Shown here one piece after another: positions 1 to 64,000 of a DNA stretch of 64,000 bases. Positions within the stretch are counted from its first letter, which is position 1, and every line of letters begins with the position of its first letter. The notes beneath the pieces are model-generated. The model was not told the DNA's origin and ran no database searches. It was given only the letters and a program-made list of their open reading frames with translations. The position numbers were made by a program, and so were the translations under genes. The stretch comes from an uncultured Gemmatimonadales bacterium (GTDB taxonomy: Bacteria; Gemmatimonadota; Gemmatimonadetes; Longimicrobiales; RSA9), in assembly GCA_963708135.1 (NCBI GenBank), contig OY970192.1, positions 1,824,001 through 1,888,000 of the forward strand, in the 5' to 3' direction.

Positions 1-593
1 TCGATTATCTGGTCGGCGGCAATATCACCGTCGTGGGCGCCGCAGGAAACAACAAGGGAGCGGACGCCTGTAATTGGTTCCCGGGATCGGAGCCAAGCGT
101 GATCACTGTCGGATTCACGAACTCGAGCGATGTCGTCGATTCGAATTCGAATCAGGGAAGTTGCGTGGATCTCTTCGCCCCGGGAGCAGACATCGTCTCG
201 GCGTGGGATACCGGAGACAACGCCACGCATACGCTGAGTGGCAGCTCACAGGCCGCCCCTCTGGTTGCCGGCGCCGCAGCCCTCTACTTGCAGGACCATC
301 TCAGTGCGACGCCGTCGGAAGTAAAGAATGACCTGGTGGGCACGGCTACCAGCGGGCGGCTATCGGGAATCACCCTCCCCGGGACCCCGAATCTACTCCT
401 GTACGCGCTACGGCCATCGCCGCTCTCGGTCTCGGTCACGGGACCAACCTACATCTCCGCGAAGGGCACCTATACCTTCACCGTGAGCTATTCGGGCTAC
501 GTGTCGCCCACGATTGACTGGACGGAAAAGCCGTGCTATGCGGCCGGAGACGGCTTCTGCACGTGGCACGATCTCGGCGGCGGGACGACCCAG
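1..593 (+). pseudogene. S8 subtilisin-like serine peptidase, 5' part outside the window, interrupted by IS21 (C-terminus resumes at 2970)
   Basis: Motifs AAGN, SNQGSCVDLFAPG and SGSSQAAPLVAGAAA (catalytic Ser region); ORF broken at the IS end at 594. Confidence 0.9.
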
Positions 594-688
594 TGTCAAG
601 GCCGGTTGAGAAGTTGACAGGTCCAACGGTTTAGAATTGGACACTTCCGTCGGTCTTGGCGCTAACGCGGCATGGGGGATCTCCTCTC

Positions 689-1459
689 TCAGTGGGTGGT
701 GGTGAGGCCGGCGCCGCGGCGGTTGCGGAGACGATAGCTCTCGCCGCGGATGTTGATGGTGGTGGCGTGGTGCAGCAGCCGGTCCAGGAGCGCGGTGGCG
801 AGGACCGGATCCGGAAAGATCTCGTCCCACTGCCCGTAGCTCTTGTTGCTGGTGAGGAGGATCGACTTGTTGGCCTCGTAGCGGCGGCTTACGGCCTCGA
901 AGAGGAAGGTGGCGTCCTCGCTCTCGAGCGGGAGGTATCCCACCTCGTCGAGCAGGAAGAGATCGGCGCGGATGATGACGCGCAGGAGGATGTCGAGGCG
1001 GTTCTTCTCGCGCGCCACGCGGGAGCGGGTCACCAGCTCGTGGAGGCTGAGGAAGTAGGCGCGGTGCCCGCGCTCGATCGCCCGGATCGCGAGGGCCACG
1101 GCCAGGTGGCTCTTGCCGACCCCGCAGGGCCCGAGGAACACGACGTTCTCGCCCTGATGGAGAAAGCGCAGCGTGGCGAGCTCCCGGATGACCTCCTTCG
1201 GCACGGAGGGCTGGGCGTCGAAGTCGAAGCTCTCCAGGGTCTTGGGTGCCGGAATGCCGCTGAGCTTCAGGTTGGTGCTGACGCGGCGCTCGAAGCGGGT
1301 GGCGAGCTCGCGGCCGAGCAGCTCATCGAGCACTTCAACCGGGAGCTGCTCCTGCTTCTGCCCCTGCTCGAGGACGCTGTCCAGGGAGGCAAGCGCGGAC
1401 TCGAGCTTCAGGCGCCCGAGCTGGTCCCGCACCCGCTCATAGCTCACGGCCGCACTCAC
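689..1459 (-). CDS. istB: IS21 helper ATPase IstB
   Basis: Walker A GPCGVGKS, LLDEVGY, TSNK, LDRLLHHA, GESYR. Confidence 0.95.
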   Translation of the reverse strand: MSAAVSYERVRDQLGRLKLESALASLDSVLEQGQKQEQLPVEVLDELLGRELATRFERRVSTNLKLSGIPAPKTLESFDFDAQPSVPKEVIRELATLRFLHQGENVVFLGPCGVGKSHLAVALAIRAIERGHRAYFLSLHELVTRSRVAREKNRLDILLRVIIRADLFLLDEVGYLPLESEDATFLFEAVSRRYEANKSILLTSNKSYGQWDEIFPDPVLATALLDRLLHHATTINIRGESYRLRNRRGAGLTTTH

Positions 1460-2772
1460 GCCGCACCGTCCCCGAGGAGGCGCTCATACGCCGAGAGCGG
1501 CTGCACCTGGACCTGCGGAGCCGAGCGCTGGATCCGCTCCAGCAAGAGAATGCCTCCGCCTTGGCCCACCTGTACGTAGCTTGGCTGATGGCCTCGGCGG
1601 CGAGCGGCCGCTTCGGCGCTGCCGCGCGTGAGGCGTCGGATCTGCGCCGCGTGTTCGGGCAGGGTCACGCGGGGCGAGCCGCTGGGCCTTCTCCGATGGC
1701 ACGCGACCAGGTGCGCACCGAAGTAGACCGAGAAGGCGTCTCCCACCGCGCCCCCTTCCGAGCGGACCACCACCGTGCCACCCACCGCGATGGGATCCAC
1801 GCTGTAGCGCACCCCGCCGTAGCTGATGTGGCTGTCGGAGGGGACCGTACGGAGCTCCACCGGGCGCACGTCGTAGGCCGGCACGGCTGCGAGTGGCCGC
1901 AGGTGCGCGAGCTCGAGCGCATGGCGGTCGATCGGCCGCTGCCCGGTGGTGCCGTGGATCCGCACGTTGGCCACCGTGTCCAGCCAGACCGCAAGCTGCC
2001 GGTTCAGGTCCTCGAGGTCGGTGAAGGTGCGGCCCTCCAGGAACGAGGTCTTGAGGTAGCCCACGCCCCGCTCGACCTTCCCCTTCACCCGTGGCCAGTA
2101 CGGTGGGCTCGCCACCGGAAGGAAGCCGTGGTGCTCGGCGAAATCCAGGAAGCCCTTGTTCCAGCGCACCGTGCCGGTGGTGACGTCGTGCTGCTCGACC
2201 GCCTGCTTCATGTTGTTGACCAGGATCTCCTTCGGGATGCCGAGCGCATCGAAGGCACGAACGAGACAGGCCAGCAGCACCGGCAGCTTCGAGCTGGTCG
2301 TGAAGCGCGCGTACATCATCCGGCTGTAGCCCAGCACCATGACGAAGACGTAGAGCGTCCGGCGCTCGCCGCCCACCTCGATGCTGCCGCACTCCCCCCA
2401 GTCGATCTGGGCCTGCTGCCCCGGCAGCGTCTCGAAGCGCTCCGTCACCCGCCGCACGAACTCCTGCTTCAGCGGGCGCACGAACTCCCGCAGCAGCGTC
2501 AGTCCGCCACGATAGCCCTGCGCCCGGATCTCCTGGACGAGCACCGTGGCCGGCAGATCGAAGCACTCCAGCCGCGCCCGGATGTGCTCCTTGAACGGCT
2601 CCAGCTTCGAGACCCGTTTCGATCGCGGTTTCGGAAACGGCTCTCCCTCCTTTCGCTTCAGGTGGTTGTAGACGGTCTGGCGGCTGACGCCCAGCCGCTC
2701 GGCAATCCGACTCTTCTGCATGCCCTCGCGGGCCAGGAACTTGATCTGCATGGACCTCTCCCGTAGGATCAC
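1456..2772 (-). CDS. istA: IS21 transposase IstA (second catalytic Asp appears replaced: LVNNMK)
   Basis: N-terminal HTH, RFETLPGQQAQIDWG, KGKVER, HGTTG motifs. Confidence 0.93.
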   Translation of the reverse strand: MILRERSMQIKFLAREGMQKSRIAERLGVSRQTVYNHLKRKEGEPFPKPRSKRVSKLEPFKEHIRARLECFDLPATVLVQEIRAQGYRGGLTLLREFVRPLKQEFVRRVTERFETLPGQQAQIDWGECGSIEVGGERRTLYVFVMVLGYSRMMYARFTTSSKLPVLLACLVRAFDALGIPKEILVNNMKQAVEQHDVTTGTVRWNKGFLDFAEHHGFLPVASPPYWPRVKGKVERGVGYLKTSFLEGRTFTDLEDLNRQLAVWLDTVANVRIHGTTGQRPIDRHALELAHLRPLAAVPAYDVRPVELRTVPSDSHISYGGVRYSVDPIAVGGTVVVRSEGGAVGDAFSVYFGAHLVACHRRRPSGSPRVTLPEHAAQIRRLTRGSAEAAARRRGHQPSYVQVGQGGGILLLERIQRSAPQVQVQPLSAYERLLGDGAA

Positions 2773-2969
2773 TGGCGGAGCCCTCCGGTGCTCGGGAACG
2801 TCTTTAAGCTGACGCCCCGATTCTACGCACTGCGAGGGCTTCGTTCATCTCCCTGTCAACGTGGCCTCCCGCGCCTGCGGCGCTTCGGCCCTCGACTTCA
2901 CCTCCTCGACGGGAGTGTCCATTTTCAAACCGTCGCTCCTGTCCAGTTTACAACCGGTGGTGAGACCAG

Positions 2970-3125
2970 AACCGGGTCCTCGCCCCTGATTGCACGGTTG
3001 GATACGACCTCTACGAGATCCGCGCCACCGTAACCGATTCAGACGGGCTGTATGCCAGCGACACCCACGATGTGCATCTCTGCAACGCCCCCGCCCCGGT
3101 GCCCAGTTCGCCGGGAGAGGACTGA
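2970..3125 (+). pseudogene. C-terminal remnant of the S8 peptidase
   Basis: Removing the IS and one CCAG gives in-frame GGGTTQ-NRVLAPDCTVGYDLYEIRATVTDSDG...SPGED*. Confidence 0.85.
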
Positions 3126-3826
3126 TGGGCGTCGCCTTGCAGTTCCTGGCCGCTCCCGCTCCGGCGAACCGCGGACGAACCGGGAAACCACGGCACCGGC
3201 GCTTTCTCGCCGCCTGTTCGGTCCTCATGTTTGCACTGCTCGCCGGGGCGGCGTGCGACCACTCACCGACTCGCCCTGCCGAGGAGCCGGACCTGAAGCC
3301 GGGGAAGCTCATCTACCAGTGGTGTCCCATCGACCAGACGGACTTCTGGCCATACGGCAAGCCGGCGGCGCCGACGGTCATCGTGGATGCGTTGCCAAGC
3401 CCGGTCCTCGAGTCTGGCCCGAATGCCGCACCATATTACCCTCTATCAGCCGAGCAGGAGGCCCGGATCACGGCACACGGTGCACGGATCCTGTACCGGT
3501 TCAACGCCAATATGGTACGTATCGAGGTCCCCACGGATTCGTTGCCGGTCATGGTGAAGGGTCCGCCCGACAGACCAGGCATTCTCGACGGCGTGCTTTC
3601 CGTCCCCGACACGCTGCACCACGACTATGTTTCCGAGCTCGTGTTCGACCACACCGTCACCAGCACCGACTCGTTACTCGTCTTGCGTCTGGGCGGTTGG
3701 CCGAAAAAGCGCGAGCCGGACTATCCAGTGCTCGACGCGATCATTCCCGACTCGATCGTGCCGGAGCTACGGAATCACGGCCTGATCCACTCCCTCGTGG
3801 ACTTCACAGGTTGCGGCGCAGTCTGA
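3125..3826 (+). CDS. Hypothetical lipoprotein (start uncertain)
   Basis: ATG overlaps the peptidase stop; hydrophobic stretch with lipobox-like LAGAAC. Confidence 0.6.
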   Translation: MGVALQFLAAPAPANRGRTGKPRHRRFLAACSVLMFALLAGAACDHSPTRPAEEPDLKPGKLIYQWCPIDQTDFWPYGKPAAPTVIVDALPSPVLESGPNAAPYYPLSAEQEARITAHGARILYRFNANMVRIEVPTDSLPVMVKGPPDRPGILDGVLSVPDTLHHDYVSELVFDHTVTSTDSLLVLRLGGWPKKREPDYPVLDAIIPDSIVPELRNHGLIHSLVDFTGCGAV

Positions 3827-3920
3827 CCGGCTTTAATAGCCAGGAGGCGCTCGACGTGCACGACGAGGGCCAGCGCGCACACACGAAGCGGAACGAATCC
3901 GAATCCAGGCGCACAGCGCC

Positions 3921-3985
3921 GGATTCCGCGGCCTGCGGCCGCTGGATTCGGATTCCGCGGCCTGGCGGCCGCTGGATTCGGATTC
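3921..3985. repeat. Tandem duplication of about 30 bp (GGATTCCGCGGCCTGCGGCCGCTGGATTC)
   Basis: Two near-identical adjacent units. Confidence 0.8.
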
Positions 3986-4053
3986 GAGGAGGCGGGGACG
4001 GGCTGCTGCGAGGATGTTCTCCCGGCCCGGCCTCGCCGTTCCGCAGTCGAGCT

Positions 4054-4142
4054 GCCGCCGTTCAAGCGCCGCCGTTCAAGCGCCGCCGTTCAAGCGCCGC
4101 CGTTCAGGTGCCGCCGTTCAGGTGCCGCCGTTCAGGTGCCGC
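4054..4142. repeat. 14-bp tandem repeat, GCCGCCGTTCAAGC x3 then GCCGCCGTTCAGGT x3
   Basis: Directly visible, no spacers. Confidence 0.95.
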
Positions 4143-4171
4143 AGTCAGCCGTTCCCGCCGTCCCCCCCCCG

Positions 4172-4369
4172 TCAATGCAGCCATGCCCTCAGTGCGTACG
4201 CCGCGCCGAACCCGAGGTAGTTCCCCACCGCGTAGCCGAGCAGCCCCACGATGATCCCCGGCAGCACGAGCGCCGGCCAGTCCCGCGCGACGGCGACGGC
4301 CAGCGCGCTCGAGGGCCCGCCGACCGCCGCCTGCAATGCGACCGACAGGCTGCCGAGGTCCAGCTTCGC
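4172..4369 (-). pseudogene. C-terminal fragment of a DUF819-like membrane protein
   Basis: Manual translation KLDLGSLSVALQAAVGGPSSALAVAVARDWPALVLPGIIVGLLGYAVGNYLGFGAAYALRAWLH*; no 5' part. Confidence 0.75.
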
Positions 4370-4481
4370 TAAGCGCCGCGCCCGCGGCCGGGTCTACACG
4401 GTCGGCCACTCGAGCCACGACGTCCTCGAGTTCGTCGGGCTGCTGCGCTCCCACGGCATCGAGGAGGTGGCCGACGTGCGC
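4370..4481 (+). pseudogene. N-terminal fragment of a DUF488-family protein
   Basis: RVYTVGHSSHDVLEFVGLLRSHGIEEVADVR, cut at the ISCR-like element. Confidence 0.8.
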
Positions 4482-4582
4482 GTGTGGGCTTGGGTGTGGG
4501 CCGCCAGGTCCGGCGCTGACGGCCGGCGCGTTGTCCCGCTCCGCCATGGTGGTGCCCCGGGTCTCGTCGAACCCTCCGGGGC

Positions 4583-6163
4583 ATGCCCACCGTCGCACGC
4601 CGCCGATCCGTTTGGGTCCCGCCGCAGGCGCAGGCGCACCGCCCAGGGCACTCCGCAACGCCACCCGCCCAGGCCGCCGTTTACCGCCGACGACGGCCCA
4701 CGGCCACGCCCCTCTACCCCATCGTCCAGCACCACATCGAGGGCTTCCTGGCCCGGGCCGCCGAAGCCGATCCCTGGGGCGAGGGCGTGGCCGGCTGGGT
4801 CGAGGCCGACTTCCGGGCCTACCTCCGCTGCGGCATCCTGGCCCACGGCTTCGCCCGCGTCCGCTGTGACGACTGCGCCGCCGAGCGCCTCGTCGCCTTC
4901 TCCTGCAAGGGCCGCGGCGTCTGCCCCTCCTGCAACGCCCGCCGGATGGTCGAGGTCGCCGCGCACCTGAACAACGCCGTCCTGCCGCCGCTCCCGATCC
5001 GCCAATGGGTCCTCTCCGTCCCGAAGCGGATCCGCCCCTTCTTCCACCACGATCCCGCCCTTGCCGGCGCCGTGCTCCGGATCCTGCTCCGGGCCGTCCG
5101 CACCCGCCTGCGTCACGGCAGTCCCGGTGCCGGCCCGGACGCGCAGATCGGCGCCGTCTCCTTCCTCCACCGCTTCGGCTCCGCCCTCAATCCCCACTTC
5201 CACTTCCACGTCGTGGTTCTCGATGGCGTCTTCACCGGGACCGTGGACGGCGAGGTCCGCTTCGATGAGGCGACCCACTTTTCCGCCGACGACGCCTCCG
5301 CCCTCACGCCCATCCTCCAGCGCCGCATCCTGCGCCTCTTCCAACGCCGCGGCCTCCTCGAGGAGCACACGGTGAACGACATGCTCACCTGGCAGGGCAC
5401 CGGCGGCTTCAGCCTCGACGCCTCCGTCCGCATCCACGGCGCCGACCGGGCCGGCCGCGAGCGCCTCCTCCGCTACTGCGCCCGGCCGCCGTTTGCCCTC
5501 GATCGCCTGCGGATCGAGCGTCAGTCCGGAGGGCGGGCCGACGACGACGCGGGGGTCCGCCGCGTGTTCTACCGACCCTCCCGGCCCACCTCCGACGGAC
5601 GCGCTCTCCTCGCCCTCTCACCCCTCCAGTTTCTGGAAGCACTTTCCCAGCTGATCCCGCCGCCCCGGGTTCACCGCCACCGCTACCACGGCGTTCTCGC
5701 CCCCAACGCACGGCTCCGGCCCCGGGTCGTCGCCCTCGAACGCGACGCAGAGGCCCACGCGGACGAAGCCCACGGCGAGGGGCCCGGGGTCCACACCCAC
5801 AACGAGCCCGCTACCACCCTCACCGGCGCCGCCGCCCGCTCCCGCTGGGCCCAGCTCCTCGCCCGCATCTACGAGGTCTTCCCCCTCCGCTGCCCCGAGT
5901 GCGGCTCGCAGATGCGCATCCTCGCTTTCCTCACCGACCCCGCGCCCGTGGGCGCCATCCTCCGACATCTCGACCTGCCCCACACCACACCGCCGCTCTC
6001 CCCCGCACGCGCTCCACCCCAAGCCGCACTCGCGCTCGACGCCGAGCCCCTCGCACCCGCCGATGCCCTGCCCCGCGACGACTTCGACCAGACGCCCGCG
6101 TTCGATCCGGCTGACCCCGAGCCCCTACCCGAGCTCGACCTCGACCAGACCCGCGGCGCCTGA
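4583..6163 (+). CDS. IS91/ISCR-family rolling-circle transposase
   Basis: Zn motifs YLRCG..RCDDC..FSCKGRGVCPSC, HUH LNPHFHFH, single-Tyr RYCARPP, RYHGVLAPN, C-terminal CPECG. Confidence 0.95.
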   Translation: MPTVARRRSVWVPPQAQAHRPGHSATPPAQAAVYRRRRPTATPLYPIVQHHIEGFLARAAEADPWGEGVAGWVEADFRAYLRCGILAHGFARVRCDDCAAERLVAFSCKGRGVCPSCNARRMVEVAAHLNNAVLPPLPIRQWVLSVPKRIRPFFHHDPALAGAVLRILLRAVRTRLRHGSPGAGPDAQIGAVSFLHRFGSALNPHFHFHVVVLDGVFTGTVDGEVRFDEATHFSADDASALTPILQRRILRLFQRRGLLEEHTVNDMLTWQGTGGFSLDASVRIHGADRAGRERLLRYCARPPFALDRLRIERQSGGRADDDAGVRRVFYRPSRPTSDGRALLALSPLQFLEALSQLIPPPRVHRHRYHGVLAPNARLRPRVVALERDAEAHADEAHGEGPGVHTHNEPATTLTGAAARSRWAQLLARIYEVFPLRCPECGSQMRILAFLTDPAPVGAILRHLDLPHTTPPLSPARAPPQAALALDAEPLAPADALPRDDFDQTPAFDPADPEPLPELDLDQTRGA

Positions 6164-6274
6164 ACGGCCAGGTGCGCCCGGCAACCGCTACAGGCGCCAG
6201 GTCACACCCACATCCGATGCCGAATCGACCGGAACCTCCACCCAATCCCGCTCGCCCGCCCATCACCCCCACCC

Positions 6275-6304
6275 TTGACCCGGCGAAACCACCCCGCCTA
6301 TCCT
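6275..6304 (+). promoter_or_regulatory. Putative outward-facing sigma70 promoter in the oriIS region (present in all four copies)
   Basis: TTGACC-N18-TATCCT about 40 bp inside the right end. Confidence 0.55.
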
Positions 6305-6344
6305 ACCGAAAGCAGCCGAAACGGCGTTTGGATTTCCTATCCCT

Positions 6345-7141
6345 TCGATCTCGAGCAGCGCGAGGGTCGCGTCCACCGGTACAAGGGCCACGCGGTGCGC
6401 AAGAACGTCGCACGGCGGTGGGGCCTGAGCACGCTGCGGCAACGCCTGGACGGCCAGGAGGACCCTTGGGGCGTGCTCTTCGGCGTTGCGGCAGAGCACC
6501 GGGCGGAAGGCGTCGACGATCTCGTCCCGTACTGGATTTACGACGTGCCCGGCGGAGCGAAGATCGAGCGGCGCGTGCCGATGTTTCCGTTCAGCCGCGA
6601 GACCGGGCAGCTCGTGCGGCTGCAGCGGGAGCTTGCCCTTTATCGGTTGGTATTCGGTCAGCCGCGGCAGGAGGATCTGCTCAAGTTCCTGACGGCGGAG
6701 GCGGCGGAGAGGTTGAGGGAGGCGCGGATCGATCTCGAGCCCCCGAGGCTGGTAGACGAGGATTGGGAGGCATGTGCCGACGTTGGAGCTGGAATTCGAT
6801 CAGCATTTCAGATCTACTTTGCGCATTGGGGCCTGCGTCTTCCGCCCAGAGTCCAGGCGGGGGTTCGCGGCACGCTTAAGGAAGCTGGGTGGCAGGTGAA
6901 GTTCTTGGCAGGTGAGGACGACGGCGGGCTCTACCTCGATTGCTACGCTCGCCACCGCATGACGAATGACAGGCACTTCAGAATTCGGCCAAGCGGTCAG
7001 CTTGAAGATCTGCCTGCTTTAAGAGACATGATTCTCTACCCGGCAGAGAGCAAAGAAGAGGAGCAGGAGGAGATTGCGCGCCAACATCGAGAGTGGAACG
7101 AGAATGTGTGGGAGATGCTCAGTCGCAAAGGATTCGCCTAA
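6345..7141 (+). pseudogene. 3' fragment of an SF2 helicase gene with an extra C-terminal domain
   Basis: DLEQREGRVHRYKGHAVRKNVA (helicase motif VI), LYRLVFGQPRQEDL; starts at the oriIS junction. Confidence 0.8.
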
Positions 7142-7157
7142 GCCTTGGGCTGTTACC

Positions 7158-7685
7158 ATGGGAACGCTGCTACCGAGTATGGTGCCGATACGTCACTGGG
7201 TCGCCCAGGCGGCCTGCCTGATTTTTCTATTCGCTTGCGGGCAGGCTGCCGATGATTCGAGTCCTCCCGATGAGGCGGAACTCTATCGCCATCCTGATAC
7301 CCTACTCGCCGATCCCGACGCACAGTCGCAAACCGGAACCGAGCTTGCGCAAGCCGTCACAATCCGCGTTTCCGTTTTCGACTGGACTGAGAAGAAGCCG
7401 ATTCGGGGACAGACGGAGGTTTGGCTGCGGGGTGTTGGGTCATGGTACCCGGCGATGGCGTCGGGTGGTGATATTCGTGAGTACCCTGGGCGAGTAGTGG
7501 GTGCGATCGACACGCTGATATTCTACCCCATAGGTCGTGAGAGCCCGGAGCTCAAGGTGCCGGTGCCGATTACATCAACGCTCTGTCCCGCCGGCTGTGA
7601 CCGTGACGTAGTTCGTCTGGAGATCTGGGACGATCACTACGAAGCGTGGGGTCCGAACGGCATCGCCATGACGTTCCGACGTTGA
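7158..7685 (+). CDS. Hypothetical lipoprotein
   Basis: ORF with lipobox-like LFAC; lower GC than host genes. Confidence 0.55.
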   Translation: MGTLLPSMVPIRHWVAQAACLIFLFACGQAADDSSPPDEAELYRHPDTLLADPDAQSQTGTELAQAVTIRVSVFDWTEKKPIRGQTEVWLRGVGSWYPAMASGGDIREYPGRVVGAIDTLIFYPIGRESPELKVPVPITSTLCPAGCDRDVVRLEIWDDHYEAWGPNGIAMTFRR

Positions 7686-7765
7686 ACGACACTTGAAGGG
7701 CGATCAGGGGATCACCGTCTGGAACCCCGCTGACGCCGAGGACCCGCTATACGCCCACGTCCTGC

Positions 7766-9032
7766 TCCGGAGGGCGGGCCGACGACGACGCGGGGGTCCG
7801 CCGCGTGTTCTACCGACCCTCCCGGCCCACCTCCGACGGACGCGCTCTCCTCGCCCTCTCACCCCTCCAGTTTCTGGAAGCACTTTCCCAGCTGATCCCG
7901 CCGCCCCGGGTTCACCGCCACCGCTACCACGGCGTTCTCGCCCCCAACGCACGGCTCCGGCCCCGGGTCGTCGCCCTCGAACGCGACGCAGAGGCCCACG
8001 CGGACGAGCGCCGCATCCTGCGCCTCTTCCAACGCCGCGGCCTCCTCGAGGAGCACACGGTGAACGACATGCTCACCTGGCAGGGCACCGGCGGCTTCAG
8101 CCTCGACGCCTCCGTCCGCATCCACGGCGCCGACCGGGCCGGCCGCGAGCGCCTCCTCCGCTACTGCGCCCGGCCGCCGTTTGCCCTCGATCGCCTGCGG
8201 ATCGAGCGTCAGTCCGGAGGGCGGGCCGACGACGACGCGGGGGTCCGCCGCGTGTTCTACCGACCCTCCCGGCCCACCTCCGACGGACGCGCTCTCCTCG
8301 CCCTCTCACCCCTCCAGTTTCTGGAAGCACTTTCCCAGCTGATCCCGCCGCCCCGGGTTCACCGCCACCGCTACCACGGCGTTCTCGCCCCCAACGCACG
8401 GCTCCGGCCCCGGGTCGTCGCCCTCGAACGCGACGCAGAGGCCCACGCGGACGAAGCCCACGGCGAGGGGCCCGGGGTCCACACCCACAACGAGCCCGCT
8501 ACCACCCTCACCGGCGCCGCCGCCCGCTCCCGCTGGGCCCAGCTCCTCGCCCGCATCTACGAGGTCTTCCCCCTCCGCTGCCCCGAGTGCGGATCGGACA
8601 TGCGCATCCTCGCTTTCCTCACCGACCCCGCGCCCGTGGGCGCCATCCTCCGACATCTCGACCTGCCCCATACCACACCGCCGCTCTCCCCCGCACGCGC
8701 TCCACCCCAAGTCGCACTCGCGCTCGACGCCGAGCCCCTCGCACCCGCCAATGCCCTGCCCCGCGACGACTTCGACCAGACGCCCGCGTTCGATCCGGCT
8801 GACCCCGAGCCCCTACCCGAGCTCGACCTCGACCAGACCCGCGGCGCCTGAACGGCCAGGTGCGCCCGGCAACCGCTACAGGCGCCAGGTCACACCCACA
8901 TCCGATGCCGAATCGACCGGAACCTCCACCCAATCCCGCTCGCCCGCCCATCACCCCCACCCTTGACCCGGCGAAACCACCCCGCCTATCCTACCGAAAG
9001 CAGCCGAAACGGCGTTTGGATTTCCTATCCCT
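7766..9032 (+). mobile_element. ISCR-like copy 2: 5'-truncated, internally duplicated, oriIS intact
   Basis: 7766-8006 matches copy 1 about 5525-5765, then jumps back to copy 1 about 5319 and runs to oriIS; Zn and HUH regions are missing. Confidence 0.9.
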
Positions 9033-9262
9033 CACGATCCGTGCGTATTCCGGCCGAATCCGTCCAGTGATTCCGGTCGAAGCCGGCCACCGATTCCGGA
9101 CCATTCCGTCCACCCGTTCCGGAGCAATCCGTCCACCGATTCCGGGGATTCCGTCCTGCCATTCCGGCGGAATCCGTCCACCCTTGGGGGAGCGAAGCCG
9201 ACGCTGGATGACCTGAACCAGACCAGCCGCCACCTTGTGCGGGTCCTGAACCCGGAGGAGAG

Positions 9263-10834
9263 ATGGCGGCGGAGAGGTTGTCCATGCGGAAGATCAAGGA
9301 GGTGCTGCGGCTGAAGGCTGCAGGCCATGGGAACCGGGCGATCGCCCGGAGCCTGCGGATCGCGCACAGCACGGTCCGCGAGTACCTGAACCGGGCCGAG
9401 GCGGCGGAGCTGGGCTGGCCGCTGCCGGAGGGGCTGACGGAGGCGGAGCTCGAGGCCCGGCTTTTTCCGCCGCCGCAGCCGTCGAACGTGGCGCGTCCGC
9501 TGCCGGACTGGGCGGAGGTGCACCGGGAGCTGAAGTCGAAGAAGCGGAGCGGCGTCACGCTCCAGCTGCTCTGGCTCGAGTACAAGGAGGACCACCCGTA
9601 CGGGCTCCAGTACAGCCAGTTCTGCGAGCGGTACCGGCGGTGGCGGGGCGGGCTCGACCTGGTGCTCCGGCAGGAGCACCGCGCCGGGGAGAAGGTCTTC
9701 GTGGACTTCGCCGGCCAGACGGTGCCGGTGGTGGACCGGGGCACCGGGGAGATCCGCGAGGCCGAGATCTTCGTCGGGGTGCTGGGCGCCAGCAACTACA
9801 CCTACGCCGAAGCGTGCTGGAGCCAGGAGCTGCCCGAGTGGATCGGCGCGCACGTGCGCATGTACGAGTACTTCGGCGGGGTGCCGCAGCTCACGGTCCC
9901 CGACAACCTGAAGGCAGGGGTCCGCCACGCCTGCTACTACGAGCCGGACCTGAACCCGACGTATCACGAGTTGGCGGTGCACTACGGCACGGCCGTGCTG
10001 CCAGCCCGGGTCCGGAAGCCGAGGGACAAGGCGAAGGCGGAAGCGGGCGTGCTCCTGGTGGAGCGGTGGATCCTGGCCCGGCTCCGGAAGCTGACCTTCT
10101 TCAGCCTGGCCGAGCTGAACCGGGAGATCGCTCGTCTGCTGGAGCTCCTGAACGACCGGCCCTTCCAGAAGCTGGAGGGCAGCCGCCGCTCGCTCTTCGA
10201 GACGCTGGACCGGCCGGCGCTTCTCCCGCTCCCCGAGCAGCGCTACGAGTTTGCCCGCTGGAAGAAGGCCCGGGTCAACATCGACTACCACATCGATGTC
10301 CTCGGCCACTACTACAGCGTGCCCCACACCCTCGTCCGCCAGCAGGTGGACGTGCGCATCACCCGCACGAGCGTCGAGATCCTGCACTCCGGCCGCCGGG
10401 TGGCGGCGCATCTGCGGAGCCACCGCAAGGGTGGCTTCAGCACGGAGCCCGGACACCGGCCCAAGGCGCACCAGAAGCATCTCGAGTGGACGCCGTCGCG
10501 AATCGTCGCCTGGGCCGAGAAGACCGGGCCCGCCACGGGCGAGCTGGCCCGGCAGATCCTCGAGAGCAAGCCGCACCCGGAGCAGGGCTATCGCGCCTGC
10601 CTCGGTCTCCTGAGGCTCGGCGATCGACACTCTCCTGAAAGGCTCGAGGCCGCCTGCGCCCGCGCGTTGCGGATCGGCGGCGTCTCGTACCGCTCGGTCA
10701 AGTCCATCCTCCAGAGCGGACTCGACCGCCTCCCCCTGGAAGAGCAGGCGAGCCTCACCCTGCCCCAGAACCATGAACATCTGCGCGGCGGGACCTACTA
10801 CGCCGCCGCCGCCAACGGAGCCCTCTCATGCTGA
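9263..10834 (+). CDS. istA: IS21 transposase IstA
   Basis: GEKVFVDFAG, VPDNLK, PRDKAKAE, GYRACLGLLRL, HEHLRG. Confidence 0.95.
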   Translation: MAAERLSMRKIKEVLRLKAAGHGNRAIARSLRIAHSTVREYLNRAEAAELGWPLPEGLTEAELEARLFPPPQPSNVARPLPDWAEVHRELKSKKRSGVTLQLLWLEYKEDHPYGLQYSQFCERYRRWRGGLDLVLRQEHRAGEKVFVDFAGQTVPVVDRGTGEIREAEIFVGVLGASNYTYAEACWSQELPEWIGAHVRMYEYFGGVPQLTVPDNLKAGVRHACYYEPDLNPTYHELAVHYGTAVLPARVRKPRDKAKAEAGVLLVERWILARLRKLTFFSLAELNREIARLLELLNDRPFQKLEGSRRSLFETLDRPALLPLPEQRYEFARWKKARVNIDYHIDVLGHYYSVPHTLVRQQVDVRITRTSVEILHSGRRVAAHLRSHRKGGFSTEPGHRPKAHQKHLEWTPSRIVAWAEKTGPATGELARQILESKPHPEQGYRACLGLLRLGDRHSPERLEAACARALRIGGVSYRSVKSILQSGLDRLPLEEQASLTLPQNHEHLRGGTYYAAAANGALSC

Positions 10835-11581
10835 CGCACCAGACCCTCGACCAGCTCCACGAGCTCCGCCTCACCGGCATGGCCCAGGCCCTGGAAGAAC
10901 AGAATGCGCATGCCCGACGTCGAGAGCCTCGCCTTCGACGACCGTCTGGCCCTCCTCCTGGAACGGGAGATCACCTTCCGCGACGACCGGCGCCTCACCC
11001 GGCTCCTCCAGGTGGCCAAGCTCCATCTTCAAGCCGCCATCGAGGACCTCGACTTCCGAAGCCCTCGAGGACTGGAGCGATCCCTCATCCTGCGCCTCTC
11101 CAGCGGCCAGTGGATCCGCGACCACCAGAGCGTCCTGATCTCCGGCGCCACGGGCACCGGCAAGAGCTTCCTGGCCTGCGCCCTCGGTCACAGCGCCTGC
11201 CGCCAGGGCCTGTCCACCCGCTACTACCGCTTCTCCCGGCTCCTCGGAGAGCTGGCTCTGGCCCGGGCCGACGGCTCCTACGCCAAGCTCCTCGACCGCC
11301 TGGCCAAGACCCAACTCCTCATCCTCGATGACTTCGGCCTCGCTCCACTCACCGACTCCGAGCGCCGTGATCTCCTCGAGGTCCTCGAAGACCGCTACGG
11401 CCGACGCGCCACCCTCGTCACCAGCCAGCTGCCCGTCGAGCACTGGCACGCGGTCATGGGAGACGCCACATTCGCCGACGCCATCCTGGATCGGCTCGTC
11501 CACAACGCCCACACCATCACCCTGAAAGGAGCATCCATGCGGCGGAAGAAGAATCAGACCCCCGCCGTCGCCGAGTCCTGA
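10828..11581 (+). pseudogene. istB: IstB with a +1 frameshift near 10903 (real or sequencing error)
   Basis: MLTHQTLDQLHELRLTGM in one frame; GATGTGKS, LILDDFG, TSQLP, LDRLVHNA in another; extra A in CAGAATG. Confidence 0.85.
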
Positions 11582-11704
11582 ACACGCCAGCGTCGCTTCG
11601 CTCCGACCGGGTGGACGGCATGGACCGGAACGGGTGGACGGCTTGCGCCGGAACCGCTGGACGGCTTCCTCCGGAACTCGTGGACGGAATCACCGGAATA
11701 GGCA

Positions 11705-11844
11705 CGATCCGCCCGGACGAGCTGAGAGCGGCGTTCACCGCCGCCGGTGGATGGAGTATCGCCGAGCTGAGCGCGGAGCGCATCGAGACGCGATTTCACG
11801 ACAACGGCGCACCGGCCTGGTTGGCGACCATCCAAAGGATTTAG
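11705..11844 (+). pseudogene. C-terminal fragment of a class I SAM methyltransferase (first few bases at 9033-9041)
   Basis: IRPDELRAAF...IETRFHDNGAPAWLATIQRI*; family recalled from similar C-termini. Confidence 0.55.
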
Positions 11845-11941
11845 GCGTGCGTGGGCGCGCGCCGGCGGACCTGGCAGCGCCTCGGCGGACCCTCGCGCGT
11901 GCAGCACCGCCGAGCGGCCCTTGGTGGCGCCGGCGGCCTCC

Positions 11942-12103
11942 TCAGTCCTGCGGCGCCATCGGCAGCTCGCGCACGTGCCGGCCCGTGAGCGCGAACCAGG
12001 CGTTGGTGAGCGCCGGGGCGGCGGGTGGGAGGCCCGGCTCGCCGACCCCCCCCGGGTCCTCGCGGCTGTCCACGATGTGCACGTCGATCTCGGGCGCCTC
12101 CAG
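11942..12103 (-). pseudogene. C-terminal fragment of a xanthine dehydrogenase-family (IorB-like) molybdopterin subunit
   Basis: EAPEIDVHIVDSREDPGGVGEPGLPPAAPALTNAWFALTGRHVRELP; cut exactly at the tmRNA-like block. Confidence 0.9.
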
Positions 12104-12128
12104 TGGAGCCGGCGGGAGTCGAACCCGC
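12104..12128 (-). repeat. 25-bp copy of the tmRNA 3' end (T-arm, acceptor strand, discriminator)
   Basis: GCGGGTTCGACTCCCGCCGGCTCCA identical to 30515-30539 and 23761-23785. Confidence 0.97.
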
Positions 12129-12288
12129 ACCAGATCCCCCACCCCCGGATCGCGATTCGCCAGTAACCGCAACAACTATGAGCGGTTTCGACCGTCGGGG
12201 TGTGGGCCGCCAGGTCCGGCGCTGACGGCCGGCGCGTTGTCCCGCTCCGCCATGGTGGTGCCCCGGGTCTCGTCGAACCCTTCGGGGC

Positions 12289-13869
12289 ATGCCCACCGTC
12301 GCACGCCCCCGATCCGTTTGGGTCCCGCCGCAGGCGCAGGCGCACCGCCCAGGGCACTCCGCAACGCCACCCGCCCAGGCCGCCGTTTACCGCCGACGAC
12401 GGCCCACGGCCACGCCCCTCTACCCCATCGTCCAGCACCACATCGAGGGCTTCCTGGCCCGGGCCGCCGAAGCCGATCCCTGGGGCGAGGGCGTGGCCGG
12501 CTGGGTCGAGGCCGACTTCCGGGCCTACCTCCGCTGCGGCATCCTGGCCCACGGCTTCGCCCGCGTCCGCTGTGACGACTGCGCCGCCGAGCGCCTCGTC
12601 GCCTTCTCCTGCAAGGGCCGCGGCGTCTGCCCCTCCTGCAACGCCCGCCGGATGGTCGAGGTCGCCGCGCACCTGAACAACGCCGTCCTGCCGCCGCTCC
12701 CGATCCGCCAATGGGTCCTCTCCGTCCCGAAGCGGATCCGCCCCTTCTTCCACCACGATCCCGCCCTTGCCGGCGCCGTGCTCCGGATCCTGCTCCGGGC
12801 CGTCCGCACCCGCCTGCGTCACGGCAGTCCCGGTGCCGGCCCGGACGCGCAGATCGGCGCCGTCTCCTTCCTCCACCGCTTCGGCTCCGCCCTCAATCCC
12901 CACTTCCACTTCCACGTCGTGGTTCTCAATGGCGTCTTCACCGGGACCGTGGACGGCGAGGTCCGCTTCGATGAGGCGACCCACTTTTCCGCCGACGACG
13001 CCTCCGCCCTCACGCCCATCCTCCAGCGCCGCATCCTGCGCCTCTTCCAACGCCGCGGCCTCCTCGAGGAGCACACGGTGAACGACATGCTCACCTGGCA
13101 GGGCACCGGCGGCTTCAGCCTCGACGCCTCCGTCCGCATCCACGGCGCCGACCGGGCCGGCCGCGAGCGCCTCCTCCGCTACTGCGCCCGGCCGCCGTTT
13201 GCCCTCGATCGCCTGCGGATCGAGCGTCAGTCCGGAGGGCGGGCCGACGACGACGCGGGGGTCCGCCGCGTGTTCTACCGACCCTCCCGGCCCACCTCCG
13301 ACGGACGCGCTCTCCTCGCCCTCTCACCCCTCCAGTTTCTGGAAGCACTTTCCCAGCTGATCCCGCCGCCCCGGGTTCACCGCCACCGCTACCACGGCGT
13401 TCTCGCCCCCAACGCACGGCTCCGGCCCCGGGTCGTCGCCCTCGAACGCGACGCAGAGGCCCACGCGGACGAAGCCCACGGCGAGGGGCCCGGGGTCCAC
13501 ACCTACAACGAGCCCGCTACCACCCTCACCGGCGCCGCCGCCCGCTCCCGCTGGGCCCAGCTCCTCGCCCGCATCTACGAGGTCTTCCCCCTCCGCTGCC
13601 CCGAGTGCGGCTCGCAGATGCGCATCCTCGCTTTCCTCACCGACCCCGCGCCCGTGGGCGCCATCCTCCGACATCTCGACCTGCCCCACACCACACCGCC
13701 GCTCTCCCCCGCACGCGCTCCACCCCAAGCCGCACTCGCGCTCGACGCCGAGCCCCTCGCACCCGCCGATGCCCTGCCCCGCGACGACTTCGACCAGACG
13801 CCCGCGTTCGATCCGGCTGACCCCGAGCCCCTACCCGAGCTCGACCTCGACCAGACCCGCGGCGCCTGA
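12289..13869 (+). CDS. IS91/ISCR-family rolling-circle transposase
   Basis: 526 aa, same motifs as copy 1. Confidence 0.95.
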   Translation: MPTVARPRSVWVPPQAQAHRPGHSATPPAQAAVYRRRRPTATPLYPIVQHHIEGFLARAAEADPWGEGVAGWVEADFRAYLRCGILAHGFARVRCDDCAAERLVAFSCKGRGVCPSCNARRMVEVAAHLNNAVLPPLPIRQWVLSVPKRIRPFFHHDPALAGAVLRILLRAVRTRLRHGSPGAGPDAQIGAVSFLHRFGSALNPHFHFHVVVLNGVFTGTVDGEVRFDEATHFSADDASALTPILQRRILRLFQRRGLLEEHTVNDMLTWQGTGGFSLDASVRIHGADRAGRERLLRYCARPPFALDRLRIERQSGGRADDDAGVRRVFYRPSRPTSDGRALLALSPLQFLEALSQLIPPPRVHRHRYHGVLAPNARLRPRVVALERDAEAHADEAHGEGPGVHTYNEPATTLTGAAARSRWAQLLARIYEVFPLRCPECGSQMRILAFLTDPAPVGAILRHLDLPHTTPPLSPARAPPQAALALDAEPLAPADALPRDDFDQTPAFDPADPEPLPELDLDQTRGA

Positions 13870-14052
13870 ACGGCCAGGTGCGCCCGGCAACCGCTACAGG
13901 CGCCAGGTCACACCCACATCCAATGCCGAATCGACCGGAACCTCCACCCAATCCCGCTCGCCCGCCCATCACCCCCACCCTTGACCCGGCGAAACCACCC
14001 CGCCTATCCTACCGAAAGCAGCCGAAACGGCGTTTGGATTTCCTATCCCTGA

Positions 14053-14241
14053 CGAGCTCACCGAGAGTATTTACATTTTGGATCGCCCAAGATATCGCCT
14101 CCACCTCAAACAAATGATGCGGGTGTTCTCAACAACTGGAAGCTAGAGGCAGTTAAGCAGCTTCAGACACTCATTGAAAAGGAATACGGAAAGACCTTGG
14201 AAACCCTTCTTATCCACCTTGCGAAGAGTTTGCATGAGTAG
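14053..14241 (+). pseudogene. Low-GC ORF tail truncated by the copy 3 oriIS
   Basis: Open frame ...NNWKLEAVKQLQTLIEKEYGKTLETLLIHLAKSLHE* with no visible start upstream. Confidence 0.5.
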
Positions 14242-14294
14242 CTATTCCTTCTATTGCCGCCTGAGGCAAAACACAAAATCATAGGGGAGGAAAC

Positions 14295-14681
14295 TTGAGC
14301 GATCGGGAGCAGGTTGTCGTAAAGACGTACAAGGGAAGGGAATCGAAAGCCGCAGAGCTGTTTCAAGAAGACGCAGCGAAAATGGCATTACAGGGTTACA
14401 TTCCGACATCGCAGAGTTGGGCTCCGGGTGCCTATGGGTGCGGCTCCTTCCTCTTCGCGCTGCTACTGTGCTTTGTCCTGATCGGATTCTTGGTTTTCAT
14501 TTACATGCTGCTGGTTAAGCCGGACGGAACACTTTCTGTAACGTACGAGCTGCGAATCGAAGTGCAAGGCTCGAAGCAATCTGCTCCAACCGCGGAAAAG
14601 ACATGCCCAAAGTGTGCGGAAAACGTAAAGGCGGCAGCTACTGTTTGTCGCTTCTGCGGACACAACTTCGAGCCGGCCTAA
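14295..14681 (+). CDS. Membrane protein with a C-terminal zinc ribbon; integron cassette ORF
   Basis: GGAGG RBS, TM segment, CPKCAENVKAAATVCRFCG; stop codon lies inside the attC inverse core. Confidence 0.85.
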   Translation: MSDREQVVVKTYKGRESKAAELFQEDAAKMALQGYIPTSQSWAPGAYGCGSFLFALLLCFVLIGFLVFIYMLLVKPDGTLSVTYELRIEVQGSKQSAPTAEKTCPKCAENVKAAATVCRFCGHNFEPA

Positions 14682-14736
14682 CAAGGCCATGCAGGCGACG
14701 TCCGAAGACGCACGCGCCTGATGGCCGGCGTTAGGG
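14676..14736 (+). other. Integron attC site (about 61 bp)
   Basis: Inverse core GCCTAAC, core GTTAGGG, inner GCCATGCAGGCG / CGCCTGATGGC pairing with one extrahelical G. Confidence 0.85.
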
Positions 14737-14894
14737 TTACAACAATGAAGCGTTCTCTCTGGAAACAAAGTCTTACCAAAAACTGGTGCCCTGCGTGGCC
14801 GTGCCCCGTTTGCCGAAAGGAGTCTGTAAAGCTTGTACCAAAATCACTTATATATAAAGAAAACGTCAATTCAAAACGAGCGCACAGCCATGAA

Positions 14895-16655
14895 CCTCCC
14901 GTATTCACCACGCGTAGGTTGAGCCGATTGAGCGCGTGATTTGGAATTCGGCGGCGGCGTGCGTGGCGCCCGGGCTGATTACGGGGACAGCCCCCCTTTC
15001 CCCCGGCGCGCCGCCGACGGCTCCGTGCTCCGATCGCTCCCCGCCCGAGAAGGCCTACGCTGGAGTGGGCAGGGCCAGGGCGGCGGGGGAGCCGCGGGCC
15101 GAGTAGCGCCGGCTCATTTCTCGCCAGAAGCGCTGCCACAGGTGCGCGCGGCCCGCGTCGATGACGAGCGTGAGTCGTCGGCCGCTCACCAGCACGCGTC
15201 CCGCCGCTTTGAGCACGAGTTGGCGGAAGCGCTGGCGGGTCATGACCTGACGTTCGCCGCACGAGACCAGTTCTGCGCCAGCTCTCAGCAGGTTGGCCGC
15301 GATGAGGCTCAGCAGCAGGCGCGCCTCGTTGGCGCCGAAGCTGTCGGTGTCGGGCTCGGGCGTGGCGACGCTCCGCCCGCGGTAGTGCTTCTTGGGCCGC
15401 GGCGCCGACGAGAGCGCCAGCGCCAGCGTGCTTTTCCAGTCCCCGAACTCCCGCTCGGCTTCTCCCCGCGCCCGGTAGCGCTCCAGCAGCGCCGGGCCGT
15501 CTACCTCTTCGGTGCTCGCGTTCGTGAGCAGGAAAAAATGGTCGAGGAACAGCTCCCCCTGCTCGTCCGAGCGCTCCAGCATCACGAGCACCACCCGGCG
15601 CGCATGGTCCCAGCGCCCGGCAGCATAGGTCAGCTCGTGCGTCCAGATCCGACCTTCGGCCGGCGGGTGTCCAGGCGGCCGCTTCAGGTACGGCGCCGCG
15701 AGTCTCTCCAGGCGTGCATTCCCACGCAGCCGGGCCACGTAGCGCACGCCCTCGTCCTCCAGCGTGGCCAGCAACTCGTTCTCCGGGAATCCCGCATCCA
15801 TGCGCAGCCACACCTGCTCCGCCTGCGTCTTCGCCCAGAGCACCGCGGGGACCACAAAGCCCAGCGCGCCTTGCGCCGTGTGCGCGTTTCCCTCTCGCAG
15901 CTCGGCCGCCAGGAAGTCTCCCAACTCCCAGCGCAGCACCAGCGGGTGGTAGCAGCAGCAGCCATAGTGCGCGTTCCACGAGCTGCCCGGCTGCAGCCCG
16001 TGCACTTCGACCGGCAGCGAATCCAGATCCAGCGTGACCTCCGCAACGCGCGGCGCGTTCCGGCCCCGCCGCCGCTCCGCACCCCGCAGCAGGAGCGTGG
16101 AAAGGCCCTGCCGGTTTCCCGGGTCGGCCAGCACCGCCAGGAGCCGCGACAGGGTTGGCTGAGAGGCCAGCCCGGAGGCCGCGCCCGCAGCCCCACCCCG
16201 CACCGGCGCCGTCCCCCGGCGCCGCGACACGGCCACGCGCAGCGCCGGATCGGCGCGCAGCAGGTCCGCATCCCGCTGGTCCGTCCATCCCTGCGCCAGC
16301 AGGAGCACCTGCGTGAGCATCAGCTCGAGGAAGTCGTGCGTGATCCGCGCGGGGTCGCGCGGGTCGTGCAGGTGGTGGTGGACCAGCGCCGGGAAGCCCA
16401 GCCGCTCCAGCAGCGCACGCAACAGCACCGCGCCCGCGTCCGAGGTCAGCCGCTCCGGTCGCGCCTCCACGCCCATCGAACGGTTGAAATCCAGCCGGAA
16501 AAGTGTACCTTGTTCTTCACCCATGGCGTGTTTGTCGTGTGGTCCGGAAGGATGGTTTGGTTTGCACCCCCATCTCACGGTCACACAGGCAGATGCGCCA
16601 TGGGCGCTTACGCCCTACACAACCCCTCCACTAACCCGCTCGTGAATACGGCAGG
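14895..16655 (-). mobile_element. IS1380-family element, copy A (1761 bp)
   Basis: IRs CCTCCCGTATTCAC / GTGAATACGGCAGG; 5-bp target duplication ATGAA. Confidence 0.95.
15055..16524 (-). CDS. IS1380-family DDE transposase
   Basis: LTSDAG, LASQPTLSR, LDLDS, WNAHYG..CYHPL, LRMDAGF, YRARGEAE. Confidence 0.95.
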   Translation of the reverse strand: MGEEQGTLFRLDFNRSMGVEARPERLTSDAGAVLLRALLERLGFPALVHHHLHDPRDPARITHDFLELMLTQVLLLAQGWTDQRDADLLRADPALRVAVSRRRGTAPVRGGAAGAASGLASQPTLSRLLAVLADPGNRQGLSTLLLRGAERRRGRNAPRVAEVTLDLDSLPVEVHGLQPGSSWNAHYGCCCYHPLVLRWELGDFLAAELREGNAHTAQGALGFVVPAVLWAKTQAEQVWLRMDAGFPENELLATLEDEGVRYVARLRGNARLERLAAPYLKRPPGHPPAEGRIWTHELTYAAGRWDHARRVVLVMLERSDEQGELFLDHFFLLTNASTEEVDGPALLERYRARGEAEREFGDWKSTLALALSSAPRPKKHYRGRSVATPEPDTDSFGANEARLLLSLIAANLLRAGAELVSCGERQVMTRQRFRQLVLKAAGRVLVSGRRLTLVIDAGRAHLWQRFWREMSRRYSARGSPAALALPTPA

Positions 16656-16684
16656 ATGAAGCATGGGACCCTGATTGGATTGAA

Positions 16685-18445
16685 CCTCCCGTATTCACCA
16701 CGCGTAGGTTGAGCCGATTGAGCGCGTGATTTGGAATTCGGCGGCGGCGTGCGTGGCGCCCGGGCTGATTACGGGGACAGCCCCCCTTTCCCCCGGCGCG
16801 CCGCCGACGGCTCCGTGCTCCGATCGCTCCCCGCCCGAGAAGGCCTACGCTGGAGTGGGCAGGGCCAGGGCGGCGGGGGAGCCGCGGGCCGAGTAGCGCC
16901 GGCTCATTTCTCGCCAGAAGCGCTGCCACAGGTGCGCGCGGCCCGCGTCGATGACGAGCGTGAGTCGTCGGCCGCTCACCAGCACGCGTCCCGCCGCTTT
17001 GAGCACGAGTTGGCGGAAGCGCTGGCGGGTCATGACCTGACGTTCGCCGCACGAGACCAGTTCTGCGCCAGCTCTCAGCAGGTTGGCCGCGATGAGGCTC
17101 AGCAGCAGGCGCGCCTCGTTGGCGCCGAAGCTGTCGGTGTCGGGCTCGGGCGTGGCGACGCTCCGCCCGCGGTAGTGCTTCTTGGGCCGCGGCGCCGACG
17201 AGAGCGCCAGCGCCAGCGTGCTTTTCCAGTCCCCGAACTCCCGCTCGGCTTCTCCCCGCGCCCGGTAGCGCTCCAGCAGCGCCGGGCCGTCTACCTCTTC
17301 GGTGCTCGCGTTCGTGAGCAGGAAAAAATGGTCGAGGAACAGCTCCCCCTGCTCGTCCGAGCGCTCCAGCATCACGAGCACCACCCGGCGCGCATGGTCC
17401 CAGCGCCCGGCAGCATAGGTCAGCTCGTGCGTCCAGATCCGACCTTCGGCCGGCGGGTGTCCAGGCGGCCGCTTCAGGTACGGCGCCGCGAGTCTCTCCA
17501 GGCGTGCATTCCCACGCAGCCGGGCCACGTAGCGCACGCCCTCGTCCTCCAGCGTGGCCAGCAACTCGTTCTCCGGGAATCCCGCATCCATGCGCAGCCA
17601 CACCTGCTCCGCCTGCGTCTTCGCCCAGAGCACCGCGGGGACCACAAAGCCCAGCGCGCCTTGCGCCGTGTGCGCGTTTCCCTCTCGCAGCTCGGCCGCC
17701 AGGAAGTCTCCCAACTCCCAGCGCAGCACCAGCGGGTGGTAGCAGCAGCAGCCATAGTGCGCGTTCCACGAGCTGCCCGGCTGCAGCCCGTGCACTTCGA
17801 CCGGCAGCGAATCCAGATCCAGCGTGACCTCCGCAACGCGCGGCGCGTTCCGGCCCCGCCGCCGCTCCGCACCCCGCAGCAGGAGCGTGGAAAGGCCCTG
17901 CCGGTTTCCCGGGTCGGCCAGCACCGCCAGGAGCCGCGACAGGGTTGGCTGAGAGGCCAGCCCGGAGGCCGCGCCCGCAGCCCCACCCCGCACCGGCGCC
18001 GTCCCCCGGCGCCGCGACACGGCCACGCGCAGCGCCGGATCGGCGCGCAGCAGGTCCGCATCCCGCTGGTCCGTCCATCCCTGCGCCAGCAGGAGCACCT
18101 GCGTGAGCATCAGCTCGAGGAAGTCGTGCGTGATCCGCGCGGGGTCGCGCGGGTCGTGCAGGTGGTGGTGGACCAGCGCCGGGAAGCCCAGCCGCTCCAG
18201 CAGCGCACGCAACAGCACCGCGCCCGCGTCCGAGGTCAGCCGCTCCGGTCGCGCCTCCACGCCCATCGAACGGTTGAAATCCAGCCGGAAAAGTGTACCT
18301 TGTTCTTCACCCATGGCGTGTTTGTCGTGTGGTCCGGAAGGATGGTTTGGTTTGCACCCCCATCTTACGGTCACACAGGCAGATGCGCCATGGGCGCTTA
18401 CGCCCTACACAACCCCTCCACTAACCCGCTCGTGAATACGACAGG
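16685..18445 (-). mobile_element. IS1380-family element, copy B
   Basis: Near-identical to copy A, with its own 5-bp target duplication TTGAA. Confidence 0.95.
16845..18314 (-). CDS. IS1380-family DDE transposase
   Basis: Same protein as copy A. Confidence 0.95.
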   Translation of the reverse strand: MGEEQGTLFRLDFNRSMGVEARPERLTSDAGAVLLRALLERLGFPALVHHHLHDPRDPARITHDFLELMLTQVLLLAQGWTDQRDADLLRADPALRVAVSRRRGTAPVRGGAAGAASGLASQPTLSRLLAVLADPGNRQGLSTLLLRGAERRRGRNAPRVAEVTLDLDSLPVEVHGLQPGSSWNAHYGCCCYHPLVLRWELGDFLAAELREGNAHTAQGALGFVVPAVLWAKTQAEQVWLRMDAGFPENELLATLEDEGVRYVARLRGNARLERLAAPYLKRPPGHPPAEGRIWTHELTYAAGRWDHARRVVLVMLERSDEQGELFLDHFFLLTNASTEEVDGPALLERYRARGEAEREFGDWKSTLALALSSAPRPKKHYRGRSVATPEPDTDSFGANEARLLLSLIAANLLRAGAELVSCGERQVMTRQRFRQLVLKAAGRVLVSGRRLTLVIDAGRAHLWQRFWREMSRRYSARGSPAALALPTPA

Positions 18446-19054
18446 TTGAATACACATTTACCGCCTGGGCGGAATGCGGACATCAATCTTGTAAACAGCA
18501 GTTTGCAATAGCTGGCGTAGGTGGCGTCTCACCTGAACAGACTGAGGACGGGTTTGAGTGGGAGGACTACTTCGCACCTCAAATCTGCCAACCCATGCCA
18601 GATATGTTGGATTTTCCAAAAAAATGTCCGGACGAAGTCAAAGAAGAACTCCGAGCGGCATTTGGGCTCTTCTGGTCGCACCAAGCTGCCTGTGCTGGTC
18701 GGATTCGCGTTTCCCTTGAGTGCCTGATGAACCACTTAGGTTAGGCATACCAAAACGAAAGAAAGATAAGAACGGAAAATATTTTGACTTATCTTATCTC
18801 TCCATGCGCGCATTGATGTCTTTGCAAAAGCAGAGCCGAATGTAGGTTCACATCTAATGGCGCTGAAATGGTTAGGAAACGCTGGAAGTCACAATGGAGA
18901 AGTCAGGAAAGACGACTTGCTGGATGCGTTCGAAATTATGGAGCATGCGCTAGTTGAGATCATAGACAAGCGCTCGGCCAAAGTTGCTGCCCTAGCCAAA
19001 AAAATTACAAAAAAACATGGTCGATAGAAACTCTACCTTGTCACTCAACCGGAC

Positions 19055-19447
19055 GTGTCACTCGTCGCGGGGCATCTGGAGGCGCACGTCCCGCCAGGCA
19101 CGCGGCTCACCCTGGCCGGCGACAGCTACGGCGCGCGCGCGGCCTCCATCGCGCCCGATCATTTTGCACTGCAGGCCGCCGACGCGGCGCTCCACGCCGT
19201 CTACGGCGTGCACCCGCTCGTAGTGCGCTCGGGCGGCACGGTGCCCATCGCCGAGCTCTTTCAGCGGCATCTCGGGTTGGACACCGTGTTCTTTTCCTTC
19301 AGCACGGCCGACGAGGACTTCCACGCTCCCAACGAGTTCTTCCGCGTGCACCGGCTGCACGAAGGGCTCGAGGCGTGGGCGCGCTACTGGGAGATTCTAG
19401 GCGAGCGGGGATCCAGCTCGCCAGGAGCGCCACCCCGGGGCGGCTGA
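19055..19447 (+). pseudogene. C-terminal fragment of an M20 dipeptidase
   Basis: RSGGTVPI, DEDFHAPNEFF; abrupt GC jump at the 5' junction. Confidence 0.85.
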
Positions 19448-19467
19448 AGGTTGAAGGAGCACGGCGG

Positions 19468-20460
19468 CTATCGGCTGACGAACTTCAGGAGCTGGCGCCC
19501 TCCGGTGTCGGCCAGGTAGACGACGCTGTCGCCCTGCACCGCGAGTGCGTGCGCCGTCACGACGTTGGCGGCCGTGGCCGGAATGTGGTCCACCTCGCGG
19601 AGATCGCGGTCGAGCATCACCACGAGGTCCGCCCCACCTTTCACCGCGAGGTACAGGCGCCCGCTCTCGCTCACGGCCACGTCGAAGACGCGCCCGGCGC
19701 TCCGGCCCGGCCGCCCCTCGCGCGGCCACTCCCCCAGATACGTGCCCGTGGTGTCGAACACCTGCAGACGCGCGTTCTCCCGGTCGGCCACGTAGACGCG
19801 GTCGAGTCCGCCCACCGCGATGCCGTGGGGGACGTGGAACTCACCTGGGTCTGCCCCCTCGTGGCCCCACTCGCGCACGAAGGCGCCCGTCCGGTCGAAG
19901 CGTGCCACTCGCGCGTTGATGTAACCGTCGCTCACGTAGAACGAGCCGTCGGCGCAGACGAACACGTCCGTCGGCTGATCGAAGTGCGTCGCGTCCCACC
20001 CCGGCGCGCGCCGGTGGCCGATCGTGCGAACGGGTGCGCCGTCGTGCGAGAACTCGAGCACCTGCTGCCGGCCGACGTCGGTCAGCCAGACGTTGTCGTC
20101 GGCGTCAACCGTCAGCGAATGCGGCACGAGGAACATCCCGGCGCCCCAGGAGTGCAGCAGCGCTCCGGTGACCGCGTCGAGCTCGAGCACCGTCGGCGCG
20201 GTGATTGGCTGCGTGGCCGTCGGCTCGAAGCTTCGCCCCGCCCGGTGGAACAGCAGCACATGACCGTGCGAGTCCAGCGCCACGCCCGAGACTTCACCGA
20301 GGCGCAGGCCGGGGGCAAGGCGTGGCCAACCCTCCACGCGCTTCCAGCGGGAAGTCGGTGCGCCCGACGCTGCGTGGCCCGGCTGCGGCGGTCGCGTAGG
20401 GCCATGCGGCCCGAGGGCCAGACATCCGGCGAGCAGAAGAGCTTTGCGGCTGCCAGGCAT
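19468..20460 (-). CDS. NHL-repeat peptidyl-alpha-hydroxyglycine alpha-amidating lyase-like protein
   Basis: Signal peptide; FLVPHSLTVD, FDQPTDV, VSDGYINARV, VADRENARLQVF. Confidence 0.9.
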   Translation of the reverse strand: MPGSRKALLLAGCLALGPHGPTRPPQPGHAASGAPTSRWKRVEGWPRLAPGLRLGEVSGVALDSHGHVLLFHRAGRSFEPTATQPITAPTVLELDAVTGALLHSWGAGMFLVPHSLTVDADDNVWLTDVGRQQVLEFSHDGAPVRTIGHRRAPGWDATHFDQPTDVFVCADGSFYVSDGYINARVARFDRTGAFVREWGHEGADPGEFHVPHGIAVGGLDRVYVADRENARLQVFDTTGTYLGEWPREGRPGRSAGRVFDVAVSESGRLYLAVKGGADLVVMLDRDLREVDHIPATAANVVTAHALAVQGDSVVYLADTGGRQLLKFVSR

Positions 20461-20563
20461 CGGTCAGAGTCTCCCTTGCAGTACGTCAACGACGGCGGGC
20501 GGCGCGCATTCGCGCTCGACCACGCAGGGATGGGCGTGATCCGCGTCCAGCTCTTCGGTCACG

Positions 20564-20745
20564 CTAGCGACTTCCCATTTCGAGTTTGCGGCGCAGCTCC
20601 TCACGCCAGTTGAGCGCGACCACGATGTCGCGGTCGCGCTGGGCCGCGTCGCGCACGACGACGAAGCCCTTGCCGTCCGGGCGCACATCGAACCCGCCCA
20701 GCAGGCAGCTGAGGTTCGCGAACCGGTCCGTGCCGGCAGCATTGT
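20564..20745 (-). pseudogene. Probable C-terminal tail of a TolB-repeat (Ser/Thr kinase-type) protein
   Basis: FDVRPDGKGFVVVR...IVVALNWREELRRK* pattern; no 5' part. Confidence 0.55.
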
Positions 20746-20975
20746 CAATATGGGCCGAACGACCTCGGTCGGAACAGGGCGTTCCTCCTTGCTTCGCTCG
20801 CCCCAGGCCGCGTCGCGTCAAATGCTGTGACCGGTACGGCGAGATCGTCACCGGGATCCTGACGGCCGCGCACGGTACCGCATGAGGAGGCAAGGATCAT
20901 TCGACCGGGAATCCGATGGCGGCGGTTCGGCTCGATCGCCAGGGCGCGCGCGCGGCTGCCCGCCGCAGCGCGATC

Positions 20976-21013
20976 TTGCACTGCGGTAATCACCATGGTA
21001 ATATGACCATGGA
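20976..21013 (+). promoter_or_regulatory. Toxin-antitoxin promoter with two ACCATGG operator-like repeats
   Basis: TTGCAC-N17-TAATAT; CCATGG palindromes flank the -10 box. Confidence 0.65.
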
Positions 21014-21033
21014 CACCATTCGAGAGCTTTATT

Positions 21034-21345
21034 ATGGCGAAGAAGAAGATCTCGGAAGCAGCCGTGGCGCCCTTCGCGCCAACCGGGGCGCCGCACACCG
21101 TGCAGGCCAGCACGTTCAAGGCGACGTGTCTCGAATTGATGGACGAAATCGAAGCGAGCGGATTCGAGGTCGTCGTCACCAAGCACGGCCGCCCCGTGGT
21201 GAAGGTGGGACCGGTGGAGCCGAGCGTCCCTTCTCCGTTGGGGTTTCTGCGCGGGACCGTCGTGGATGAGGGAGACTTGGTGAGCCCCGACCACGACGCA
21301 TGGAGCGAGGCGGTGGCGGACCCGCTCCACACGGATCGGAAGTAG
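21034..21345 (+). CDS. Phd/YefM-family antitoxin
   Basis: ASTFKATCLELMDEI...VVVTKHGRPVVKV. Confidence 0.9.
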   Translation: MAKKKISEAAVAPFAPTGAPHTVQASTFKATCLELMDEIEASGFEVVVTKHGRPVVKVGPVEPSVPSPLGFLRGTVVDEGDLVSPDHDAWSEAVADPLHTDRK

Positions 21346-21776
21346 TGGCGACCGTGCGCGCGGTGCGCGAGCGGCCCCAGCGCCGGCCGCGGCGCGCGCG
21401 CGCACCAAAGCGCGTGGCGGGTTCGGTGCTCTGGCGCGCGGTGGAGGAACCGGAGCGCGAAGACGCCCTGCTCCTGGACACGCACGTGTGGCTGTGGACG
21501 CTCGCCGGCACCACGGAGCGACTGGCCGCGCAGGCGGTCGCGCTCGTGCAGTCAGCCGCGGCCGCCGGCCGCCTCTACGTGAGCGACATTTCCTTCTGGG
21601 AGGTGTCGCTCAAGGCATCGAAACGGAAGCTGACGCTGGTGATCGATCCCACCCTCTGGCTCGAGCGCGCCGCGCGGGCACCGGGCATTCGCGCGCTGCC
21701 GCTCGCGCGCGAGGTGCTGATCCAGAGCACGCGCCTTCCGGGCGCTATGCACGGCGATCCCGCCGACCGCATGCTC
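21345..21776 (+). pseudogene. PIN/VapC toxin, C-terminally truncated
   Basis: LLLDTHVWLW, SFWEV, HGDPADRML, then unrelated sequence. Confidence 0.85.
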
Positions 21777-21861
21777 TGCAGTGGACATTGCGCGCGGAGG
21801 ATAAGGTAGGCGCCACCTACAGGCTCACGGACACGAATCCCGTCCGCAGACATTAGCGAAA

Positions 21862-21893
21862 GCCCCCCGACCAACGGTCGGGGGGTTTTTTTT
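21862..21893. terminator. Intrinsic terminator hairpin, likely bidirectional
   Basis: CCCCCCGACC-AAC-GGTCGGGGGG followed by T8. Confidence 0.85.
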
Positions 21894-21905
21894 AAAAAAT
21901 ATTTT

Positions 21906-22811
21906 CAGTACTGTCCGGTTAAGCTGAGATGATGATGCCGTAACGGATTGCTACGTGGTGCGTTACGACGTTTTGGTTGCCGCACCGATTTGAACTTCGC
22001 TGCTGCGCCGCTATCCTGCCCGGACCCCCCGGCCGGAGTGGCGCATGAATCCCGGAAGCACGGTTTTCTCACAGGTGATGGCCCACGCATCTCGCTTCGC
22101 GCTCGATCGGTGCATCCGCCGCTACCACGGCAACCGGAGGGTCCGACGTTTCTCGTGTCGGGACCAGTTCCTCGCCATGGCCTTTGCCCAGCTCACCTAC
22201 CGGGAGAGCCTGCGGGACCTCGAGGCCACCCTCGGGGCGGCCCCCGAGAAGCTGTACCATCTTGGCTTCCGTTCGCCGCTCTCTCGCAGCACGCTCGCCG
22301 ATGCGAACGAGAATCGCGACTGGCGCATCTACGCCGATTTCGCTCAACGCCTGATCGCAGACGCGCGTCGGCTCTACGCCGACGACACGTTGGGGATCGA
22401 GCTCACGAACACCGTCTACGCGCTGGATTCCACCACGATCGACCTGTGTTTGGACCAACGACGTCGCGCTGCCCGCCGTTACCGTGGCCGAGCTCTACCG
22501 CCTGCGGTGGCAGATCGAGCTCTTCTTCAAATGGATCAAGCAGCACCTCAGGATCAAGCGCTTCTTCGGCACGAGCGCGAACGCTTTGCGCACGCAGATC
22601 TGGATCGCGATCAGCGTTTACGTCCTCGTCGCGATCGTCCGCAAGCGGCTCCGGATCGAGCGCGAACTCTACACAATTCTACAGATCCTGAGCGTCTATG
22701 CGTTCGAGAAAGCCCCTCTCGCACAAGTACTTACGCGTTCGGCCTACACCCCCGAAGTCCCCTCCGATCGTAACCAGTTGTCGCGCTTCAACTTATAACC
22801 GGACACTACTG
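21906..22811 (+). mobile_element. Internally deleted IS4-family element (906 bp)
   Basis: IRs CAGTACTGTCCGGTTA / TAACCGGACACTACTG; 9-bp target duplication AAATATTTT; transposase N-part (22045 to about 22452) joined out of frame to the C-part YRLRWQIELFFKWIKQ. Confidence 0.93.
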
Positions 22812-22826
22812 AAATATTTTCTAAAT

Positions 22827-23507
22827 TTACTTTTCTTCCTCGCCTTTTTCTTTCTTTTCTTTCTTCTCTTCCTTTTCTTCGCCTTCCTCGCCTTCGGCTT
22901 CCTCTTTGCCTTCCTTCTTCACGCCCTCAACGGCTTCTTCGAGATCTACCTCGGTCGGCTGGGCCAATTCTGCTTCGAGCTCTTCTTCGGACTTCGGCGG
23001 CTGGACGGCGGCGACGGTCATCTCCGGATCATCCACCAGAATCTCCACCTTACTGTGGTCCACCGGCAAATCCTTGACGCGGATGGCGTCCTCGAAATTT
23101 TTCAAAGCCGAAATATCCACGACAATCTCCGAAGGCAGGTCGCCCGGCAAGCTCTCGACTTCGACTTCATAAAGAGTCGGCACGAAAGTGCCCTGCAGTT
23201 CTTTGACCGCCGGAGATTCGCCGACGAATTCGATCGGCACGGTGGCCGTCAGTTTTTCCGCCATATTCACCTGGTAAAAATCCACGTGCGTAATCTGGCC
23301 TCGGGTGATGTGCTTCTGAATGTCTTGGATCAAGACCTTGACCGGCTCGGTCTCCCCCACTTGCAGGCCGACGATAGTGCTCTCGCCGGCGTCACGATAG
23401 ATTTTTTCAAAATCACCCGCCGGCACGGACAAGGAACGCGCCTCGATCCCGTGCCCGTACAGAACCCCGGGGATATAGCCGGCGTGGCGAAGTCCTTTCG
23501 CTTTTTC
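22827..23507 (-). pseudogene. rplY: 5'-truncated ribosomal protein L25/TL5 (Ctc) of foreign origin
   Basis: LRHAGYIPGVLYG, HVDFYQV, VPIEFVGESPAVK, LPSEIVVDISAL, acidic/Lys tail; lower GC than host genes. Confidence 0.9.
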
Positions 23508-23598
23508 TGGGCGCGCGCCGGCGGACCTGGCAGCGCCTCGGCGGACCCTCGCGCGTGCAGCACCGCCGAGCGGCCCTTGGTGGCGCCGGGCGGCCTCC

Positions 23599-23760
23599 TC
23601 AGTCCTGCGGCGCCATCGGCAGCTCGCGCACGTGCCGGCCCGTGAGCGCGAACCAGGCGTTGGTGAGCGCCGGGGCGGCGGGTGGGAGGCCCGGCTCGCC
23701 GACCCCCCCCGGGTCCTCGCGGCTGTCCACGATGTGCACGTCGATCTCGGGCGCCTCCAG
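23599..23760 (-). pseudogene. Second copy of the molybdopterin oxidoreductase C-terminal fragment
   Basis: Matches 11942-12103. Confidence 0.9.
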
Positions 23761-23785
23761 TGGAGCCGGCGGGAGTCGAACCCGC
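23761..23785 (-). repeat. 25-bp copy of the tmRNA 3' end
   Basis: Identical to 30515-30539. Confidence 0.97.
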
Positions 23786-23945
23786 ACCAGATCCCCCACC
23801 CCCGGATCGCGATTCGCCAGTAACCGCAACAACTATGAGCGGTTTCGACCGTCGGGGTGTGGGCCGCCAGGTCCGGCGCTGACGGCCGGCGCGTTGTCCC
23901 GCTCCGCCATGGTGGTGCCCCGGGTCTCGTCGAACCCTTCGGGGC

Positions 23946-25526
23946 ATGCCCACCGTCGCACGCCCCCGATCCGTTTGGGTCCCGCCGCAGGCACAGGCGC
24001 ACCGCCCAGGGCACTCCGCAACGCCACCCGCCCAGGCCGCCGTTTACCGCCGACGACGGCCCACGGCCACGCCCCTCTACCCCATCGTCCAGCACCACAT
24101 CGAGGGCTTCCTGGCCCGGGCCGCCGAAGCCGATCCCTGGGGCGAGGGCGTGGCCGGCTGGGTCGAGGCCGACTTCCGGGCCTACCTCCGCTGCGGCATC
24201 CTGGCCCACGGCTTCGCCCGCGTCCGCTGTGACGACTGCGCCGCCGAGCGCCTCGTCGCCTTCTCCTGCAAGGGCCGCGGCGTCTGCCCCTCCTGCAACG
24301 CCCGCCGGATGGTCGAGGTCGCCGCGCACCTGAACGACGCCGTCCTGCCGCCGCTCCCGATCCGCCAATGGGTCCTCTCCGTCCCGAAGCGGATCCGCCC
24401 CTTCTTCCACCACGATCCCGCCCTTGCCGGCGCCGTGCTCCGGATCCTGCTCCGGGCCGTCCGCACCCGCCTGCGTCACGGCAGTCCCGGTGCCGGCCCG
24501 GACGCGCAGATCGGCGCCGTCTCCTTCCTCCACCGCTTCGGCTCCGCCCTCAATCCCCACTTCCACTTCCACGTCGTGGTTCTCGATGGCGTCTTCACCG
24601 GGACCGTGGACGGCGAGGTCCGCTTCGATGAGGCGACCCACTTTTCCGCCGACGACGCCTCCGCCCTCACGCCCGTCCTCCAGCGCCGCATCCTGCGCCT
24701 CTTCCAACGCCGCGGCCTCCTCGAGGAGCACACGGTGAACGACATGCTCACCTGGCAGGGCACCGGCGGCTTCAGCCTCGACGCCTCCGTCCGCATCCAC
24801 GGCGCCGACCGGGCCGGCCGCGAGCGGCTCCTCCGCTACTGCGCCCGGCCGCCGTTTGCCCTCGATCGCCTGCGGATCGAGCGTCAGTCCGGAGGGCGGG
24901 CCGACGACGACGCGGGGGTCCGCCGCGTGTTCTACCGACCCTCCCGGCCCACCTCCGACGGACGCGCCCTCCTCGCCCTCTCACCCCTCGAGTTTCTGGA
25001 AGCACTTTCCCGACTGATCCCGCCGCCCCGGGTTCACCGCCACCGCTACCACGGCGTTCTCGCCCCCAACGCACGGCTCCGGCCCCACGTCGTCGCCCTC
25101 CAACGCGACGCAGAGGCCCACGCGGACGAAGCCCACGGCGAGGGGCCCGGGGTCCACACCTACAACGAGCCCGCTACCACCCTCACCGGCGCCGCCGCCC
25201 GCTCCCGCTGGGCCCAGCTCCTCGCCCGCATCTACGAGGTCTTCCCCCTCCGCTGCCCCGAGTGCGGCTCGCAGATGCGCATCATCGCTTTCCTCACCGA
25301 CCCCGCGCCCGTGGGCGCCATCCTCCGACATCTCGACCTGCCCCACACCACACCGCCGCTCTCCCCCGCACGCGCTCCACCCCAAGCCGCACTCGCGCTC
25401 GACGCCGAGCCCCTCGCACCCGCCGATGCCCTGCCCCGCGACGACTTCGACCAGACGCCCGCGTTCGATCCGGCTGACCCCGAGCCCCTACCCGAGCTCG
25501 ACCTCGACCAGACCCGCGGCGCCTGA
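23946..25526 (+). CDS. IS91/ISCR-family rolling-circle transposase
   Basis: 526 aa with intact motifs. Confidence 0.95.
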   Translation: MPTVARPRSVWVPPQAQAHRPGHSATPPAQAAVYRRRRPTATPLYPIVQHHIEGFLARAAEADPWGEGVAGWVEADFRAYLRCGILAHGFARVRCDDCAAERLVAFSCKGRGVCPSCNARRMVEVAAHLNDAVLPPLPIRQWVLSVPKRIRPFFHHDPALAGAVLRILLRAVRTRLRHGSPGAGPDAQIGAVSFLHRFGSALNPHFHFHVVVLDGVFTGTVDGEVRFDEATHFSADDASALTPVLQRRILRLFQRRGLLEEHTVNDMLTWQGTGGFSLDASVRIHGADRAGRERLLRYCARPPFALDRLRIERQSGGRADDDAGVRRVFYRPSRPTSDGRALLALSPLEFLEALSRLIPPPRVHRHRYHGVLAPNARLRPHVVALQRDAEAHADEAHGEGPGVHTYNEPATTLTGAAARSRWAQLLARIYEVFPLRCPECGSQMRIIAFLTDPAPVGAILRHLDLPHTTPPLSPARAPPQAALALDAEPLAPADALPRDDFDQTPAFDPADPEPLPELDLDQTRGA

Positions 25527-26069
25527 ACGGCCAGGTGCGCCCGGCAACCGCTACAGGCGCCAGGTCACACCCACATCCGATGCCGAATCGACCGGAACCT
25601 CCACCCAATCCCGCTCGCCCGCCCATCACCCCCACCCTTGACCCGGCGAAACCACCCCGCCTATCCTACCGAAAGCAGCCGAAACGGCGTTTGGATTTCC
25701 TATCCCTCCGGCTTCCTCCACATCGGGGCGTGGCAATCATCCGTTCACGCGAAGCCGCAAAGCGCCGAAGGCAGTACACCGGTGTGTTGGGAACCTGCGT
25801 ACCGACGGCCCGTCCTGTGGCATGGATCCCAGCCATACCCGCCGAGTTCGGTTTTCTAGGTTGCGGGATTCGCGCCTTCGGCCCGTGCTGCCTTCGCGTG
25901 AACCGAGTGGAAGGACGCCCCCGAAGCCCGCGGTTGGCCGAGGGATGTCGCTCCGCCTCCTCCGCCACTCCGCGCGAACCGCGGATGTGTGAAGCGGGAC
26001 GAAGCGGGAACATGGATGCGTGCGCCGCACGGTTGCATCCTTGGCGGGACCCACTTCCGGAGAATCTTC

Positions 26070-28706
26070 ATGATGCGCCACGCCTGCCGCCGGGTGCTCC
26101 TCCTCCTGCTCTCGAGCAGCATGTCCCTGGCCGCCCAGACCCCATCCTCCCCCCGCGTCCGCCTCTCGCTGAACGAAGGGTGGCGCTTCTTCGCGGGCGA
26201 CGTCGCCGGCGCGGACGCCCCGGCCTTCGACGATGCCGCCTGGGCTCGCGTGGACCTGCCCCACACCTGGAACGCGAGCGACGCCCTGCGCAAGGAGCCG
26301 GAGTACCGCCGGGGCGCCGGCTGGTACCGGCGTCGCCTGGAGGTCACGCCGGCGATGACGGGCAAGCGCCTGTTCCTCTACTTCGAGGGCGCGAACCAGG
26401 TCGCGGACGTGTGGGTGAACGGGAAGTCCGCCGGGCGACACGTGGGCGGATACACGGCCTTCGCCATGGACGTGACGGACCTCGTCGTCCCCGGCACGAA
26501 CGTCGTGGCGGTTCGCGTGGACAACTCCTTCGACCCGGACATCCCGCCGCTCAGCGCCGACTTCACCTTCTACGGCGGCCTCTACCGCAACGTCTGGCTG
26601 CTGGCGACGGATCCCCTTCACGTCACCGTCCTCGACCACGCGTCGCCGGGCGTCTTCGGCGACGTGCCGGCCCTGGCGTCCGGGCGCGCGGCGGTGCGCG
26701 TGCGCGGCACCATTGCGAACGACGGCGCGGCGAAGCGCACCGCCCGCGTGGTCACGCGCGTCGTGGACGGCGACGGCGGCGAGGTGGCGACGGCGTCCTT
26801 CGACGTCCCCGTCGGCCCCCGTGCGACGGCGGCCTTCCAGCGGACGCTGCCGCCGATCACGGCGCCCAGGCTGTGGTCGCCGGACGAGCCCAACCTGTAC
26901 ACGCTGCGCACGGAGGTCCTCGACGGTGCCCGCCTGGCCGACCGCGTGGACGCGCCGCTCGGGCTGCGCTGGTACGCGTGGGATGCGCAGAAGGGCTTCT
27001 CCCTCAACGGCAAGCCCTACCAGCTGCATGGCACGAACCGGCACCAGGACGTGCGCGGGCTGGGGAACGCGCTGCCGGACGCGCTGCAGCGCCGCGACGT
27101 CGCCCTGGTGAAGTCCACCGGCTTCGACTTCCTGCGCCTCGCCCACTACCCGCAGGCGCCCGCGGTGCTGGACGAGGCCGACCGGACCGGCGTCGCGCTC
27201 TGGGAGGAGATCCCGGTCGTCAACACGATCACCATGTCGGAGGCGTTCGCCGCCAACGCCGAGCGCATGGTGACCGAGATGGTGAAGCAGCACTACGACC
27301 ACCCGTCGGTGCTGTTCTGGGGCTACATGAACGAGATCATGCTCGTGCCCCCGAAGCCGATGCCGGCCGGGTACGTGGACGCCGTCGTCGCACTGGCGAA
27401 GCGGCTGAACGCGCGCGTGAAGGCGGAGGACACCACGCGCCCGACCGTCATGGCCGTGTTCGGGCACGACACCACTTCCGCGCTACACGCGGTGCCGGAC
27501 ATCCTCGGGCTGAACCTGTACTTCGGCTGGTATTACGGGGCGCTGCCGGACTTCGGCGCGTACGTGGACTCGCTGCACGCCGCCTACCCCGGCAAGCCGC
27601 TCATGATCAGCGAGTACGGCGCGGGCGACGACGAGCGCATCCACGCGGCGTCGCCCCGGCGGCTGGACTTCTCGACCGAGTACGAGCAACGCTACCACGA
27701 GGGGACGTTCCCCCAGGTCCTCGCCCGGCCGTGGCTGCTCGGCAGCGCGCTCTGGAACCAGTTCGACTTCGGCTCCTGGAACCGCAACGACGTGCAGCCA
27801 ATGGTCAACGACAAGGGACTCTTCTACTTCGATCGCCGGCCCAAGGATGTGGCCTACTACTACATGGCCCGCCTGCGACGCGACCCCGTCCTGCACATCG
27901 CCGTCCGCGACTGGCCGGCGCGCGCCGGCAGCACGCCCGCGGACCGGACGACCGAGGTGGTCGTGTACAGCAACGCGTCTTCCGCATCACTCGCGTTGGA
28001 TGGGACGGCGCTGGGCGAGCGGCCGGTCCAGAACGGCCGCGCTTCCTGGGAGGTGATCCTGCACGACGGCGAGAACCGGCTGGAGGCGCGTGCGAGCTTC
28101 CAGGGGCGGGAGCTCACGGACGCGGCGGTGGTGCGCTACCGGGATCGGAGCACCCTGTTCGCCAGGCCTGATGTTTCCCCCGCGACGGCGCCTGCTGCCG
28201 CCCCGTCGGCGCCGGGCACGGCGTTCCGCTTCCCGCCCGCCGCCGAGATCGCCGTCAACGTGGGCGCCACCTGGCAGTTCATCGACCGCGCCGGCGTCAC
28301 CTGGGAGCCGGATCGCGCATACACGCCCGGGAGTTGGGGCTGGGTCGGCGGCGGCGCCCCCGCCTCAACTAACCACCGCATCTACGACACGGCCGACGAT
28401 CCGCTCCTGCAGACCGCCCGCGAGGGCGCCGCCGCCTGGCGCTTCGACGTGCCCGACGGTCGCTACGAGGTCGAGCTGCGCTTCGTCGAGACGCTGCACG
28501 ACAACCCCGGGGAGCGCGTCTTCGACGTGGACGTGAACGGCCTCACTCTGGCCGAGAGGCTGGACCTCGCCGCGGTGCCCGGCCGCTGGCACGCGCGCAC
28601 GGTGGTGGTGGAGGTGGACGCCGCGGACGGGCACGGAATCGTGGCGAAGCTGAGCGCGCGGGCGGGGACGACGACCATCAGCGCGATCCGGGTGACGCGC
28701 CGCTGA
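26070..28706 (+). CDS. Secreted GH2 beta-galactosidase/glucuronidase with a C-terminal malectin-like domain
   Basis: LPHTWN, YFEGAN, GTNRHQD, RLAHYP, MNE acid/base, ISEYGA nucleophile, RVFDVDVNG. Confidence 0.92.
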   Translation: MMRHACRRVLLLLLSSSMSLAAQTPSSPRVRLSLNEGWRFFAGDVAGADAPAFDDAAWARVDLPHTWNASDALRKEPEYRRGAGWYRRRLEVTPAMTGKRLFLYFEGANQVADVWVNGKSAGRHVGGYTAFAMDVTDLVVPGTNVVAVRVDNSFDPDIPPLSADFTFYGGLYRNVWLLATDPLHVTVLDHASPGVFGDVPALASGRAAVRVRGTIANDGAAKRTARVVTRVVDGDGGEVATASFDVPVGPRATAAFQRTLPPITAPRLWSPDEPNLYTLRTEVLDGARLADRVDAPLGLRWYAWDAQKGFSLNGKPYQLHGTNRHQDVRGLGNALPDALQRRDVALVKSTGFDFLRLAHYPQAPAVLDEADRTGVALWEEIPVVNTITMSEAFAANAERMVTEMVKQHYDHPSVLFWGYMNEIMLVPPKPMPAGYVDAVVALAKRLNARVKAEDTTRPTVMAVFGHDTTSALHAVPDILGLNLYFGWYYGALPDFGAYVDSLHAAYPGKPLMISEYGAGDDERIHAASPRRLDFSTEYEQRYHEGTFPQVLARPWLLGSALWNQFDFGSWNRNDVQPMVNDKGLFYFDRRPKDVAYYYMARLRRDPVLHIAVRDWPARAGSTPADRTTEVVVYSNASSASLALDGTALGERPVQNGRASWEVILHDGENRLEARASFQGRELTDAAVVRYRDRSTLFARPDVSPATAPAAAPSAPGTAFRFPPAAEIAVNVGATWQFIDRAGVTWEPDRAYTPGSWGWVGGGAPASTNHRIYDTADDPLLQTAREGAAAWRFDVPDGRYEVELRFVETLHDNPGERVFDVDVNGLTLAERLDLAAVPGRWHARTVVVEVDAADGHGIVAKLSARAGTTTISAIRVTRR

Positions 28707-30203
28707 TCGTGGGCGGGCCAGCGGAGGGCCGCAGCGGGAGAGCCGGCCCCCCGCTCCCCCCTGCCGGGCACCGGTGCCGGTCGGTCGCCGGTCCGCCGCG
28801 GCGATCCAGCTGCCGCGCCAGCTGCGGGTTGGGCAATCCGGACGTGCCGTCGATCCTCGCCGGCAGCTCCTTGACGGGCCGTCCGAGCAGCCGATAGCCG
28901 CCGTAGAAATCGTTCGTGTACACCGTCCGCGGCCAGGGGCGGGAGCGGATGCGCGCGGCCTCCACGCGCCACGCGCGCGCCGCGTACCCCCGACCCTCCC
29001 GATGGGTCGCGAGCGCCTCGCGCGCGCCGGCCGCCGCGCGCAGGCCGAAGAGGGCGACACACGCGCCCAGCGCCAGCGCGAGACCCGGCAGCGGCGGCGT
29101 TCCGCGGACGCCGCCCATCCGGCGGCGGCGACCCCGACGAGCAGGTACAGCCCCGGCAGCAGCGGCGAGAGAAGGCGCGCATCCATCGGCGTGGCTGCGT
29201 CCACCACCGAGATGGATACCACCAGGAAGAGCAGGTACGCTGCCCCGAACGCGGTCCAGATCGCCAGCTCACCCCGGTCGCAGGAGCGCCAGCGGCGGCG
29301 CACGCCCACGATCAGCCATGCGGCCACGAGGGCGCAGACGGCGGCCATGAGCAGGTGCGGGGACGGATCGGGGACGAGCCAGAACGCCACGGTGCGCATC
29401 CCTTCCAGCACCTGCGTCGCGCCCAGCGGATGCCACGCCAGCGTCCGGTTCGTGGCGCTGCCGCCCGCCAGCCGATTCCGCGCGAGCCAGAGCGCGAGCG
29501 GGAGCGCGCTCACCACCGTCCAGGTGAGCGCCTCGCCCAGGCGCCGTCGCCACGGCCACCCCGGCCGCAGCAGCAGGACCGCTCCCCCGACGCCGATCAC
29601 GACCACGCCCGCGTACCTGAGCAGCACGCCCGCCGCCGCGAAGGCCGCGCCTGCAAGCAATGCCTTGCGATTGCCGTTCGCGGCTAGCCGCAGGAAGTAC
29701 AGGGCCCACACCAGCACCAGCAACGCGGGCACATCCGTCCAGGCGCGTGTGCTGAGCGCGAGCGCCGGACCGCCGAACGCGAGCAACCCGGCTGAGATCA
29801 GCCCCGCCAGCCGTGAGCGGGCCGTGCGCAGCGCCACCCACCCAACGGACCCCACCAGGGCCGCGAACGCCACGATCGCCAGGCAGCGCGCGCCTGCCTC
29901 CACCGGCAGGCTCAGCATCAGCAAGGCGGCGAGCAGGGACGAATAGAGCGGCGGGAAGTGCGTCACCGGCGCAGGAACACCGTTCGGCGCGATCGCGATG
30001 AAGCCGTTACCGCCAGCGAGGTGCCTGGCAGCGTCGAGATAGATGATGCTGTCGGGCGTGAGGCCGATCCCGGAGGACGTCACGAATAGCGCGGCCAGCG
30101 CGGCCAGAATCACAAGCGCGAACAACGCGGCGTAGTAACTCCGGTCGGCGCGTGCCGCGGCGACGTGATCGCCCCCCGGATGAGGGGGGGACAGGGTAGG
30201 CAC
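28678..30203 (-). CDS. Polytopic membrane protein (GT-C/ArnT-like), frameshift near 29100
   Basis: LTPDSIIYLDAA, HFPPLYS, LLRYAG, many TM segments; C-terminus in a second frame. Confidence 0.6.
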
Positions 30204-30468
30204 GATGTCCTCGGGGCAGGGCTGGATCGCGCACGGCCGTAAAGCCGAGTACGAAGAGGTCCGGGCGTGTGCCGTCCGGGTCCTTAGCAATTTCGCGCTA
30301 CCGGCTTCGCACCGTCAACGGTTCAGTGGATGGAAGGCCCGCCGACAAGGCCATGGCATGCCGCTCCCCGGAGCCTGCGGCACCACCGTCCCCGCCACAC
30401 GGCCGTCCTCGAGGATCCGGACGCAGAACCCACAAGACGGGGACGCGGGTGAGACGGAGTCGAGCGCC

Positions 30469-30509
30469 GGAAAACGAACGCGCCCGGCGATCCGAAGATC
30501 ACCGGGCGC
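30469..30509 (-). terminator. Hairpin downstream of ssrA
   Basis: GCGCCCGG-CGATC-CGAA-GATCA-CCGGGCGC followed by GTTCGTTTT on the minus strand. Confidence 0.65.
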
Positions 30510-30514
30510 TTCAA

Positions 30515-30879
30515 TGGAGCCGGCGGGAGTCGAACCCGCGTCCGCGAATCGATCCCTCAGTGCATCTACGTGCGTAGTCCACCGTTCTCAGTTTCTCGCT
30601 CCCTCATCGGCCGGTGGACGGCCCCGTCGGGAACCAGCCTCGCTGTGTCTCATCCGGCCGCGGCAAGGCGGCACGACCGGACCAGCCCGATTTGTCGATG
30701 CCTCTGGTCACGCCTCGGGCCCGGCCCGTCCAGAGACAGGTTGCGAAAGGTCAGACCTTACGCAGCCAGCGCCATGTTTGAGTTGGCACTTGTGATGTTT
30801 TCCCGCTGGTTTTACGAGGGCACGGGTCCTCGGCACGCGACACCGACTTCACGAAACACGTCGAAACCAGGTCGGCCCC
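30515..30879 (-). ncRNA. ssrA: tmRNA; tag reading frame ANSNMALAA* at 30787-30758; CCA not encoded
   Basis: 5' GGGGCCGACCTGGTTTCGAC, 3' GCGGGTTCGACTCCCGCCGGCTCCA, alanine G3:U pair, tag ending in LAA. Confidence 0.97.
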
Positions 30880-30889
30880 TACACCCGAT

Positions 30890-30918
30890 ATTCTAGCGGA
30901 ATTCGCCCCCCGCGTCAA
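30890..30918 (-). promoter_or_regulatory. ssrA sigma70 promoter
   Basis: TTGACG-N17-TAGAAT about 10 nt upstream of the mature 5' end. Confidence 0.85.
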
Positions 30919-32476
30919 CCTCGAGCGGTCCCTGCGACGCTGACCCTGTTGCGGCCGGATCTCTTTGACTCGTAAAGCATTGCGTCCGCGCTCTGGACCA
31001 GGTCGGCGGGGCCGGGGACGGACTCCGGGCACGCCGAAACACCGAAGGATGCGCTCACCGGCACCCTCCTGCCCGACCATGCCACCTCCATCCGCTCGAT
31101 CCGCACCCGCAGCCGCTCCGCGAGCTCCCTCGCGGCCTCGGCGCCCGTCTCCGGCAGCAGCACGACGAACTCCTCGCCGCCGAAACGGGCGGCGTGGTCC
31201 GTCTCGCGCAGCGAATCGGAGAGCACGCCGGCGAGCGCGCGCAGCACGGCGTCGCCTGCTTCGTGGCCGTGCGTGTCGTTGACGCGCTTGAAGTGGTCGA
31301 TGTCCAGCATGAGCAGCGCGAGCGGCCGCTCGTAGCGGTCGAACCGGGCCGCCTCCTGCGCCAGCCGGGTCTCGAACGCGCGCCGGTTGTAGAGGCCGGT
31401 GAGGGCGTCGCGGCGCACGTCCTCCTGGAGCGCGCCGAACGCTTCCGCGTGCCGGAGCTGGAGCGCCGCGTAGGGGGCCACGGCCTCCACCGCCGCCACT
31501 GCCTCCGGCTCCAGCCGCTGCGCGACCGTCGTCCACACCGCGATCACACCGATCACGTTCTCGCCGCCCTCGACCAGCGGGATGGCCGCCGCGGCGCGCG
31601 GCTCGACCTTCCACCGCTCGCCCGGGGCGCCGATCGGGAGGCGATGCGGCGCGTCGCGGCGCCGCTCGCGCCGGATCGGCGCCTTCTGGTGTGCCGCGAC
31701 CCCGGTCTCCGACTCCTGCGCGCCGAAGGTGGCGCCCGCCTTCGGCCCGCCATCCTCGCCGACCACCGCCAGGATCCGGCCGTGCTCTCCGTGCCAGGCG
31801 CAGACCGCCGCGCCCGTGGCGTCCGCGAGCGTGCGGGCGGATTCGGCCAGCTCGCCCGCGAACGCGCCGAGCTGGATCTCCTGCGGCAGGCGCCGCAGCA
31901 CCTGGACGATCTCCCTCGAGCGTAGCCGCCCCGCATCCGCGGCCCGGTCGCGCAACTCCGCGCGCGTGAAGGCGCGGATATACCTGCCCCAGCGCTCCAG
32001 GACCTCCAGCGAGGGGATGTCGGCCGACCGGGTGTAGTCCAGGGTCAGCAGCGCATAGGCGCTTCCCGCGTGCTCGAGGGGCACGATCGCGGCCGCGGCG
32101 GCATCCGCCGTGGCCCAGGCTGGCGCGGACTCCAGCCGCAGCGGCGTACCCTCCTGCCACGCCCACTGCATCGCCTCGCCGGCCAGCCCGAGGCGCGCGC
32201 CACGCTCCCCCCCGCGGCGAGCACCGGCGCCGCGACGCCTTCCTCGGGAAGCGCGTCCCAGAGCACGGCGCGCCGCGCGCCCGTGACGGCGCGGACCTCC
32301 TCGAGCGCCTGCCGCAGCTCCTCGCCGGGCTCGACGGGCGCCGGAAACGGCTCCGGCGCCGTCCCTCCACGCGCGCCTGCCTGCCCGCCGCCACGCCGTG
32401 GGTGCGTCTGCCGCCGGCGCTGCAGCAGCATCCCGAGCGCCAGGCCGCCGGTTACGGCGGCCAGCACGCCGATCAT
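30915..32476 (-). CDS. GAF/GGDEF diguanylate cyclase (frameshift near 32175)
   Basis: DALTGLYNRR, DIDHFKRVND, RFGGEEF; N-terminal part in another frame. Confidence 0.88.
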
Positions 32477-33276
32477 GTCGGTCGGGGGGCCCGCTGGATG
32501 ATGCGGTGGGCGGCGCACGCCGCGCCGAAGCCGTTGTCGATGTTCACCACCGTCACGCCGGAGGCGCAGCTGGTCAGCATGCCGAGAAGCGCGGCCAGGC
32601 CGCCGAACGCCGCGCCGTAACCCACGCTCGTCGGCACCGCGATGACGGGAACGCCGACCAGCCCGCCGACCACCGAGGCGAGGGCGCCCTCCATCCCGGC
32701 CACCACGATGATCACCGAGGCACGCTGGAGGGCGTCCGACTCCTGGAGCAGCCGGTGGATCCCCGCGACCCCGACGTCGTAGAGCCGCTCGATCCGGCTG
32801 CCGAGGGCGCGCGCGGTGACGGCCGCTTCCTCCGCCACCGGGAGGTCACCCGTTCCGGCGCTCACGACGAGGATCGTCCCCGGCCCGGCGGTCCCCTCCC
32901 CCGCCCCCTCGCCCACCAGCCAGACCGTCCGCGCCAGCGCGTTCTCCTCCGCCGCCGGGTGCGCATCGCGCAGCGCGGCCCGCGTCTCCGCGGAGGCCCG
33001 CGTCACCAGGAAGCCACCGGTCCGCTCACGGAGACGCGCCGCGATGCGCACCACCTGGTCGGCAGTCTTGCCCTCGGCGAGGACCACCTCCGGGTACCCG
33101 TGCCGGAGCGCCCGATGATGGTCGAGGCGCGCGATCTCTACCCCCCCGGAGCCGTCGTCCGCCTCCGAGGCGACGGCTTCCACCGGCAGCCAGGCCAGCC
33201 GCTCGAGCGCCGCATCCGGCGTGCGCCGCCCCTCCGCCACCTCCCGCAGCAGCTCGAGCAGCCGCTCGCGCGTCAT
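32473..33276 (-). CDS. larB: Nickel-pincer cofactor protein LarB (PurE-like)
   Basis: RLDHHRALRHGYPEV, VAGMEGAL, PTSVGYGA, VNIDNGFGAA. Confidence 0.9.
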   Translation of the reverse strand: MTRERLLELLREVAEGRRTPDAALERLAWLPVEAVASEADDGSGGVEIARLDHHRALRHGYPEVVLAEGKTADQVVRIAARLRERTGGFLVTRASAETRAALRDAHPAAEENALARTVWLVGEGAGEGTAGPGTILVVSAGTGDLPVAEEAAVTARALGSRIERLYDVGVAGIHRLLQESDALQRASVIIVVAGMEGALASVVGGLVGVPVIAVPTSVGYGAAFGGLAALLGMLTSCASGVTVVNIDNGFGAACAAHRIIQRAPRPT

Positions 33277-34268
33277 GCCGCCACCAGCGAGGCGCGTTCC
33301 AGGTACCCCTCCAGCAGCGACGCGGCCTCCGCCAGCCGCCGCACCCCGAACAGCTCCTGCCGCAGCGTACGCCCGTCCGGAAGCCCCTTCGTGTACCAGC
33401 CCAGGTGCTTCCGGAACTCGAGCATGGCCCGCTCCTCGTCGCGCTCGAACGCGATGGCGTTCCGCGCGTGCTCCAGCACCACCCTGAACCGCTCCGCCAC
33501 CTCCGGCTCCGCGGGAATGACGTCGCCGTCCAGTGCCGCCCGCGCCTCCGCGAACACCCACGGCCGGCCGTGCGAGCCACGCGCGATCATGATCCCGGCG
33601 CACCCCGTCTCCGCGCGCATCCGTCGCGCGTCCTCGCCCGTCCACACGTCGCCGTTCCCGACCACGGGGATGTCCAGTGCCTGCACCACCGCCGCGATCT
33701 CCGCCCAGTCTGCCACCCCCGAGTACATCTGCGTCCGGCTGCGCGCGTGCAGCGTGAGCACCTGCGCCCCCGCATCCTGGCAGCGCAGCGCGATCTCCAC
33801 CGGGTTGCGCTGCTCCTCGCTCCAGCCGCTGCGGATCTTCACCGTCGTCGCCAGCGCCGTGGCCCCGTCCACGGCGCGGATGATGCGCCCCACCAGCGGC
33901 AGGTCGCGCAGGCAGCCCGAGCCACCGTTCCGCTTCACCACCTTCTTCACGGGACAGCCGAAGTTGATGTCGATGAAGTCCGGCGCGTAGACCTCCGCCA
34001 CGAGCGCCGCCGCCTCGCCCATCGCCGCCGGGTCGGACCCGAAGATCTGCACCCCGATCGGCCGCTCCGGCTCCTCGAAGCGCAGGTACTCGTGCGTCCT
34101 CTCGCTGCCGCGACGGATCCCTTCCGCGCTCACGAACTCGCTCACCACGACGTCCGCGCCGAAGCTCCGGCAGAGCCGCCGGAAGGGCGACTCGCTCACC
34201 CCCGCCTGCGGGGCCAGGAAGAGCGGGATACGCCCGTTCGAGAGCCTGTTCCAGAGGTCGTTGGACAT
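33273..34268 (-). CDS. dusB: tRNA-dihydrouridine synthase B
   Basis: DINFGCP, VKIRSGW, GNGDV. Confidence 0.95.
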   Translation of the reverse strand: MSNDLWNRLSNGRIPLFLAPQAGVSESPFRRLCRSFGADVVVSEFVSAEGIRRGSERTHEYLRFEEPERPIGVQIFGSDPAAMGEAAALVAEVYAPDFIDINFGCPVKKVVKRNGGSGCLRDLPLVGRIIRAVDGATALATTVKIRSGWSEEQRNPVEIALRCQDAGAQVLTLHARSRTQMYSGVADWAEIAAVVQALDIPVVGNGDVWTGEDARRMRAETGCAGIMIARGSHGRPWVFAEARAALDGDVIPAEPEVAERFRVVLEHARNAIAFERDEERAMLEFRKHLGWYTKGLPDGRTLRQELFGVRRLAEAASLLEGYLERASLVAA

Positions 34269-34405
34269 GTCCGCAATTTAACCGTTTCCAGGGGCTCGAT
34301 CAATCGAACGACGGCGCATCCGGGCCGTTTTGACACGCCATCCACACCCCGGTTATCTTCTTTTCTCCCGCCGCTCGGCGGGGCAACGGGAAACCGGAGG
34401 CATGA

Positions 34406-34858
34406 ATGGAATTGCGGGAGTTTTTCAATAGAGACGTCGTCCGGCTCGAGCTCGGGGGCGGCAGCAAGGACGAGATCCTGAAGGAGCTCATCGCCCTGCT
34501 CGCCCTCGACGAGAAGAGCGAGGGCATCCTCTTCAAGATGCTGAAGCGTCGCGAGAACCTCGGCTCCACCGGGATCGGCCGCGGGATCGCCATCCCCCAC
34601 TGCCGCTCGCTCGTGGTCAACCGGCTGCGCGTGGCCTTCGGCCGCAAGCCGGAAGGCGTCGAGTTCAAGGCCATCGACGGGCAGCCGGTCCGCAACTTCT
34701 TCCTCATCGTCGCGCCGCCGCTCGAGGTCAGCAACCAGTACCTGCCCGTCCTGGGCAAGATCGCCCAGTTCGCCAAGGAGCCGGAAGTCGCCGGCCGCCT
34801 CGAAGAGCTCAGGACGGCCGACGAGTTCCTCGAGCTGCTCGAGCAGAAGGCGAGCTGA
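34406..34858 (+). CDS. PTS IIA (Ntr/fructose-type)
   Basis: RENLGSTGIGRGIAIPH. Confidence 0.93.
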   Translation: MELREFFNRDVVRLELGGGSKDEILKELIALLALDEKSEGILFKMLKRRENLGSTGIGRGIAIPHCRSLVVNRLRVAFGRKPEGVEFKAIDGQPVRNFFLIVAPPLEVSNQYLPVLGKIAQFAKEPEVAGRLEELRTADEFLELLEQKAS

Positions 34859-34867
34859 GGAGAGGCA

Positions 34868-35227
34868 ATGCATCCCCAGCTCGAGATCCTGCTTCAGATC
34901 CAGGACCTGAAGGCGCAGAAGCGTGAGCTCCTCGATGCCGACGCCGTCCGCCAGGTCGAGGAGGAGCAGTTCAACGTCGACATCGATGCCGCCGTCGAGC
35001 AGCTCGATGCCAAGATCGCCGAGATGAAGGACGCCCTCGAGCCCGGCGTCCGCAGCCGCTTCGAGCGCATCGCCCAGGGCCGCGGCCGTCCCGTCGTCCC
35101 CGTCGTCAAGGGCACGTGCTATGGCTGCTTCACCTCCGTCGCCACCGCCCGTGCCACCGGCGGCCGGCTCAACCAGACCCTCCAGGCCTGCGAGAACTGC
35201 GGCCGCTTCCTCTACGTCGTTGACTAG
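34868..35227 (+). CDS. C4 zinc-ribbon coiled-coil protein
   Basis: CYGC...CENC. Confidence 0.8.
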   Translation: MHPQLEILLQIQDLKAQKRELLDADAVRQVEEEQFNVDIDAAVEQLDAKIAEMKDALEPGVRSRFERIAQGRGRPVVPVVKGTCYGCFTSVATARATGGRLNQTLQACENCGRFLYVVD

Positions 35228-35307
35228 CGTCGTCAGTCCGACGTGCCGTGCGCACCAGGAGCGGCGCCGCGCCCGTGCTGGCCCTTGAACTCCGACATCT
35301 GGCCCCT

Positions 35308-35347
35308 GAAAAGAATCGCCGGACCCCTGCACGGGGCCCGGCGATTC
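35308..35347. terminator. Hairpin between convergent genes
   Basis: GAATCGCCGG...CCGGCGATTC with flanking AAAA. Confidence 0.65.
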
Positions 35348-35392
35348 ATCTGTGGCTCTTCGGACGCAGCGAGGATCTCTAGGCTCTCTCTC

Positions 35393-35842
35393 CTATTTGC
35401 CGACCAGGATCTTGATGACCCTGCTCGTGCCGTTCACGGTCAACTGCAGGTAGTAGACTCCCGATGCGACCTTGTTGCCATTCCTGTCGAAACCATCCCA
35501 CCTAGCTTCCTTGTGGCCCGGCATCGTGTACGGCAGGTTCTCCACCTTCGGTCCGTTCCCCCCGGGATAATCGAGGGCCACCGGAATCGCAACGAGCTGC
35601 TGCAGCACGTTGAAGATCCGGATCGTCACCACGACTGGCTTCCCGTCGGTGAACAGACCCTCGCCCAGATCGAACGGGATCGTCGTGACGGGATTGAAGG
35701 GGTTCGGATAGTTCTGCTCGAGCCTGAAGCCTTGCCCTGCACCGCTCGTTCCTCCAGGCTGCTGCGCGTGCAGCCGCCCTGGCAGAAACGCGAGTGCAAG
35801 GAGGAGGATGACTCCGACGCAACTACCGCGTCTCATGGTCAC
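35393..35842 (-). CDS. Secreted FlgD-Ig / sorting-domain-like protein
   Basis: LEQNYPNPFNPVTTI, WDG...VASGVYY. Confidence 0.85.
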   Translation of the reverse strand: MTMRRGSCVGVILLLALAFLPGRLHAQQPGGTSGAGQGFRLEQNYPNPFNPVTTIPFDLGEGLFTDGKPVVVTIRIFNVLQQLVAIPVALDYPGGNGPKVENLPYTMPGHKEARWDGFDRNGNKVASGVYYLQLTVNGTSRVIKILVGK

Positions 35843-36012
35843 CTCCGCACAGAATCTGTGCCGTAGCTAAGGGTGCGATTGCCCTCCCGTTCGGTGGTGG
35901 TTTTGGCCGCTCTGCGGCCCCTGTTCCATGCACGATCATGATACGGATTGACCTCTGCGGCGTCAAGGCTTTGTTTCCGACGGGGATAGCCCCCCTCACC
36001 TGACCCGTCGTC

Positions 36013-37899
36013 TCACTGCGCCAGGACCCGCACCTCTCCCCTCCTCGCCGTCACGCCCGCGGCGTCCAGGTGCTCCAGCAGCGGAATCAGATACTTCCGC
36101 GACACAGGCAGCACCTCCTTGAGCTCCGCCGCGGAGAGCGACCGGCCCCCCGCAAGTGCGCGCCGGACTTCGGCCTCCGCCCTTTCCAGCACGCTCCGGG
36201 CCACGTACAGCTCGGGCCCGAGCGCCACCACCAGGCCGTCCCCCTCCAGCAGGCGCAGCAGCGCCCGCACGTCCTGCCGCTCCCGCAACTCCCGCGGCCA
36301 TGCCGGGAGCGTCGGCGGGGCGAGGCCCCCGTCCTCCAGAAGGGACAGGATCCGGGCCCGCGCACCTGCCTGGGATGCGGTGAGTACAGGGGTGTACCCG
36401 GTTCGGGCGACGATGCTCCCGCGCGCCTCGAGGCGCCCCTCCGACTGCAGGCGCCCGAGAGCCCACTCTGCGAGCTCCGGCGCCCATCCGGGAGGGAGTG
36501 CCCGGCGCAGCTCCTCGCGGTCGATGCCCGGCTCGAGCGGGCGCTCCCGGTGGCACGCCTCGACGGCGTGGACGAGCGCCTCGACGGCTGCGGCGCCGGC
36601 GCCGGCCGGGAGCAGGAGGTCTCCGATCCGGAGCACGCCCGGCACGCCGCCGGCGAGGGCCCGGTTCACGGCCGCGGGCGGAAACGGCGTGTCGATCGGC
36701 AGGCGGTCGGCCGGCACGCCGGCGGGACCCGCGAGCGCCACACGGGCTGCGATCGCCTCATCCACCGGCCCATCGAGCCGCGTGAGGCGCTCGCGGAGGT
36801 CGGGCGAGAGCCGGTTTCGCCTGGGCGCATCCGGCTCCGCGATGACGCCGCCGCCGATCGTCGTGATCGGGGAGTAGGAGCGGACCACGAAGCGGTCGCC
36901 GGCCCGGGCGACGACGCCGGCCTCCAGCCGCAGCTGCACCCAGCCCTCGTCGCCACCGCGCAGTGTCGTGCCCTCGAGCGGCACTACGCGCGCCATCACC
37001 TCGGCGGTCCCGAGATGAAAGCGCACGCGCTGGCGCATGCGGACCTCCCACCCCGTCCCGGGCAGGACGCGCAGGCGGCAGGTGAGCATGCGCGCCTGCG
37101 TCCACGCGGGATCCAGCACGAGGACATCGCCGCGGCGGAGGGCCTCCCGCTCGATTCCCGCCAGCGCCACGGCCGCGCGCTGCCCCGCCCCGACCCGCGC
37201 CACGTCGTGGCCGTGGGCCTGGAGCCCGCGCACGCGTGCCGCCATCCCGGCGGGCAGGATGCGGAGCGTGGCATCGCCGCGGAGCACTCCACTCCAGACC
37301 GTGCCGGTCACGACGGTCCCGGTGCCACGCACGGTGAAGACGCGATCCACGGGAAGGCGGAACAGGTCGTCGTCGCCTCGCTGCGCGACGGCGCCGGCCG
37401 CGTCGGCGAGTGCCTGGCGCAGCGCGTCGATGCCGGCGCCGGTCGTGCCGGAGACCGGCAGCAGCGGGACGTCGCGGAACGCCGTCGCCGCGAGCTCCTC
37501 GCGCAGCTCGTCGAGCACCAGCTCGAGCCAGGCGGGCTCCACCAGGTCGGCCTTGGTCACGGCCACGACGGCGCCACGGACCCCGAGCAGGTCGATGATG
37601 GCGAGGTGCTCGCGCGTCTGCGGCATGACCCCCTCGTCGGCGGCCACCACCAGCAGCGCCAGGTCGATGCCGGTGGCGCCCGCGAGCATGTTGCGGATGA
37701 AGGCCTCGTGCCCCGGGACGTCCACGATCCCGAGCTCGATCTGCTCCGTCACGGCCAGGCGGGCGAACCCCAGATCGATCGTGATGCCCCGCCGCCGCTC
37801 CTCCGGCAGCCGGTCCGTGTCCACGCCCGTGAGCGCGCGGATCAGCGTCGTCTTGCCGTGGTCGATGTGGCCGGCCGTGCCGAGGATCAACTGCCTCAT
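36013..37899 (-). CDS. selB: Selenocysteine-specific elongation factor
   Basis: [38 protein letters not shown]. Confidence 0.95.
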
Positions 37900-38642
37900 C
37901 CCGCCTCCAGCGCCCGCGCCATGAACTCCAGCGACCGTAGCGCCCCGCCCTCCATCACGTGGTGCTCGAGGTAGCGGGCCAGGAGCGCCCAGTGCGCCGT
38001 CGTCCGCTCCACCGGCGCCGCCTCGCCTCGCCCGAACGCGGCCAGCGTGGCGCGCGCATGCGCCGGGAGCGCGCGCCCCGCGCCCGGATGCGCACACGTC
38101 TCGCAGCGCACGCCGCCCGCCGCGTAGTCGAACGCGGCGTCTTCACCGGCCGCCAGTTCCCTGCCGCAGCCGAGGCACTCCTCGAGCGAAGGCGCGAACC
38201 CGAGCCGCCCGACCAGGGCCCACGTCGCCGCGAGCACGCTCGATTCCAGAATCCGCGGCGGGCTCGTCTCGAGCCCGTCCAGCGCGGCGCCGAACGCCTC
38301 GAAGAGCTCCGGGTCCGCCGCTTCCGTTCCCGTGCGCAGGATGATCTCCGTCAGCAGCAATGCGCCGCCGAAGCGCAGCAGGTCGCGCCCGAGCCCCTGC
38401 CGGCTCCGGGCCAGCTCGAACCCGCTGAGCGTCTGCAGCTCCCGGCTCTCCTTCACGTAGAGCGTGGCCACCCCCTCCGTGAACGGCTCCAGCACCCCGC
38501 CATAGCGGCTGCGCGGCCGCAGTGCCCCGCGCGCCAGCGCCGACTGCACGCCGTGCGACCGCGTCAGCAGGCGCAGGATCTTGCTGGTTTCGCTGTAGGG
38601 AAAGGTCTGAAGGACGATGCAGTCCTCGGAGAGGAGCGACAT
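37896..38642 (-). CDS. recO: DNA repair protein RecO
   Basis: [20 protein letters not shown]. Confidence 0.92.
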
Positions 38643-38649
38643 GCGCGGC

Positions 38650-39390
38650 TCAGCGTCCGGCCATCGCCTCGAAGCGGGCGACGAGGGCGTCGCGCCTTGC
38701 CCGGTACTCCGCCGCCGTCGCGGCATCCGAGCCGGCCGCGCCGTGCGCCTCGTCCAGCTCGGCGATGCGGACGAGCAGCTCCCGGTTCGAGAGCCGCCGC
38801 CTCCGCCGCAGCCACTCGAGCAACGCCCAACCCAGCGCGCCCGCGACGATGAGCCCGAGCAGCAGCTCCGGCAGCCAACGTGGTACGCCTCCCGTCCGCG
38901 TACTCTGCGCGGCCTGCGCCTGCGCGAGTCCTGTCCCGGTGCTCCCGAGCGGTCCCGGGCTCACGGCGCCCACGCCGACGGTGACGTCGTACTCGGTGGC
39001 CGCGGGCACCGGCGGCCGGAACGGCTGCCCGATGTAGAGCTGGCCCTCGTACCTGGCCGCGACGAAGAACACCGCGCTGTCCGCCGGCGCCGTGGCGGGG
39101 ACCGCCAGCTCGAAGCGGCCCTCCGGGTCCGTCCGCGCGGTGGCGACCATCGCTCCGCCCGCCTGCGTGACCCTGTGAAGCGCTACGTCCTGCCCCGCCA
39201 CCGGCTTTCCCGCCGGATCGAGCACCCGCCCGTGTAGCGCTCCGCCCTGCGCCTGCGCCGCCGGCGCCTGGAGCACCGCTTCAGAGTCGGACGCGGACGC
39301 GGACGTCGCGCGGGCCCGCCCGGCGGAGCCCACGAGCAGGGGCAGCAGCGCCGCGAGCGCGGCGGCCCGGAAGCGCGTCGCGCCGCTCAC
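38650..39390 (-). CDS. Exported carboxypeptidase-regulatory-like domain protein with a C-terminal TM segment
   Basis: Signal peptide, GRVLD..TDPEGRF, TM; coupled to neighbouring genes. Confidence 0.6.
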   Translation of the reverse strand: MSGATRFRAAALAALLPLLVGSAGRARATSASASDSEAVLQAPAAQAQGGALHGRVLDPAGKPVAGQDVALHRVTQAGGAMVATARTDPEGRFELAVPATAPADSAVFFVAARYEGQLYIGQPFRPPVPAATEYDVTVGVGAVSPGPLGSTGTGLAQAQAAQSTRTGGVPRWLPELLLGLIVAGALGWALLEWLRRRRRLSNRELLVRIAELDEAHGAAGSDAATAAEYRARRDALVARFEAMAGR

Positions 39391-39914
39391 GGGGTGAAGC
39401 GCCCGAAGTCCTCGGGGTCCAGCCGGCGCAGGTGCTCGCGGAGCTCCTCGGCGCTCATCCCGTGGAGCTCCTGGTGCTCGGGCGTCACGAACTCCTCCGG
39501 GCTCTCGCTCGCCTCGGCGACCTCGATGCTGGTGTCCTCGAGCAGCGACTCGCTCGTGTAGATCGAGGCGGAGAGCCGCAGCCCGATGGCGATCGAGTCC
39601 GATGGTCGGGCGTCCACGCTGATCACCTCCGCGCCGCGCTGGATGATCAGCTCCGCGTAATACGTGTTGTCCACCACCTTCGTGATCACGACGCGCTGGA
39701 GCGAGCCGCCGAGCCCGACGATCACCGAGGCGAACAGGTCGTGCGTCAGCGGGCGGGAGAACTTCATCCCCGCCAGCTCCATGGCGATCGCGCTCGCTTC
39801 GCCGGGGCCGATCCAGATCGGCAGCACGCGCGTTCCATCCTTCTCCTGGAGGATGACCACGGGCGTGTTCGACTGCCGGTCGAGTCCGAGGCTCTGTACC
39901 TTCACTTCCACCAT
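39387..39914 (-). CDS. Bifunctional nuclease (DUF151)
   Basis: LPIWIGPGEA, RPLTHDL, DARPSDSIA. Confidence 0.93.
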   Translation of the reverse strand: MVEVKVQSLGLDRQSNTPVVILQEKDGTRVLPIWIGPGEASAIAMELAGMKFSRPLTHDLFASVIVGLGGSLQRVVITKVVDNTYYAELIIQRGAEVISVDARPSDSIAIGLRLSASIYTSESLLEDTSIEVAEASESPEEFVTPEHQELHGMSAEELREHLRRLDPEDFGRFTP

Positions 39915-39947
39915 GCTCGCCTCCAATGCTGCTCGCTTTCCCGGCCC

Positions 39948-41123
39948 CTATGCGCCCGCCGCGGTGCGCAGGTCGTCCGTCCGGTTCGTCCGCTCCCACG
40001 AGAAGAACTCCACGTCCCGCCCGTCCACCCGCTCCGCCGCCGCCTGACGGCCGAAGTGACCGTACGCGGCCGTCGCCCTGTAGATCGGGTCGCGCAGGCG
40101 GAGCGCCTCGATGATGGCCCGCGGCTGGAAGTCGAAGACCTCTTCCACCGCCTCCGCCAGCAGCGCGTCCGGGAGCTGTCCCGTCCCGAACGTGTCCACA
40201 TACACCGAAACCGGGCGGGCGACTCCAATCGCGTACGCCAGCTGGATCTCGCACCGCCGCGCGAGCCCCGCCGCCACCACGTTCTTGGCCGCCCAGCGCG
40301 CCGCGTACGCCGCCGACCGGTCCACCTTCGAGGGATCCTTCCCGCTGAACGCCCCGCCGCCGTGACGCGCCGAGCCGCCGTACGTGTCCACGATGATCTT
40401 CCGCCCGGTGAGCCCCGTGTCCCCGTGCGGGCCGCCCACGACGAAGCGACCGGTCGGGTTCACGTGCAGGGTGCATCCGGCGGCGTCGAACCACTCGGCC
40501 GGCAGCGCCGGCGCGAGCACGTGCTCGATGATCTCGTCCCGCAGCTCGGCGAGCGTGATGTCGGGGGAATGCTGCGCGCTGACCACCACCGTGTGCACCC
40601 GTACGGGGCGGTCCCCCTCGTACTCGAGCGTCACCTGCGCCTTGCCGTCGGGCCGCAGCCAGGGCAGCCGGCCCGATTTGCGCACGGCGGCCAGGCGCTG
40701 CGTCACCCGGTGCGCCAGCTGGATCGGGGCGGGCATGAGCTCCGCCGTCTCGTCCACGGCGTAGCCGAACATCATCCCCTGGTCTCCCGCCCCGCCCGGG
40801 TCCACCCCCTGCGCGATGTCGGGCGACTGCTGGTCGAGCGCCACGAGCACCGAGCACGTCTCGCCGTCGATTCCGTAGGCAGAGTCGGTGTAGCCGATCG
40901 AGCGGAGCGTGCCCCGCACCACCGTCGGCAGGTCCACGTAGGTGCGCGTCGTGATCTCGCCCGAGACGAGCACCAGCCCCGTCGTCACCAGGACCTCGCA
41001 TGCGACCCGCCCCTCCGGGTCCTCGTCGAGGATGGCGTCCAGCACCGCGTCGCTGATCTGGTCCGCGATCTTGTCGGGATGTCCCTCCGTCACCGACTCG
41101 GAGGTGAACAGGGTCCGGCTCAA
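39948..41123 (-). CDS. metK: S-adenosylmethionine synthetase
   Basis: [28 protein letters not shown]. Confidence 0.98.
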
Positions 41124-41174
41124 GGCATGCTCCGATCGTTCACATTCACGCCGTGCCGCGACTCCGCGGCGTCA

Positions 41175-42953
41175 TCACTCCTGCACGAGGTTCCAGCGCC
41201 CGGCGAACAGCGAGAGGTCCAGCCAGCGCTCGAGCCCGCGGGTGAGCACCTCGACCACCGCCTCCGGACTGCCCGCCTCCAGCGCCTCGGCCGCCGCCGT
41301 CCTGGCCTCCGTGGCCGGGACGCTCCGGATCACCTTCTTGATCTCGGGCAGCCCGGCAGGGCCCACGCTGAGCGCCGTGATCCCCAGCCCGAGGAGCATG
41401 AACACACCGAGCGGGTTGGCCGCCATCTCGCCGCACACGCTCACCTCGATCCCCGCCGCGCGCCCGGCATCGGCCGTCCGCTGAAGCAGCCGCAGCACTG
41501 CCGGGTGGAACGGCGTGTACAGGTGCGCGAGACGCGCGTTGCCGCGGTCCACCGCCAGCGTGTACTGGACGAGGTCGTTCGTGCCGATCGAGAAGAAGTC
41601 GGAGGAGGCAGCGAGCTCCGGCGCGATCAGCGCCGCCGCGGGTGTCTCCACCATGATCCCGAGCTTGTACCCCGGATTGAACGCGATGCCCTGCGCCTCC
41701 AGCCGCGTCTCCTCCTCCTCGAGCATGTCGCGCGTGCGCCGGATCTCGCCGCCGTCGTTGACCAGCGGCAGCATGATACGCACGTCACCGTACGCCGTCG
41801 CGCGCAGGAGCGCCCGCAGCTGCATCCGGAACAGCTCGGGCGTGTCCAGGCAGACGCGGATGCCGCGCCAGCCCAGGAACGGGTTGTCCTCCGGCGGCAT
41901 GTGCAGGAAGAGCGGGAACTTGTCGCCGCCCAGGTCGAACGTGCGGATGTAGACCGCCTGGTGCGGGAAGGTCTCCGCCACGTGCCTGTAGGCGCGGAAC
42001 TGCTCCTCCTCCTCGGGCGCGCCGCTGCGGCCGACCACCAGGAACTCGGTGCGGAAGAGCCCCACGCCGCCCGCGCCGTGGGCGCGCGCCGATTCCGCCT
42101 CCCCGGGCAGGTCGATGTTGGCGCGGATCTGCACCGCCTGCCGGTCCGGCGTCACCGACTCCAGGTGCGCCAGCAGCACCAGCTCCTGCTCCCATTCCCG
42201 CACCTTGACATCGCGCTCGCGGTAGACCTGCTGGTCCCGCTCGCTCGGCTCCACGACCACGCGTCCGGCTCGCCCATCCAGGATCAGCATCGTGCCGCTC
42301 TCCACCTTCTCGGAGAGGTCCGTGAGGCTGACCACGGCCGGCATGTTGAGCGAGCGGGCCAGGATGGCCGCGTGCGAGGTGCGCGTCCCGGCGTCCGTCG
42401 CCACGCCGAGGATCCGGTTCCGGTCGAGCTGCACGGTCATCGTGGGCGTGAGGTCCCGGGCCACCAGCACAACCTTGCCCTGCACCTCCCGCAGCGTGAA
42501 GTCCGGGTCGGCCAGCCCCAGCAGCTGGTTGACCACCCGCAGCTGGATGTCGAGCAGGTCGTTCAGCCGGTCCATCACCATCGGGTGCCCGCTCCGGCTC
42601 CACTCCGACTGGTACTCGAGCATGCGCAGCTCGAAGGCGCGCGCCGCCGAGAAGTGGTTGTCCTGGATGTAGGCGACGGTGCCACGGATCAGGTCCTCGT
42701 CCTCGAGCATCACGATCTGCGGCTCGAAGATCTGCGCCTCCACCGGCCCCAGCCGCTCCGCCGTCTGCCGCTGGATCTCGCGGATCCGCTCGATCGCCCA
42801 CGCGCGCGCGTCGTGGAACCGCTGCACCTCCGCCTCCACCTCCTCCGCCGGCACCGTCACATGGGGCACGCGCGGCACCCCCCAGCGCAGCACGTACGCG
42901 GGTCCAACCACGATCCCGGGCGATGCCGAGATGCCGTCGCGGATCAGGGTCAC
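41175..42953 (-). CDS. ptsI: PTS enzyme I
   Basis: TSHAAILARS, GLFRTEF, NPFLGWRGIR, IGTNDLVQY. Confidence 0.97.
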   Translation of the reverse strand: MTLIRDGISASPGIVVGPAYVLRWGVPRVPHVTVPAEEVEAEVQRFHDARAWAIERIREIQRQTAERLGPVEAQIFEPQIVMLEDEDLIRGTVAYIQDNHFSAARAFELRMLEYQSEWSRSGHPMVMDRLNDLLDIQLRVVNQLLGLADPDFTLREVQGKVVLVARDLTPTMTVQLDRNRILGVATDAGTRTSHAAILARSLNMPAVVSLTDLSEKVESGTMLILDGRAGRVVVEPSERDQQVYRERDVKVREWEQELVLLAHLESVTPDRQAVQIRANIDLPGEAESARAHGAGGVGLFRTEFLVVGRSGAPEEEEQFRAYRHVAETFPHQAVYIRTFDLGGDKFPLFLHMPPEDNPFLGWRGIRVCLDTPELFRMQLRALLRATAYGDVRIMLPLVNDGGEIRRTRDMLEEEETRLEAQGIAFNPGYKLGIMVETPAAALIAPELAASSDFFSIGTNDLVQYTLAVDRGNARLAHLYTPFHPAVLRLLQRTADAGRAAGIEVSVCGEMAANPLGVFMLLGLGITALSVGPAGLPEIKKVIRSVPATEARTAAAEALEAGSPEAVVEVLTRGLERWLDLSLFAGRWNLVQE

Positions 42954-42959
42954 GCTCTC

Positions 42960-43244
42960 CTACTCCTCGCCGAACCGGTTCTCGATGAGCAGCGCGAGCT
43001 GGTCCACGGCCGCCGCGGCGTCCTCGCCCGTCGCGCGGATCGTGACCTCGCTGCCGTACTCGGCCGCAAGCATCATGACCCCCATGATGCTCTTCCCGTT
43101 CACATCCAGATCGTCCTTCGATACCGTGATCCCCGCCTGGAACCGGTTCGCCAGCTTCACGAACTCCGCCGCCGGCCGGGCATGGATCCCGTACTTGTTG
43201 CGGATGGTCACCGTGCGTTCCGTCTCGAGCGCGTCAGGGGTCAT
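42960..43244 (-). CDS. ptsH: Phosphocarrier HPr
   Basis: GIHARPAA, GKSIMGVM. Confidence 0.96.
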   Translation of the reverse strand: MTPDALETERTVTIRNKYGIHARPAAEFVKLANRFQAGITVSKDDLDVNGKSIMGVMMLAAEYGSEVTIRATGEDAAAAVDQLALLIENRFGEE

Positions 43245-43990
43245 GTCGCCATCCTGAGTATGAAGCCGAGGAGCGCGAACGCCGCGAGCGCCACTACGAC
43301 CGGAATCCGGACCAGCGCCCCGAATCGGGCGCCCAGCAGCGCCGCCAGCAGCGCGGCGACGGACCACGGCAGCGCGGGAGTGGCGCCCACCAGCCGGCCC
43401 GCGGCCGCCAGCGGGATCAGCGCGCCGACCATGAACGCGCCCATGATCGCCAGCACCCGCTGCATCTGCGGCACGGACGACTGGCGCAGCTGCTCGCCCA
43501 CCGCTACGCCGCGCGCCAGCCCGAGGCGGAGCGACCAGATCCGCAGCGCGAGATGGCCGGCGTTGTAGACGGCCAGGAACGCCACGACCGCCACCCACCA
43601 CGGCAGCTCCAGAAGCAGCAGCAGCAGCGCCACCAGCAGGCAGACCGGCCGCCAGCCCGCCCATACGAGCCGGTCCCCGAGCGTGCCGAGGGAGCCGCGG
43701 ATCGCCGACTTGAAGCGCTCGATGACCGGGCCGGCCGCACCCTCCGCCTCCAGCGAGGCGACGGCCCCGAGCGCCATCGGCGCCAGGTACGGGTGGCTAT
43801 TGAAGAGCCCCCAATGCCGCTGCACCGCGTCGCGCAGCCGCTCCGGATCCTTCCCGTACAGGTGGCGCAGCACGGGCAGGAGCGCGAACGCGAACCCCGC
43901 TCCGATCAGAGTCCGGTAGTTCCAGGACCCCTGCACTGCGAACGAGCGGGCCAGCACCGCCGCCCGCACCCGCCACGGGAGTGTGCTCAC
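43241..43990 (-). CDS. PTS mannose/fructose/sorbose IID
   Basis: QGSWNY, FNSHPY, LGTLGDRLVW. Confidence 0.9.
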   Translation of the reverse strand: MSTLPWRVRAAVLARSFAVQGSWNYRTLIGAGFAFALLPVLRHLYGKDPERLRDAVQRHWGLFNSHPYLAPMALGAVASLEAEGAAGPVIERFKSAIRGSLGTLGDRLVWAGWRPVCLLVALLLLLLELPWWVAVVAFLAVYNAGHLALRIWSLRLGLARGVAVGEQLRQSSVPQMQRVLAIMGAFMVGALIPLAAAGRLVGATPALPWSVAALLAALLGARFGALVRIPVVVALAAFALLGFILRMAT

Positions 43991-44655
43991 GAGAAGATGA
44001 GCAGCACCGAACCGCAGAGGATCCCCACCAGGAACGCCACCCGACGCTCCGTCCAGCCGCCGAAGAGCGGGAGCAGCGCGCCGATCATCGCGGTGCCCGC
44101 CACCCCCAGAGCGCCGAGCGCCACGGAGGAGTCCAGAAGCCAGTAGGAGGCCACCAGTCGGAGCAGGAGCGCGCCCAGCACGGCGCCGCCCAGGCCCAGC
44201 ACGGCGCCGCGGACCAGGTCCAGCGCCATCGCGGTGAGGTGGCGCGCGACGGCATCCCGCGGTCCCCGGAGCGGCGCGCCGGCCGCCACCAGCCGCTCGT
44301 TCAGCCGGCGCTCCAGAATCACCGAGACGCCGCCCACGCCTTCCCAGCCCAGCCCGAAGAGAACCGCGAGCAGCATGATCGGCGCCGCGTACTGCGTCGC
44401 GGCCGCGGCCATGTAGGCCGCCGTCGCCGCCACGGCCCCGATCCCCGCCTCCGGGTAGCGCGCCGCACCCACGGGCAGGATCACGAGCGCGAACGCCTCC
44501 AGCACCGCGCCGATCAGCGCCCCCTCGACGGGCCGCCCGAACGCGAGCCCGGTGAGCGGCGCCGCCACGATCGGGCGCGACAGCATCACCTGGGGGAAGG
44601 CCGTGGCGTCCAGCCCGACCACGCCGCCGATCAGCGCCACGAGCGCCCACGGCAT
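43987..44655 (-). CDS. PTS mannose-family IIC
   Basis: QVMLSRPIV, PVGAA, TM segments. Confidence 0.88.
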   Translation of the reverse strand: MPWALVALIGGVVGLDATAFPQVMLSRPIVAAPLTGLAFGRPVEGALIGAVLEAFALVILPVGAARYPEAGIGAVAATAAYMAAAATQYAAPIMLLAVLFGLGWEGVGGVSVILERRLNERLVAAGAPLRGPRDAVARHLTAMALDLVRGAVLGLGGAVLGALLLRLVASYWLLDSSVALGALGVAGTAMIGALLPLFGGWTERRVAFLVGILCGSVLLIFS

Positions 44656-44656
44656 C

Positions 44657-45142
44657 TCAGCCGTCCTTGAGGAGGTGGCCGAGCTCGACGCGACGCGCGC
44701 CCGGCAGATCCCTGGCGCTGACCGCGACGCCCTCCGCGGCGAGCTGGCGCATCTCACGCGCCTCCTGCTCGCTGAGGTAGACGTACGGCAGGACGGCGTG
44801 CCGTCCCGGCGCGAAATGGATGCCGCCAATGTTGACCTCCTGCCCCTCGAGCGCCCCGCCGGCCGCCAGCCGGCGCATGCTCGCCACGTCCCTCGTGAGC
44901 ACGATCGTGCGCAACGGGCTCGCCAGCCAGTCGGGCAGCGCCTCGCGCGCCTCCGCCACGCTCGCGAAGTCCGTGGTCAGCTCCGCCGGCAGGCCGAAGC
45001 AGTAGAGCTCCTGCTCCCAGCCCGCCCCAGCCAGCTCGTCATCGACGACCACGATCCGCTGCGGGTGCAGCTGCGTGCCCCAGCCGACGACGACCTGCCC
45101 GTGGATCAGCCGCTCATCGACCCGAAACAGCACGACGCTCAT
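44657..45142 (-). CDS. PTS mannose-family IIB
   Basis: RVDERLIHGQV, VNIGG. Confidence 0.93.
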   Translation of the reverse strand: MSVVLFRVDERLIHGQVVVGWGTQLHPQRIVVVDDELAGAGWEQELYCFGLPAELTTDFASVAEAREALPDWLASPLRTIVLTRDVASMRRLAAGGALEGQEVNIGGIHFAPGRHAVLPYVYLSEQEAREMRQLAAEGVAVSARDLPGARRVELGHLLKDG

Positions 45143-45551
45143 GATCCTCGCTTCCACCCGGCTTCCCTGCCGCGCTGCAGATCGAGTTGCGACCCTTCTC
45201 CATCAGGAGCGGCACCAGCTTGGACAGGGGTTCCTGCCGATGCATGATGAACTCGAGCAGCACGGCCAGGTTCACGCCCGAAAGCACCACGACCTGGCCG
45301 TACTCCTGGCACATCCGGCGCGCCGCGAACCCGCAGCTCCCGCTCGCCAGGTCCGTGAACACCACCGTCGGCTCGGGACCCACCAGCGCGCGGATCCGCT
45401 CCGTCACCGCTTCCGGCGAGAGGCCGCGATTGCTCAGCGCCATCAGCACGTCCTCGCTCGCCCCCGTGATCTGCCGCACCGCATCCACGTAGCCGTCCGC
45501 CAGCGACCCGTGCGCGACCACGATGCCGCGCGCCGGGACCGTCTCACTCAT
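45114..45551 (-). CDS. PTS mannose-family IIA
   Basis: VVAHG, FTDLASGS, GVNL. Confidence 0.9.
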   Translation of the reverse strand: MSETVPARGIVVAHGSLADGYVDAVRQITGASEDVLMALSNRGLSPEAVTERIRALVGPEPTVVFTDLASGSCGFAARRMCQEYGQVVVLSGVNLAVLLEFIMHRQEPLSKLVPLLMEKGRNSICSAAGKPGGSEDHERRAVSGR

Positions 45552-46503
45552 AATCCTCCTCCAGGTATTCCTTCAGCGGCCGCATCGCCGCCAGCAACCC
45601 CTTGTTGAACAGCTGCGCCGAGTCGACGCCGGAGTACTTGAGCAGGTGGTTCATCGCCACCACTTCCGACATCACCGTGATGTTCTTCCCCGGGTTCAGC
45701 GGCACCGTGACCTTGGGCAGCTCGACCCCGAGGATCTCCACGACCTCCGTCTCCAGGCCCGTCCGGTCGTAGTAGACCCCTTCGCGCCAGTCCTCGAGCT
45801 GGACCACGACCTCGATCCGCTTCTGCTGCCGGATCGAGCGGACCCCGAACAGCGCCGGGATGTCGATGATCCCGATCCCGCGGATCTCCATGTGGTGCCG
45901 CTGCAGCTCGTGGCCTCGCGCGATGAGCACGTCCACGCCACGCCGGGTGACGTACACCAGGTCGTCGGCAACGAGCCGGTGGCCGCGCTCCACGAGGTCC
46001 AGCACGCACTCGCTCTTGCCGATGCCGCTGCGTCCCACGAACAGCAGCCCCACGCCGTAGACGTCGCAGAGCGAGCCGTGCAGCGTCGTGCTGGGCGCGA
46101 ACTGCTCGTCCAGATACGGCTGGATGCGACGGTAGAAGTCCCCGGTCTTGAGTCCCGAGCGCAGCACCGGCGTCCCCGAGGCCGCCGCACGCTCCAGCAG
46201 CGCGCTGGGCGGCTCGAGGCCCTTCGTGATCACGATGGCCGGCATCTCCAGGCCGAGGAACACGCGCAGCGTCTCCTGCAGCCGCGCCTCCTCGAGCGAT
46301 GCGAGAAACCCGACCTCCGTCTCGCCGAGCACCTGGATGCGCCCCTTCGGGTAGCGCTCCGTGTACCCGGCGAGGATGAGCCCCGGGCTCGAGACGGTCG
46401 GGGACTCGATCCGTCGCCCGAGGCTGCATCCCTCCGTCAGCAGCTCCAGCGAGAGTGCCTGGCGCTTGCTGTTGAAGAGGTCTTCGACCGTGAGCGTCTT
46501 CAC
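45544..46503 (-). CDS. hprK: HPr kinase/phosphorylase
   Basis: GRSGIGKSE, HRLVADD, MEIRGIGII. Confidence 0.97.
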   Translation of the reverse strand: MKTLTVEDLFNSKRQALSLELLTEGCSLGRRIESPTVSSPGLILAGYTERYPKGRIQVLGETEVGFLASLEEARLQETLRVFLGLEMPAIVITKGLEPPSALLERAAASGTPVLRSGLKTGDFYRRIQPYLDEQFAPSTTLHGSLCDVYGVGLLFVGRSGIGKSECVLDLVERGHRLVADDLVYVTRRGVDVLIARGHELQRHHMEIRGIGIIDIPALFGVRSIRQQKRIEVVVQLEDWREGVYYDRTGLETEVVEILGVELPKVTVPLNPGKNITVMSEVVAMNHLLKYSGVDSAQLFNKGLLAAMRPLKEYLEEDYE

Positions 46504-46847
46504 GTCTCGGAGACCGCCTCCACGCGCGGGGTCAGCTCCGCGGGGCGCGGAGCCTTGTGGTCGCGGCGGCGGGAGCGCCGCCGCTTGAGCTGCCGCGTCA
46601 GGCGGTCGATCGCCGTATCGAGCGCGGCCTGGAATTCGTCCTCGCTGCTCCCGGTCGCGACCATCTGGTGGCCGGAGCCGGGGTGGGCGCGCACCTCGAC
46701 CCGGTGCGCGCCGTGATCGTTCTCGAAGCTCACGAGCACCGACAACAGCCGCGGCTCGTAGCGGGGAAGACTCTCCAGCCGCGTCGCGGCGCGCTCGCGC
46801 AGGGAATCGGAAACAGCGCAGTGCCGTGCGGTGATGGTGACCTCCAT
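46500..46847 (-). CDS. hpf: Ribosome hibernation factor HPF/RaiA
   Basis: ITARH..SDSLRE, ALDTAIDRLTRQLKR; upstream of hprK. Confidence 0.85.
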   Translation of the reverse strand: MEVTITARHCAVSDSLRERAATRLESLPRYEPRLLSVLVSFENDHGAHRVEVRAHPGSGHQMVATGSSEDEFQAALDTAIDRLTRQLKRRRSRRRDHKAPRPAELTPRVEAVSET

Positions 46848-46869
46848 GAGACCTCCAAGGCGTCTGGTG

Positions 46870-47997
46870 TCACTGGTCATCCTGAACGCCGCCCGAAGAC
46901 GCGCCGGCGAGGTGCGCCTCCGTGTCGTCCGCGGCGCGCTCCCAGCTGAATCCCTCTGCGAAGGTGCGCGCCTCCGCCCCCAGGCGGTCCCGCAGCCCGG
47001 GATCCGTCAGCAGGCACCGCAGGCGCTCCGACAGCGCGTCAACGTCGCCGTGCGGCACCAGGTAACCGGTCCTGCCGTCGATGACGGAGTCGCGCAGGCC
47101 CGGGGAGTCGCTCGCCACGGTCGCCGTCCCGCACGCCGCGGCCTCCAGGTTCGAGATCCCCCATCCCTCCTTCGGCGACGTGAGCACGTGCGCCCACGCG
47201 CGCCGGAACAGCTTCCGCTTCTCCTCCTCGCTCACGAAGCCCGGCATCTCCACGACGTCCTCCAGCCCCAGCTCGCCACGCAGCGCCCGCAGCGCCGGCG
47301 CGTGGTCACCGGTCCCCGCCAGAACCGCCCGAGCATCCAGGCCGGCGGCCCGCAGCCGCGCCAGCGCGTGCAGGATCAGGTCCACCCGCTTGTAGCGCTT
47401 CAACCGCCCCAGGTAAAGGAGCGTCGGCATCGGGAAGCGGGGCACCGCGGGGTCGGGCGCGAAGAACTCCAGGTCCACGCCGTTCGGGATCACCTCAATG
47501 CCGCGGCCGTCGAACCCGCGCCGCACGAGGTCGTCCGCCGTGCTGCGCGAGACCGCCTCCACGGCGACGCCCCGATAGACGCGGGCGAGGGGCAGCTCCA
47601 GCAGCCAGGTCGCCGTTGCGAGGGGGACGGAAGCTTCCTGGAACGCGGTCGCACCGAAGAGGTGGTGCACCAGCAGCACGAGCGGGGCACGCCCCCAGAG
47701 CGGCGTGAAGAGAGGCACCTTGTTGAGATCCTCGACCATGACGTCGAAGGGGCGGCCGGCCAGTCTCGCGCGGTAGTAGCGAGCAGCCACGAGGTTGAAT
47801 GTATAGCGTCCCCCGGTGCGATGCACGTCGATTCCGTCCACCCGGGCGCGCCGCGGCGCGCCCGGCCAGCCCGAGCACAGCAGCGTCACCTCGTGGTCGC
47901 GCGCCGCGAGCCGCCCGAACACCTCGTGGAGGTGGATCTCCGCGCCGCCCGCCTGCGGGTTCAGGCGATCCTGCCAGTTCAGCACGAGGATCCTCAG
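46870..47997 (-). CDS. GT4 glycosyltransferase (start uncertain)
   Basis: NPQAGGAE, IPNGVD, EGWGISNLEAAACG. Confidence 0.9.
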   Translation of the reverse strand: MRILVLNWQDRLNPQAGGAEIHLHEVFGRLAARDHEVTLLCSGWPGAPRRARVDGIDVHRTGGRYTFNLVAARYYRARLAGRPFDVMVEDLNKVPLFTPLWGRAPLVLLVHHLFGATAFQEASVPLATATWLLELPLARVYRGVAVEAVSRSTADDLVRRGFDGRGIEVIPNGVDLEFFAPDPAVPRFPMPTLLYLGRLKRYKRVDLILHALARLRAAGLDARAVLAGTGDHAPALRALRGELGLEDVVEMPGFVSEEEKRKLFRRAWAHVLTSPKEGWGISNLEAAACGTATVASDSPGLRDSVIDGRTGYLVPHGDVDALSERLRCLLTDPGLRDRLGAEARTFAEGFSWERAADDTEAHLAGASSGGVQDDQ

Positions 47998-48437
47998 CGC
48001 GCCCTCCCGGGCCCGCTCTCCTCCCCGCCCTGCCGCATGAGCGCGTCGAGCACACCGTTCACGAAGCGGGGGCTCTCGGCCGTTCCGTACTTCTCCGCCA
48101 GCACGAGCGCTTCCTGGATGGCGACGCGCGGCGGCACCTCCGGCACGAAGCGCAGCTCGGCGGCGCCGATCCGCAGGATATTCCTGTCGATGGCGGAGAC
48201 CCGCTCGAGGCGCCAGTTGGTGAGGGCGCCCGTGAGCGCCGCGTCGATCTCGGCGTGGTGGTCGTCCAGCGCGGCGATGAGCTGCTCCAGGTACTGGCGG
48301 CTCTGCTCGGCGATGCGGCGTTCGCGGTAGAACTCCCGCAGCACGTCGCCGGGCGGGCCGGCGCCCCCGCGCGTCTCCCAGGCGTACAGGATCTGCAGCG
48401 CCCATCCGCGTGCCCGGCTACGTGCCCGCACGGTCAC
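47994..48437 (-). CDS. nusB: Transcription antitermination factor NusB
   Basis: WRLERVSAIDRNILR, FVNGVLD. Confidence 0.95.
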   Translation of the reverse strand: MTVRARSRARGWALQILYAWETRGGAGPPGDVLREFYRERRIAEQSRQYLEQLIAALDDHHAEIDAALTGALTNWRLERVSAIDRNILRIGAAELRFVPEVPPRVAIQEALVLAEKYGTAESPRFVNGVLDALMRQGGEESGPGRAR

Positions 48438-48897
48438 CGTCGAGCTGGCGGAAGAGGTCCGCCATCTCAAGCGCGCTGAGGGCAGCGTCCCATCCCTTGT
48501 TGCCGCCCTTCCCGCCCGCGCGGGCGAGCGCCTGCTCCGTGGTTTCCGTCGTGAGCACGCCGAGCGCCACGGGCACGCCGGTCGCGAGCGAGGCAGCCGC
48601 GAGCCCCTTCGTCGCCTCCCCCGCCACGAAGTCGAAGTGCGGCGTCTCCCCCCGCACGACGCAGCCCAGCGCGACGACGGCCGCGTGCCGCCCGGCGCGC
48701 GCGATGCGGTGAACGGCGGCGGGCAGCTCCCACGCACCCGGCACCCAGACCACGTCCAGCTCCTGCTCCCCGACCCCGTGCTGCAGCAGGCAGGCGCGTG
48801 CGCCCTTGAGCAGCCGCTCGGTGACCAGCTCGTTGAAGCGGCTGACCACGACCACGAACCGGCGGCCGCCCGCCTCCAGCGTGCCCCGGTACTCCAT
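48418..48897 (-). CDS. ribH: Lumazine synthase
   Basis: SRFN, VPGAWELP, RGETPHF, GNKG. Confidence 0.97.
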   Translation of the reverse strand: MEYRGTLEAGGRRFVVVVSRFNELVTERLLKGARACLLQHGVGEQELDVVWVPGAWELPAAVHRIARAGRHAAVVALGCVVRGETPHFDFVAGEATKGLAAASLATGVPVALGVLTTETTEQALARAGGKGGNKGWDAALSALEMADLFRQLDGDRAGT

Positions 48898-50192
48898 CAG
48901 GCCTCCACCTCCTCCTCCGCGGCGCCGAGGTCCGTGGCCTCGGCGCGCTCCGCCTCCGGCGCGGCCACGATCGGCATGGCCCCATCCAGGTCGGCCAGCA
49001 GGTGTCCGAGCTTCTTGCGCTTGGTCACCAGGTACTCCCGGTTGTGCTCGGTCGGCGCGATCTGGATCGGCTCGCGGCCCGTGATCTTCAGGCCGTAGCC
49101 CTCGAGCCCCACGACCTTGCGCGGATTGTTCGTGAGCAGCCGGATCGAGCTGAGGCCGAGGTCGAGCAGGATCTGCGCGCCAATGCCGTAGTCGCGCAGG
49201 TCCGGCTTGAAGCCCAGGGACACGTTGGCCTGCACCGTGTCCTGTCCCTGGTCCTGGAGCGCGTAGGCGCGGATCTTGTTCGCCAGCCCGATGCCGCGCC
49301 CCTCCTGCCGCAGGTAGACGACCGCGCCCTCGCCCTCCTCGTCGATCCTGCGCAGCGCTGCGTGCAGCTGCTCGCCGCAGTCGCAGCGAAGGGAGTGGAA
49401 CACATCGCCCGTCAGGCACTCGGAGTGCATGCGCACGAGCACGTTCTTCCGCCCCGCCACCTCGCCCTTCACCAGCGCCACGTGCTCGCGCCCGTCCACC
49501 TGGTTCTCGAAGGCGATGACGCGGAACTCGCCGTACGGCGTGGGCAGCTGCGCCTCCGCGACGCGTCGCACGATCCGCTCGTGCTGCAGCCGGTACGCCA
49601 CGATCTGCGCCACCGTGATGAAGCGCAGGTCGTGCTCCCGGGCGAAGGCGTCGAGCTGCGGCCGGCGCGCCATGGTGCCGTCCGGGTTCAGGATCTCGCA
49701 GATCACCCCCGCCGGCGGGAGGCCCGCCAGCCGGGACAGGTCCACCGAGGCCTCCGTCTGGCCCACCCGCCGGAGCACTCCGCCCGGCACGGCCCGCAGC
49801 GGGAAGACGTGGCCGGGCCTGCGCAGGTCGCCGGGCCGCGTTGTCGCATCCACCAGCAGCCGTGTCGTCTTCGCGCGGTCCGCGGCGCTGATCCCCGTCG
49901 TCACGCCGAAGCGCGGGTGCGCGTCCACCGACACCGTGAACGCCGTCCCCATGTAGTCCTGGTTCTGTTCCGTCATCGGCGTGAGGCCGAGAACCTCCGC
50001 CCGCTCCTGCGTGATCGCCACGCAGATGAGGCCGCGGCCGTGGGTGGCCATGAAGTTGATCCGCTCCGGCGTGACCGTCGCCGCGGCGCAGACCAGGTCG
50101 CCCTCGTTCTCGCGGTCCTCATCGTCCGCGACGATCACGATCCCGCCCTCGCGGATCTCCTCGATCGCCGATTCCACCGTGTCGAACGGCAT
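48897..50192 (-). CDS. ribBA: DHBP synthase / GTP cyclohydrolase II
   Basis: [27 protein letters not shown]. Confidence 0.97.
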
Positions 50193-50209
50193 GGTGCCTC
50201 CTGGCTTCC

Positions 50210-50836
50210 TCACGCGCCCGCCTCCCGTCCTCCTACCCCGCTGCCCCCCGTGCGCTTCAGGTAACTCACGACGAACCGCCCCAGCATGTCGCCCTCGAGA
50301 TTCACGCCCGCGCCCCGCGCGAGCGACGAGAGGTTCGTATGCTCCCACGTATACGGGATCAGCGCGACCTGCGCCACGTCCCCCTCGAGCGCGTTGACCG
50401 TCAGGCTGACGCCGTTCACGGCGATCGAGCCGTGCAGCACCGTCACATCCGCCACCTCGGGCGGCAGGCGGATGTCCAGCAGCACGTGCTCCCCCTCGCG
50501 GCGGAGACCCTCCACCGTCCCGACCGCGTCCACGTGGCCCTGCACCAGGTGCCCACCCAGCCGCTCCCCGAGCGCCAGCGCCCGCTCGAGATTGACCCGC
50601 CGGCCCGGCTCGAGGCCACCCAGCGTGGTGCGCGAGAGGGTAGTCCCGATCGCCTCCACGACGAACGCGCCCGCCTCGAGGCCGACGACGGTCTGGCACA
50701 CGCCGTCGATGGCGACGGAGTCGCCCTCGCCCAGCCCGGCGCGCACCGCGTCCGCCTCGACCGAGATCCGCCGGCCGTTGTCCACCGGCCGTGCCTCACG
50801 AATCCGGCCGACCTCCTCGATGATCCCCGTGAACAC
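50210..50836 (-). CDS. ribE: Riboflavin synthase
   Basis: [23 protein letters not shown]. Confidence 0.97.
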
Positions 50837-50854
50837 GCTCTCCTCCCGGCGCCC

Positions 50855-51958
50855 TCAGGCGTGCACGCGCCTGAGCGTCAGCAGCACGTCCCGGCCGAAG
50901 GTCCGCACCTCCTCCGGCGTCCAGTCGCCCCCGCCCGACGCGCCGAGCGGCTCGGTGAAGGCCGGCACGCCGTCCGGGCCGTAGAACCGTGGCGCTTGGA
51001 ACAGGTACAGCCGCTCCACCCGGTCCACGGCGAGAAAGGAGGAGCCGGTCCGGCCGCCGCCCTCCACGAACACGGAGCGGATCCCTTCCTCCCACAGGGC
51101 CGAGAGCGCCGCGGCCACGTCGAGGCCCGACTCCCCGCGCGGGAGCGGCTGGACCTCGACCCCCGCTCCGCGGAGCGCCTCCCGGCGCTCGCGCGGCGCA
51201 TCCTGGGCGCAGAGCACCCGCACGGGCGCCTCTCCGGCACCGCGGACGAGGCGGCTCGCCAGCGGGAGCTTGGCCTCCGAGTCGAGCACCACGCGCGCTG
51301 GCGGCACGCGCGGCGTCACCGCCCCGCGCACCGTGAGCCGCGGGTCGTCCGCGATCGCGGTGCCGATCCCGACCAGGATGGCATCGAAGCCCGCCCGCAG
51401 GCAATGCGTCTCCGCCCGCGCCTCCTCGCCCGTGACCCACGCCTGTCCCGCCTGGCGCGGGCCGAGCCGCGCGTCGAGCGACAGCGCGTACTTGAGCGCC
51501 ACCCACGGCGCCCCGCGCTCCGCGGCGTGGAAGAAGGCCGCATTCTGCGCCCGTGCCGCCTCCCTCTCGACGCCGCCGAGGACCTCCAGTCCCCGGTCCC
51601 CGAGGCGGGCACCGCCGCCCGCCGACTCGCGCCCGGGATCCTCCGCGGCGTAGACGAGGCGGGCGATGCCCGCGGCCGCGATCGCGTTCGTGCACGGCGG
51701 CGTCTTCCCCTGGTGCGCGCACGGCTCGAGCGTCACGTAGAGGGTTGCGCCCTGCGCGCGCTCCCCCGCCGCCTCGAGGGCGGCCACCTCCGCATGCGGC
51801 CCGCCGAACGCGGCGTGCCATCCCTCGCCGACGAGGGCGCCGTCGCGCACGACCACGGCGCCGACCAGCGGGTTGGGGTGCACCGAGCCCCACCCGCGGG
51901 CGGCGAGCCCGAGCGCTCTCCGCATGTACGCCGCGTCGTCGGCCGTGGGTCCCGGCAT
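50855..51958 (-). CDS. ribD: Riboflavin deaminase/reductase
   Basis: PNPLVGAV, HAE, TLEPCAH..TPPC, VEGGG. Confidence 0.96.
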   Translation of the reverse strand: MPGPTADDAAYMRRALGLAARGWGSVHPNPLVGAVVVRDGALVGEGWHAAFGGPHAEVAALEAAGERAQGATLYVTLEPCAHQGKTPPCTNAIAAAGIARLVYAAEDPGRESAGGGARLGDRGLEVLGGVEREAARAQNAAFFHAAERGAPWVALKYALSLDARLGPRQAGQAWVTGEEARAETHCLRAGFDAILVGIGTAIADDPRLTVRGAVTPRVPPARVVLDSEAKLPLASRLVRGAGEAPVRVLCAQDAPRERREALRGAGVEVQPLPRGESGLDVAAALSALWEEGIRSVFVEGGGRTGSSFLAVDRVERLYLFQAPRFYGPDGVPAFTEPLGASGGGDWTPEEVRTFGRDVLLTLRRVHA

Positions 51959-51960
51959 CG

Positions 51961-52977
51961 TCAGATCGAGAGGCGGAGCGCGAGGCTGGCGAAGAGGGAT
52001 CCCTTCCGCACCAGGTCCTCCTTCCCCGTCGGCGTGGGCAGGGCGGCGGGCTCCGTCCCCCGCTGCCAGCCGACCTCGCCCACGGCGTGCAGGATGAGCA
52101 TGGTCCACGACAGGTTCGCGAAGGCGCTCATACGGCTGGCCGGATAGCCGGATACCGAGGCCTGGTTCGCACCCGGGACTCCCCCGGGCAGCTCACTGCT
52201 GCCCAGAACGGTGGTCGAGACATCGCTGCGGTACCGGTCCCAGCCCAGTCCGGCGGTGGCGCCGAGCACGAGCAGCCGCTTGCTCACGGCCGCGCGCACG
52301 GAGAGGTCGGAGACGCCGTTCAGCGTGAAGCTCGCGCTGTCCACGGGTACCTCGCCGAAGCGGACGTCGCCGACGTGGCGGTACATGCCCGAGACGGAGA
52401 TGCCGGGCATCGTGAACGACTCGCGCAGCAGGCCGAGGCGGACGCCGAGCCCGTAGCCGACCGGCGAGCCGTTCGCGAAGTCCCCCGGAAGCCGGGCCGC
52501 GCCCAGGCTGGCGAGGGCGTCCACCGAGCCGAAGCCCCCCACAGTAGGAAGCAGGCGAAGCCCGTCGAAGATCCCGACGGAGGCATCCACGTCGAAGAAC
52601 GGCGCGAACACGCCGATGTCGCCGCCCCCGCGGAGCGGCGGCAGCGTGAAATGGGCGCCCGTGACGCGCGCGTCCACCGAGATGTGCGGAAAGGTGCCCA
52701 TGCGCATGCCCAGCGTGCTGGCGGTCCCCTCGACGGGATTCCCGCCGGAGAACGCCAGGCCGATGCGCGGCTCCGCGATCTCCACGGCCTGCGCCGCCAG
52801 CAGGCACAGCCGCGCACCCTGTCCGGCCGCCGGGCACTTCTCGAGGAGCGAAGAGTCCTGCGCCCGTGCCACGCTCGGCGCGGCCAGCATGCCGCAGGCC
52901 GCGAGCGCCGCCGCCGCCGCGCGGTGGATCACGCCGCGCACGCCGCGGCGGAGTCGTCGCCTGCCTTCAGGCCACAT
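51961..52977 (-). CDS. Hypothetical exported / outer-membrane beta-rich protein
   Basis: Signal peptide, alternating beta-strand pattern, operon position. Confidence 0.65.
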   Translation of the reverse strand: MWPEGRRRLRRGVRGVIHRAAAAALAACGMLAAPSVARAQDSSLLEKCPAAGQGARLCLLAAQAVEIAEPRIGLAFSGGNPVEGTASTLGMRMGTFPHISVDARVTGAHFTLPPLRGGGDIGVFAPFFDVDASVGIFDGLRLLPTVGGFGSVDALASLGAARLPGDFANGSPVGYGLGVRLGLLRESFTMPGISVSGMYRHVGDVRFGEVPVDSASFTLNGVSDLSVRAAVSKRLLVLGATAGLGWDRYRSDVSTTVLGSSELPGGVPGANQASVSGYPASRMSAFANLSWTMLILHAVGEVGWQRGTEPAALPTPTGKEDLVRKGSLFASLALRLSI

Positions 52978-52992
52978 CCCGGCCCACCCTTC

Positions 52993-54042
52993 CTAGAACA
53001 GCCGCACGCCCGCGTCGCCCCGCTCCACCACGCCCAGCCCCCAGGCGTCCTCCCCGTTCGCGCGGAGGCGCTCGACCACCTCGAGCTGGTGCTCCGGCGC
53101 GACGACCAGGATCATGCCCACGCCCATGTTGAAGGTCCGGTACATCTCGTCCTCGCTCACGTCCCCGTGACGCATCACGGCATAGAACTCCAGCGGCATC
53201 TCCCACGTGGAGCGCTGGACGTGCGCCTCGAGTCCCGCAGGCAGGACTCGGGCCAGATTCTCCGGGATCCCGCCTCCGGTGATGTGGGCCAGGGCGCGCA
53301 CCCGTCCCTCACCGATGAGCGGCAGCACCGGCCGCAGATAGCTCCGGTGCGGACGCAGGAGGACGTCGCCGACGCTCGCGCCCGTGTCCGGGAACTCGTC
53401 ATCCACGCTCAGCCCCATGCGCTCGAACAGGAGCCGCCGCAGGAGCGAATAGCCGTTGGTGTGGAAGCCATCCGACGCCAAGCCGACGAGTGCGTCGCCC
53501 GCCTGCACGCGGTGCGCCCCCGGCCTCGACTCCGCCTCGACGATGCCCACGATGAAGCCGGCCAGGTCATACTCGCCGGGCCCGTAGAAGTCGGGCAGCT
53601 CGGCGGTTTCGCCGCCGAGCAGCGCGCAGCCGTTGTCGCCGCACGCCCCGGCCATCCCCGCCACGATCTGCTCGACGGTCCCTTCCTCGAGCCGGCCCAT
53701 GCCAATGTAGTCGAGGAAGAACAGCGGCCGCGCGCCCTCGACCAGAATGTCGTCCACGCAATGATTGACCAGGTCCCGGCCGACGGTGTCGTGGATCCCC
53801 GCGCGCATGGCCACCTTGAGCTTCGTGCCGACCCCGTCCGCGCTGGCCACGAGCGCCGGGTCCGTAAGTCCCGCCGGAACGCGGAAGATGCCGCCGAACG
53901 AGCCTTCCTTCGACAGCACCTCGGGGCCCGCCGTGGCCCGCACGAGCTCGGCGATCCGCCGCTTGGCGCGGCCCGCCACGTCGCGGTCCACGCCCGATTC
54001 CCTGTAGCTCAGGCCCACCTCGTCCGCCTCAGCCCCAGGCAT
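52993..54042 (-). CDS. purM: AIR synthetase
   Basis: DGVGTK, GGETAE, HITGGG, TFNMGVG. Confidence 0.97.
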   Translation of the reverse strand: MPGAEADEVGLSYRESGVDRDVAGRAKRRIAELVRATAGPEVLSKEGSFGGIFRVPAGLTDPALVASADGVGTKLKVAMRAGIHDTVGRDLVNHCVDDILVEGARPLFFLDYIGMGRLEEGTVEQIVAGMAGACGDNGCALLGGETAELPDFYGPGEYDLAGFIVGIVEAESRPGAHRVQAGDALVGLASDGFHTNGYSLLRRLLFERMGLSVDDEFPDTGASVGDVLLRPHRSYLRPVLPLIGEGRVRALAHITGGGIPENLARVLPAGLEAHVQRSTWEMPLEFYAVMRHGDVSEDEMYRTFNMGVGMILVVAPEHQLEVVERLRANGEDAWGLGVVERGDAGVRLF

Positions 54043-54964
54043 GCGCGCCCACGGCCGTGGCGTGCTCGAACGCCGTCATCTCGCGGAACGCTCTCACGCG
54101 CTCCCTGACCTCGTCCGGCCGGATCTCGACCAGCCGCTCGATGCTGAAGCGCTCGACCGCGAAGGAGCCGAGCGCCGAGCCGTAGACCATGGCCCGGCGC
54201 AGCTCGTCCGGCTCCGTCGAGCCCACGAGGGCGAGGTAGCCCATGAAGCCGCCGGCGAAGGCGTCGCCCGCGCCGGTCGGGTCGAAGACCTCCTCGAGCG
54301 GGTAGCCGGGCGTGAAGAACACCATGTCCGGCGTGAACAGGATCGCGCCGTGCTCGCCCTTCTTCACGACCACCAGCTGCGGCCCCCGAGCCTGGATCCA
54401 GCGGGCCGCGCGCAGCAGGTTGTGGTCGCCGGAGAGCTCCCGCGCCTCGGCATCGTTCACCAGCAGCAGGTCCACCCGGCCGAGCAGCTCGAGCAGCGCG
54501 TCGCGCTTGCCGTGAATCCAGAAGTTCATGGTGTCGCACGCGACCATCCGAGGCGCGTGCACCTGGTCCAGCACCTCGATCTGGAGCTCCGGGTCGATGT
54601 TGCCGAGGAAGACCCAGGCGGCATCGCGGAACGCCTCCGGGATGCGCGGCCGGAACTCCGCGAACACGCCCAGGCGCGTCTCCCGGGTCTCGCGCGTGTT
54701 CAGGTCGAAGCTGTAGATGCCCGACCAGCGGAAGCTCTCGCCCTCCGCCTGCTCGAGGCCGCTCAGGTCCACGCCGCGGCCGCGCAGGAACTCCAGCCGG
54801 TCGAGCGGATAGTCGCTCCCCACCACACCCACCAGCTGCACCGGGTGGAACAGCGAGGCCGCCGCCGAGAAGAAGGTGGCCGACCCGCCGAGCGCGTCCT
54901 CGGCCGTCCCGAACGGCGTCTCCACGGTGTCCAGGGCGACGCTTCCCACGACCAGCAGGCTCAT
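54029..54964 (-). CDS. PfkB-family sugar/nucleoside kinase
   Basis: GGSA, DPTGAGDAFAGG. Confidence 0.93.
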   Translation of the reverse strand: MSLLVVGSVALDTVETPFGTAEDALGGSATFFSAAASLFHPVQLVGVVGSDYPLDRLEFLRGRGVDLSGLEQAEGESFRWSGIYSFDLNTRETRETRLGVFAEFRPRIPEAFRDAAWVFLGNIDPELQIEVLDQVHAPRMVACDTMNFWIHGKRDALLELLGRVDLLLVNDAEARELSGDHNLLRAARWIQARGPQLVVVKKGEHGAILFTPDMVFFTPGYPLEEVFDPTGAGDAFAGGFMGYLALVGSTEPDELRRAMVYGSALGSFAVERFSIERLVEIRPDEVRERVRAFREMTAFEHATAVGAHAWG

Positions 54965-56646
54965 GTGGCGCTCTCCTCCCGCTCCATTCGCTCCGGCGCG
55001 TCGAGCCCGAGCAGCTCCAGGGCGTTGCGCAGCACGATCTGCACGGCACGCGCGAGCGCGAGCCGCGCCGCCCTCAGCTCCGGATCCGCCACCAGCACCG
55101 CCAGCTCCGGGTTCCGGCTCGGGTTGCCGCTGTGATACCATGAGTTGACGAGCGCGGCCGTAGCCTCCAGGTAGTCGCACACCACGTGCGGCGCGCGCGC
55201 GCCAGCCGCGCGCTCGACCACCGCCGGCAGCTCCGCCAGCTGCCGGATCAGCTCCTGCTCCACGTCGGTGGCGAGGCGCGCGAGCGAGCCGACATCCTCG
55301 TCGAGCGATTCCGGCGCCACGCCCGCCTTGCGGAAGATGCTCGCCATGCGGGCGTGCGCGTACTGGACCTTGTAGACCGGGTTCTTCTCCGAGCGGTCCA
55401 GGGCGAGATCGAGGTCGAAGAGCATCTGCGTGTCGCCCCGACGCATGAGGAAGAAGTAGCGCGCCACATCCACGCCCGTCTCCTCGAACAGCTCGCGCAA
55501 CGTCACGAACTCGCCCGCCCGCTTGCTGATCTTGACCTCCTCGCCGCCGCGCATGATGCGCACCATCTGTACGATCTCGACATCCAGGAAATCGGGCAGG
55601 CCGAGCGCGGCCAGCGCCGCCTGCATGCGCGGCACGTAGCCGTGGTGGTCCGCGCCCCAGACGTCGATCGCGTGGTCGAAGCCGCGCCGGGCCTTCTCCC
55701 GGTGGTAGGCGATGTCCGGCAGGAAGTACGTGTAGCTGCCATCGCTCTTCACCAGCACGCGGTCCTTGTCGTCCCCGAACTCGGTCGTCCGCAGCCAGAG
55801 CGCGCCCTCCGACTCGTAGGTCAGCCCTCGCTGCCCGAGCTCATCGATGGTATCGGCGATCCGGTCCTCGCGGTAAAGCCGCGATTCGGGGAAATAGCTG
55901 TCGAAGTGGACCCGGAAGTCCGCCAGGTCCCGGTCCTGCCCCGCCTTCAGGCGCTCGACCGCCCACGCGCCGAGCGCCGCCACGCGCGCCGCTTCGTCCA
56001 GGCCGCGGAGCCGATCGCCCTGCTCGGCCTCGACCTCCTCCGCCAGCTCGACGAGGTACGCGCCGTGATAGCCGCCCTCGGGGATCGACACCTCCCCGCC
56101 CGTGCGGCCCCGCCAGCGCGCGTCCAGCGACTCCGCGAGCCGCTGGATCTGCACGCCCGCGTCGTTGACGTAGAACTCCCGCTCCACGTCGTGGCCCGTC
56201 CACTCGAGCAGCGCCGCGATGCCGTCTCCCAGCGAGGCGCCGCGCCCGTGCGCCACGTGCAGCGGGCCCGTAGGGTTCGCGGACACGAACTCCACCTGCA
56301 CGCGCCGGCCCGCGCCGCCCTGCGAGCGGCCATAGGCGCGGTCCTCGCGCAGCACGCGCGCGAGCTGCGCTTCCATGACCTCGCCCGCCAGGCGGAAGTT
56401 GATGAAGCCTGGACCCGCGACCTCCGCGCTCGCCACCCCCACGCCCGAGAGGTCGAGACGCGAGATCACGTCCTGCGCCACATCGCGCGGCCGGCGCCCG
56501 AGCCGCCCCGCGAGCACGAGCGCCAGGTTGGTCGCCAGGTCCCCGTGCTCCGGGTTGCGCGGCCGCTCGACCTGCACCGCTTCGCCGTCGCCCCCGAGCT
56601 CCCCCGCGATCTCGCGCAGGCGCCGGAGCAGCAGCTCGCTCGCCAT
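54961..56646 (-). CDS. argS: Arginyl-tRNA synthetase
   Basis: EFVSANPTGPLHVAH, WGADHHGY, VQYAHAR. Confidence 0.97.
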   Translation of the reverse strand: MASELLLRRLREIAGELGGDGEAVQVERPRNPEHGDLATNLALVLAGRLGRRPRDVAQDVISRLDLSGVGVASAEVAGPGFINFRLAGEVMEAQLARVLREDRAYGRSQGGAGRRVQVEFVSANPTGPLHVAHGRGASLGDGIAALLEWTGHDVEREFYVNDAGVQIQRLAESLDARWRGRTGGEVSIPEGGYHGAYLVELAEEVEAEQGDRLRGLDEAARVAALGAWAVERLKAGQDRDLADFRVHFDSYFPESRLYREDRIADTIDELGQRGLTYESEGALWLRTTEFGDDKDRVLVKSDGSYTYFLPDIAYHREKARRGFDHAIDVWGADHHGYVPRMQAALAALGLPDFLDVEIVQMVRIMRGGEEVKISKRAGEFVTLRELFEETGVDVARYFFLMRRGDTQMLFDLDLALDRSEKNPVYKVQYAHARMASIFRKAGVAPESLDEDVGSLARLATDVEQELIRQLAELPAVVERAAGARAPHVVCDYLEATAALVNSWYHSGNPSRNPELAVLVADPELRAARLALARAVQIVLRNALELLGLDAPERMEREESAT

Positions 56647-56966
56647 CACTCGGCGCCCGCCGCGCCCCCGCCGGAGCCGCCCGCCTCCTTCTTGCCCGGC
56701 GACGACGCGCCCCCCTCCGGCTTCGCGGCGTCCGGCTTCGATGCTGCGGCCCCGCCCTTGTCCGACTCCGCCGCCTTCTTGTAGCTCTCGCTGCGGTAGT
56801 CGGTGGTGTAGAAGCCGGAGCCCTTGAAGAGCAACCCGGCCCCGCCCGACAGCACGCGCTCCGCCTGCTTGCCGCAGACCGGGCAGGTCGCCTCCGGCGG
56901 GGCGCTCATGCGCTGGAACTCCTCGAACTCGTGCCCCTCGGGGCAGCGGTACTCGTACGTCGGCAT
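56646..56966 (-). CDS. FmdB-family zinc-ribbon protein
   Basis: MPTYEYRC, CPVCG, FKGSGFYTTDY. Confidence 0.92.
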   Translation of the reverse strand: MPTYEYRCPEGHEFEEFQRMSAPPEATCPVCGKQAERVLSGGAGLLFKGSGFYTTDYRSESYKKAAESDKGGAAASKPDAAKPEGGASSPGKKEAGGSGGGAAGAE

Positions 56967-57006
56967 CGCTCTCGGTCCACTCCCGGTTGTCTCGGCCGCG
57001 CCGGCG

Positions 57007-58620
57007 CTACGCCGCCGGCTCGCCGCGGTAGATACCCCACTCCTCGCGCAACATGTCGCTCACCTCGCCCAGCGTCGCGCGCGCCTTCACCGCGCCGATG
57101 ATCGGCGGCAGCAGGTTGGCCGGCCCGCGCGCGGCCTCGCGGACGGCCGCGAGCGCCGTGCGGACGGCGCCCGCATCGCGTGCCGCGCGCACCGCCGCGA
57201 GCTTCTCCCGCTGCCCGGCCGCCAGCGCCCCGTAGTCGGGCTGCTCGATGCGCGGCGGGTGCTGCTCCTCGCGGAACGCGTTCACCCCCACCGTGAGCCG
57301 CTCCTCGCGCTCGAGCGCCATCTGCTGCTCGTACGCCGCGCGAGAGATCTCCTCCTGCATGTAGCCGATCGCGCCCGCGGCCCCACCCAGCTCCTCCACC
57401 CGCTCGAGATAGCCGCGCGCCCGCTCCTCCAGCGCGCTCGTCAGCGCCTCCACGTAATAGCTGCCCCCCAGCGGATCCGCCGTCTCCGTCACGCCGCTCT
57501 CGAAGGCCAGGATCTGCTGCGTCCGCAGCGCCAGCTTCGCCGCCTCTTCCGTCGGCAGCGAGAGCGCCTCGTCGTACCCGTTCGTGTGCAGCGACTGCGT
57601 GCCCCCCAGCACCGCCGAGAGCGCCTGCACCGCCACCCGCACCACGTTGTTCAATGGCTGCTGCGCCGTCAGCGTCACGCCGCCCGTCTGCGTGTGGAAC
57701 CGCAGGCGGCACGACTCGTCCGAGGCGTCCCAGCGCTCCCGCATGAGGCGCGCCCATAGCCGCCGCGCCGCCCGGAACTTCGCCACCTCCTCGAAGAGAT
57801 CGTTGTGCGCCGCGAAGAAGAACGACAGTCGCGGCGCGAACGACTCCAGCGCGAGACCCCGCCCCACCGCCCGCTCCACGTACTCCAGGGCGTCCGCCAG
57901 CGTGAACGCGATCTCCTGCGCCGCCGTCGCCCCCGCCTCCCGGATGTGGTAGCCGCTGATCGAGATCGTGTTCCAGCGCGGCACCTCCGCCGCACAGAAC
58001 GCGAACAGGTCCGTCACCAGCCGCAGGCTCGGCTCCACCGGGTAGATGTAGGTGCCCCGGGCGATATACTCCTTCAGGATGTCGTTCTGCACCGTTCCGG
58101 ACAGCGCCGATCGCTCGATCCCGCCCTCGTCCGCGAGCGCCACCAGCATCGCCAGCAGCACCGCCGCCGTCGCGTTGATCGTCATCGAGACCGACACCCG
58201 CTCCAGCGGGATCCCCGCGAACAGCTCCCGCAGATCGTCCAGCGTGTCGATCGCCACGCCTACCCGCCCCACCTCTCCCACCGCCACCGACGCATCCGAG
58301 TCGTACCCCATCTGCGTCGGCAGGTCGAACGCCACCGAAAGCCCCGTCTGCCCGTGCTCGAGCAGATACCGGTAGCGCGCGTTCGTCTCCGCCGCCGTAC
58401 CGAACCCGGCGTACTGCCGCATCGTCCACAGCCGGCCGCGGTACATCGTGGGGTACACGCCGCGCGTGTAGGGGAACTCGCCCGGGGCCGCGAGATCTCG
58501 CGCGTAATCGAGCGCCGCATCCCCCGGCGCGTACACCGGCTTCACAGGCACGCCGCTCGTCGTCCGCACCTCGCCCGCCGCGGCCGACGTGGGTGAGAAA
58601 TCTACTTTATCTGTTGGCAT
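57007..58620 (-). CDS. Methylmalonyl-CoA mutase-family large (N-terminal) subunit
   Basis: [33 protein letters not shown]; no B12-binding domain. Confidence 0.95.
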
Positions 58621-58697
58621 GCAACCACCTGCCACAGCACGAGATATAAAGGACTACCGCGCGCGGAATCGAACCGGCGTATCCCGCCACGAGCACG

Positions 58698-59207
58698 TCA
58701 GCGCTCGGCGCTGAACTCGACCAGCACCGCGCCCTTCTCCACGGCCTGACCCGACGTCACCAGCACGCGCGCGACGATGCCTTCGCCTTCCGCCTTCAGC
58801 TCGTTCTCCATCTTCATCGCCTCGATCACGGCCACTGCCTCACCGGCGCGGACCGCCTGCCCGACCTCCACCTCGATGCGGGTCACGAGGCCGGGCATCG
58901 GCGCGCGCACGGGCCGCGGCCCGCGCGCCGCGGCGGGATTCCCCGTCAACGCGCGGATCGCGCGGGTGCGCTCGTCCACGACGGCAGGGGCGAAGCGGTC
59001 GCCGTCCAGGTGCAGGTCCCACTCGCCCCTCCCCGTGCCGGAACGCGCCACGACGATGTAGGAGCGGCCATCGACGAGGAGATGCCGGACCGGCGTCCCG
59101 GGCAGCGCGGCGAGACGGGCGTCCACGGCGCGGCCATCCACCACCGGCGTCTCGCCGGAGAGGTCCACCTCGAAGGTGCGGTCGTCGATGGTCACGAAGT
59201 AGCGCAT
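58698..59207 (-). CDS. Biotin carboxyl carrier protein
   Basis: APMPG, EAMKMENE. Confidence 0.93.
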   Translation of the reverse strand: MRYFVTIDDRTFEVDLSGETPVVDGRAVDARLAALPGTPVRHLLVDGRSYIVVARSGTGRGEWDLHLDGDRFAPAVVDERTRAIRALTGNPAAARGPRPVRAPMPGLVTRIEVEVGQAVRAGEAVAVIEAMKMENELKAEGEGIVARVLVTSGQAVEKGAVLVEFSAER

Positions 59208-60469
59208 GTCAGCTCGGCCACGGTCTCGACGTGAGCGGTCTGCGGGAACAGGTCGAAGCAGCGGAGGGACCGTATCGCGTACCGGCCTCCGAGCCGCTCC
59301 AGGTCCCGCGCCAGCGTGGCCGGATCGCAGCTGACGTAGAGCAGCCGCTCCGGCGGCCGGGCCAGGAGGGCCGCCGGAACCGCCGGATCCAGCCCCGCGC
59401 GGGGCGGATTGACGATCACGACGTCCGCCGGCAGCGCGGCTGGCAGCAGCGCCTCGACGCGTCCGACCTCGAAGCGGGCCCCCGTGGGCGCCGCCCGGCG
59501 CGCCTCCTCGACCGCGAGGGCATCCAGCTCGAGCCCGACCACCCGCGCTCCCGCCCGCGCGAGCCGCCGCGCGTGCAGGCCCACACCGCAGTAGGCATCC
59601 ACGACCCTCTTCCCGGCCACGTCTCCCGCGCGGTCGGCCACGTGCTCTTCCAGCAGCGCCGCGGCGGCCCGGTTCACCTGCAGGAACACGCTTCCGCCGA
59701 GGCCGACCTCCTCCTCCAGCCAGCTCTCCGGCACCGCGCGGACGCCGGCCAGCAGCCGCGGCTCCTTCGCGTCGGCGGCCTGGTGCCAGAGCGCCACCAG
59801 GCCGGGCACCCGCTCCAGCAGCTGCTCGGGCTCTCCCGGCGTCGTTCCGCCTTCGACGAGGAGCGACACCGCGGCCGCGGCGGATGCGCGCAGGGTCAGC
59901 CGCAGCTCGCGGCCGGCAGGCAGCCGAGCCGCGCCCGCCCCCCACGAGCTTCTGAGCGCCCCCCACGCCTCCGCCACGGCGCTCTCCGGCAGCAGGCATG
60001 CCGACGAGATGTCCACCAGACGCTCGGCGTGGTTCAGCTCGTGGAAGCCCGCCACCACACGGCCGCCCATCCGCCGCAGCGTGAACGAGACGCGGTTCCG
60101 ATACCGGAGCTGCGCCGGCGAGCCGACCACCTCCGGCGTCTCGATCTGAAGCCCGCCGATTCGCCGCAGCGCCTGCGCGACGATCTCCGCCTTGGCGCGC
60201 AGCTGTGCCCCGTACACGAGGTGCTCCAGCGTGCACCCGCCGCAGCGCTCGTAGTGCGGGCAGGGCGCCTCCCGCCGGTCGGCGGAGGCCGCGAGCACCT
60301 CCAGCAGCTCCGCGCGCGCCCACCGGCGCTTGCGCGCGAGCAGGCGGATGCGGACCTCCTCGCCGGGCGCCGTCCGCTGGACGAACACCGCGCGGCCGTC
60401 CGCCAGCCGCCCCACGCCCGCTCCGCCTGCGGCGATGCCCGTAATCCGGATTCGCTCGACCTCGCTCAT
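59192..60469 (-). CDS. TRAM-domain RNA m5U methyltransferase (RlmD/RumA-like)
   Basis: CPHYERCGGC, FLQVN, DAYCGVG, YVSCDPATLARD, FPQTAHVE. Confidence 0.92.
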   Translation of the reverse strand: MSEVERIRITGIAAGGAGVGRLADGRAVFVQRTAPGEEVRIRLLARKRRWARAELLEVLAASADRREAPCPHYERCGGCTLEHLVYGAQLRAKAEIVAQALRRIGGLQIETPEVVGSPAQLRYRNRVSFTLRRMGGRVVAGFHELNHAERLVDISSACLLPESAVAEAWGALRSSWGAGAARLPAGRELRLTLRASAAAAVSLLVEGGTTPGEPEQLLERVPGLVALWHQAADAKEPRLLAGVRAVPESWLEEEVGLGGSVFLQVNRAAAALLEEHVADRAGDVAGKRVVDAYCGVGLHARRLARAGARVVGLELDALAVEEARRAAPTGARFEVGRVEALLPAALPADVVIVNPPRAGLDPAVPAALLARPPERLLYVSCDPATLARDLERLGGRYAIRSLRCFDLFPQTAHVETVAELTCATS

Positions 60470-60595
60470 CGCCGGCCCCCGGCCGGGCCGGCCGCGCGGA
60501 CGCGCGGCGGCCACGCACAAACGAGCCCGGGGACGAGTCCCCGGGCCGGAAGCCGGGAAGATAGCCCGTTCCATGATGGATGCAAACGCGGCGGC

Positions 60596-62083
60596 TCAAC
60601 GCCAGCCGCGATGGCGCCAGCCGCCGGAGGAGGTGCCGCCGGCGGCGATTCGGCGCACGGCGCGGCGCTGGCGTTCGTCGTGCTCGAGCAGCGCGGCGGC
60701 GAGCGCGGCGGCGGCGAGGGTATCGTCGCCGGCGGCGCGTTTCTGGAGCTCCGGGTGCTTCTCGAGGTAGCGGATGTCGATCGCGCCGGCGCGGAAGTCC
60801 GGCTCTCGCATGACGCGGCGGTGGAACGGCGCGCTGGTCTCGACGCCGACGACGCGCAGCTCGGCGAGGGCGCGCTCCATGCGCGCGATGGCGCGTTCGC
60901 GGTCGGGCGCGTGCACGATGAGCTTGGCGAGCATCGGGTCGTAGAAGAGGGACACCTCGTATCCCTCGGCGATGCCGCCGTCCCAGCGCACGCCCGGCCC
61001 GCCCGGGGTGTTGAGCAGCTCGATGCGGCCGGTGGACGGCATGAACTGGTTGTCCGGGTCCTCGCTCGTGATGCGGCACTCGATGGCGTGTCCGGAAAGG
61101 CGGACCGCGTCCTGCCCGAAGGGCAGTGCCTCGCCGCCCGCGATGCGGAGCTGCCACTGCACGAGGTCCAGGCCGGTCACCAGCTCCGTGACCGGATGCT
61201 CGACCTGGATGCGGGTGTTCATCTCGAGGAAGTAGAAGGCGCCATCCTGGAAGAGGAACTCGATGGTGCCGGCGTTCTCATAGCCCACGGCGGCCGCCGC
61301 GGCCACGGCGGCCGCGCCCATCTCAGCGCGCAGCTCGCGTGTGAGCGCGGGGGAGGGCGCCTCCTCCACCATCTTCTGGTGCCTGCGCTGGATCGAGCAC
61401 TCGCGCTCCCCCAGGTGCAGGGTCGTGCCGTGGCGGTCGGCGAGTACCTGGATCTCGATGTGGCGCGGCCCATCGAGGTACTTCTCCACGTAGACGCTGC
61501 CGTCGCCGAAGGACTGCAGCGCCTCGTGCGCCGCCGACTCGAACGCGCGCGCCACCTCCTCCGGGCCCCGCACGACGCGCATCCCCTTGCCGCCCCCGCC
61601 GGCCGCCGCCTTCAGCAGCACGGGGAACCCGATCTCCGCCGCGGCGCTCGCCGCCTCCTTCGCATCGGCCAGCGCCCGCGCCGTCCCCGGGACCACCGGC
61701 ACACCCGCCGCCATCATGCGCCGGCGCGCCTCCGTCTTGTCGCCCATTGCCTCGATCGCCTCCGGCGACGGGCCCACGAAGGTGAGCCCGGCGTCGCGCA
61801 CCGCCGCGGCGAAGGGAGCGCGCTCGGCCAGGAAGCCGTAGCCGGGATGCACCGCGTCGCAGCCCGCGGCCAGCGCCACCTCGAGCAGCCGCTCGATCCG
61901 GAGATAGGAGCGCGCCGACGGCGCCGGGCCGATCGGGAACGCCTCGTCCGCCTCGAGCACGTGCGGCGCCACGCGGTCCGCGTCGGAATAGACGGCCACG
62001 GCCGTCATGCCCATCTCGCGGCAGGCGCGGATCACGCGCACGGCGATCTCGCCGCGGTTGGCGACGAGCACCTTGCGCAGCAT
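60596..62083 (-). CDS. accC: Biotin carboxylase
   Basis: ANRGEIA, HPGYGFLAE, GGGGKGM, EMNTRIQVEH. Confidence 0.96.
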   Translation of the reverse strand: MLRKVLVANRGEIAVRVIRACREMGMTAVAVYSDADRVAPHVLEADEAFPIGPAPSARSYLRIERLLEVALAAGCDAVHPGYGFLAERAPFAAAVRDAGLTFVGPSPEAIEAMGDKTEARRRMMAAGVPVVPGTARALADAKEAASAAAEIGFPVLLKAAAGGGGKGMRVVRGPEEVARAFESAAHEALQSFGDGSVYVEKYLDGPRHIEIQVLADRHGTTLHLGERECSIQRRHQKMVEEAPSPALTRELRAEMGAAAVAAAAAVGYENAGTIEFLFQDGAFYFLEMNTRIQVEHPVTELVTGLDLVQWQLRIAGGEALPFGQDAVRLSGHAIECRITSEDPDNQFMPSTGRIELLNTPGGPGVRWDGGIAEGYEVSLFYDPMLAKLIVHAPDRERAIARMERALAELRVVGVETSAPFHRRVMREPDFRAGAIDIRYLEKHPELQKRAAGDDTLAAAALAAALLEHDERQRRAVRRIAAGGTSSGGWRHRGWR

Positions 62084-62868
62084 CAGTGGTCGCCGCCCAG
62101 AATCTCGCCGAGGATCGCGCCCGCGGCCGCGGCGCCGCCCAGCTTGCCGATCCCGCCGCGCGCCTCGTCCTTGCTCCCGAACCTGGCCGCCGCGATGATC
62201 CGGTCCGCCAGCCTCGAGAACGGCAGGCTCTGCAGGTACACGAGCCCCGGGCCGGTGAGCGTCGCCAGGAACAGCCCTTCCCCGCCGAACAGCGCGTTGC
62301 GGAACCCGCCCACGAAGTTGATGTCGTAATCCACGGACGGCGCGAACGCCACCAGGCACCCCGTGTCCACGCGCAGCACCTCGCCGGGCGCGAGCTGCCG
62401 CTCCATGATCGTGCCGCCCGCGTGCGCGAATGCCAGGCCGCTGCCCGTCAGGCGCTGGAGGATGAAGCCTTCACCGCCGAACAGCCCGGCGCCGAGCCGC
62501 TTCGTGAAGGCGACCTCGATCTCCACGCCGGACGCGGCGCACAGGAAGCTGTCCTTCTGACAGATGAACGACCCGCCCAGCCGGGCCAGGTCGAGCGGCA
62601 CGATCTTGCCCGGGTACGGCGCCGCGAACCCGACGTGCCCCTTGCCCGCGCCGTTCTGCTTGAAGGTCGTAATGAAGAAGCTCGAGCCGGTCAGCATCCG
62701 CTTGAACCCCTTGAACATGCCGCCGCCCGTGGACGTCTGCATCTCGATTCCCTGCTCCATGTAGAGCATGGCGCCCACCTCCGCGCGCACGCCCTCGCCG
62801 GGGTCGAGCTCGACCTCCACGACCTGCATTTCCTCGCCGATGATCTTGTAGTCGATGATGTCGGCCAT
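62083..62868 (-). CDS. TIGR00266/AIM24-family protein
   Basis: [26 protein letters not shown]. Confidence 0.93.
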
Positions 62869-62983
62869 GGCAGTGCTCACGTGTTGGAGAGGAGTCGGGG
62901 GATGAAATCCGCGCTCATTCGAGCCCGTCCGGTCAGAGGATCGCAAGGGTTCAGGCCCAGTCGGACGCAACGCGTTCGCGGTA

Positions 62984-63517
62984 TCAGCCGGACCCGACCG
63001 CGCGCTCGACGACGGTGATGTCGCGTTCCGACAGACCGTAGAGGCGGTACACGATGCGATCGATGAGCCTATCCGTCAGCTCGAGCTGGCGCAGCAGCGG
63101 TCGGAGTCTTCCCATGCTGACCTCGTATGCTTTCTCGACCCGTTCGCGCGCAGGATTCCTCGCTCTGTACCCCTTTGGCTTCGAGACGTCCAGGCGAGCG
63201 ACCCTCGGATGGTTGCGCCGGATGACCTCGAGCAGCTTCGTCGCGTCCGCCTGCTCATAATACGATTCCACATAGGTTTTCCCGCTCAGATCGTCCACCC
63301 GGCAGCCGATCTGCTCCTCGAGCCAAGCCAGGAAGGAGTGCACCTCTACCTGGCGCAGCTCATGCAGCTCCGTCATCCGGCGCGCCAGAAACGCCAGCAG
63401 GTCCCGCACGACGTCCGCGCGTTCGCGCTCGAGGTCGGGGCGGCCCTCCGCATCGAGCGGCAGAAGCCACTCGATCTGAGCGAGCAGGTCATCGAACGGG
63501 AACGCGACGTCGCTCAC
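62984..63517 (-). CDS. Stand-alone protein resembling the C-terminal domain of type IIG restriction-modification enzymes
   Basis: [41 protein letters not shown] overlaps the HEPN stop. Confidence 0.65.
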
Positions 63518-63903
63518 CCCATCCTCCCCTCGACTCTTTCCACGACCTCGCGCGCAAGCCCCACGGCGCGGGTTGCTTCGTCCTCGCCGTACTCGACCCC
63601 TCCCGGGTAACGAGGCTCCACGGCATACGGGGTCAGCACCGACGCGGCCGGCTCCAGATCGGGCAAAGCCGTACCGGCGGCGCGCAGGCGGTCGAGCAGC
63701 ACCGAAAGGTCGTGCGTAGGCACCGCCGGCGCGCCGGTTTCGTGGACGACAAGCGCCTTCAGCGCCTTCTCCGCTGCCTGCTGCGCGTGATAGACGGCCA
63801 GCCACGGGTGGGCCGGCTCGGCTTCCGCCGCCGTCCCGGCCGCCCACAGGTCGTCCCGGGCGCGCTCGAGCCAGGCGCGCGCGGGCTGTTCAGCTTCCGT
63901 CAT
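63514..63903 (-). CDS. HEPN-domain protein
   Basis: WLERARDDL, YHAQQAAEKALKA, THDL, YAVEPRYP. Confidence 0.92.
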   Translation of the reverse strand: MTEAEQPARAWLERARDDLWAAGTAAEAEPAHPWLAVYHAQQAAEKALKALVVHETGAPAVPTHDLSVLLDRLRAAGTALPDLEPAASVLTPYAVEPRYPGGVEYGEDEATRAVGLAREVVERVEGRMG

Positions 63904-64000
63904 CCAGGCGCACTCCTTCCTCGAGCACGTGTCCCACGAAACTGCCGGGCACCGCCCGCCACCGCTCGATCTCCGCGGGCGTGTAGACGTGCAGGTCAAC
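63890..64000 (-). CDS. Minimal nucleotidyltransferase (MNT), partial
   Basis: VDLHVYTPAEIERW...VLEEGVRL, overlapping the HEPN start. Confidence 0.8.
   Translation of the reverse strand, partial: VDLHVYTPAEIERWRAVPGSFVGHVLEEGVRLDDGS

Follow-up and report, generated by a model that had tools for sequence, protein, structure and literature searches.

Displaced copies of the tmRNA gene 3′ end beside an IS91-family element in a Gemmatimonadales genome: probable attachment-type scars carried as transposition cargo

The window considered here, a stretch of 64,000 nucleotides from an uncultured Gemmatimonadales bacterium, carries a complete tmRNA gene (ssrA) and, downstream of it, several IS91-family copies, an IS21-family element, gene fragments, and displaced copies of the 3′ end of the tmRNA gene itself (Table 1). 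The ssrA gene matches Rfam RF00023 at 30512-30879 (166 bits, model positions 1-374 of 374), and its final 25 nucleotides (30515-30539) represent the native form of a 25-bp block. Because ssrA lies on the minus strand, the block is the reverse complement of these terminal 25 nucleotides. Read on the plus strand, the exact 25-mer TGGAGCCGGCGGGAGTCGAACCCGC was found by a window search at 12104-12128, 23761-23785, and 30515-30539. When up to three mismatches are allowed, there are three matches in the window and none in any of 100 dinucleotide-preserving shuffles, and a fourth copy of the block lies outside the window, 9.2 kb to its left. Thus, a sequence-only reading of this DNA was right that the block is identical to, and co-oriented with, the ssrA 3′ end, and its division of the block into T-stem, loop, T-stem, acceptor strand, and discriminator (5, 7, 5, 7, and 1 nucleotides) agrees with our parse by eye. 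The same reading held that identity stops at these structural boundaries, but at the discriminator the stop is not clean: self-blast extends the likeness past it (12091-12128 versus 30503-30539, 92% over 38 nt). The 13 nt to the left of the block also resemble the native ssrA flanks of three related genomes (G002, G003, and G006; 92-95% over 34-37 nt), and flank comparison assigns the hairpin directly downstream of ssrA to the type that flanks native or most distal blocks in two others (G095 and G081). Both here and in relatives, ssrA is intact and a displaced copy of its 3′ end lies in the same orientation at the far boundary.

Table 1. Features of the window and of one neighboring copy, in window coordinates
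Feature	Position	Strand	Details
Copy 0 (outside window)	-9607 to -7239		Block + oxidoreductase fragment + IS91-family copy
IS91-family copy 1	4480..6344	+	Transposase ORF 4583-6163; lacks block and 69-bp arm
IS91-family copy 2, partial	7766..9032	+	Internal 242-bp duplication; complete oriIS-type right end at 9032
IS21-family element (istA, istB)	9042..11704	+	Pfam; ends TG..CA
Methyltransferase 3′ fragment	11707..11844	+	Complete gene only beside copy 0
Molybdopterin oxidoreductase 3′ fragment	11942..12103	-	53 codons + stop; cut at block
Displaced 25-bp block, unit 3	12104..12128	-	Exact match to ssrA 3′ end
69-bp class A arm beside block	12129..12197	+	Hairpin AACCGC..GCGGTT; same segment at 23786-23854
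IS91-family copy 3	12198..14050	+	Transposase ORF 12289-13869 (526 aa); Pfam, self-blast
Ribosomal protein L25/Ctc gene	22827..23507	-	5′-truncated, lower G+C; abuts unit 4 left end
Displaced 25-bp block, unit 4	23761..23785	-	Exact match to ssrA 3′ end
IS91-family copy 4	23855..25707	+	Transposase ORF 23946-25526; Pfam, self-blast
Terminator-like hairpin directly downstream of ssrA	30481..30510	-	Read from sequence
ssrA (tmRNA gene, complete)	30515..30879	-	ARAGORN

All three full-length transposase ORFs of the window match the Pfam families Y2_Tnp (PF04986; E = 2.4e-23 to 4.8e-23, with 4.8e-23 for copy 3) and Zn_Tnp_IS91 (PF14319; about 2e-17), which confirms the earlier assignment to IS91/ISCR-type rolling-circle elements. 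HFHFH and Cys clusters are visible in the translation of copy 3, and the transposase has a weak match to the TrwC relaxase (E = 1.2e-5). Six of the seven Y2_Tnp matches in the genome lie within 35 kb, and the reported clustering of co-oriented copies downstream of ssrA is therefore borne out. The five oriIS-type right ends found in the genome all stop at the same base (...GGATTTCCTATCCCT), about 180 bp past the transposase stop codon, and are followed by unrelated flanks; we take this end to be like published oriIS consensus sequences. On the left, copy 3 begins with GGGGTGTGGGCC and copy 1 with GTGTGGGCTTGGGTGTGGGCC, the latter directly after the start of a DUF488-like gene (named by eye). 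No terminal inverted repeats could be read from the sequence at the element limits.

The left ends differ from copy to copy. The sequence-only reading had copies 3 and 4 begin with the block, yet the repeat common to them (11852-14050 and 23508-25707; 2200 bp, 99.3% identity by self-blast) reaches 252 bp further to the left. At least 252 bp to the left of the block are common to copies 0, 3, and 4, including the oxidoreductase fragment, which recurs at 23599-23760 and in copy 0, whereas copies 0 and 3 have their left flank in common back to 11703. The four left limits fall at about 4480 (copy 1), at 23508 (unit 4), at 9033/11705 (unit 3), and, for copy 0, beyond a full upstream methyltransferase gene. 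A repeat boundary coincides with the block in none of the three derived copies in the genome under study (G000), which speaks against the earlier claim that the block is the terIS, or left end, of the element. That an oxidoreductase gene is cut at the block is correct: tblastn comparison with the MoCoBD paralogues of this genome (E = 2e-9 and 6e-4) places its last 53 residues to the left of the block, and an orthologue was found in genome G023. The methyltransferase gene is complete only beside copy 0 (Methyltransf_25/TPMT by Pfam, L083:8855-10531), and its fragment in unit 3 marks how far unit 3 extends into the donor flank.

The left end of unit 3 is interrupted by the IS21-family element, identical copies of which are found elsewhere in the genome. 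This element is flanked by a 7-bp target duplication (CGATCCG at 9035-9041 and 11705-11711) and is a later insertion, 2 bp from the junction between the copy 2 oriIS end and the unit 3 left end. When the element and one duplication are read out, unit 3 directly abuts the oriIS end of copy 2, the arrangement predicted for a circular or tandem product of rolling-circle transposition. Unit 4 instead adjoins the L25/Ctc gene, whose Pfam match to Ribosomal_L25p starts at profile position 11 and is accompanied by TL5_C. Not one of the window copies represents a simple insertion between contiguous flanks.

Related genomes place the block in a wider context. A 21-bp form is present in 62 of 73 genomes of the family, with two or more copies in 21, and copies of it bound cargo-only cassettes that are stacked behind ssrA (cargo genes are all that the cassettes of G081, G095, and G077 contain). 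Among the 21 multi-block genomes, 13 have no PF04986 match, although 3 of these show remnants in other searches; one such genome without a Y2_Tnp match, G081, has four blocks at 95% completeness. The block and the IS are independent of each other. The block occurs with its 69-bp arm but without the IS body at G077:C5 and G025:C136, and blocks also bound many cassettes in Y2_Tnp-free genomes, one of two outcomes that the sequence-only reading had itself named as refuting it. The other is that homologues lack the block: the expectation that homologous elements end in a tmRNA-type block failed for copy 1, G032:C3, and G012:C1, three IS copies whose left limits agree within about 8 bp, and for all 11 loci of distant homologues (searched with up to 4 mismatches in 21). 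One metagenome contig, too, starts matching at 12198, where the IS begins. At none of the loci examined does a block directly adjoin an oriIS end.

The class A arm adjoins a block at nine of nine sites in four genomes. Its hairpin forms in the DNA fold with a z-score of only -1.43, and neither the block nor the end regions fold more stably than shuffled sequences do (z = -1.43, -0.66, and -0.24). The G-rich repeat GGGTGTGGG..GGGTGTGGG at the left end of the IS recurs in IS-free cassettes, equally far from the block, and arm and IS are therefore not cleanly delimited from each other. The block, the arm, and the left part of the IS have diverged together across three genera (76-87% identity), which hints at a functional unit. 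What lies beyond a displaced block also varies. At G025:C54, the flank is similar to the native ssrA flank of that genome (86% over 213 nt), and this is the layout of a distal att site. The block is instead followed by the oxidoreductase fragment in G000 and by a queG-like gene (named by eye) that is cut mid-ORF at G012:C2. These two independent cuts lie within 0-3 nt of the discriminator, both junctions carry an IS-bearing class A unit, and both fall in 11-13 nt resembling the native ssrA terminator arm.

As the sequence-only reading stated, the window holds no integrase, whether of the tyrosine (PF00589) or serine (PF00239) type. The nearest PF00589 match in the genome is 341 kb away, none is located on the block-bearing contigs of nine genomes, and of the matches listed (150 of 341 family-wide), none comes closer than 100 kb to a block. 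For PF00239, a single distant match was found across five genomes. Overall, no serine or tyrosine recombinase that might move the cassettes was found at any ssrA array examined.

The block is probably an att-type scar left by a cassette that targets ssrA and houses the IS, and the suggestion in the sequence-only reading that it is an att fragment is supported. The block and the 69 bp to its right would make up the distal end, attachment-type in nature, of a small cassette; such cassettes appear to pile up at the ssrA 3′ end throughout this bacterial family. The original copy of the block would have been made by a site-specific recombinase acting in trans, and homing to ssrA through such an enzyme is compatible with this explanation. 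The IS91-family element would sit directly inside the distal end of the cassette, with its transposase reading toward ssrA. In this genome the element is presumably active: transposition would start at the oriIS-like right end, which is constant, and often run past the element's own left end, such that each copy of this kind would take along a different length of flank. Carried in this way would be the 69-bp arm with the block, part of the oxidoreductase gene, and once also part of the methyltransferase gene. The constant right end and variable left ends thus fit IS91-type one-ended transposition with flank carried along, a process that we infer from the copies rather than from an observed event, and the block would be its cargo, not a terminus. 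The mid-gene cuts at the discriminator count against this explanation because an ordinary distal att site would be expected to precede the old ssrA flank. Also contrary to it are the failure of the searches above to find a cassette recombinase, the joint divergence of block, arm, and IS left part, the blurred limit between arm and IS, the lack of any simple insertion among the window copies, and right flanks unlike published IS91-family targets. If correct, the locus offers a natural example, outside clinical Proteobacteria and with a preserved head-to-tail junction, of an ISCR-like element that captures and multiplies flanking DNA by missed termination. It would also illustrate how a site-specific cassette system can serve an IS91-type element as a vehicle, with the element thereby gathering at one chromosomal hot spot.

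There are other ways to account for the same arrangement. The oxidoreductase-block-IS segment could have been triplicated without the transposase, by segmental duplication, by homologous recombination between IS copies, or by a site-specific recombinase acting in trans, while the block would still be an att-type scar. This is unlikely, even though repeats able to recombine crowd the region (IS21 twice, a tandem DDE element, a DUF4372-type IS, and 4.5 IS91 copies), no copy has contiguous target flanks, and the GIsul2 integrase is described in the available text as moving an ISCR2-sul2 unit through att sites (PMC9376610). Unequal crossing-over gives the same ends each time, but the copies here agree to the base at the right end and vary at the left. 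Furthermore, the junction between the oriIS end and unit 3 is what rolling-circle transposition predicts, and units 3 and 4 are not block-bounded on both sides, as an att-by-att event would demand. Mis-assembly of a repeat-rich region into near-identical copies and junctions is extremely improbable. The genome seemingly derives from a soil metagenome run whose contigs matching the stretch are short, with none spanning a whole copy, but it is assembled as one contig of 5.4 Mb, differences among the copies amount to 0.3-5% and an indel, each copy has its own flanks, and the same architecture is present in independent genomes of three other genera.

It is distinctly improbable that the tmRNA-type block is a working or second terminus of the IS91-like element. 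In such a case, the T-arm hairpin of the displaced bottom strand plus 8 nt (CGGCTCCA) would be recognized and cut by the HUH enzyme, and block, arm, and IS would move as a unit that could recognize the same sequence at ssrA. Relaxases nick a few nucleotides 3′ of a hairpin, and the TrwC match, the two mid-ORF cuts in IS-bearing class A units, and the joint divergence of block, arm, and IS left part would suit an enzyme of this kind, as would the finding that IS pieces share the orientation of ssrA and are situated downstream of it in each of the four genomes with both on one contig (G000, G032, G012, and G025). However, the derived copies run past the block, homologues and oriIS ends occur without it, and block-bounded cassettes are common where Y2_Tnp matches are lacking, as in G081. 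Also, the folds match shuffles in stability, and mid-gene junctions in terminator-arm-like nucleotides permit secondary-site or microhomology recombination. More doubtful still is a scheme in which the IS91-like enzyme acts on tmRNA-type sequence, the T-arm hairpin with its 8 nt resembles a relaxase nic site, block-arm-IS is a site-specific rolling-circle element for the ssrA 3′ end, and the cargo-only cassettes are non-autonomous relatives moved in trans. If such an enzyme did act on the block, the system would be without precedent in two respects: as an HUH transposon that has a tRNA-like end, and as a tDNA-targeting island family that relies on neither a tyrosine nor a serine recombinase.

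Several known systems share parts of this anatomy. Like Dehalococcoides ssrA islands (PMC3146451) and Islander-type tDNA islands (PMC4383910), as far as the available text describes them, the locus has 21-25-bp copies of the tmRNA 3′ end, all in the same orientation, within tens of kilobases downstream of an intact ssrA, with cargo-only units between repeats. The Dehalococcoides islands are tandem, are bounded by a 20-bp ssrA repeat, and in some cases lack integration genes, as do some units here and as noted for cis-mobilisable islands in that partial account (PMC3146451). In contrast, the arrays studied here yielded neither a serine nor a tyrosine recombinase, and beyond the distal repeats in G000 there is a truncated gene rather than the old ssrA flank. 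GIsul2 with its CR2-sul2 unit likewise pairs an IS91/ISCR-type element with an adjacent att copy belonging to an integrative element, and by analogy an att site beside the IS could mobilize the element independently of its own transposase. According to the part of that report available, however, GIsul2 has an integrase gene, targets guaA rather than ssrA, and has mobility shown by experiment, whereas no integrase was found here and the unit is not flanked by att copies on both sides (PMC9376610). Repeated tDNA integrations that push older elements outward and leave partial tRNA/tmRNA target copies and degenerate elements are described, in the accessible portion, for Prochlorococcus tycheposon islands, but with tyrosine recombinases and no involvement of an IS91-type element (bioRxiv 10.1101/2020.12.28.424599). 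In the family studied here, dozens of cargo-only units have the final 21 nt of the tmRNA gene as their boundaries, together with related arms, and no recombinase was found. The recombinase behind them would account for the way accessory genes are gathered in this little-studied soil lineage, and its identity would also decide whether the IS91-like enzyme takes any part.

The element resembles IS91, IS801, IS1294, and ISCR in its Y2_Tnp plus Zn_Tnp_IS91 transposase and in its two dissimilar ends, with a sharp, constant one downstream of the transposase. Its variable upstream end, co-mobilized flank, and head-to-tail oriIS junction also have parallels in the portion of PMC13181058 available, where IS91-family elements are stated to miss terIS in 1-14% of events, or in about half with TnpA alone. 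The Pfam E-values are modest (about 1e-23, versus 1e-62 to 1e-69 for another IS91 subgroup in relatives), there is no orf121, and the left end is a G-rich direct repeat with no obvious palindrome. The five right flanks (CGCA, TCGA, CACG, GACG, and CCGG) match none of the targets CTTG, GTTC, and GTCC given beside oriIS in the same partial source, which also describes oriIS-terIS circles (PMC13181058). No such back-joint is listed among the assembled contigs of one metagenome run. A junction contrary to reading the block as cargo would be one that joins CCTATCCCT to TGGAGCCGG in a circle or an insertion.

The tmRNA gene, ssrA, was placed by ARAGORN and is covered in full by the Rfam tmRNA model (166 bits), so that the 25-mer TGGAGCCGGCGGGAGTCGAACCCGC, found by pattern search exactly three times in the window, corresponds to the 3'-terminal 25 nt of ssrA in reverse complement. 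When up to three mismatches were allowed, no further 25-mer matches appeared in the window, and 0 of 100 shuffles matched. These exact matches and both gene models confirm the sequence-only reading that the 25-bp block runs from the T-arm of ssrA through the acceptor strand to the discriminator. The identity had also been described as stopping cleanly at the discriminator, which is not correct: similarity to the native ssrA locus continues 12-13 nt further, at 92% over 38 nt against the ssrA of the genome under study, G000 (self-comparison), and, when the flanks of ssrA in three relatives (G002, G003, and G006) are compared, at 92-95% over 34-37 nt. On its other side, ssrA is preceded by a GAF-GGDEF diguanylate cyclase gene, as it is in the relative G081 (L064:301-2406). 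In both genomes the 5' side of the ssrA locus is conserved and the 3' side is in flux. The original downstream neighbor of ssrA was not placed, as tblastx synteny of the flank gave only low-identity, composition-driven matches.

Three ORFs of 526 aa carry the Pfam domains Y2_Tnp and Zn_Tnp_IS91, and an HFHFH motif and Cys clusters are present in the transposase translation. By domain content and by the behavior of its ends, the element belongs to the IS91/ISCR family, and the domains bear out its earlier description as an IS91/ISCR-like rolling-circle element. Self-comparison of the window reveals three nested repeat classes. One segment is common to copies 1, 3, and 4 of the element; copies 3 and 4 share 2200 bp at 99.3% identity; and copy 0, which lies 9.2 kb to the left of the window, is 98% identical to copy 3 as far left as position 11703. 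All three block-bearing copies (0, 3, and 4) contain one identical junction between the block and the 3' fragment of a molybdopterin oxidoreductase gene, and copy 1 carries neither the block nor the 69-bp arm that lies to its right. The block lies within the repeat rather than at an edge of it, and the proposal that it forms the left end of copies 3 and 4 fails because the repeat shared by these copies continues 252 bp farther left.

Features of the ssrA region and of the IS91-family copies, in window positions
Feature	Positions	Strand	Remarks
Copy 0	-9607 to -7239		left of the window
Second IS21-family element	656-2772	-	istA/istB, as at 9042-11704
Copy 1, common segment	4492-6344		start near 4480 once one extra G-rich repeat unit is counted
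Copy 3, common segment	12198-14050		
Copy 4, common segment	23855-25707		
Transposase ORFs	4583-6163; 12289-13869; 23946-25526		526 aa each
Partial copy 2	7766-9032		oriIS-type end at 9032; duplication 7766-8007 = 8213-8454
IS21-family element	9042-11704		
Repeat shared by copies 3 and 4	11852-14050; 23508-25707		
25-bp block (starts)	12104; 23761; 30515	+	block sequence TGGAGCCGG
Segment between copies 3 and 4	14051-23507		
DDE_Tnp_1_4 transposase elements	14891-16660; 16681-18450		
ssrA	30515-30879 (ARAGORN); 30512-30879 (Rfam)	-	
GAF-GGDEF gene	30915-32171	-	5' of ssrA
oriIS-type right end of IS			...CCTATCCCT
Left end of IS			GGGTGTGGG

All five right ends stop at ...GGATTTCCTATCCCT, with unrelated sequence beyond (CGCA.., TCGA.., CACG.., GACG.., and CCGG..). 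The left side of copy 0 holds the oxidoreductase fragment and then a complete convergent methyltransferase gene (Pfam), of which copy 3 retains only the last ~146 bp. The left limit of copy 4 falls 8 bp past the methyltransferase stop codon, directly against an L25 gene of lower G+C that has lost its 5' end; copy 1 begins at the G-rich repeat, which immediately follows the start of a DUF488-like gene (named by eye). The left end of copy 1 (4480-4500), also seen at loci of the relatives G012, G025, G032, and G077, is GGGTGTGGGCTTGGGTGTGGG, which has four G-triplets with 3-nt loops; this G-quadruplex-type motif at the left end of the IS is cut down to one unit in copies 0, 3, and 4. Partial copy 2 contains an internal 242-bp direct duplication, and its ORF is therefore rearranged. 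An IS21-family element with TG..CA ends and a 7-bp target duplication (CGATCCG) is inserted 2 bp from an IS91 oriIS end and 2 bp from the left limit of copy 3; elsewhere in G000 it has two copies that are 100% identical over the 705 bp of the right end compared. Once this later insertion is read out, the oriIS-type end of copy 2 stands directly against the left end of copy 3, and the joint falls in a short microhomology (CCCT/CA versus CCCA/CA in copy 0).

The arm of class A, with the hairpin AACCGC..GCGGTT, occurs at nine sites in 4 of 73 genomes (three in G000, one in G012, three in G025, and two in G077). It adjoins the block at all nine sites and is followed by the left part of the IS at six. 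Elsewhere, the G-rich repeat leads into a piece from the middle of a gene that by eye is glycosylase-like (G077:C5) or into other sequence (G025:C136), or the contig ends at the arm site (G077:C221). Intact class A units are present in G000 only, and those of G012 and G025 are decayed. Arms of other cassette classes, that is, of other block-bounded units behind ssrA, share by eye a short motif, ATCG..ATT.CCAG.AAC, at about equal distance, as well as a tandem 8-mer ~90 nt from the block, of the GGTGTGGG or TGTTACCC type; tandem 8-mers similar to the G-rich left end of the IS stand at this distance in cassettes without the IS. Folded as DNA, the block and end regions were no more stable than shuffles. 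A scan of metagenomes for the arm with the pattern AACCGCAACNNNNATGAGCGGTT returned four loci, all chance matches inside unrelated coding sequence.

Among relatives, the IS also occurs apart from the block. Copies in G032:C3 and G012:C1 (92-95% identity) start at the G-rich repeat of copy 1 within ~8 bp and have unrelated left flanks, and on a contig from a hypersaline-lake metagenome the match begins at 12198 after 32 unrelated letters. A genome-contig search with the transposase found only one locus, on a 2.8-kb contig without the block. For distant homologues, the block was absent from the 420 bp upstream of the ORF in four of four alignable cases (G082:C44, G074:C209, G024:C281, and G016:C108), and a 21-mer version of the block was found at 0 of 11 loci even with up to four mismatches; the results on G016:C108 and the G015 loci depend on unpublished genomes. 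The expectation that homologues end in a tmRNA-type block was thus not borne out in copy 1, in the copies of G032:C3 and G012:C1, or at the distant loci. A second IS91 subgroup, which scores strongly for Y2_Tnp (1e-62 to 1e-69), is present in relatives (G009:C22:158919-163695, G010:C89:519-2088, and, from an unpublished genome, G016:C462:555-2084). Its transposase domain lies ~500 bp from a same-strand ORF for a tyrosine recombinase, and no member is near a block.

Conversely, the block is widespread without the IS. The 21-mer TGGAGCCGGCGGGAGTCGAAC (at most one mismatch) is present in 62 of 73 same-family genomes, with at least two copies in 21 and up to 17 in G095; a reversed control pattern gave 0 matches everywhere. 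No Y2_Tnp match was obtained in 13 of the 21 multi-block genomes, of which three (G024, G025, and G077) show IS remnants in DNA or protein searches and 10 yielded no IS trace with the queries used. Y2_Tnp occurs in 8 of 21 multi-block genomes versus 14 of 52 others, a weak difference among interrelated genomes, and these tallies take in four unpublished assemblies (G015, G016, G019, and G085). Where the contigs permit a reading, blocks stand behind ssrA in one shared orientation; the units between them, each delimited by the 3'-terminal 21 nt of the tmRNA gene, measure 0.15-13 kb and hold only cargo, as seen in G095:C124 and C128 (L062, L063), G081:C7 (L064), G077:C5 (L065), G025, G089, and G091. 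These contigs carry no gene for a tyrosine or serine recombinase. The cargo includes AbiE toxin-antitoxin, RND and CDF efflux, penicillin amidase, TonB receptors, and a beta-lactamase-fold protein, among others. In most displaced copies ssrA identity ends after ...GTCGAAC, and the left flank is usually a terminator-like hairpin. Tyrosine recombinases (PF00589) gave 0 matches on block-bearing contigs of nine genomes, and of the 341 family-wide matches none of the 150 listed comes within 100 kb of a block; PF00239 gave a single, far-off match in five genomes, and ORFs of the small class B cassettes of G095 contain no recombinase-like domain (Pfam, E up to 1). The window itself, noted earlier to hold no integrase, has no tyrosine or serine recombinase domain. 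Elsewhere in G000, extra tyrosine recombinases at 818963 and 829145 are candidates for a trans-acting enzyme. Some block pairs lie only 143-156 bp apart (G005:C119, G065:C4, G024:C114, G088:C148, G095:C124/C128, and G089:C3; L058-L063 and L069) and enclose an inverted partial block copy (..GGCCGACTCCCGCC..) and a terminator hairpin; the whole resembles a miniature cassette without coding sequence.

Beyond an ordinary distal att site one would expect the old ssrA flank. At G025:C54 the sequence past the block matches the ssrA flank of that genome with 86% identity over 213 nt, which is the layout of a putative distal att site. In G000, the last 53 residues of the oxidoreductase lie left of the block on the minus strand, a gene identified by tblastn to its own paralogues (E = 2e-9), by paralogue positions, and by a G023 orthologue. 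Its missing 5' part was sought beside oriIS ends, and no PF02738 or PF20256 match was found within 400 kb of the window. As reported earlier, this gene is cut within a few bases of the discriminator. In both G000 and G012:C2, where the cut genes are the oxidoreductase and a queG-like gene, respectively, the last 11-15 nt of the gene resemble the terminator arm that natively follows ssrA (CGGGCGCCTCCAG versus native CGGGCGCTTCAA or ..TTCCA in G000; 9 of 15 matches, counted by eye, in G012). This resemblance leaves room for an ordinary origin without proving one, either through recombination at a secondary site or through a deletion at microhomology from the old flank.

Taken together, the fixed oriIS end, the differing upstream ends, which extend into the flank of the donor, and the head-to-tail joint bear the signature of IS91-type one-ended transposition. 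No copy is a simple insertion with contiguous flanks, and the mechanism is thus an inference. A study of the IS91 family describes missed termination in 1-14% of events, and in about half with TnpA alone, as well as oriIS-terIS circles (PMC13181058). It seems reasonably probable that the block is an att-type scar that was taken along in one-ended rolling-circle transposition. Upstream ends reaching into the flank of the donor would carry the block, the arm, and gene fragments along. The sequence-only reading had instead taken the block as a mimic of terIS, the left end of the element. Such a role might explain why genes are cut mid-ORF 0-3 nt from the discriminator in G000 (oxidoreductase) and G012:C2 (a queG-like Fe-S/HEAT gene), why the block, arm, and IS left part have co-diverged (76-87% identity between three genera), and why, in four of four genomes with both on one contig, IS pieces sit downstream of ssrA and are co-oriented with it; the co-oriented clustering in G000 had been correctly recognized by the same reading. 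We take these facts to mean that the IS probably settled long ago in one cassette lineage and has travelled with it. None of the three derived copies (1, 3, and 4) ends at the block, homologous copies exist without it, and block-bounded cassettes exist in genomes without a Y2_Tnp match. We therefore regard the terIS mimic as quite unlikely; what stands of that reading is the type of element, the clustering, and the view of the block as an att-type fragment.

In three unrelated metagenomes, depth is high across 12372-14051 but low across 12120-12203, hinting weakly that the arm is not part of the common IS. Among the joints listed for the fragmentary contigs of four sequencing runs, none links 14050 back to 12104 or to another left end, although such contigs cannot show rare circles. 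One soil-metagenome run has 0.83 of the words of the window, and no RNA run with these words was among the runs listed.

Both the IS91/ISCR element type and the ssrA tandem-island array are known kinds, to which the G000 system adds a member. Compared with the IS91/ISCR members in the main text of the IS91 study, whose target tables are in its supplement (PMC13181058), the oriIS-side flanks in G000 lack CTTG, GTTC, and GTCC, and the left end also differs. The array in the G000 family is of the ssrA tandem-island kind; in Dehalococcoides, a 20-bp repeat of ssrA delimits tandem islands, some of which lack integration genes (PMC3146451). Islander rests on displaced target fragments as island end markers (PMC4383910), and GIsul2/CR2-sul2 is described as an ISCR-type element beside an island att site, movable by integrase (PMC9376610). 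Literature matches listed for IS91 with tmRNA, or for rolling-circle transposase with ssrA integration, include no HUH transposon with a tmRNA-type end, and the evidence says that the element of G000 is not one either.

The window carries other mobile DNA, including the second IS21-family element and two DDE_Tnp_1_4 elements repeated in tandem almost perfectly (99.8% over 1770 bp) with 20 bp between them. The segment between copies 3 and 4, which has visibly lower G+C at both its beginning and its end, is probably foreign DNA; it encodes a UPF0547 protein, an NHL-repeat protein, a PIN-domain gene, a DUF4372-type IS, and the 5'-truncated L25/Ctc gene, which has a Lys/Glu-rich tail.

What the first reader, a model, noticed from the sequence alone, without database searches (positions are those of the whole stretch)
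14051..23760. Helitron-like chain of unrelated truncated gene fragments on the terIS side of copy 4
Seen, reading outward from the element: oxidoreductase tail, 5'-less L25 with its terminator, 3'-less VapC with Phd, a kinase-like tail, an intact NHL lyase, a 5'-less M20 peptidase, then low-GC integron cassettes cut at both ends. Junctions are abrupt and mid-gene, several come with GC shifts, and none has IRs or target duplications. Known: ISCR elements co-mobilise DNA beyond terIS. Inference: repeated rounds of insertion and read-through built an ordered record of short DNA pieces from several genomes, with the oldest nearest the element, like eukaryotic Helitron fragment capture. It could serve as a source of shuffled genes, a memory of foreign DNA, or have no function.
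Basis: partly seen in the sequence, partly recalled or inferred. Interest (0 to 1): 0.85.

Follow-up and report, generated by a model that had tools for sequence, protein, structure and literature searches.

The report
IS91-type element dragging flanking gene scraps
A rolling-circle insertion sequence in a soil Gemmatimonadota genome has demonstrably copied bits of neighbouring genes along with itself, which probably explains part of a chain of gene scraps next to it, but this is a known behaviour of this transposon family and a third of the junctions are ordinary insertions of other mobile elements.

Summary
Partly confirmed. The stretch lies between two same-strand copies (C, D) of a 1,948-bp IS91-family element, in an IS-saturated part of a 72% GC Gemmatimonadota chromosome.

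The named fragments are real: Mo-oxidoreductase tail, 5'-cut L25, 3'-cut VapC with Phd, kinase tail, whole NHL gene and M20 tail.

Each has inverted repeats and its own target duplication. The "integron cassettes" are one 1.4-kb low-GC block with no attC-like sites.

Read-through capture is shown for the inner layers:
- A 251-bp oxidoreductase block is identical upstream of copies 0, C and D, whose further neighbours differ.
- Copy C carries 149 bp more. This is the tail of a methyltransferase gene that is intact only at copy 0.
- Copy C landed exactly at copy B's right end.

For the outer layers (L25 to the low-GC block) there is no second copy, so serial capture stays an inference. The missing halves of M20, VapC and this L25 are nowhere in the genome. 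The L25 piece is Patescibacteria-like.

Nothing points to a function. Flank capture by IS91/ISCR elements is known, so this is a new member of a known kind.

The parts
4492..6344 (+). IS91-family copy A. It lacks the first 95 bp of the element, so it has no left end.
7766..9032 (+). IS91-family copy B. It is 5'-truncated and has an internal 448-bp tandem duplication. Its right end is intact.
9042..11704 (+). IS21-family element (istA/istB) with 7-bp target duplication CGATCCG. It inserted into the first bases of copy C's flank. Removing it joins copy B's right end directly to that flank.
11705..11851 (+). Tail of a class I SAM methyltransferase gene (stop at 11845). It is identical to the 3' end of the intact gene next to copy 0, and is carried by copy C only.
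11852..12102 (-). Oxidoreductase block at copy C: the 3' tail of a molybdopterin (MoCoBD) oxidoreductase gene plus 90 bp downstream. It is cut by the IS left end.
12103..14050 (+). IS91-family copy C, full length (1,948 bp). The transposase gene is at 12289-13869. The left end equals the last 26 nt of the tmRNA gene in reverse complement. The right end (...TTTCCTATCCCT) is the one shared by all five copies.
14051..14894 (.). Low-GC block B1, left part. It holds an ORF tail, a zinc-ribbon (UPF0547) ORF at 14265-14681, and the start of a DUF4145-type gene from 14745.
14895..16655 (-). IS1380-like insertion 1 (Pfam DDE_Tnp_1_4), with inverted repeats and target duplication ATGAA.
16685..18445 (-). 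IS1380-like insertion 2. It is an independent event with target duplication TTGAA.
18446..19053 (+). Low-GC block B1, right part. It holds the rest of the DUF4145-type gene, which is frameshifted between 18741 and 18788 and stops at 19027.
19054..19447 (+). M20 peptidase tail, about the last 130 aa. The 5' part is absent from the whole genome.
19468..20460 (-). NHL-repeat beta-propeller gene, full length.
20567..20698 (-). 44-aa C-terminal tail of a Ser/Thr kinase-propeller type gene. It is 64% identical to the end of a 905-aa ORF elsewhere in the genome.
21034..21345 (+). Phd/YefM-type antitoxin gene.
21429..21780 (+). VapC (PIN) gene, cut after ...DPADRML. About 30 C-terminal residues are missing.
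21781..21905 (.). DNA downstream of the L25 gene, with a 9-bp GC hairpin and a T8 run. It is contiguous with 22813 onward once the IS4-like insertion is removed.
   Evidence: The scan did not list this hairpin.
21906..22812 (+). IS4-like element (DUF4372 + DDE_Tnp_1) with a 416-bp internal deletion and 8-bp target duplication AATATTTT.
22830..23507 (-). Foreign L25/Ctc gene lacking about 20 N-terminal codons. It is 35% identical to the genome's own L25, and its best named relatives are Patescibacteria.
23508..23759 (-). Oxidoreductase block at copy D, matching without a substitution those at copies 0 and C.
23760..25707 (+). IS91-family copy D ('copy 4'), full length.

Best explanation
The stretch is the spacer between two same-strand copies of a 1,948-bp IS91-family rolling-circle insertion sequence, in a region crowded with transposons.

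About 4.4 kb of it is three later, ordinary insertions of other IS types.

The remaining ~5.3 kb is a series of unrelated DNA blocks. The block next to the element is a 251-bp oxidoreductase gene tail. It demonstrably travels with the element: transposition starts at the fixed right end, runs through the element, and sometimes fails to stop at the left end, so flanking DNA is copied too (one-ended transposition).

Copy C was made this way from the copy-0 locus. It took 149 bp of a methyltransferase gene with it and landed exactly at the right end of copy B.

By extension (inferred, not shown), the outer blocks upstream of copy D are layers left by earlier insert-then-read-through cycles, or are target DNA cut by such insertions. 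These blocks are the 5'-cut foreign L25, the 3'-cut VapC with Phd, the kinase tail-NHL-M20 tail group, and the low-GC block.

The chain is a by-product of transposition with no function of its own.
For: SHOWN
1. Five copies share an exact right end but have different left ends. Some are shorter than the canonical element (A, B) and some are longer (0, C, D).
2. The canonical left end is fixed by six elements from four genomes, whose homology all starts at the same base.
3. The flank shows 0 differences in 251 bp among copies 0, C and D, and 0 in 149 bp between 0 and C. The DNA beyond it differs: an intact methyltransferase gene at copy 0, copy B's end at C, and L25 at D.
4. The IS21 element has a 7-bp target duplication. 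Removing it puts C's flank directly against B's last base.
5. There are no terminal inverted repeats and no target duplication, as in the IS91 family.

SUPPORTING THE EXTENSION
6. The missing parts of M20 and VapC and the missing N-terminus of the foreign L25 are found nowhere in the 5.4-Mb genome, nor within 100 kb.
7. The L25 5' end is not to the right of copy D.
8. The methyltransferase and oxidoreductase tails are not neighbours in the 3 relatives' loci examined.
9. Host IS copies with target duplications sit inside both low-GC blocks, so these blocks are truly in this genome.
10. In the related genome G269, three copies also share one right end with varying left ends, and a 94-bp mini-copy abuts a right end.
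11. In all 8 of 8 contigs with more than one transposase match, the matches lie on one strand within about 25 kb.
12. Read-through rates of 1-14% for IS91 and IS1294 are in print (PMC13181058, passages read).
Against: - The outer blocks exist only once, so no nesting test is possible. No DNA match to the L25 block was found in 72 family genomes, and the closest metagenome locus is only 48% identical.
- Copy 0's last ~450 bp differ from all other copies by 15-33%. The present copy 0 is therefore not a simple parent of C, and a later recombination must be assumed.
- Copy D's left end (251 bp) could be an ordinary early stop inside the 400-bp flank rather than an older unit.
- Blocks B2 and B3 have host-like GC3 (0.81-0.87) and give DNA matches to family relatives. 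They could be native DNA in place.
- In run X1, the one listed contig that reaches the low-GC/M20 junction is 99.8% identical over 19054-20064, but its first 109 letters do not fit the window. That junction is not confirmed, and a variant exists in the sample.
- I found no conserved target tetranucleotide beside the right ends.
- Copy B is 5'-truncated, so not every unit is a read-through product.
Confidence: 0.6

Rival explanations
1. Only the 251-400 bp flank is IS91 cargo. The rest of the chain is local DNA of an IS graveyard or horizontally acquired patch. It was broken up by deletions and rearrangements that left no IS at the junctions, and copy D merely inserted beside it.
For: - The 50 kb around the finding hold IS4, IS256-fragment, IS5/IS1182-like, 2 IS21, 2 IS1380-like, 2 IS4-like and 5 IS91 copies.
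- Blocks B2 and B3 have host-like GC3 and give DNA matches to family relatives.
- A contig in run X1 that is 99.8% identical to B2 continues differently left of 19054, as an intact native M20 gene would.
- No second copy of any outer block exists.
Against: - It needs four or five separate deletions, each leaving a short gene scrap with no IS at the junction.
- It does not explain why L25 is cut exactly where the mobile 251-bp unit begins while its 5' end is absent to the right of copy D and from the whole genome.
- Read-through by this very element is shown 12 kb away.
Confidence: 0.3
2. Assembly chimera: the low-GC blocks or some junctions were mis-joined in a metagenome-derived assembly.
For: - The genome is held at 76% of sampled words by a soil metagenome run.
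- The listed short contigs bridge no low-GC junction, and one contig diverges at 19054.
- CheckM-type contamination is 3.14%.
Against: - IS copies identical to other copies of this genome sit inside both low-GC blocks, with clean 5-bp and 8-bp target duplications.
- The junctions lie in unique sequence, not at repeats.
- Only 8 of 107 laid X1 records were listed, so absence of a bridging contig proves nothing.
Confidence: 0.06
3. A functional system: integron-like cassettes, a store of foreign DNA, or a gene-shuffling device.
For: None beyond the layout.
Against: - No attC-like pairs and no integrase among the ORFs I scanned against Pfam in the region.
- No repeats other than the IS copies.
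- Most pieces are tails without starts. One gene is frameshifted and split by two IS copies.
Confidence: 0.02

Closest known systems
IS91, IS801, IS1294 (IS91 family) one-ended transposition
   Same: - Y2 HUH transposase with the IS91 zinc-binding domain.
- No inverted repeats and no target duplication.
- Fixed right (oriIS) end about 180 bp after the transposase stop codon.
- Variable left ends, with flank DNA copied when termination fails.
- Sources: PMC13181058 and PMC5737581, passages read.
   Different: - The host is an environmental Gemmatimonadota bacterium.
- The transposase is at most 67% identical to the nearest locus found.
- There is no orf121.
- The left end is the 3' end of the tmRNA gene.
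- No clear CTTG/GTTC-type target was seen beside the right end.
ISCR elements ('gene-capturing systems') of complex class 1 integrons and resistance islands
   Same: - IS91-like transposase.
- Truncated foreign gene remnants stacked on the terIS side.
- Same-orientation repeats of the element with cargo in between. This point is recalled from the ISCR literature; only search listings and passages of PMC6218425 and PMC13393415 were seen.
   Different: - No resistance genes and no integron context.
- A recognisable left end exists here.
- The parent and daughter loci are both preserved in one chromosome.
Eukaryotic Helitrons (gene-fragment capture)
   Same: Rolling-circle HUH transposon. Read-through at one end picks up host gene fragments, and truncated and tandem copies occur (PMC4778049, abstract seen in the listing).
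   Different: No Rep-helicase protein. In Helitrons the bypassed terminator hairpin is at the 3' end (abstract of PMC4778049), while here the bypassed end lies upstream of the transposase gene. This is an analogy of outcome, not family membership.

Membership tests
IS91 family | Transposase with Y2 HUH (Y2_Tnp) and IS91 zinc-binding domains | tested here: met
   PF04986 E=4.8e-23 and PF14319 E=2e-17, both above the curated cut-offs.
IS91 family | No terminal inverted repeats | tested here: met
   none of the 25 longest listed of 82 inverted pairs joins 12103-12140 with 14010-14050.
IS91 family | No target-site duplication | tested here: met
   the bases left and right of each copy are unrelated.
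IS91 family | Functionally distinct ends: a constant oriIS end downstream of the transposase gene, and a terIS end that can be bypassed (one-ended transposition) | tested here: met
   five copies have identical right ends. The flanks of 251 and 400 bp are identical in sequence. The parent gene is intact at copy 0.
IS91 family | Conserved target tetranucleotide (CTTG/GTTC type) next to oriIS | tested here: inconclusive
   the bases after ...CCCT are CGCA, TCGA, CACG, GACG and CCGG. If the element ends two bases earlier they read CTNN. There is no empty site to decide.
Integron gene cassettes | attC recombination sites and an IntI integrase nearby | tested here: not met
   0 core-site pairs in the three low-GC pieces (shuffles gave 0.06-0.14); none of the ORFs scanned against Pfam in the region matched an integrase.
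Helitron | Rep-helicase (RepHel) protein | tested here: not met
   only Y2_Tnp, Zn_Tnp_IS91 and a weak TrwC match. No helicase domain.
IS1380 family (the two insertions at 14895-18445) | DDE_Tnp_1_4 transposase, terminal inverted repeats, 4-5 bp target duplication | tested here: met
   PF13701 E=3e-74; inverted repeats CCT(C/G)CCGTATTCAC, and target duplications ATGAA and TTGAA. The link from this Pfam family to IS1380 is recalled.

The most novel reading that the evidence does not exclude
The chain is a true itinerary. A unit made of the IS plus its 251-bp Gemmatimonadota flank once sat inside the L25 gene of a Patescibacteria-like (CPR) organism. It copied out the L25 tail by read-through and came back, then repeated this in other loci. 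The stack would then record DNA traffic between a soil Gemmatimonadota bacterium and a possible episymbiont. The element's use of a tmRNA 3' end as its stop signal would be part of how such units are built.
Probability: 0.15. Interest if true: 0.7.

Novelty: new member of a known kind. Interest (0 to 1): 0.4.

Why it matters
One-ended transposition of IS91-type elements is mostly known from plasmid assays and from resistance islands of clinical bacteria.

Here a free-living soil bacterium preserves three things in one chromosome:
- the parent locus, with its methyltransferase gene intact;
- a daughter copy carrying 149 bp of that gene;
- a second daughter carrying only the inner 251 bp.

This is a clean natural record of the mechanism in a little-studied phylum. 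It shows that such elements scatter dead gene tails, which annotators may mistake for pseudogenes of the host. One of these tails is a ribosomal protein gene fragment from a distant lineage.

The finding does not reveal a new kind of system.

Tried and rejected
- Integron cassettes: no attC-like pairs. Rejected.
- Simple insertion of copy D into L25: the L25 5' end is not to the right of D. Rejected.
- Simple insertion into VapC or M20: the missing halves are absent within 100 kb and from the whole genome.
- Synteny of M20, NHL and Phd-VapC in 40 relatives: each piece matched a different genome or contig, so this gave no information on native order.
- Donor of L25: the metagenome scan gave at most 48% identity, and no family genome matched. 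The best protein hit is 68% identical and unnamed.
- Plasmid collection search with the low-GC block: one 174-bp match at 71% identity to a zinc-ribbon gene. Uninformative.
- Atlas look-ups of the zinc-ribbon ORF and the DUF4145 piece: weak leads only, commonest phylum Pseudomonadota.
- Genome-contig search for the transposase: one 67%-identical locus, too distant to define the ends. The ends were defined instead from five loci of three family genomes.
- The idea that the first 95 bp and the tmRNA-like 26-mer are flank rather than part of the element: rejected, because six elements in four genomes start there. No full tmRNA gene lies beside the five relatives' elements.
- Reads: only short contigs of 3 runs from one study were available. 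No RNA holder was listed. No contig listed in table 8 bridges a low-GC junction, and most records were not shown.
- Folding of the element's ends: small hairpins, no better than shuffles (z -0.1 to -1.7).
- The terminator scan did not list the GC hairpin plus T8 at 21866-21897 that is visible in the sequence.
- Earlier notes of this scan: none on this region.
Full report
SETTING

The window is bases 1824001-1888000 of a single-contig 5.45-Mb genome with 72% GC. The nearest related transposase locus comes from a Gemmatimonadaceae MAG.

The finding lies in a stretch of about 50 kb that is crowded with insertion sequences. These are IS4, an IS256 fragment, an IS5/IS1182-like element, two IS21, two IS1380-like, two IS4-like and five IS91-family copies.

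THE ELEMENT

The repeated element encodes a 526-aa protein with Y2_Tnp and Zn_Tnp_IS91 domains. All five copies lie on the + strand:
- copy 0, at genome 1814393-1816760, just left of the window;
- A, at 4492-6344;
- B, at 7766-9032;
- C, ending at 14050;
- D, ending at 25707.

All five end in the same bases...GGATTTCCTATCCCT, about 180 bp after the transposase stop codon. The DNA to their right differs in every case.

The left end was fixed by comparison with relatives. Five elements in three other family genomes (G357 twice, G445 twice, G309), together with copy C, start their homology at the same base, window 12103. The full element is therefore 12103-14050, or 1,948 bp.

There are no terminal inverted repeats and no target duplication. 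Copy A lacks the first 95 bp. Copy B lacks more and has an internal tandem duplication.

About 4.4 kb of the 9.7 kb is three ordinary insertions of other IS types.

Two IS1380-like copies (DDE_Tnp_1_4, E=3e-74) lie at 14895-16655 and 16685-18445. They have the same inverted repeats as three other copies in the genome. Each has its own 5-bp duplication, ATGAA and TTGAA, so they are two independent hits 19 bp apart.

One IS4-like copy (DUF4372 + DDE_Tnp_1) lies at 21906-22812. It has a 416-bp internal deletion and the 8-bp duplication AATATTTT. Seven other copies exist in the genome.

Removing these insertions joins 14051-14894 to 18446-19053 into one low-GC block. A DUF4145-type reading frame runs across the join. 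Removal also joins the L25 stop codon to a GC hairpin with a T8 run at 21866-21897.

The low-GC block has no attC-like core-site pairs, and none of the ORFs I scanned against Pfam in the region matched an integrase. It is not a set of integron cassettes.

WHAT IS CONFIRMED

After removing the three IS insertions, the blocks run as follows, reading outward from copy D.
1. 23508-23759: the 3' tail of a molybdopterin oxidoreductase gene plus 90 bp downstream. The IS left end cuts it.
2. About 21781-23507: an L25/Ctc gene on the minus strand with its downstream DNA. It lacks about 20 N-terminal codons.
3. About 20700-21780: Phd plus a VapC that stops matching its relatives after ...DPADRML, about 30 residues short. 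One of the three comparator loci, L020, is from an unpublished genome. L018 and L021 give the same result.
4. 19054-20698: an M20 peptidase tail, a whole NHL gene and a 44-aa kinase tail. The NHL length comparison rests partly on L019, which is from an unpublished genome.
5. The 1.4-kb low-GC block.

The compositional jumps are extreme. Only 16 of 21,782 windows of 500 bp have GC below 55%. They form 8 regions, and 3 of those are these blocks. The only two windows below 52% are both in the low-GC block.

PROOF OF READ-THROUGH CAPTURE FOR THE INNER LAYERS

Copies 0, C and D share the 251-bp oxidoreductase block with 0 differences in 251 bp. Copies 0 and C share a further 149 bp with 0 differences in 149. 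Beyond these flanks the three copies have different neighbours.

The 149 bp are the last codons of a class I SAM methyltransferase gene. At copy 0 that gene is complete and in frame, colinear with 219-aa and 270-aa homologues in two relatives. At copy C only the tail is present.

The IS21 element next to C (9042-11704) has a 7-bp target duplication. Taking it out places the first base of C's flank directly after the last base of copy B.

So a unit of 400 bp of flank plus the IS was copied from the copy-0 locus and inserted exactly at the right end of a resident copy. This is one-ended transposition as described for IS91 and IS1294, where termination fails in 1-14% of events (PMC13181058, passages read; PMC5737581, passages read).

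The methyltransferase and oxidoreductase tails are not neighbours in the three relatives' loci examined. Copy D's left end falls 7 bp after the methyltransferase stop codon. Two readings fit this. Either a 251-bp-plus-IS unit is older and inserted twice, once behind the methyltransferase gene and once into L25, or D's left end is an early stop inside the 400-bp flank. The data do not decide.

THE OUTER LAYERS ARE INFERENCE

Points in favour of serial capture:
- The 5' part of M20, the 3' end of VapC and the N-terminus of the foreign L25 are found neither within 100 kb nor anywhere in the genome.
- The L25 5' end is not on the other side of copy D.
- The L25 piece is only 35% identical to the genome's own L25, which sits beside prs at 880 kb. 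Its best hits are 68% and 61% identical and unnamed. Of 12 hits with a taxon name among the best 120, 10 are Patescibacteria, and one further top-10 cluster contains a Doudnabacteria protein. No DNA match was found in 72 family genomes.
- Host IS copies with clean target duplications sit inside both low-GC blocks. This argues that these blocks really are in this genome.

Points against, or open:
- None of the outer blocks has a second copy, so the nesting test cannot be applied.
- Blocks 3 and 4 have host-like codon GC and give DNA matches of 67-74% identity to genes in family relatives.
- In metagenome run X1, a contig that is 99.8% identical over 19054-20064 has 109 further bases that do not fit the window left of 19054. 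A variant without the low-GC junction therefore exists in the sample, and that junction is not confirmed by the listed contigs.
- Copy 0's last ~450 bp differ by 15-33% from all other copies, so recombination among copies must also have occurred.
- No target consensus was recognisable.

WIDER PATTERN

Of 301 Gemmatimonadota genomes searched (G000 included), 32 have a match to the transposase. On all 8 of 8 contigs with two or more matches, the matches lie on one strand within about 25 kb.

In G269, three copies share one right end with different left ends, and a 94-bp mini-copy abuts a right end.

This fits rolling-circle elements that start at a fixed end and stop early, on time or late. It may also reflect insertion next to resident right ends, or a strand bias of HUH enzymes. 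I did not separate these explanations.

VERDICT

Read-through capture is shown for the first 251-400 bp. It is plausible but unproven for the rest. Half of the junctions are unrelated IS insertions. Nothing suggests a function.

Flank capture by IS91/ISCR elements is established, so this is a new member of a known kind. It comes with an unusually clear natural parent-and-daughter record and a curious Patescibacteria-like L25 scrap.

Noticed in passing
window 12103-12128 and 23760-23785, compared with the tmRNA gene at 30512-30879 (minus): The first 26 nt of the IS91-family element are the reverse complement of the last 26 nt of the genome's own tmRNA gene (35 of 38 matched when the flank is included). 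Rfam gives partial tmRNA hits at both copies. The same start is seen in six elements from four genomes, with no full tmRNA gene beside the five relatives' elements. It may be an old captured ssrA end that now serves as the stop signal.
   Followed up: partly
L001 (genome 1814393-1816760), copy 0: Copy 0 is a hybrid. Its first ~1,900 bp are 99-100% identical to copies C and D. Its last ~450 bp differ by 15-33% from all other copies, yet it ends in the same 15 bases. This looks like recombination with a diverged relative.
   Followed up: partly
G269:C8 (L023/L024), G288:C3, G282:C19, G261:C2, G003:C112, G267:C250, G289:C281: In every contig with more than one IS91-like match (8 of 8, including G000), the copies lie on the same strand within about 25 kb. 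G269 has 94-bp and 38-bp mini-copies of the right end directly after a full right end.
   Followed up: partly
window 14890-18450: Two IS1380-like copies, 99.8% identical, inserted 19 bp apart in the same orientation, each with its own target duplication. This is a very local hot spot inside the lowest-GC DNA of the genome.
   Followed up: yes
window 19054, run X1: A metagenome contig is 99.8% identical to 19054-20064, but its first 109 bases do not fit the window. A co-occurring variant has other DNA, perhaps the intact M20 gene, left of this point.
   Followed up: no
window 4175-4393 (minus) and 4394-4491: Upstream of the truncated copy A lies a 65-aa DUF819 gene tail. It is separated from the IS by 98 bp of unassigned DNA. 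This is another orphan gene tail on the left side of a copy.
   Followed up: no
L001 14780-18354 (genome 1818780-1822354): Two subtilase (Inhibitor_I9 + Peptidase_S8) reading frames, split over several frames, lie between an IS4-like and an IS5-like element. They are probably decaying genes in the same IS-rich region.
   Followed up: no
genome 3071751-3075500 and 3092001-3092500: Three of the five other regions with GC below 55% lie within about 20 kb of an IS1380-like copy (3087849-3089620) and an IS21-like copy (3084521-3086146). This may be a second IS-rich foreign patch.
   Followed up: no

What the first reader, a model, noticed from the sequence alone, without database searches (positions are those of the whole stretch)
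21777..23507. Foreign ribosomal protein L25 fragment, Patescibacteria-like, inside the chain
Seen: an rplY lacking its first codons, with AAA/GAA-rich codons and an AT-rich 3' region unlike host genes, plus a terminator and apparently the tail of a convergent ORF. This looks like about 0.8 kb of another organism's core chromosome once the IS4 is removed. Inference from remembered sequence style (AGESTIV, HVDFYQVNM, VGESPAVKEL): CPR/Parcubacteria origin. If so, it would imply DNA flow from a possible episymbiont and hint at a host link.
Basis: partly seen in the sequence, partly recalled or inferred. Interest (0 to 1): 0.72.

Follow-up and report, generated by a model that had tools for sequence, protein, structure and literature searches.

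The report
Dead CPR ribosomal gene fragment in Gemmatimonadota
An 816-base dead piece of another bacterium's chromosome, most of a ribosomal protein L25 gene from a relative of the ultra-small Doudnabacteria, is lodged among jumping genes in a soil Gemmatimonadota genome, a rare physical trace of DNA passing from that group into a large-genome bacterium.

Summary
Window 21777-23507 is 816 bp of low-GC DNA (54.8% against a 72% genome), split by a host IS4-type copy (21906-22811) that has a 9-bp target duplication. It carries the 3' 90% of an rplY/CTC gene on the minus strand, about 22 codons short at the start. It also carries a strong hairpin-U8 terminator and a 26-codon open tail on the opposite strand. 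The host keeps its own rplY at genome position 880683 (35% identical).

The closest protein is an unnamed metagenome L25 (68%). The well-supported clade holding both also contains a named Candidatus Doudnabacteria protein and a genome of that GTDB Patescibacteria class. The best match in the host phylum is 45%. A CPR origin is therefore supported, Doudnabacteria-like rather than shown to be Parcubacteria.

The fragment lies between a truncated vapC-like gene and an IS91-family unit missing its left 147 bp. I favour illegitimate end-joining of foreign DNA at a break, since the host has Ku and LigD. IS91 one-ended transposition is the main rival.

No public contig bridges either junction, so read-level proof is lacking. 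The link to an episymbiont's host remains untested.

The parts
21300..21776 (+). vapC-like PIN-domain ORF, cut off at 21776; its 3' end is missing from the whole genome. An upstream Phd/YefM-like antitoxin ORF at 21034-21345 scores below the Pfam cut-off.
   Evidence: PIN PF01850 E 1.1e-07, profile 2-96 of 120. A paralogue match ends at 21776. A run X1 contig continues past 21776 with letters that translate IAHAQLGAMS. That 30-mer is absent from the genome at up to 4 mismatches.
21777..21856 (+). Left end of the foreign DNA: an open 26-codon frame ending in TAG (21854-21856), read as the tail of a gene convergent with rplY.
   Evidence: Translation. No homologue among the fetched loci. GC of 21777-21905 is 54.3%. 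Reading it as a gene tail is inferred.
21858..21893 (+). Intrinsic-terminator-like hairpin: GC core 21863-21885, then T8 at 21886-21893, with an A-run on the far side, so it is possibly bidirectional.
   Evidence: RNA fold -27.4 kcal/mol, z -5.55 on the + strand; -22.5 kcal/mol, z -3.86 on the - strand. Sequence.
21897..21905 (.). Left copy of the 9-bp target-site duplication AAATATTTT made by the IS4-type insertion.
   Evidence: Read directly. The right copy is at 22812-22820.
21906..22811 (+). Host IS4-type element copy (DUF4372 N-terminus, DDE_Tnp_1 C-terminus) with a 416-bp internal deletion at 22452/22453 and imperfect terminal inverted repeats. It inserted after the foreign DNA was in a cell carrying this IS.
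   Evidence: Pfam. Seven other copies at 99.5-100% over 21906-22452 and six at 98.6-99.4% over 22453-22811; the full copies hold 416 bp more. Depth about 55 in run X1 against 5-7 for flanking DNA.
22812..22820 (.). Right copy of the 9-bp target-site duplication AAATATTTT.
22827..23507 (-). Foreign rplY (bL25/CTC form) fragment: 226 codons plus stop (TAA, 22827-22829). It lacks about 22 N-terminal codons, its start codon and its promoter. No internal stop or frameshift.
   Evidence: Pfam; translation P0001; alignment A1; unique in the genome; homologues and trees.
23508..25707 (+). IS91-family unit, copy C. tnpA is at 23946-25526 and the conserved right (oriIS-side) end reads ...GGATTTCCTATCCCT. 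It lacks the leftmost 147 bp present in the 2348-bp copies at window 11703-14050 and genome 1814393-1816761.
   Evidence: Y2_Tnp E 3.3e-23 and Zn_Tnp_IS91 E 1.7e-17. Copy comparison.
23748..23802 (-). Copy of the 3' end of the host's own tmRNA gene inside the IS91 left arm: 25 nt identical, 38 nt at 92%. The rest of the arm is the C-terminal piece of a longer gene.
   Evidence: Rfam tmRNA E 2.4e-06, below the gathering score. Host ssrA lies at window 30515-30879 (-). Comparison. The arm peptide matches the C-terminal parts of two longer genome ORFs at 53% and 36%.

Best explanation
What it is. Window 21777-23507 holds a non-functional 816-bp fragment of the chromosome of a CPR/Patescibacteria bacterium related to Candidatus Doudnabacteria. 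It carries the 3' 90% of rplY, the terminator behind it, and the last codons of a convergent gene. It is physically integrated in the chromosome of a soil Gemmatimonadota bacterium, in an insertion-sequence hotspot about 7 kb from ssrA.

Shown.
- Identity of the gene and its foreign composition.
- Nearest kin of the protein.
- The exact breakpoints.
- A later hit by a host IS4-type element with a 9-bp target duplication.
- Truncation of both host-side partners: vapC lacks its 3' end, and the IS91 unit lacks its left 147 bp.

Inferred.
- DNA released by the donor entered the cell; a ComEC homologue is present.
- It was joined as filler into a break or deletion spanning the vapC 3' end and the left end of the IS91 unit. 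The joining was illegitimate (Ku/LigD-type) end-joining.
- The event is recent, since the fragment keeps donor composition and an unbroken frame.
- It may be polymorphic in the population.
- The fragment has no start codon or promoter and does nothing for the cell.
For: Identity.
- Pfam gives L25p plus TL5_C.
- The frame is about 22 residues short at the N-terminus.

Foreignness.
- 54.8% GC against 72.0%; GC3 67% against 96.5%; codon usage differs from host genes.
- The host's own rplY is at 880683, 35% identical.
- The fragment's DNA occurs once in the genome and in 0 of 60 relatives, apart from 29-50-nt chance-level matches in 6 of them.

Origin.
- Best hit is 68% (P0003), then 55-64% (P0004-P0013).
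- 10 of the 12 organism-named rows among the best 120 are CPR.
- 389 of 401 genomes of the phylum of a 'Parcubacteria group' genome match, best 190 bits. The best in 120 host-phylum genomes is 132 bits.
- IQ-TREE: query+P0003 98*, 12-row clade 100*, nested (86, 89) among known Patescibacteria.
- A profile search shows a gap after the 11 clade members: 362-403 bits, then 312.
- P0011's 90% cluster holds OGE84820.1, Candidatus Doudnabacteria.
- G585, of the GTDB class of G238, carries that protein and gives 228 bits / 58%.
- With these rows added the clade has 14 rows at support 99. It sits in a 37-row set (83) holding all ten loci of that class.

Really in the host.
- A host IS4-type copy with a 9-bp TSD sits inside the foreign DNA.
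- In run X1 a 385-nt contig of the fragment is 100% identical at depth 5, like the host flanks at 5-7.

End-joining.
- Both host-side partners are truncated.
- The genome encodes 4 Ku and 3 LigD-polymerase homologues and one ComEC.
- No plasmid or phage relative exceeds 38% identity, and no viral contig encodes a relative.
Against: - No Logan contig bridges 21776/21777 or 23507/23508. The only X1 contig over 21576-21776 carries two differences from the window and an intact vapC continuation. The left junction therefore rests on the assembly alone.
- The AU test does not reject placing the 12-row clade outside the sampled CPR rows (p 0.706). CPR membership of the clade rests on its named and GTDB-classified member, not on tree topology alone.
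- The closest relative is only 68% identical and unnamed. The actual donor lineage is unsampled, and its flanking genes could not be fetched.
- End-joining is inferred from the anatomy. Microhomology cannot be examined without the donor sequence, and natural capture of foreign DNA by bacterial end-joining is poorly documented (recalled).
- The fragment abuts exactly the terIS side of an IS91-family unit whose left arm is itself a mosaic of gene pieces. That fits the rival mechanism.
Confidence: 0.62

Rival explanations
1. IS91-family one-ended (read-through) transposition carried the fragment. On this view a unit made of the IS plus its 347-bp arm once sat inside rplY, in the donor or in an intermediate replicon. 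Rolling-circle transposition started at oriIS (25707 side), ran past the missing terIS through 816 bp of adjacent DNA, and delivered the whole 21777-25707 block to the present site.
For: - The fragment lies on the terIS (left, upstream of tnpA) side. That is where IS91-family termination failures co-mobilise adjacent DNA, in 1-14% of events for IS91 and IS1294 (PMC13181058, passages read).
- All five copies keep the same right end while their left ends differ.
- Copies A and B share a 495-bp left arm made of gene fragments yet have different flanks, so captured DNA does travel with this element.
- A head-to-tail tandem (E|A) exists, split by an IS21 with an 8-bp duplication.
- All four full and two partial transposase matches lie within 35 kb of the genome.
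Against: - The L25 fragment exists once only, so its mobilisation is not shown.
- The missing vapC 3' end is not at the other side of the block nor anywhere in the genome. A simple insertion therefore needs an extra deletion.
- Copy C's arm is shorter than the A/B unit, so the fragment is not simply appended beyond the usual left end.
- No IS91-type tetranucleotide (CTTG, GTTC, GTCC) is recognisable at the boundaries.
- Y2_Tnp was found in 0 of 146 genomes of the Doudnabacteria class, with a positive control of 7 matches in the host genome.
- Named transposase relatives are Longimicrobiales (62%) and Deltaproteobacteria (59%), none CPR.
Confidence: 0.25
2. Assembly or read chimera: the low-GC piece belongs to a different organism in the soil sample and was joined into the 5.4-Mb contig by mistake.
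For: - The genome appears to come from a soil metagenome; the only run holding the fragment is labelled soil metagenome.
- No public contig bridges either junction.
- The one contig over the vapC side shows an uninterrupted allele.
Against: - A copy of an IS that occurs at least 7 times in this genome at 99.5-100% identity sits inside the foreign DNA with a perfect 9-bp duplication. The piece therefore lived in a cell carrying that IS.
- The foreign DNA is only 129 + 687 bp and neither outer junction lies in a repeat on the foreign side. A mis-join would need two independent errors within 1.7 kb.
- Fragment depth in X1 (5) equals host depth (5-7).
Confidence: 0.07
3. The fragment is foreign but not from a CPR bacterium. 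It would come from an unsampled non-CPR lineage or a mobile element whose L25 merely resembles CPR proteins.
For:
- The AU test cannot exclude a position just outside the sampled CPR.
- The Atlas look-up lists Chloroflexota clusters at ranks 2-3.
Against: - A cluster-mate of clade member P0011 is a named Doudnabacteria protein. The same protein is encoded in a 0.9-Mb genome of a Patescibacteria class.
- The clade has 99-100 support.
- Chloroflexota reach at most 41% and the host phylum at most 45%.
- Plasmids and phages reach at most 38%, and viral contigs give nothing.
Confidence: 0.1

Closest known systems
bL25/CTC ribosomal protein genes of Candidatus Doudnabacteria (e.g. OGE84820.1 = P0331; GTDB-class genome G585, locus L170)
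   Same: Two-domain L25p + TL5_C architecture with an acidic, Lys/Glu-rich tail. 57% identity over 220 residues. Same well-supported clade.
   Different: The window copy is a 5'-truncated dead fragment in a Gemmatimonadota chromosome. It is closer (68%) to an unnamed metagenome protein. The genes downstream of rplY in L170 are co-directional and unrelated to the convergent tail seen here.
IS91 / IS1294 / ISCR one-ended transposition (co-mobilisation of DNA next to terIS)
   Same: An HUH Y2 transposase element with a constant oriIS-side end and variable left ends. There is no target duplication. Gene fragments are carried on the left arm, and the foreign piece sits on that side (PMC13181058 passages).
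   Different: Mobilisation of the L25 piece itself is not shown, as there is one copy. No recognisable target or cleavage tetranucleotide is present. The neighbouring host gene has lost its end, which simple IS91 insertion does not explain.
Illegitimate integration of foreign DNA in bacteria: Ku/LigD end-joining, and homology-facilitated illegitimate recombination during transformation. Both are recalled from the literature; no paper was read here.
   Same: A short foreign piece with arbitrary in-gene ends replaces host DNA. Both host-side partners are truncated. The host encodes Ku, LigD and ComEC homologues.
   Different: No experiment exists and there is no donor sequence with which to inspect junction microhomology. 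An anchor of homology is not evident unless the donor DNA carried the IS91.
Symbiont-to-host DNA fossils, such as Wolbachia DNA in insect genomes (mentioned in the introduction of PMC12455944, passage read)
   Same: Non-functional pieces of a small-genome associate's chromosome lodged in a larger partner's genome would mark past physical contact.
   Different: No association between Doudnabacteria and Gemmatimonadota is known to me or was found in my one search on it. Free DNA in soil is an equally good source.

Membership tests
Ribosomal protein bL25, CTC (long) form | N-terminal L25p domain (PF01386) above the curated cut-off | tested here: met
   73.6 bits against a cut-off of 23.6, but only profile positions 10-82 of 82. 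About 22 residues are missing against relatives.
Ribosomal protein bL25, CTC (long) form | C-terminal TL5_C domain (PF14693) | tested here: met
   68.3 bits against a cut-off of 27, profile 1-84 of 84.
Ribosomal protein bL25, CTC (long) form | A complete, expressible gene (start codon, full N-terminus) | tested here: not met
   The frame runs straight into IS91 sequence at 23508. It is a fragment, not a working member.
CPR / Patescibacteria origin (class Doudnabacteria or near) | Groups with L25 of genomes classified in that phylum or class, to the exclusion of other phyla | tested here: met
   The clade of 12-14 rows (100*, 99) includes G585 and OGE84820.1. Caveat: AU p 0.706 for holding the unnamed clade outside the sampled CPR rows, run before those two rows were added.
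CPR / Patescibacteria origin (class Doudnabacteria or near) | Flanking genes syntenic with a CPR genome | tested here: inconclusive
   The 26-codon tail has no match. L170 has different neighbours downstream. Contigs of the closest proteins could not be fetched.
IS4-type insertion sequence | DDE transposase with DUF4372 N-terminus, terminal inverted repeats, 9-bp target duplication, multiple copies | tested here: met
   Pfam; inverted repeats and TSD read; at least 7 other copies. That 9 bp is typical of IS4-family members is recalled.
IS91 family | Y2 HUH transposase with IS91 zinc-binding domain | tested here: met
   PF04986 E 3.3e-23 and PF14319 E 1.7e-17.
IS91 family | No target duplication; distinct oriIS and terIS ends | tested here: met
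   Five copies share one right end and show no flanking direct repeats. The resemblance of the right end to published oriIS sequences is recalled, not tested.
IS91 family | Target tetranucleotide (CTTG, GTTC or GTCC) next to oriIS | tested here: not met
   The flanks begin CCGG, GACG, TCGA, CACG and CGCA. The expected motifs are taken from PMC13181058. This member may have another specificity.
IS91/ISCR one-ended capture of the L25 fragment | The captured DNA is found moved together with the IS (at least 2 sites, or a circle junction) | tested here: not met
   The L25 fragment occurs once in the genome and in one public run. Only the older 495-bp arm is seen at two sites.

The most novel reading that the evidence does not exclude
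The fragment is a souvenir of direct cell-to-cell contact. On this reading a Doudnabacteria-related episymbiont lived on this Gemmatimonadota lineage. The host's IS91-family unit entered the symbiont's chromosome inside rplY. It then returned by one-ended rolling-circle transposition, bringing 816 bp of symbiont DNA with it. That would be the first sequence-level pointer to a host for Doudnabacteria. It would also show an IS91 element shuttling DNA between a CPR bacterium and its host.
Probability: 0.1. Interest if true: 0.85.

Novelty: new member of a known kind. Interest (0 to 1): 0.5.

Why it matters
Hosts are unknown for nearly all CPR lineages, Doudnabacteria included. Dead pieces of CPR core genes inside larger genomes cannot be explained by selection for a useful function. 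They therefore record plain DNA traffic and, possibly, physical proximity.

One case proves little. It does, however, suggest a cheap screen: look for compositionally foreign fragments of CPR ribosomal genes in closed genomes from the same habitats. The locus is also a compact natural example of two things: how an IS-ridden hotspot next to ssrA accumulates foreign DNA, and an IS91-family element that carries gene fragments on its terIS side outside the clinical ISCR setting.

Tried and rejected
- Junction check with public data. Read laying on 21200-24100 with 3 runs of one study gave no contig bridging 21776/21777 or 23507/23508. There was no cover at 21782-21878 and 22849-23042. This neither supports nor refutes the junctions. 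Runs X2 and X3 held only IS4-like relatives.\n- Donor in the same sample. 37 pattern matches in viral contigs, none encoding a relative. Phage records reach at most 37.7% and plasmid records at most 36.6%.\n- Tail ORF. tblastn of the 26 residues against all fetched loci gave nothing better than E 0.14.\n- Rfam on 21500-23800 gave nothing in the foreign DNA. ARAGORN found 0 tRNA or tmRNA genes in 1-30000.\n- The pattern scan for terminators missed the hairpin, so it was folded instead.\n- AU test for nesting inside CPR: not decisive, p 0.706.\n- ESM Atlas: Beckwithbacteria first, then Chloroflexota clusters; no use for placement.\n- Pfam on the IS91-arm peptides and on two ORFs of 6347-7682: 0 families.\n- An integrase next to ssrA was looked for and not found among 16 ORFs of 25989-38142.\n- The rest of rplY was sought just right of the IS91 copy (25708 onward) by eye and not found.\n- The earlier-findings look-up returned nothing.
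Full report
SETTING

The window is G000:C1:1824001-1888000 of a single-contig genome of 5,445,952 bp with 72.0% GC. By GTDB kinship the organism belongs to Gemmatimonadota:
- The L25 of a genome of the same class (G524, locus L164) is on record as '50S ribosomal protein L25 [Gemmatimonadales bacterium]'.
- The L25 of a genome of the same phylum (G468, L168) is on record as 'Candidatus Glassbacteria'.

The only public run that holds the fragment is labelled soil metagenome.

ANATOMY

Reading left to right:
- A Phd/YefM-like ORF at 21034-21345. It scores 25.5 bits, below the Pfam cut-off of 29.8.
- A PIN-domain vapC-like ORF that stops making sense at 21776.
- Low-GC DNA at 21777-21905.
- A copy of a host IS4-type element at 21906-22811.
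- Low-GC DNA at 22812-23507.
- An IS91-family unit at 23508-25707.
- A host glycoside hydrolase family 2 gene from 25989.

The IS4-type copy:
- It is flanked by the 9-bp direct repeat AAATATTTT at 21897-21905 and 22812-22820.
- It matches seven other genome copies at 99.5-100% over its left 547 bp, and six at 98.6-99.4% over its right 359 bp.
- It lacks 416 internal bp that those copies have.

Removing the IS and one repeat copy leaves 816 bp at 54.8% GC. Only 8 of 13613 genome windows of that size are at or below 56%.

THE GENE FRAGMENT

The minus strand of 22827-23507 encodes 226 residues plus a stop. Pfam gives Ribosomal_L25p (positions 10-82 of 82) and Ribosomal_TL5_C (1-84 of 84). Aligned with its 12 nearest proteins it lacks about 22 N-terminal residues (A1). 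It has no internal stop.

Composition and codon usage are unlike the host:
- GC3 is 67%, against 96.5% in the host's rplY.
- It uses AAA 10 times (AAG 11) and GAA 25 times (GAG 16). The host's rplY and the GH2 gene use AAA 0 times and GAA 3 and 2 times.

The host's own complete rplY is at genome 880683. It is followed by an ORF I recognise, by recall, as peptidyl-tRNA hydrolase.

Downstream of the foreign rplY stop lies a 10-bp GC stem with U8. It folds at -27.4 kcal/mol with z -5.6. Beyond it on the other strand is an open 26-codon frame ending in TAG. It found no homologue, so 'tail of a convergent gene' stays an inference.

THE BREAKPOINTS ARE REAL FEATURES

Left breakpoint (21776/21777):
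- In run X1 a 261-nt contig matches 21576-21776 with two differences. It then continues for 60 nt unlike the window.
- The first 30 of those letters translate IAHAQLGAMS, a natural continuation of ...DRML in a PIN protein.
- That 30-mer is absent from the whole genome at up to 4 mismatches.
- So a very close variant in the sample has an uninterrupted vapC, and this genome has lost the gene's 3' end.

Right breakpoint (23507/23508):
- Homology to the other IS91 copies starts exactly at 23508.
- Two fuller copies, at window 11703-14050 and genome 1814393-1816761, extend 147 bp further left.

Both host-side partners of the foreign DNA are therefore truncated.

IS IT REALLY IN THIS GENOME?

Two things argue against contamination or a chimera:
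- An IS that is multicopy in this genome sits inside the foreign DNA with a perfect target duplication.
- The only contig of the fragment in X1 (385 nt, 100% identical) has depth 5, like the host flanks at 5-7. The IS has depth about 55.

The fragment's DNA was not found in 60 relatives (36 of the same family, 24 of the same order). Six of them had only 29-50-nt matches at E about 4e-4 to 7e-4. G038, an unpublished genome, is among those 60.

ORIGIN

Protein search, over 5.8 billion proteins:
- 2078 hits at E <= 1e-10 among 3717 candidates.
- The best non-self hit is 68% identical (P0003, unnamed, 5.7-kb contig). The next ten (P0004-P0013) are 55-64%.
- Twelve of the best 120 rows carry an organism name. 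Ten are CPR taxa: Patescibacteria group x5, Doudnabacteria x2, Moranbacteria, Andersenbacteria and Paceibacterota. One is 'bacterium' and one is 'Methylomirabilota'.

Whole-genome searches:
- 389 of 401 genomes match in the phylum of a 'Parcubacteria group bacterium' genome, best 190 bits at 50-55%. The tally includes the unpublished G219, whose locus was not used.
- 119 of 121 genomes match in the host's phylum, best non-self 132 bits at 45%. The host's own rplY gives 88 bits at 35%. The tally includes the unpublished G038 and G521.

Trees:
- FastTree of 127 rows and IQ-TREE of 81 rows under LG+C20 agree.
- The fragment pairs with P0003 (99*, 98*) inside a 12-row clade of unnamed proteins (99*, 100*).
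- That clade lies inside sets that otherwise hold only known Patescibacteria (supports 80-92).
- Chloroflexota, the host phylum and five other phyla lie outside.
- Against this, an AU test did not reject holding the 12 rows with the 18 non-CPR rows (p 0.706). The constrained tree was even 10.9 log-likelihood units better than the quick free search. Topology alone does not prove nesting.

What settles the placement:
- A profile of the clade finds its 11 members at 362-403 bits, then a gap to 312.
- The 90% cluster of member P0011 contains OGE84820.1 / UniRef100_A0A1F5P5B5 of a Candidatus Doudnabacteria bacterium. It is 57% identical to the fragment.
- Searching the 146 genomes of the GTDB class of G238 gives G585 at 228 bits / 58%, well above anything in the phylum-wide sample. 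Its locus L170 encodes that same protein.
- With these rows added, the clade has 14 rows at support 99. It sits in a 37-row set (83) containing all ten loci of that class and the named Doudnabacteria proteins.

The local NCBI taxonomy files Doudnabacteria as a candidate phylum of its own. I therefore read the origin as CPR and Doudnabacteria-related. 'Parcubacteria' is not shown.

Several records titled 'uncultured Gammaproteobacteria' or 'Bdellovibrionales' have genomes of 0.6-1.0 Mb and cluster with Falkowbacteria. I treat those labels as doubtful.

HOW IT GOT THERE

IS91-family copies in the genome:
- There are five, and all lie within 35 kb.
- They share the right end ...GGATTTCCTATCCCT but differ at the left.
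- Copies A and B are 2348 bp.
- Copy C, next to L25, is 2200 bp.
- Copy D is 1853 bp.
- Copy E is rearranged.

The extra left arm of A, B and C is made of gene pieces:
- A copy of the last 25 nt of the host's own ssrA, which lies at window 30515-30879.
- The C-terminal end of a protein that matches the C-terminal parts of two longer host ORFs at 53% and 36%. By recall this is the xanthine dehydrogenase family molybdopterin subunit; Pfam gave nothing.
- In A and B only, a 46-codon C-terminal piece ending ...APAWLATIQRI*. By recall it is methyltransferase-like.

A and B have different flanks, so this arm travels with the IS. IS91-family elements start at oriIS and end at terIS on the left, upstream of tnpA. 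Termination fails in 1-14% of events and takes adjacent DNA along (PMC13181058; abstract, introduction and results passages read). The L25 piece sits on exactly that side, which makes one-ended transposition a serious candidate.

Against one-ended transposition:
- The L25 piece is single-copy.
- The vapC 3' end is not found on the far side of the block or anywhere else.
- Copy C's arm is shorter than the usual unit.
- No CTTG, GTTC or GTCC-type tetranucleotide marks the boundaries.
- Y2_Tnp was found in 0 of 146 Doudnabacteria-class genomes, with a positive control of 7 matches in the host.
- Transposase relatives with names are Longimicrobiales (62%) and Deltaproteobacteria (59%). The closest, at 80-83%, lie on a 4.46-Mb contig.

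The simpler reading of two truncated host partners around a piece with arbitrary in-gene ends is this: a deletion or break between vapC and the IS91 left end, repaired by illegitimate end-joining with foreign DNA as filler. The genome encodes four Ku homologues, three LigD-polymerase homologues and a ComEC homologue, so the means exist. This step is inferred, not shown.

I put about 0.45 on end-joining, 0.25 on IS91 one-ended transposition, and the rest on other routes or artefact.

TIMING

The fragment keeps donor composition and an intact frame although it cannot be expressed. The IS4-type copy inside it is 99.5-100% identical to its siblings. A close variant with an intact vapC co-occurs in the sample. 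All of this points to a recent, possibly polymorphic event.

HOST-LINK IDEA

Inter-phylum exchange involving Patescibacteria is documented, mostly into them (PMC12455944, passages read). My one search combining Patescibacteria, Gemmatimonadota, episymbiont and horizontal gene transfer listed 12 of 50 papers. Judging by titles and abstract starts, none reports a CPR-to-Gemmatimonadota transfer. This is one search, not proof of absence, and supplements were not read. Free soil DNA explains the fragment as well as an episymbiont does, so the idea stays open.

VERDICT

This is a real, recently acquired, dead fragment of a Doudnabacteria-related chromosome in an IS hotspot of a Gemmatimonadota genome. 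It is an ordinary kind of thing, foreign DNA debris, with an unusual donor. It is worth a read-level check and a systematic screen.

Noticed in passing
window 23508-23945 (also 11703-12289; genome 1814393-): The left arm of the IS91-family unit is a mosaic of gene pieces. It holds a 38-nt copy (92%; 25 nt exact) of the 3' end of the host's own ssrA. It also holds the C-terminal end of a gene homologous to two longer host ORFs. In the two longest copies there is a further 46-codon C-terminal piece of another gene. The arm occurs at two sites with different flanks, so it moves with the IS.
   Followed up: partly
window 9042-11704 and flanks 9034-9041 / 11703-11710: An IS21 (istA/istB) copy with an 8-bp duplication CACGATCC splits what was a head-to-tail junction of two IS91 copies. 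The right end ...TATCCCT was directly followed by the left end CACGATCC.... This tandem is as expected from rolling-circle read-through.
   Followed up: partly
genome 1814393-1849707 (window -9607 to 25707) and 3845478: All four full and two partial Y2_Tnp matches of the genome lie within 35 kb; only a 30-residue remnant lies elsewhere. The host ssrA is 5 kb to the right (window 30515-30879, minus strand). No integrase was seen among the ORFs checked beside it.
   Followed up: partly
window 14051-14890 and 18451-19054: These are the two lowest-GC stretches of the whole genome (50.4% and 47.2%). They flank a tandem pair of IS1380-like copies (14891-16660 and 16681-18450, 99.8% identical, 20 bp apart). 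One holds a UPF0547 zinc-ribbon ORF and the other a frameshifted DUF4145 gene. Their origin was not examined; they may be further foreign debris.
   Followed up: no
window 6345-7765: Between two IS91 copies lies a 61.7% GC stretch with two sizeable ORFs (6347-7138 and 7032-7682) that have no Pfam family.
   Followed up: partly
window 19055-19447: A C-terminal fragment of an M20 peptidase gene (Pfam positions 122-205 of 206) begins abruptly where the low-GC DNA ends. This is another truncated host gene in the chain.
   Followed up: no
window 21576-21776, run X1: A public contig 99% identical to the vapC region (G>C at 21698, G>A at 21701) continues into an intact vapC 3' end that this genome lacks. 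The insertion/deletion may be polymorphic in the population.
   Followed up: partly
loci L004, L005, L010, L011, L014, L016, L020-L024: Records titled 'uncultured Gammaproteobacteria' or 'uncultured Bdellovibrionales' carry L25 genes that cluster with Falkowbacteria and other CPR. Two that were checked lie in genomes of 0.6 and 1.0 Mb. The titles look wrong.
   Followed up: partly
protein P0015: An L25 named 'Methylomirabilota bacterium' (6.9-kb contig) sits next to a GTDB Patescibacteria genome inside the Doudnabacteria-like part of the tree. It is probably a mis-binned contig.
   Followed up: no
genome 343959-345285, 1506447-1509769, 5275397-5279242, 520091-520825: The host carries four Ku and three LigD-polymerase homologues, an unusually rich end-joining kit.
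   Followed up: no
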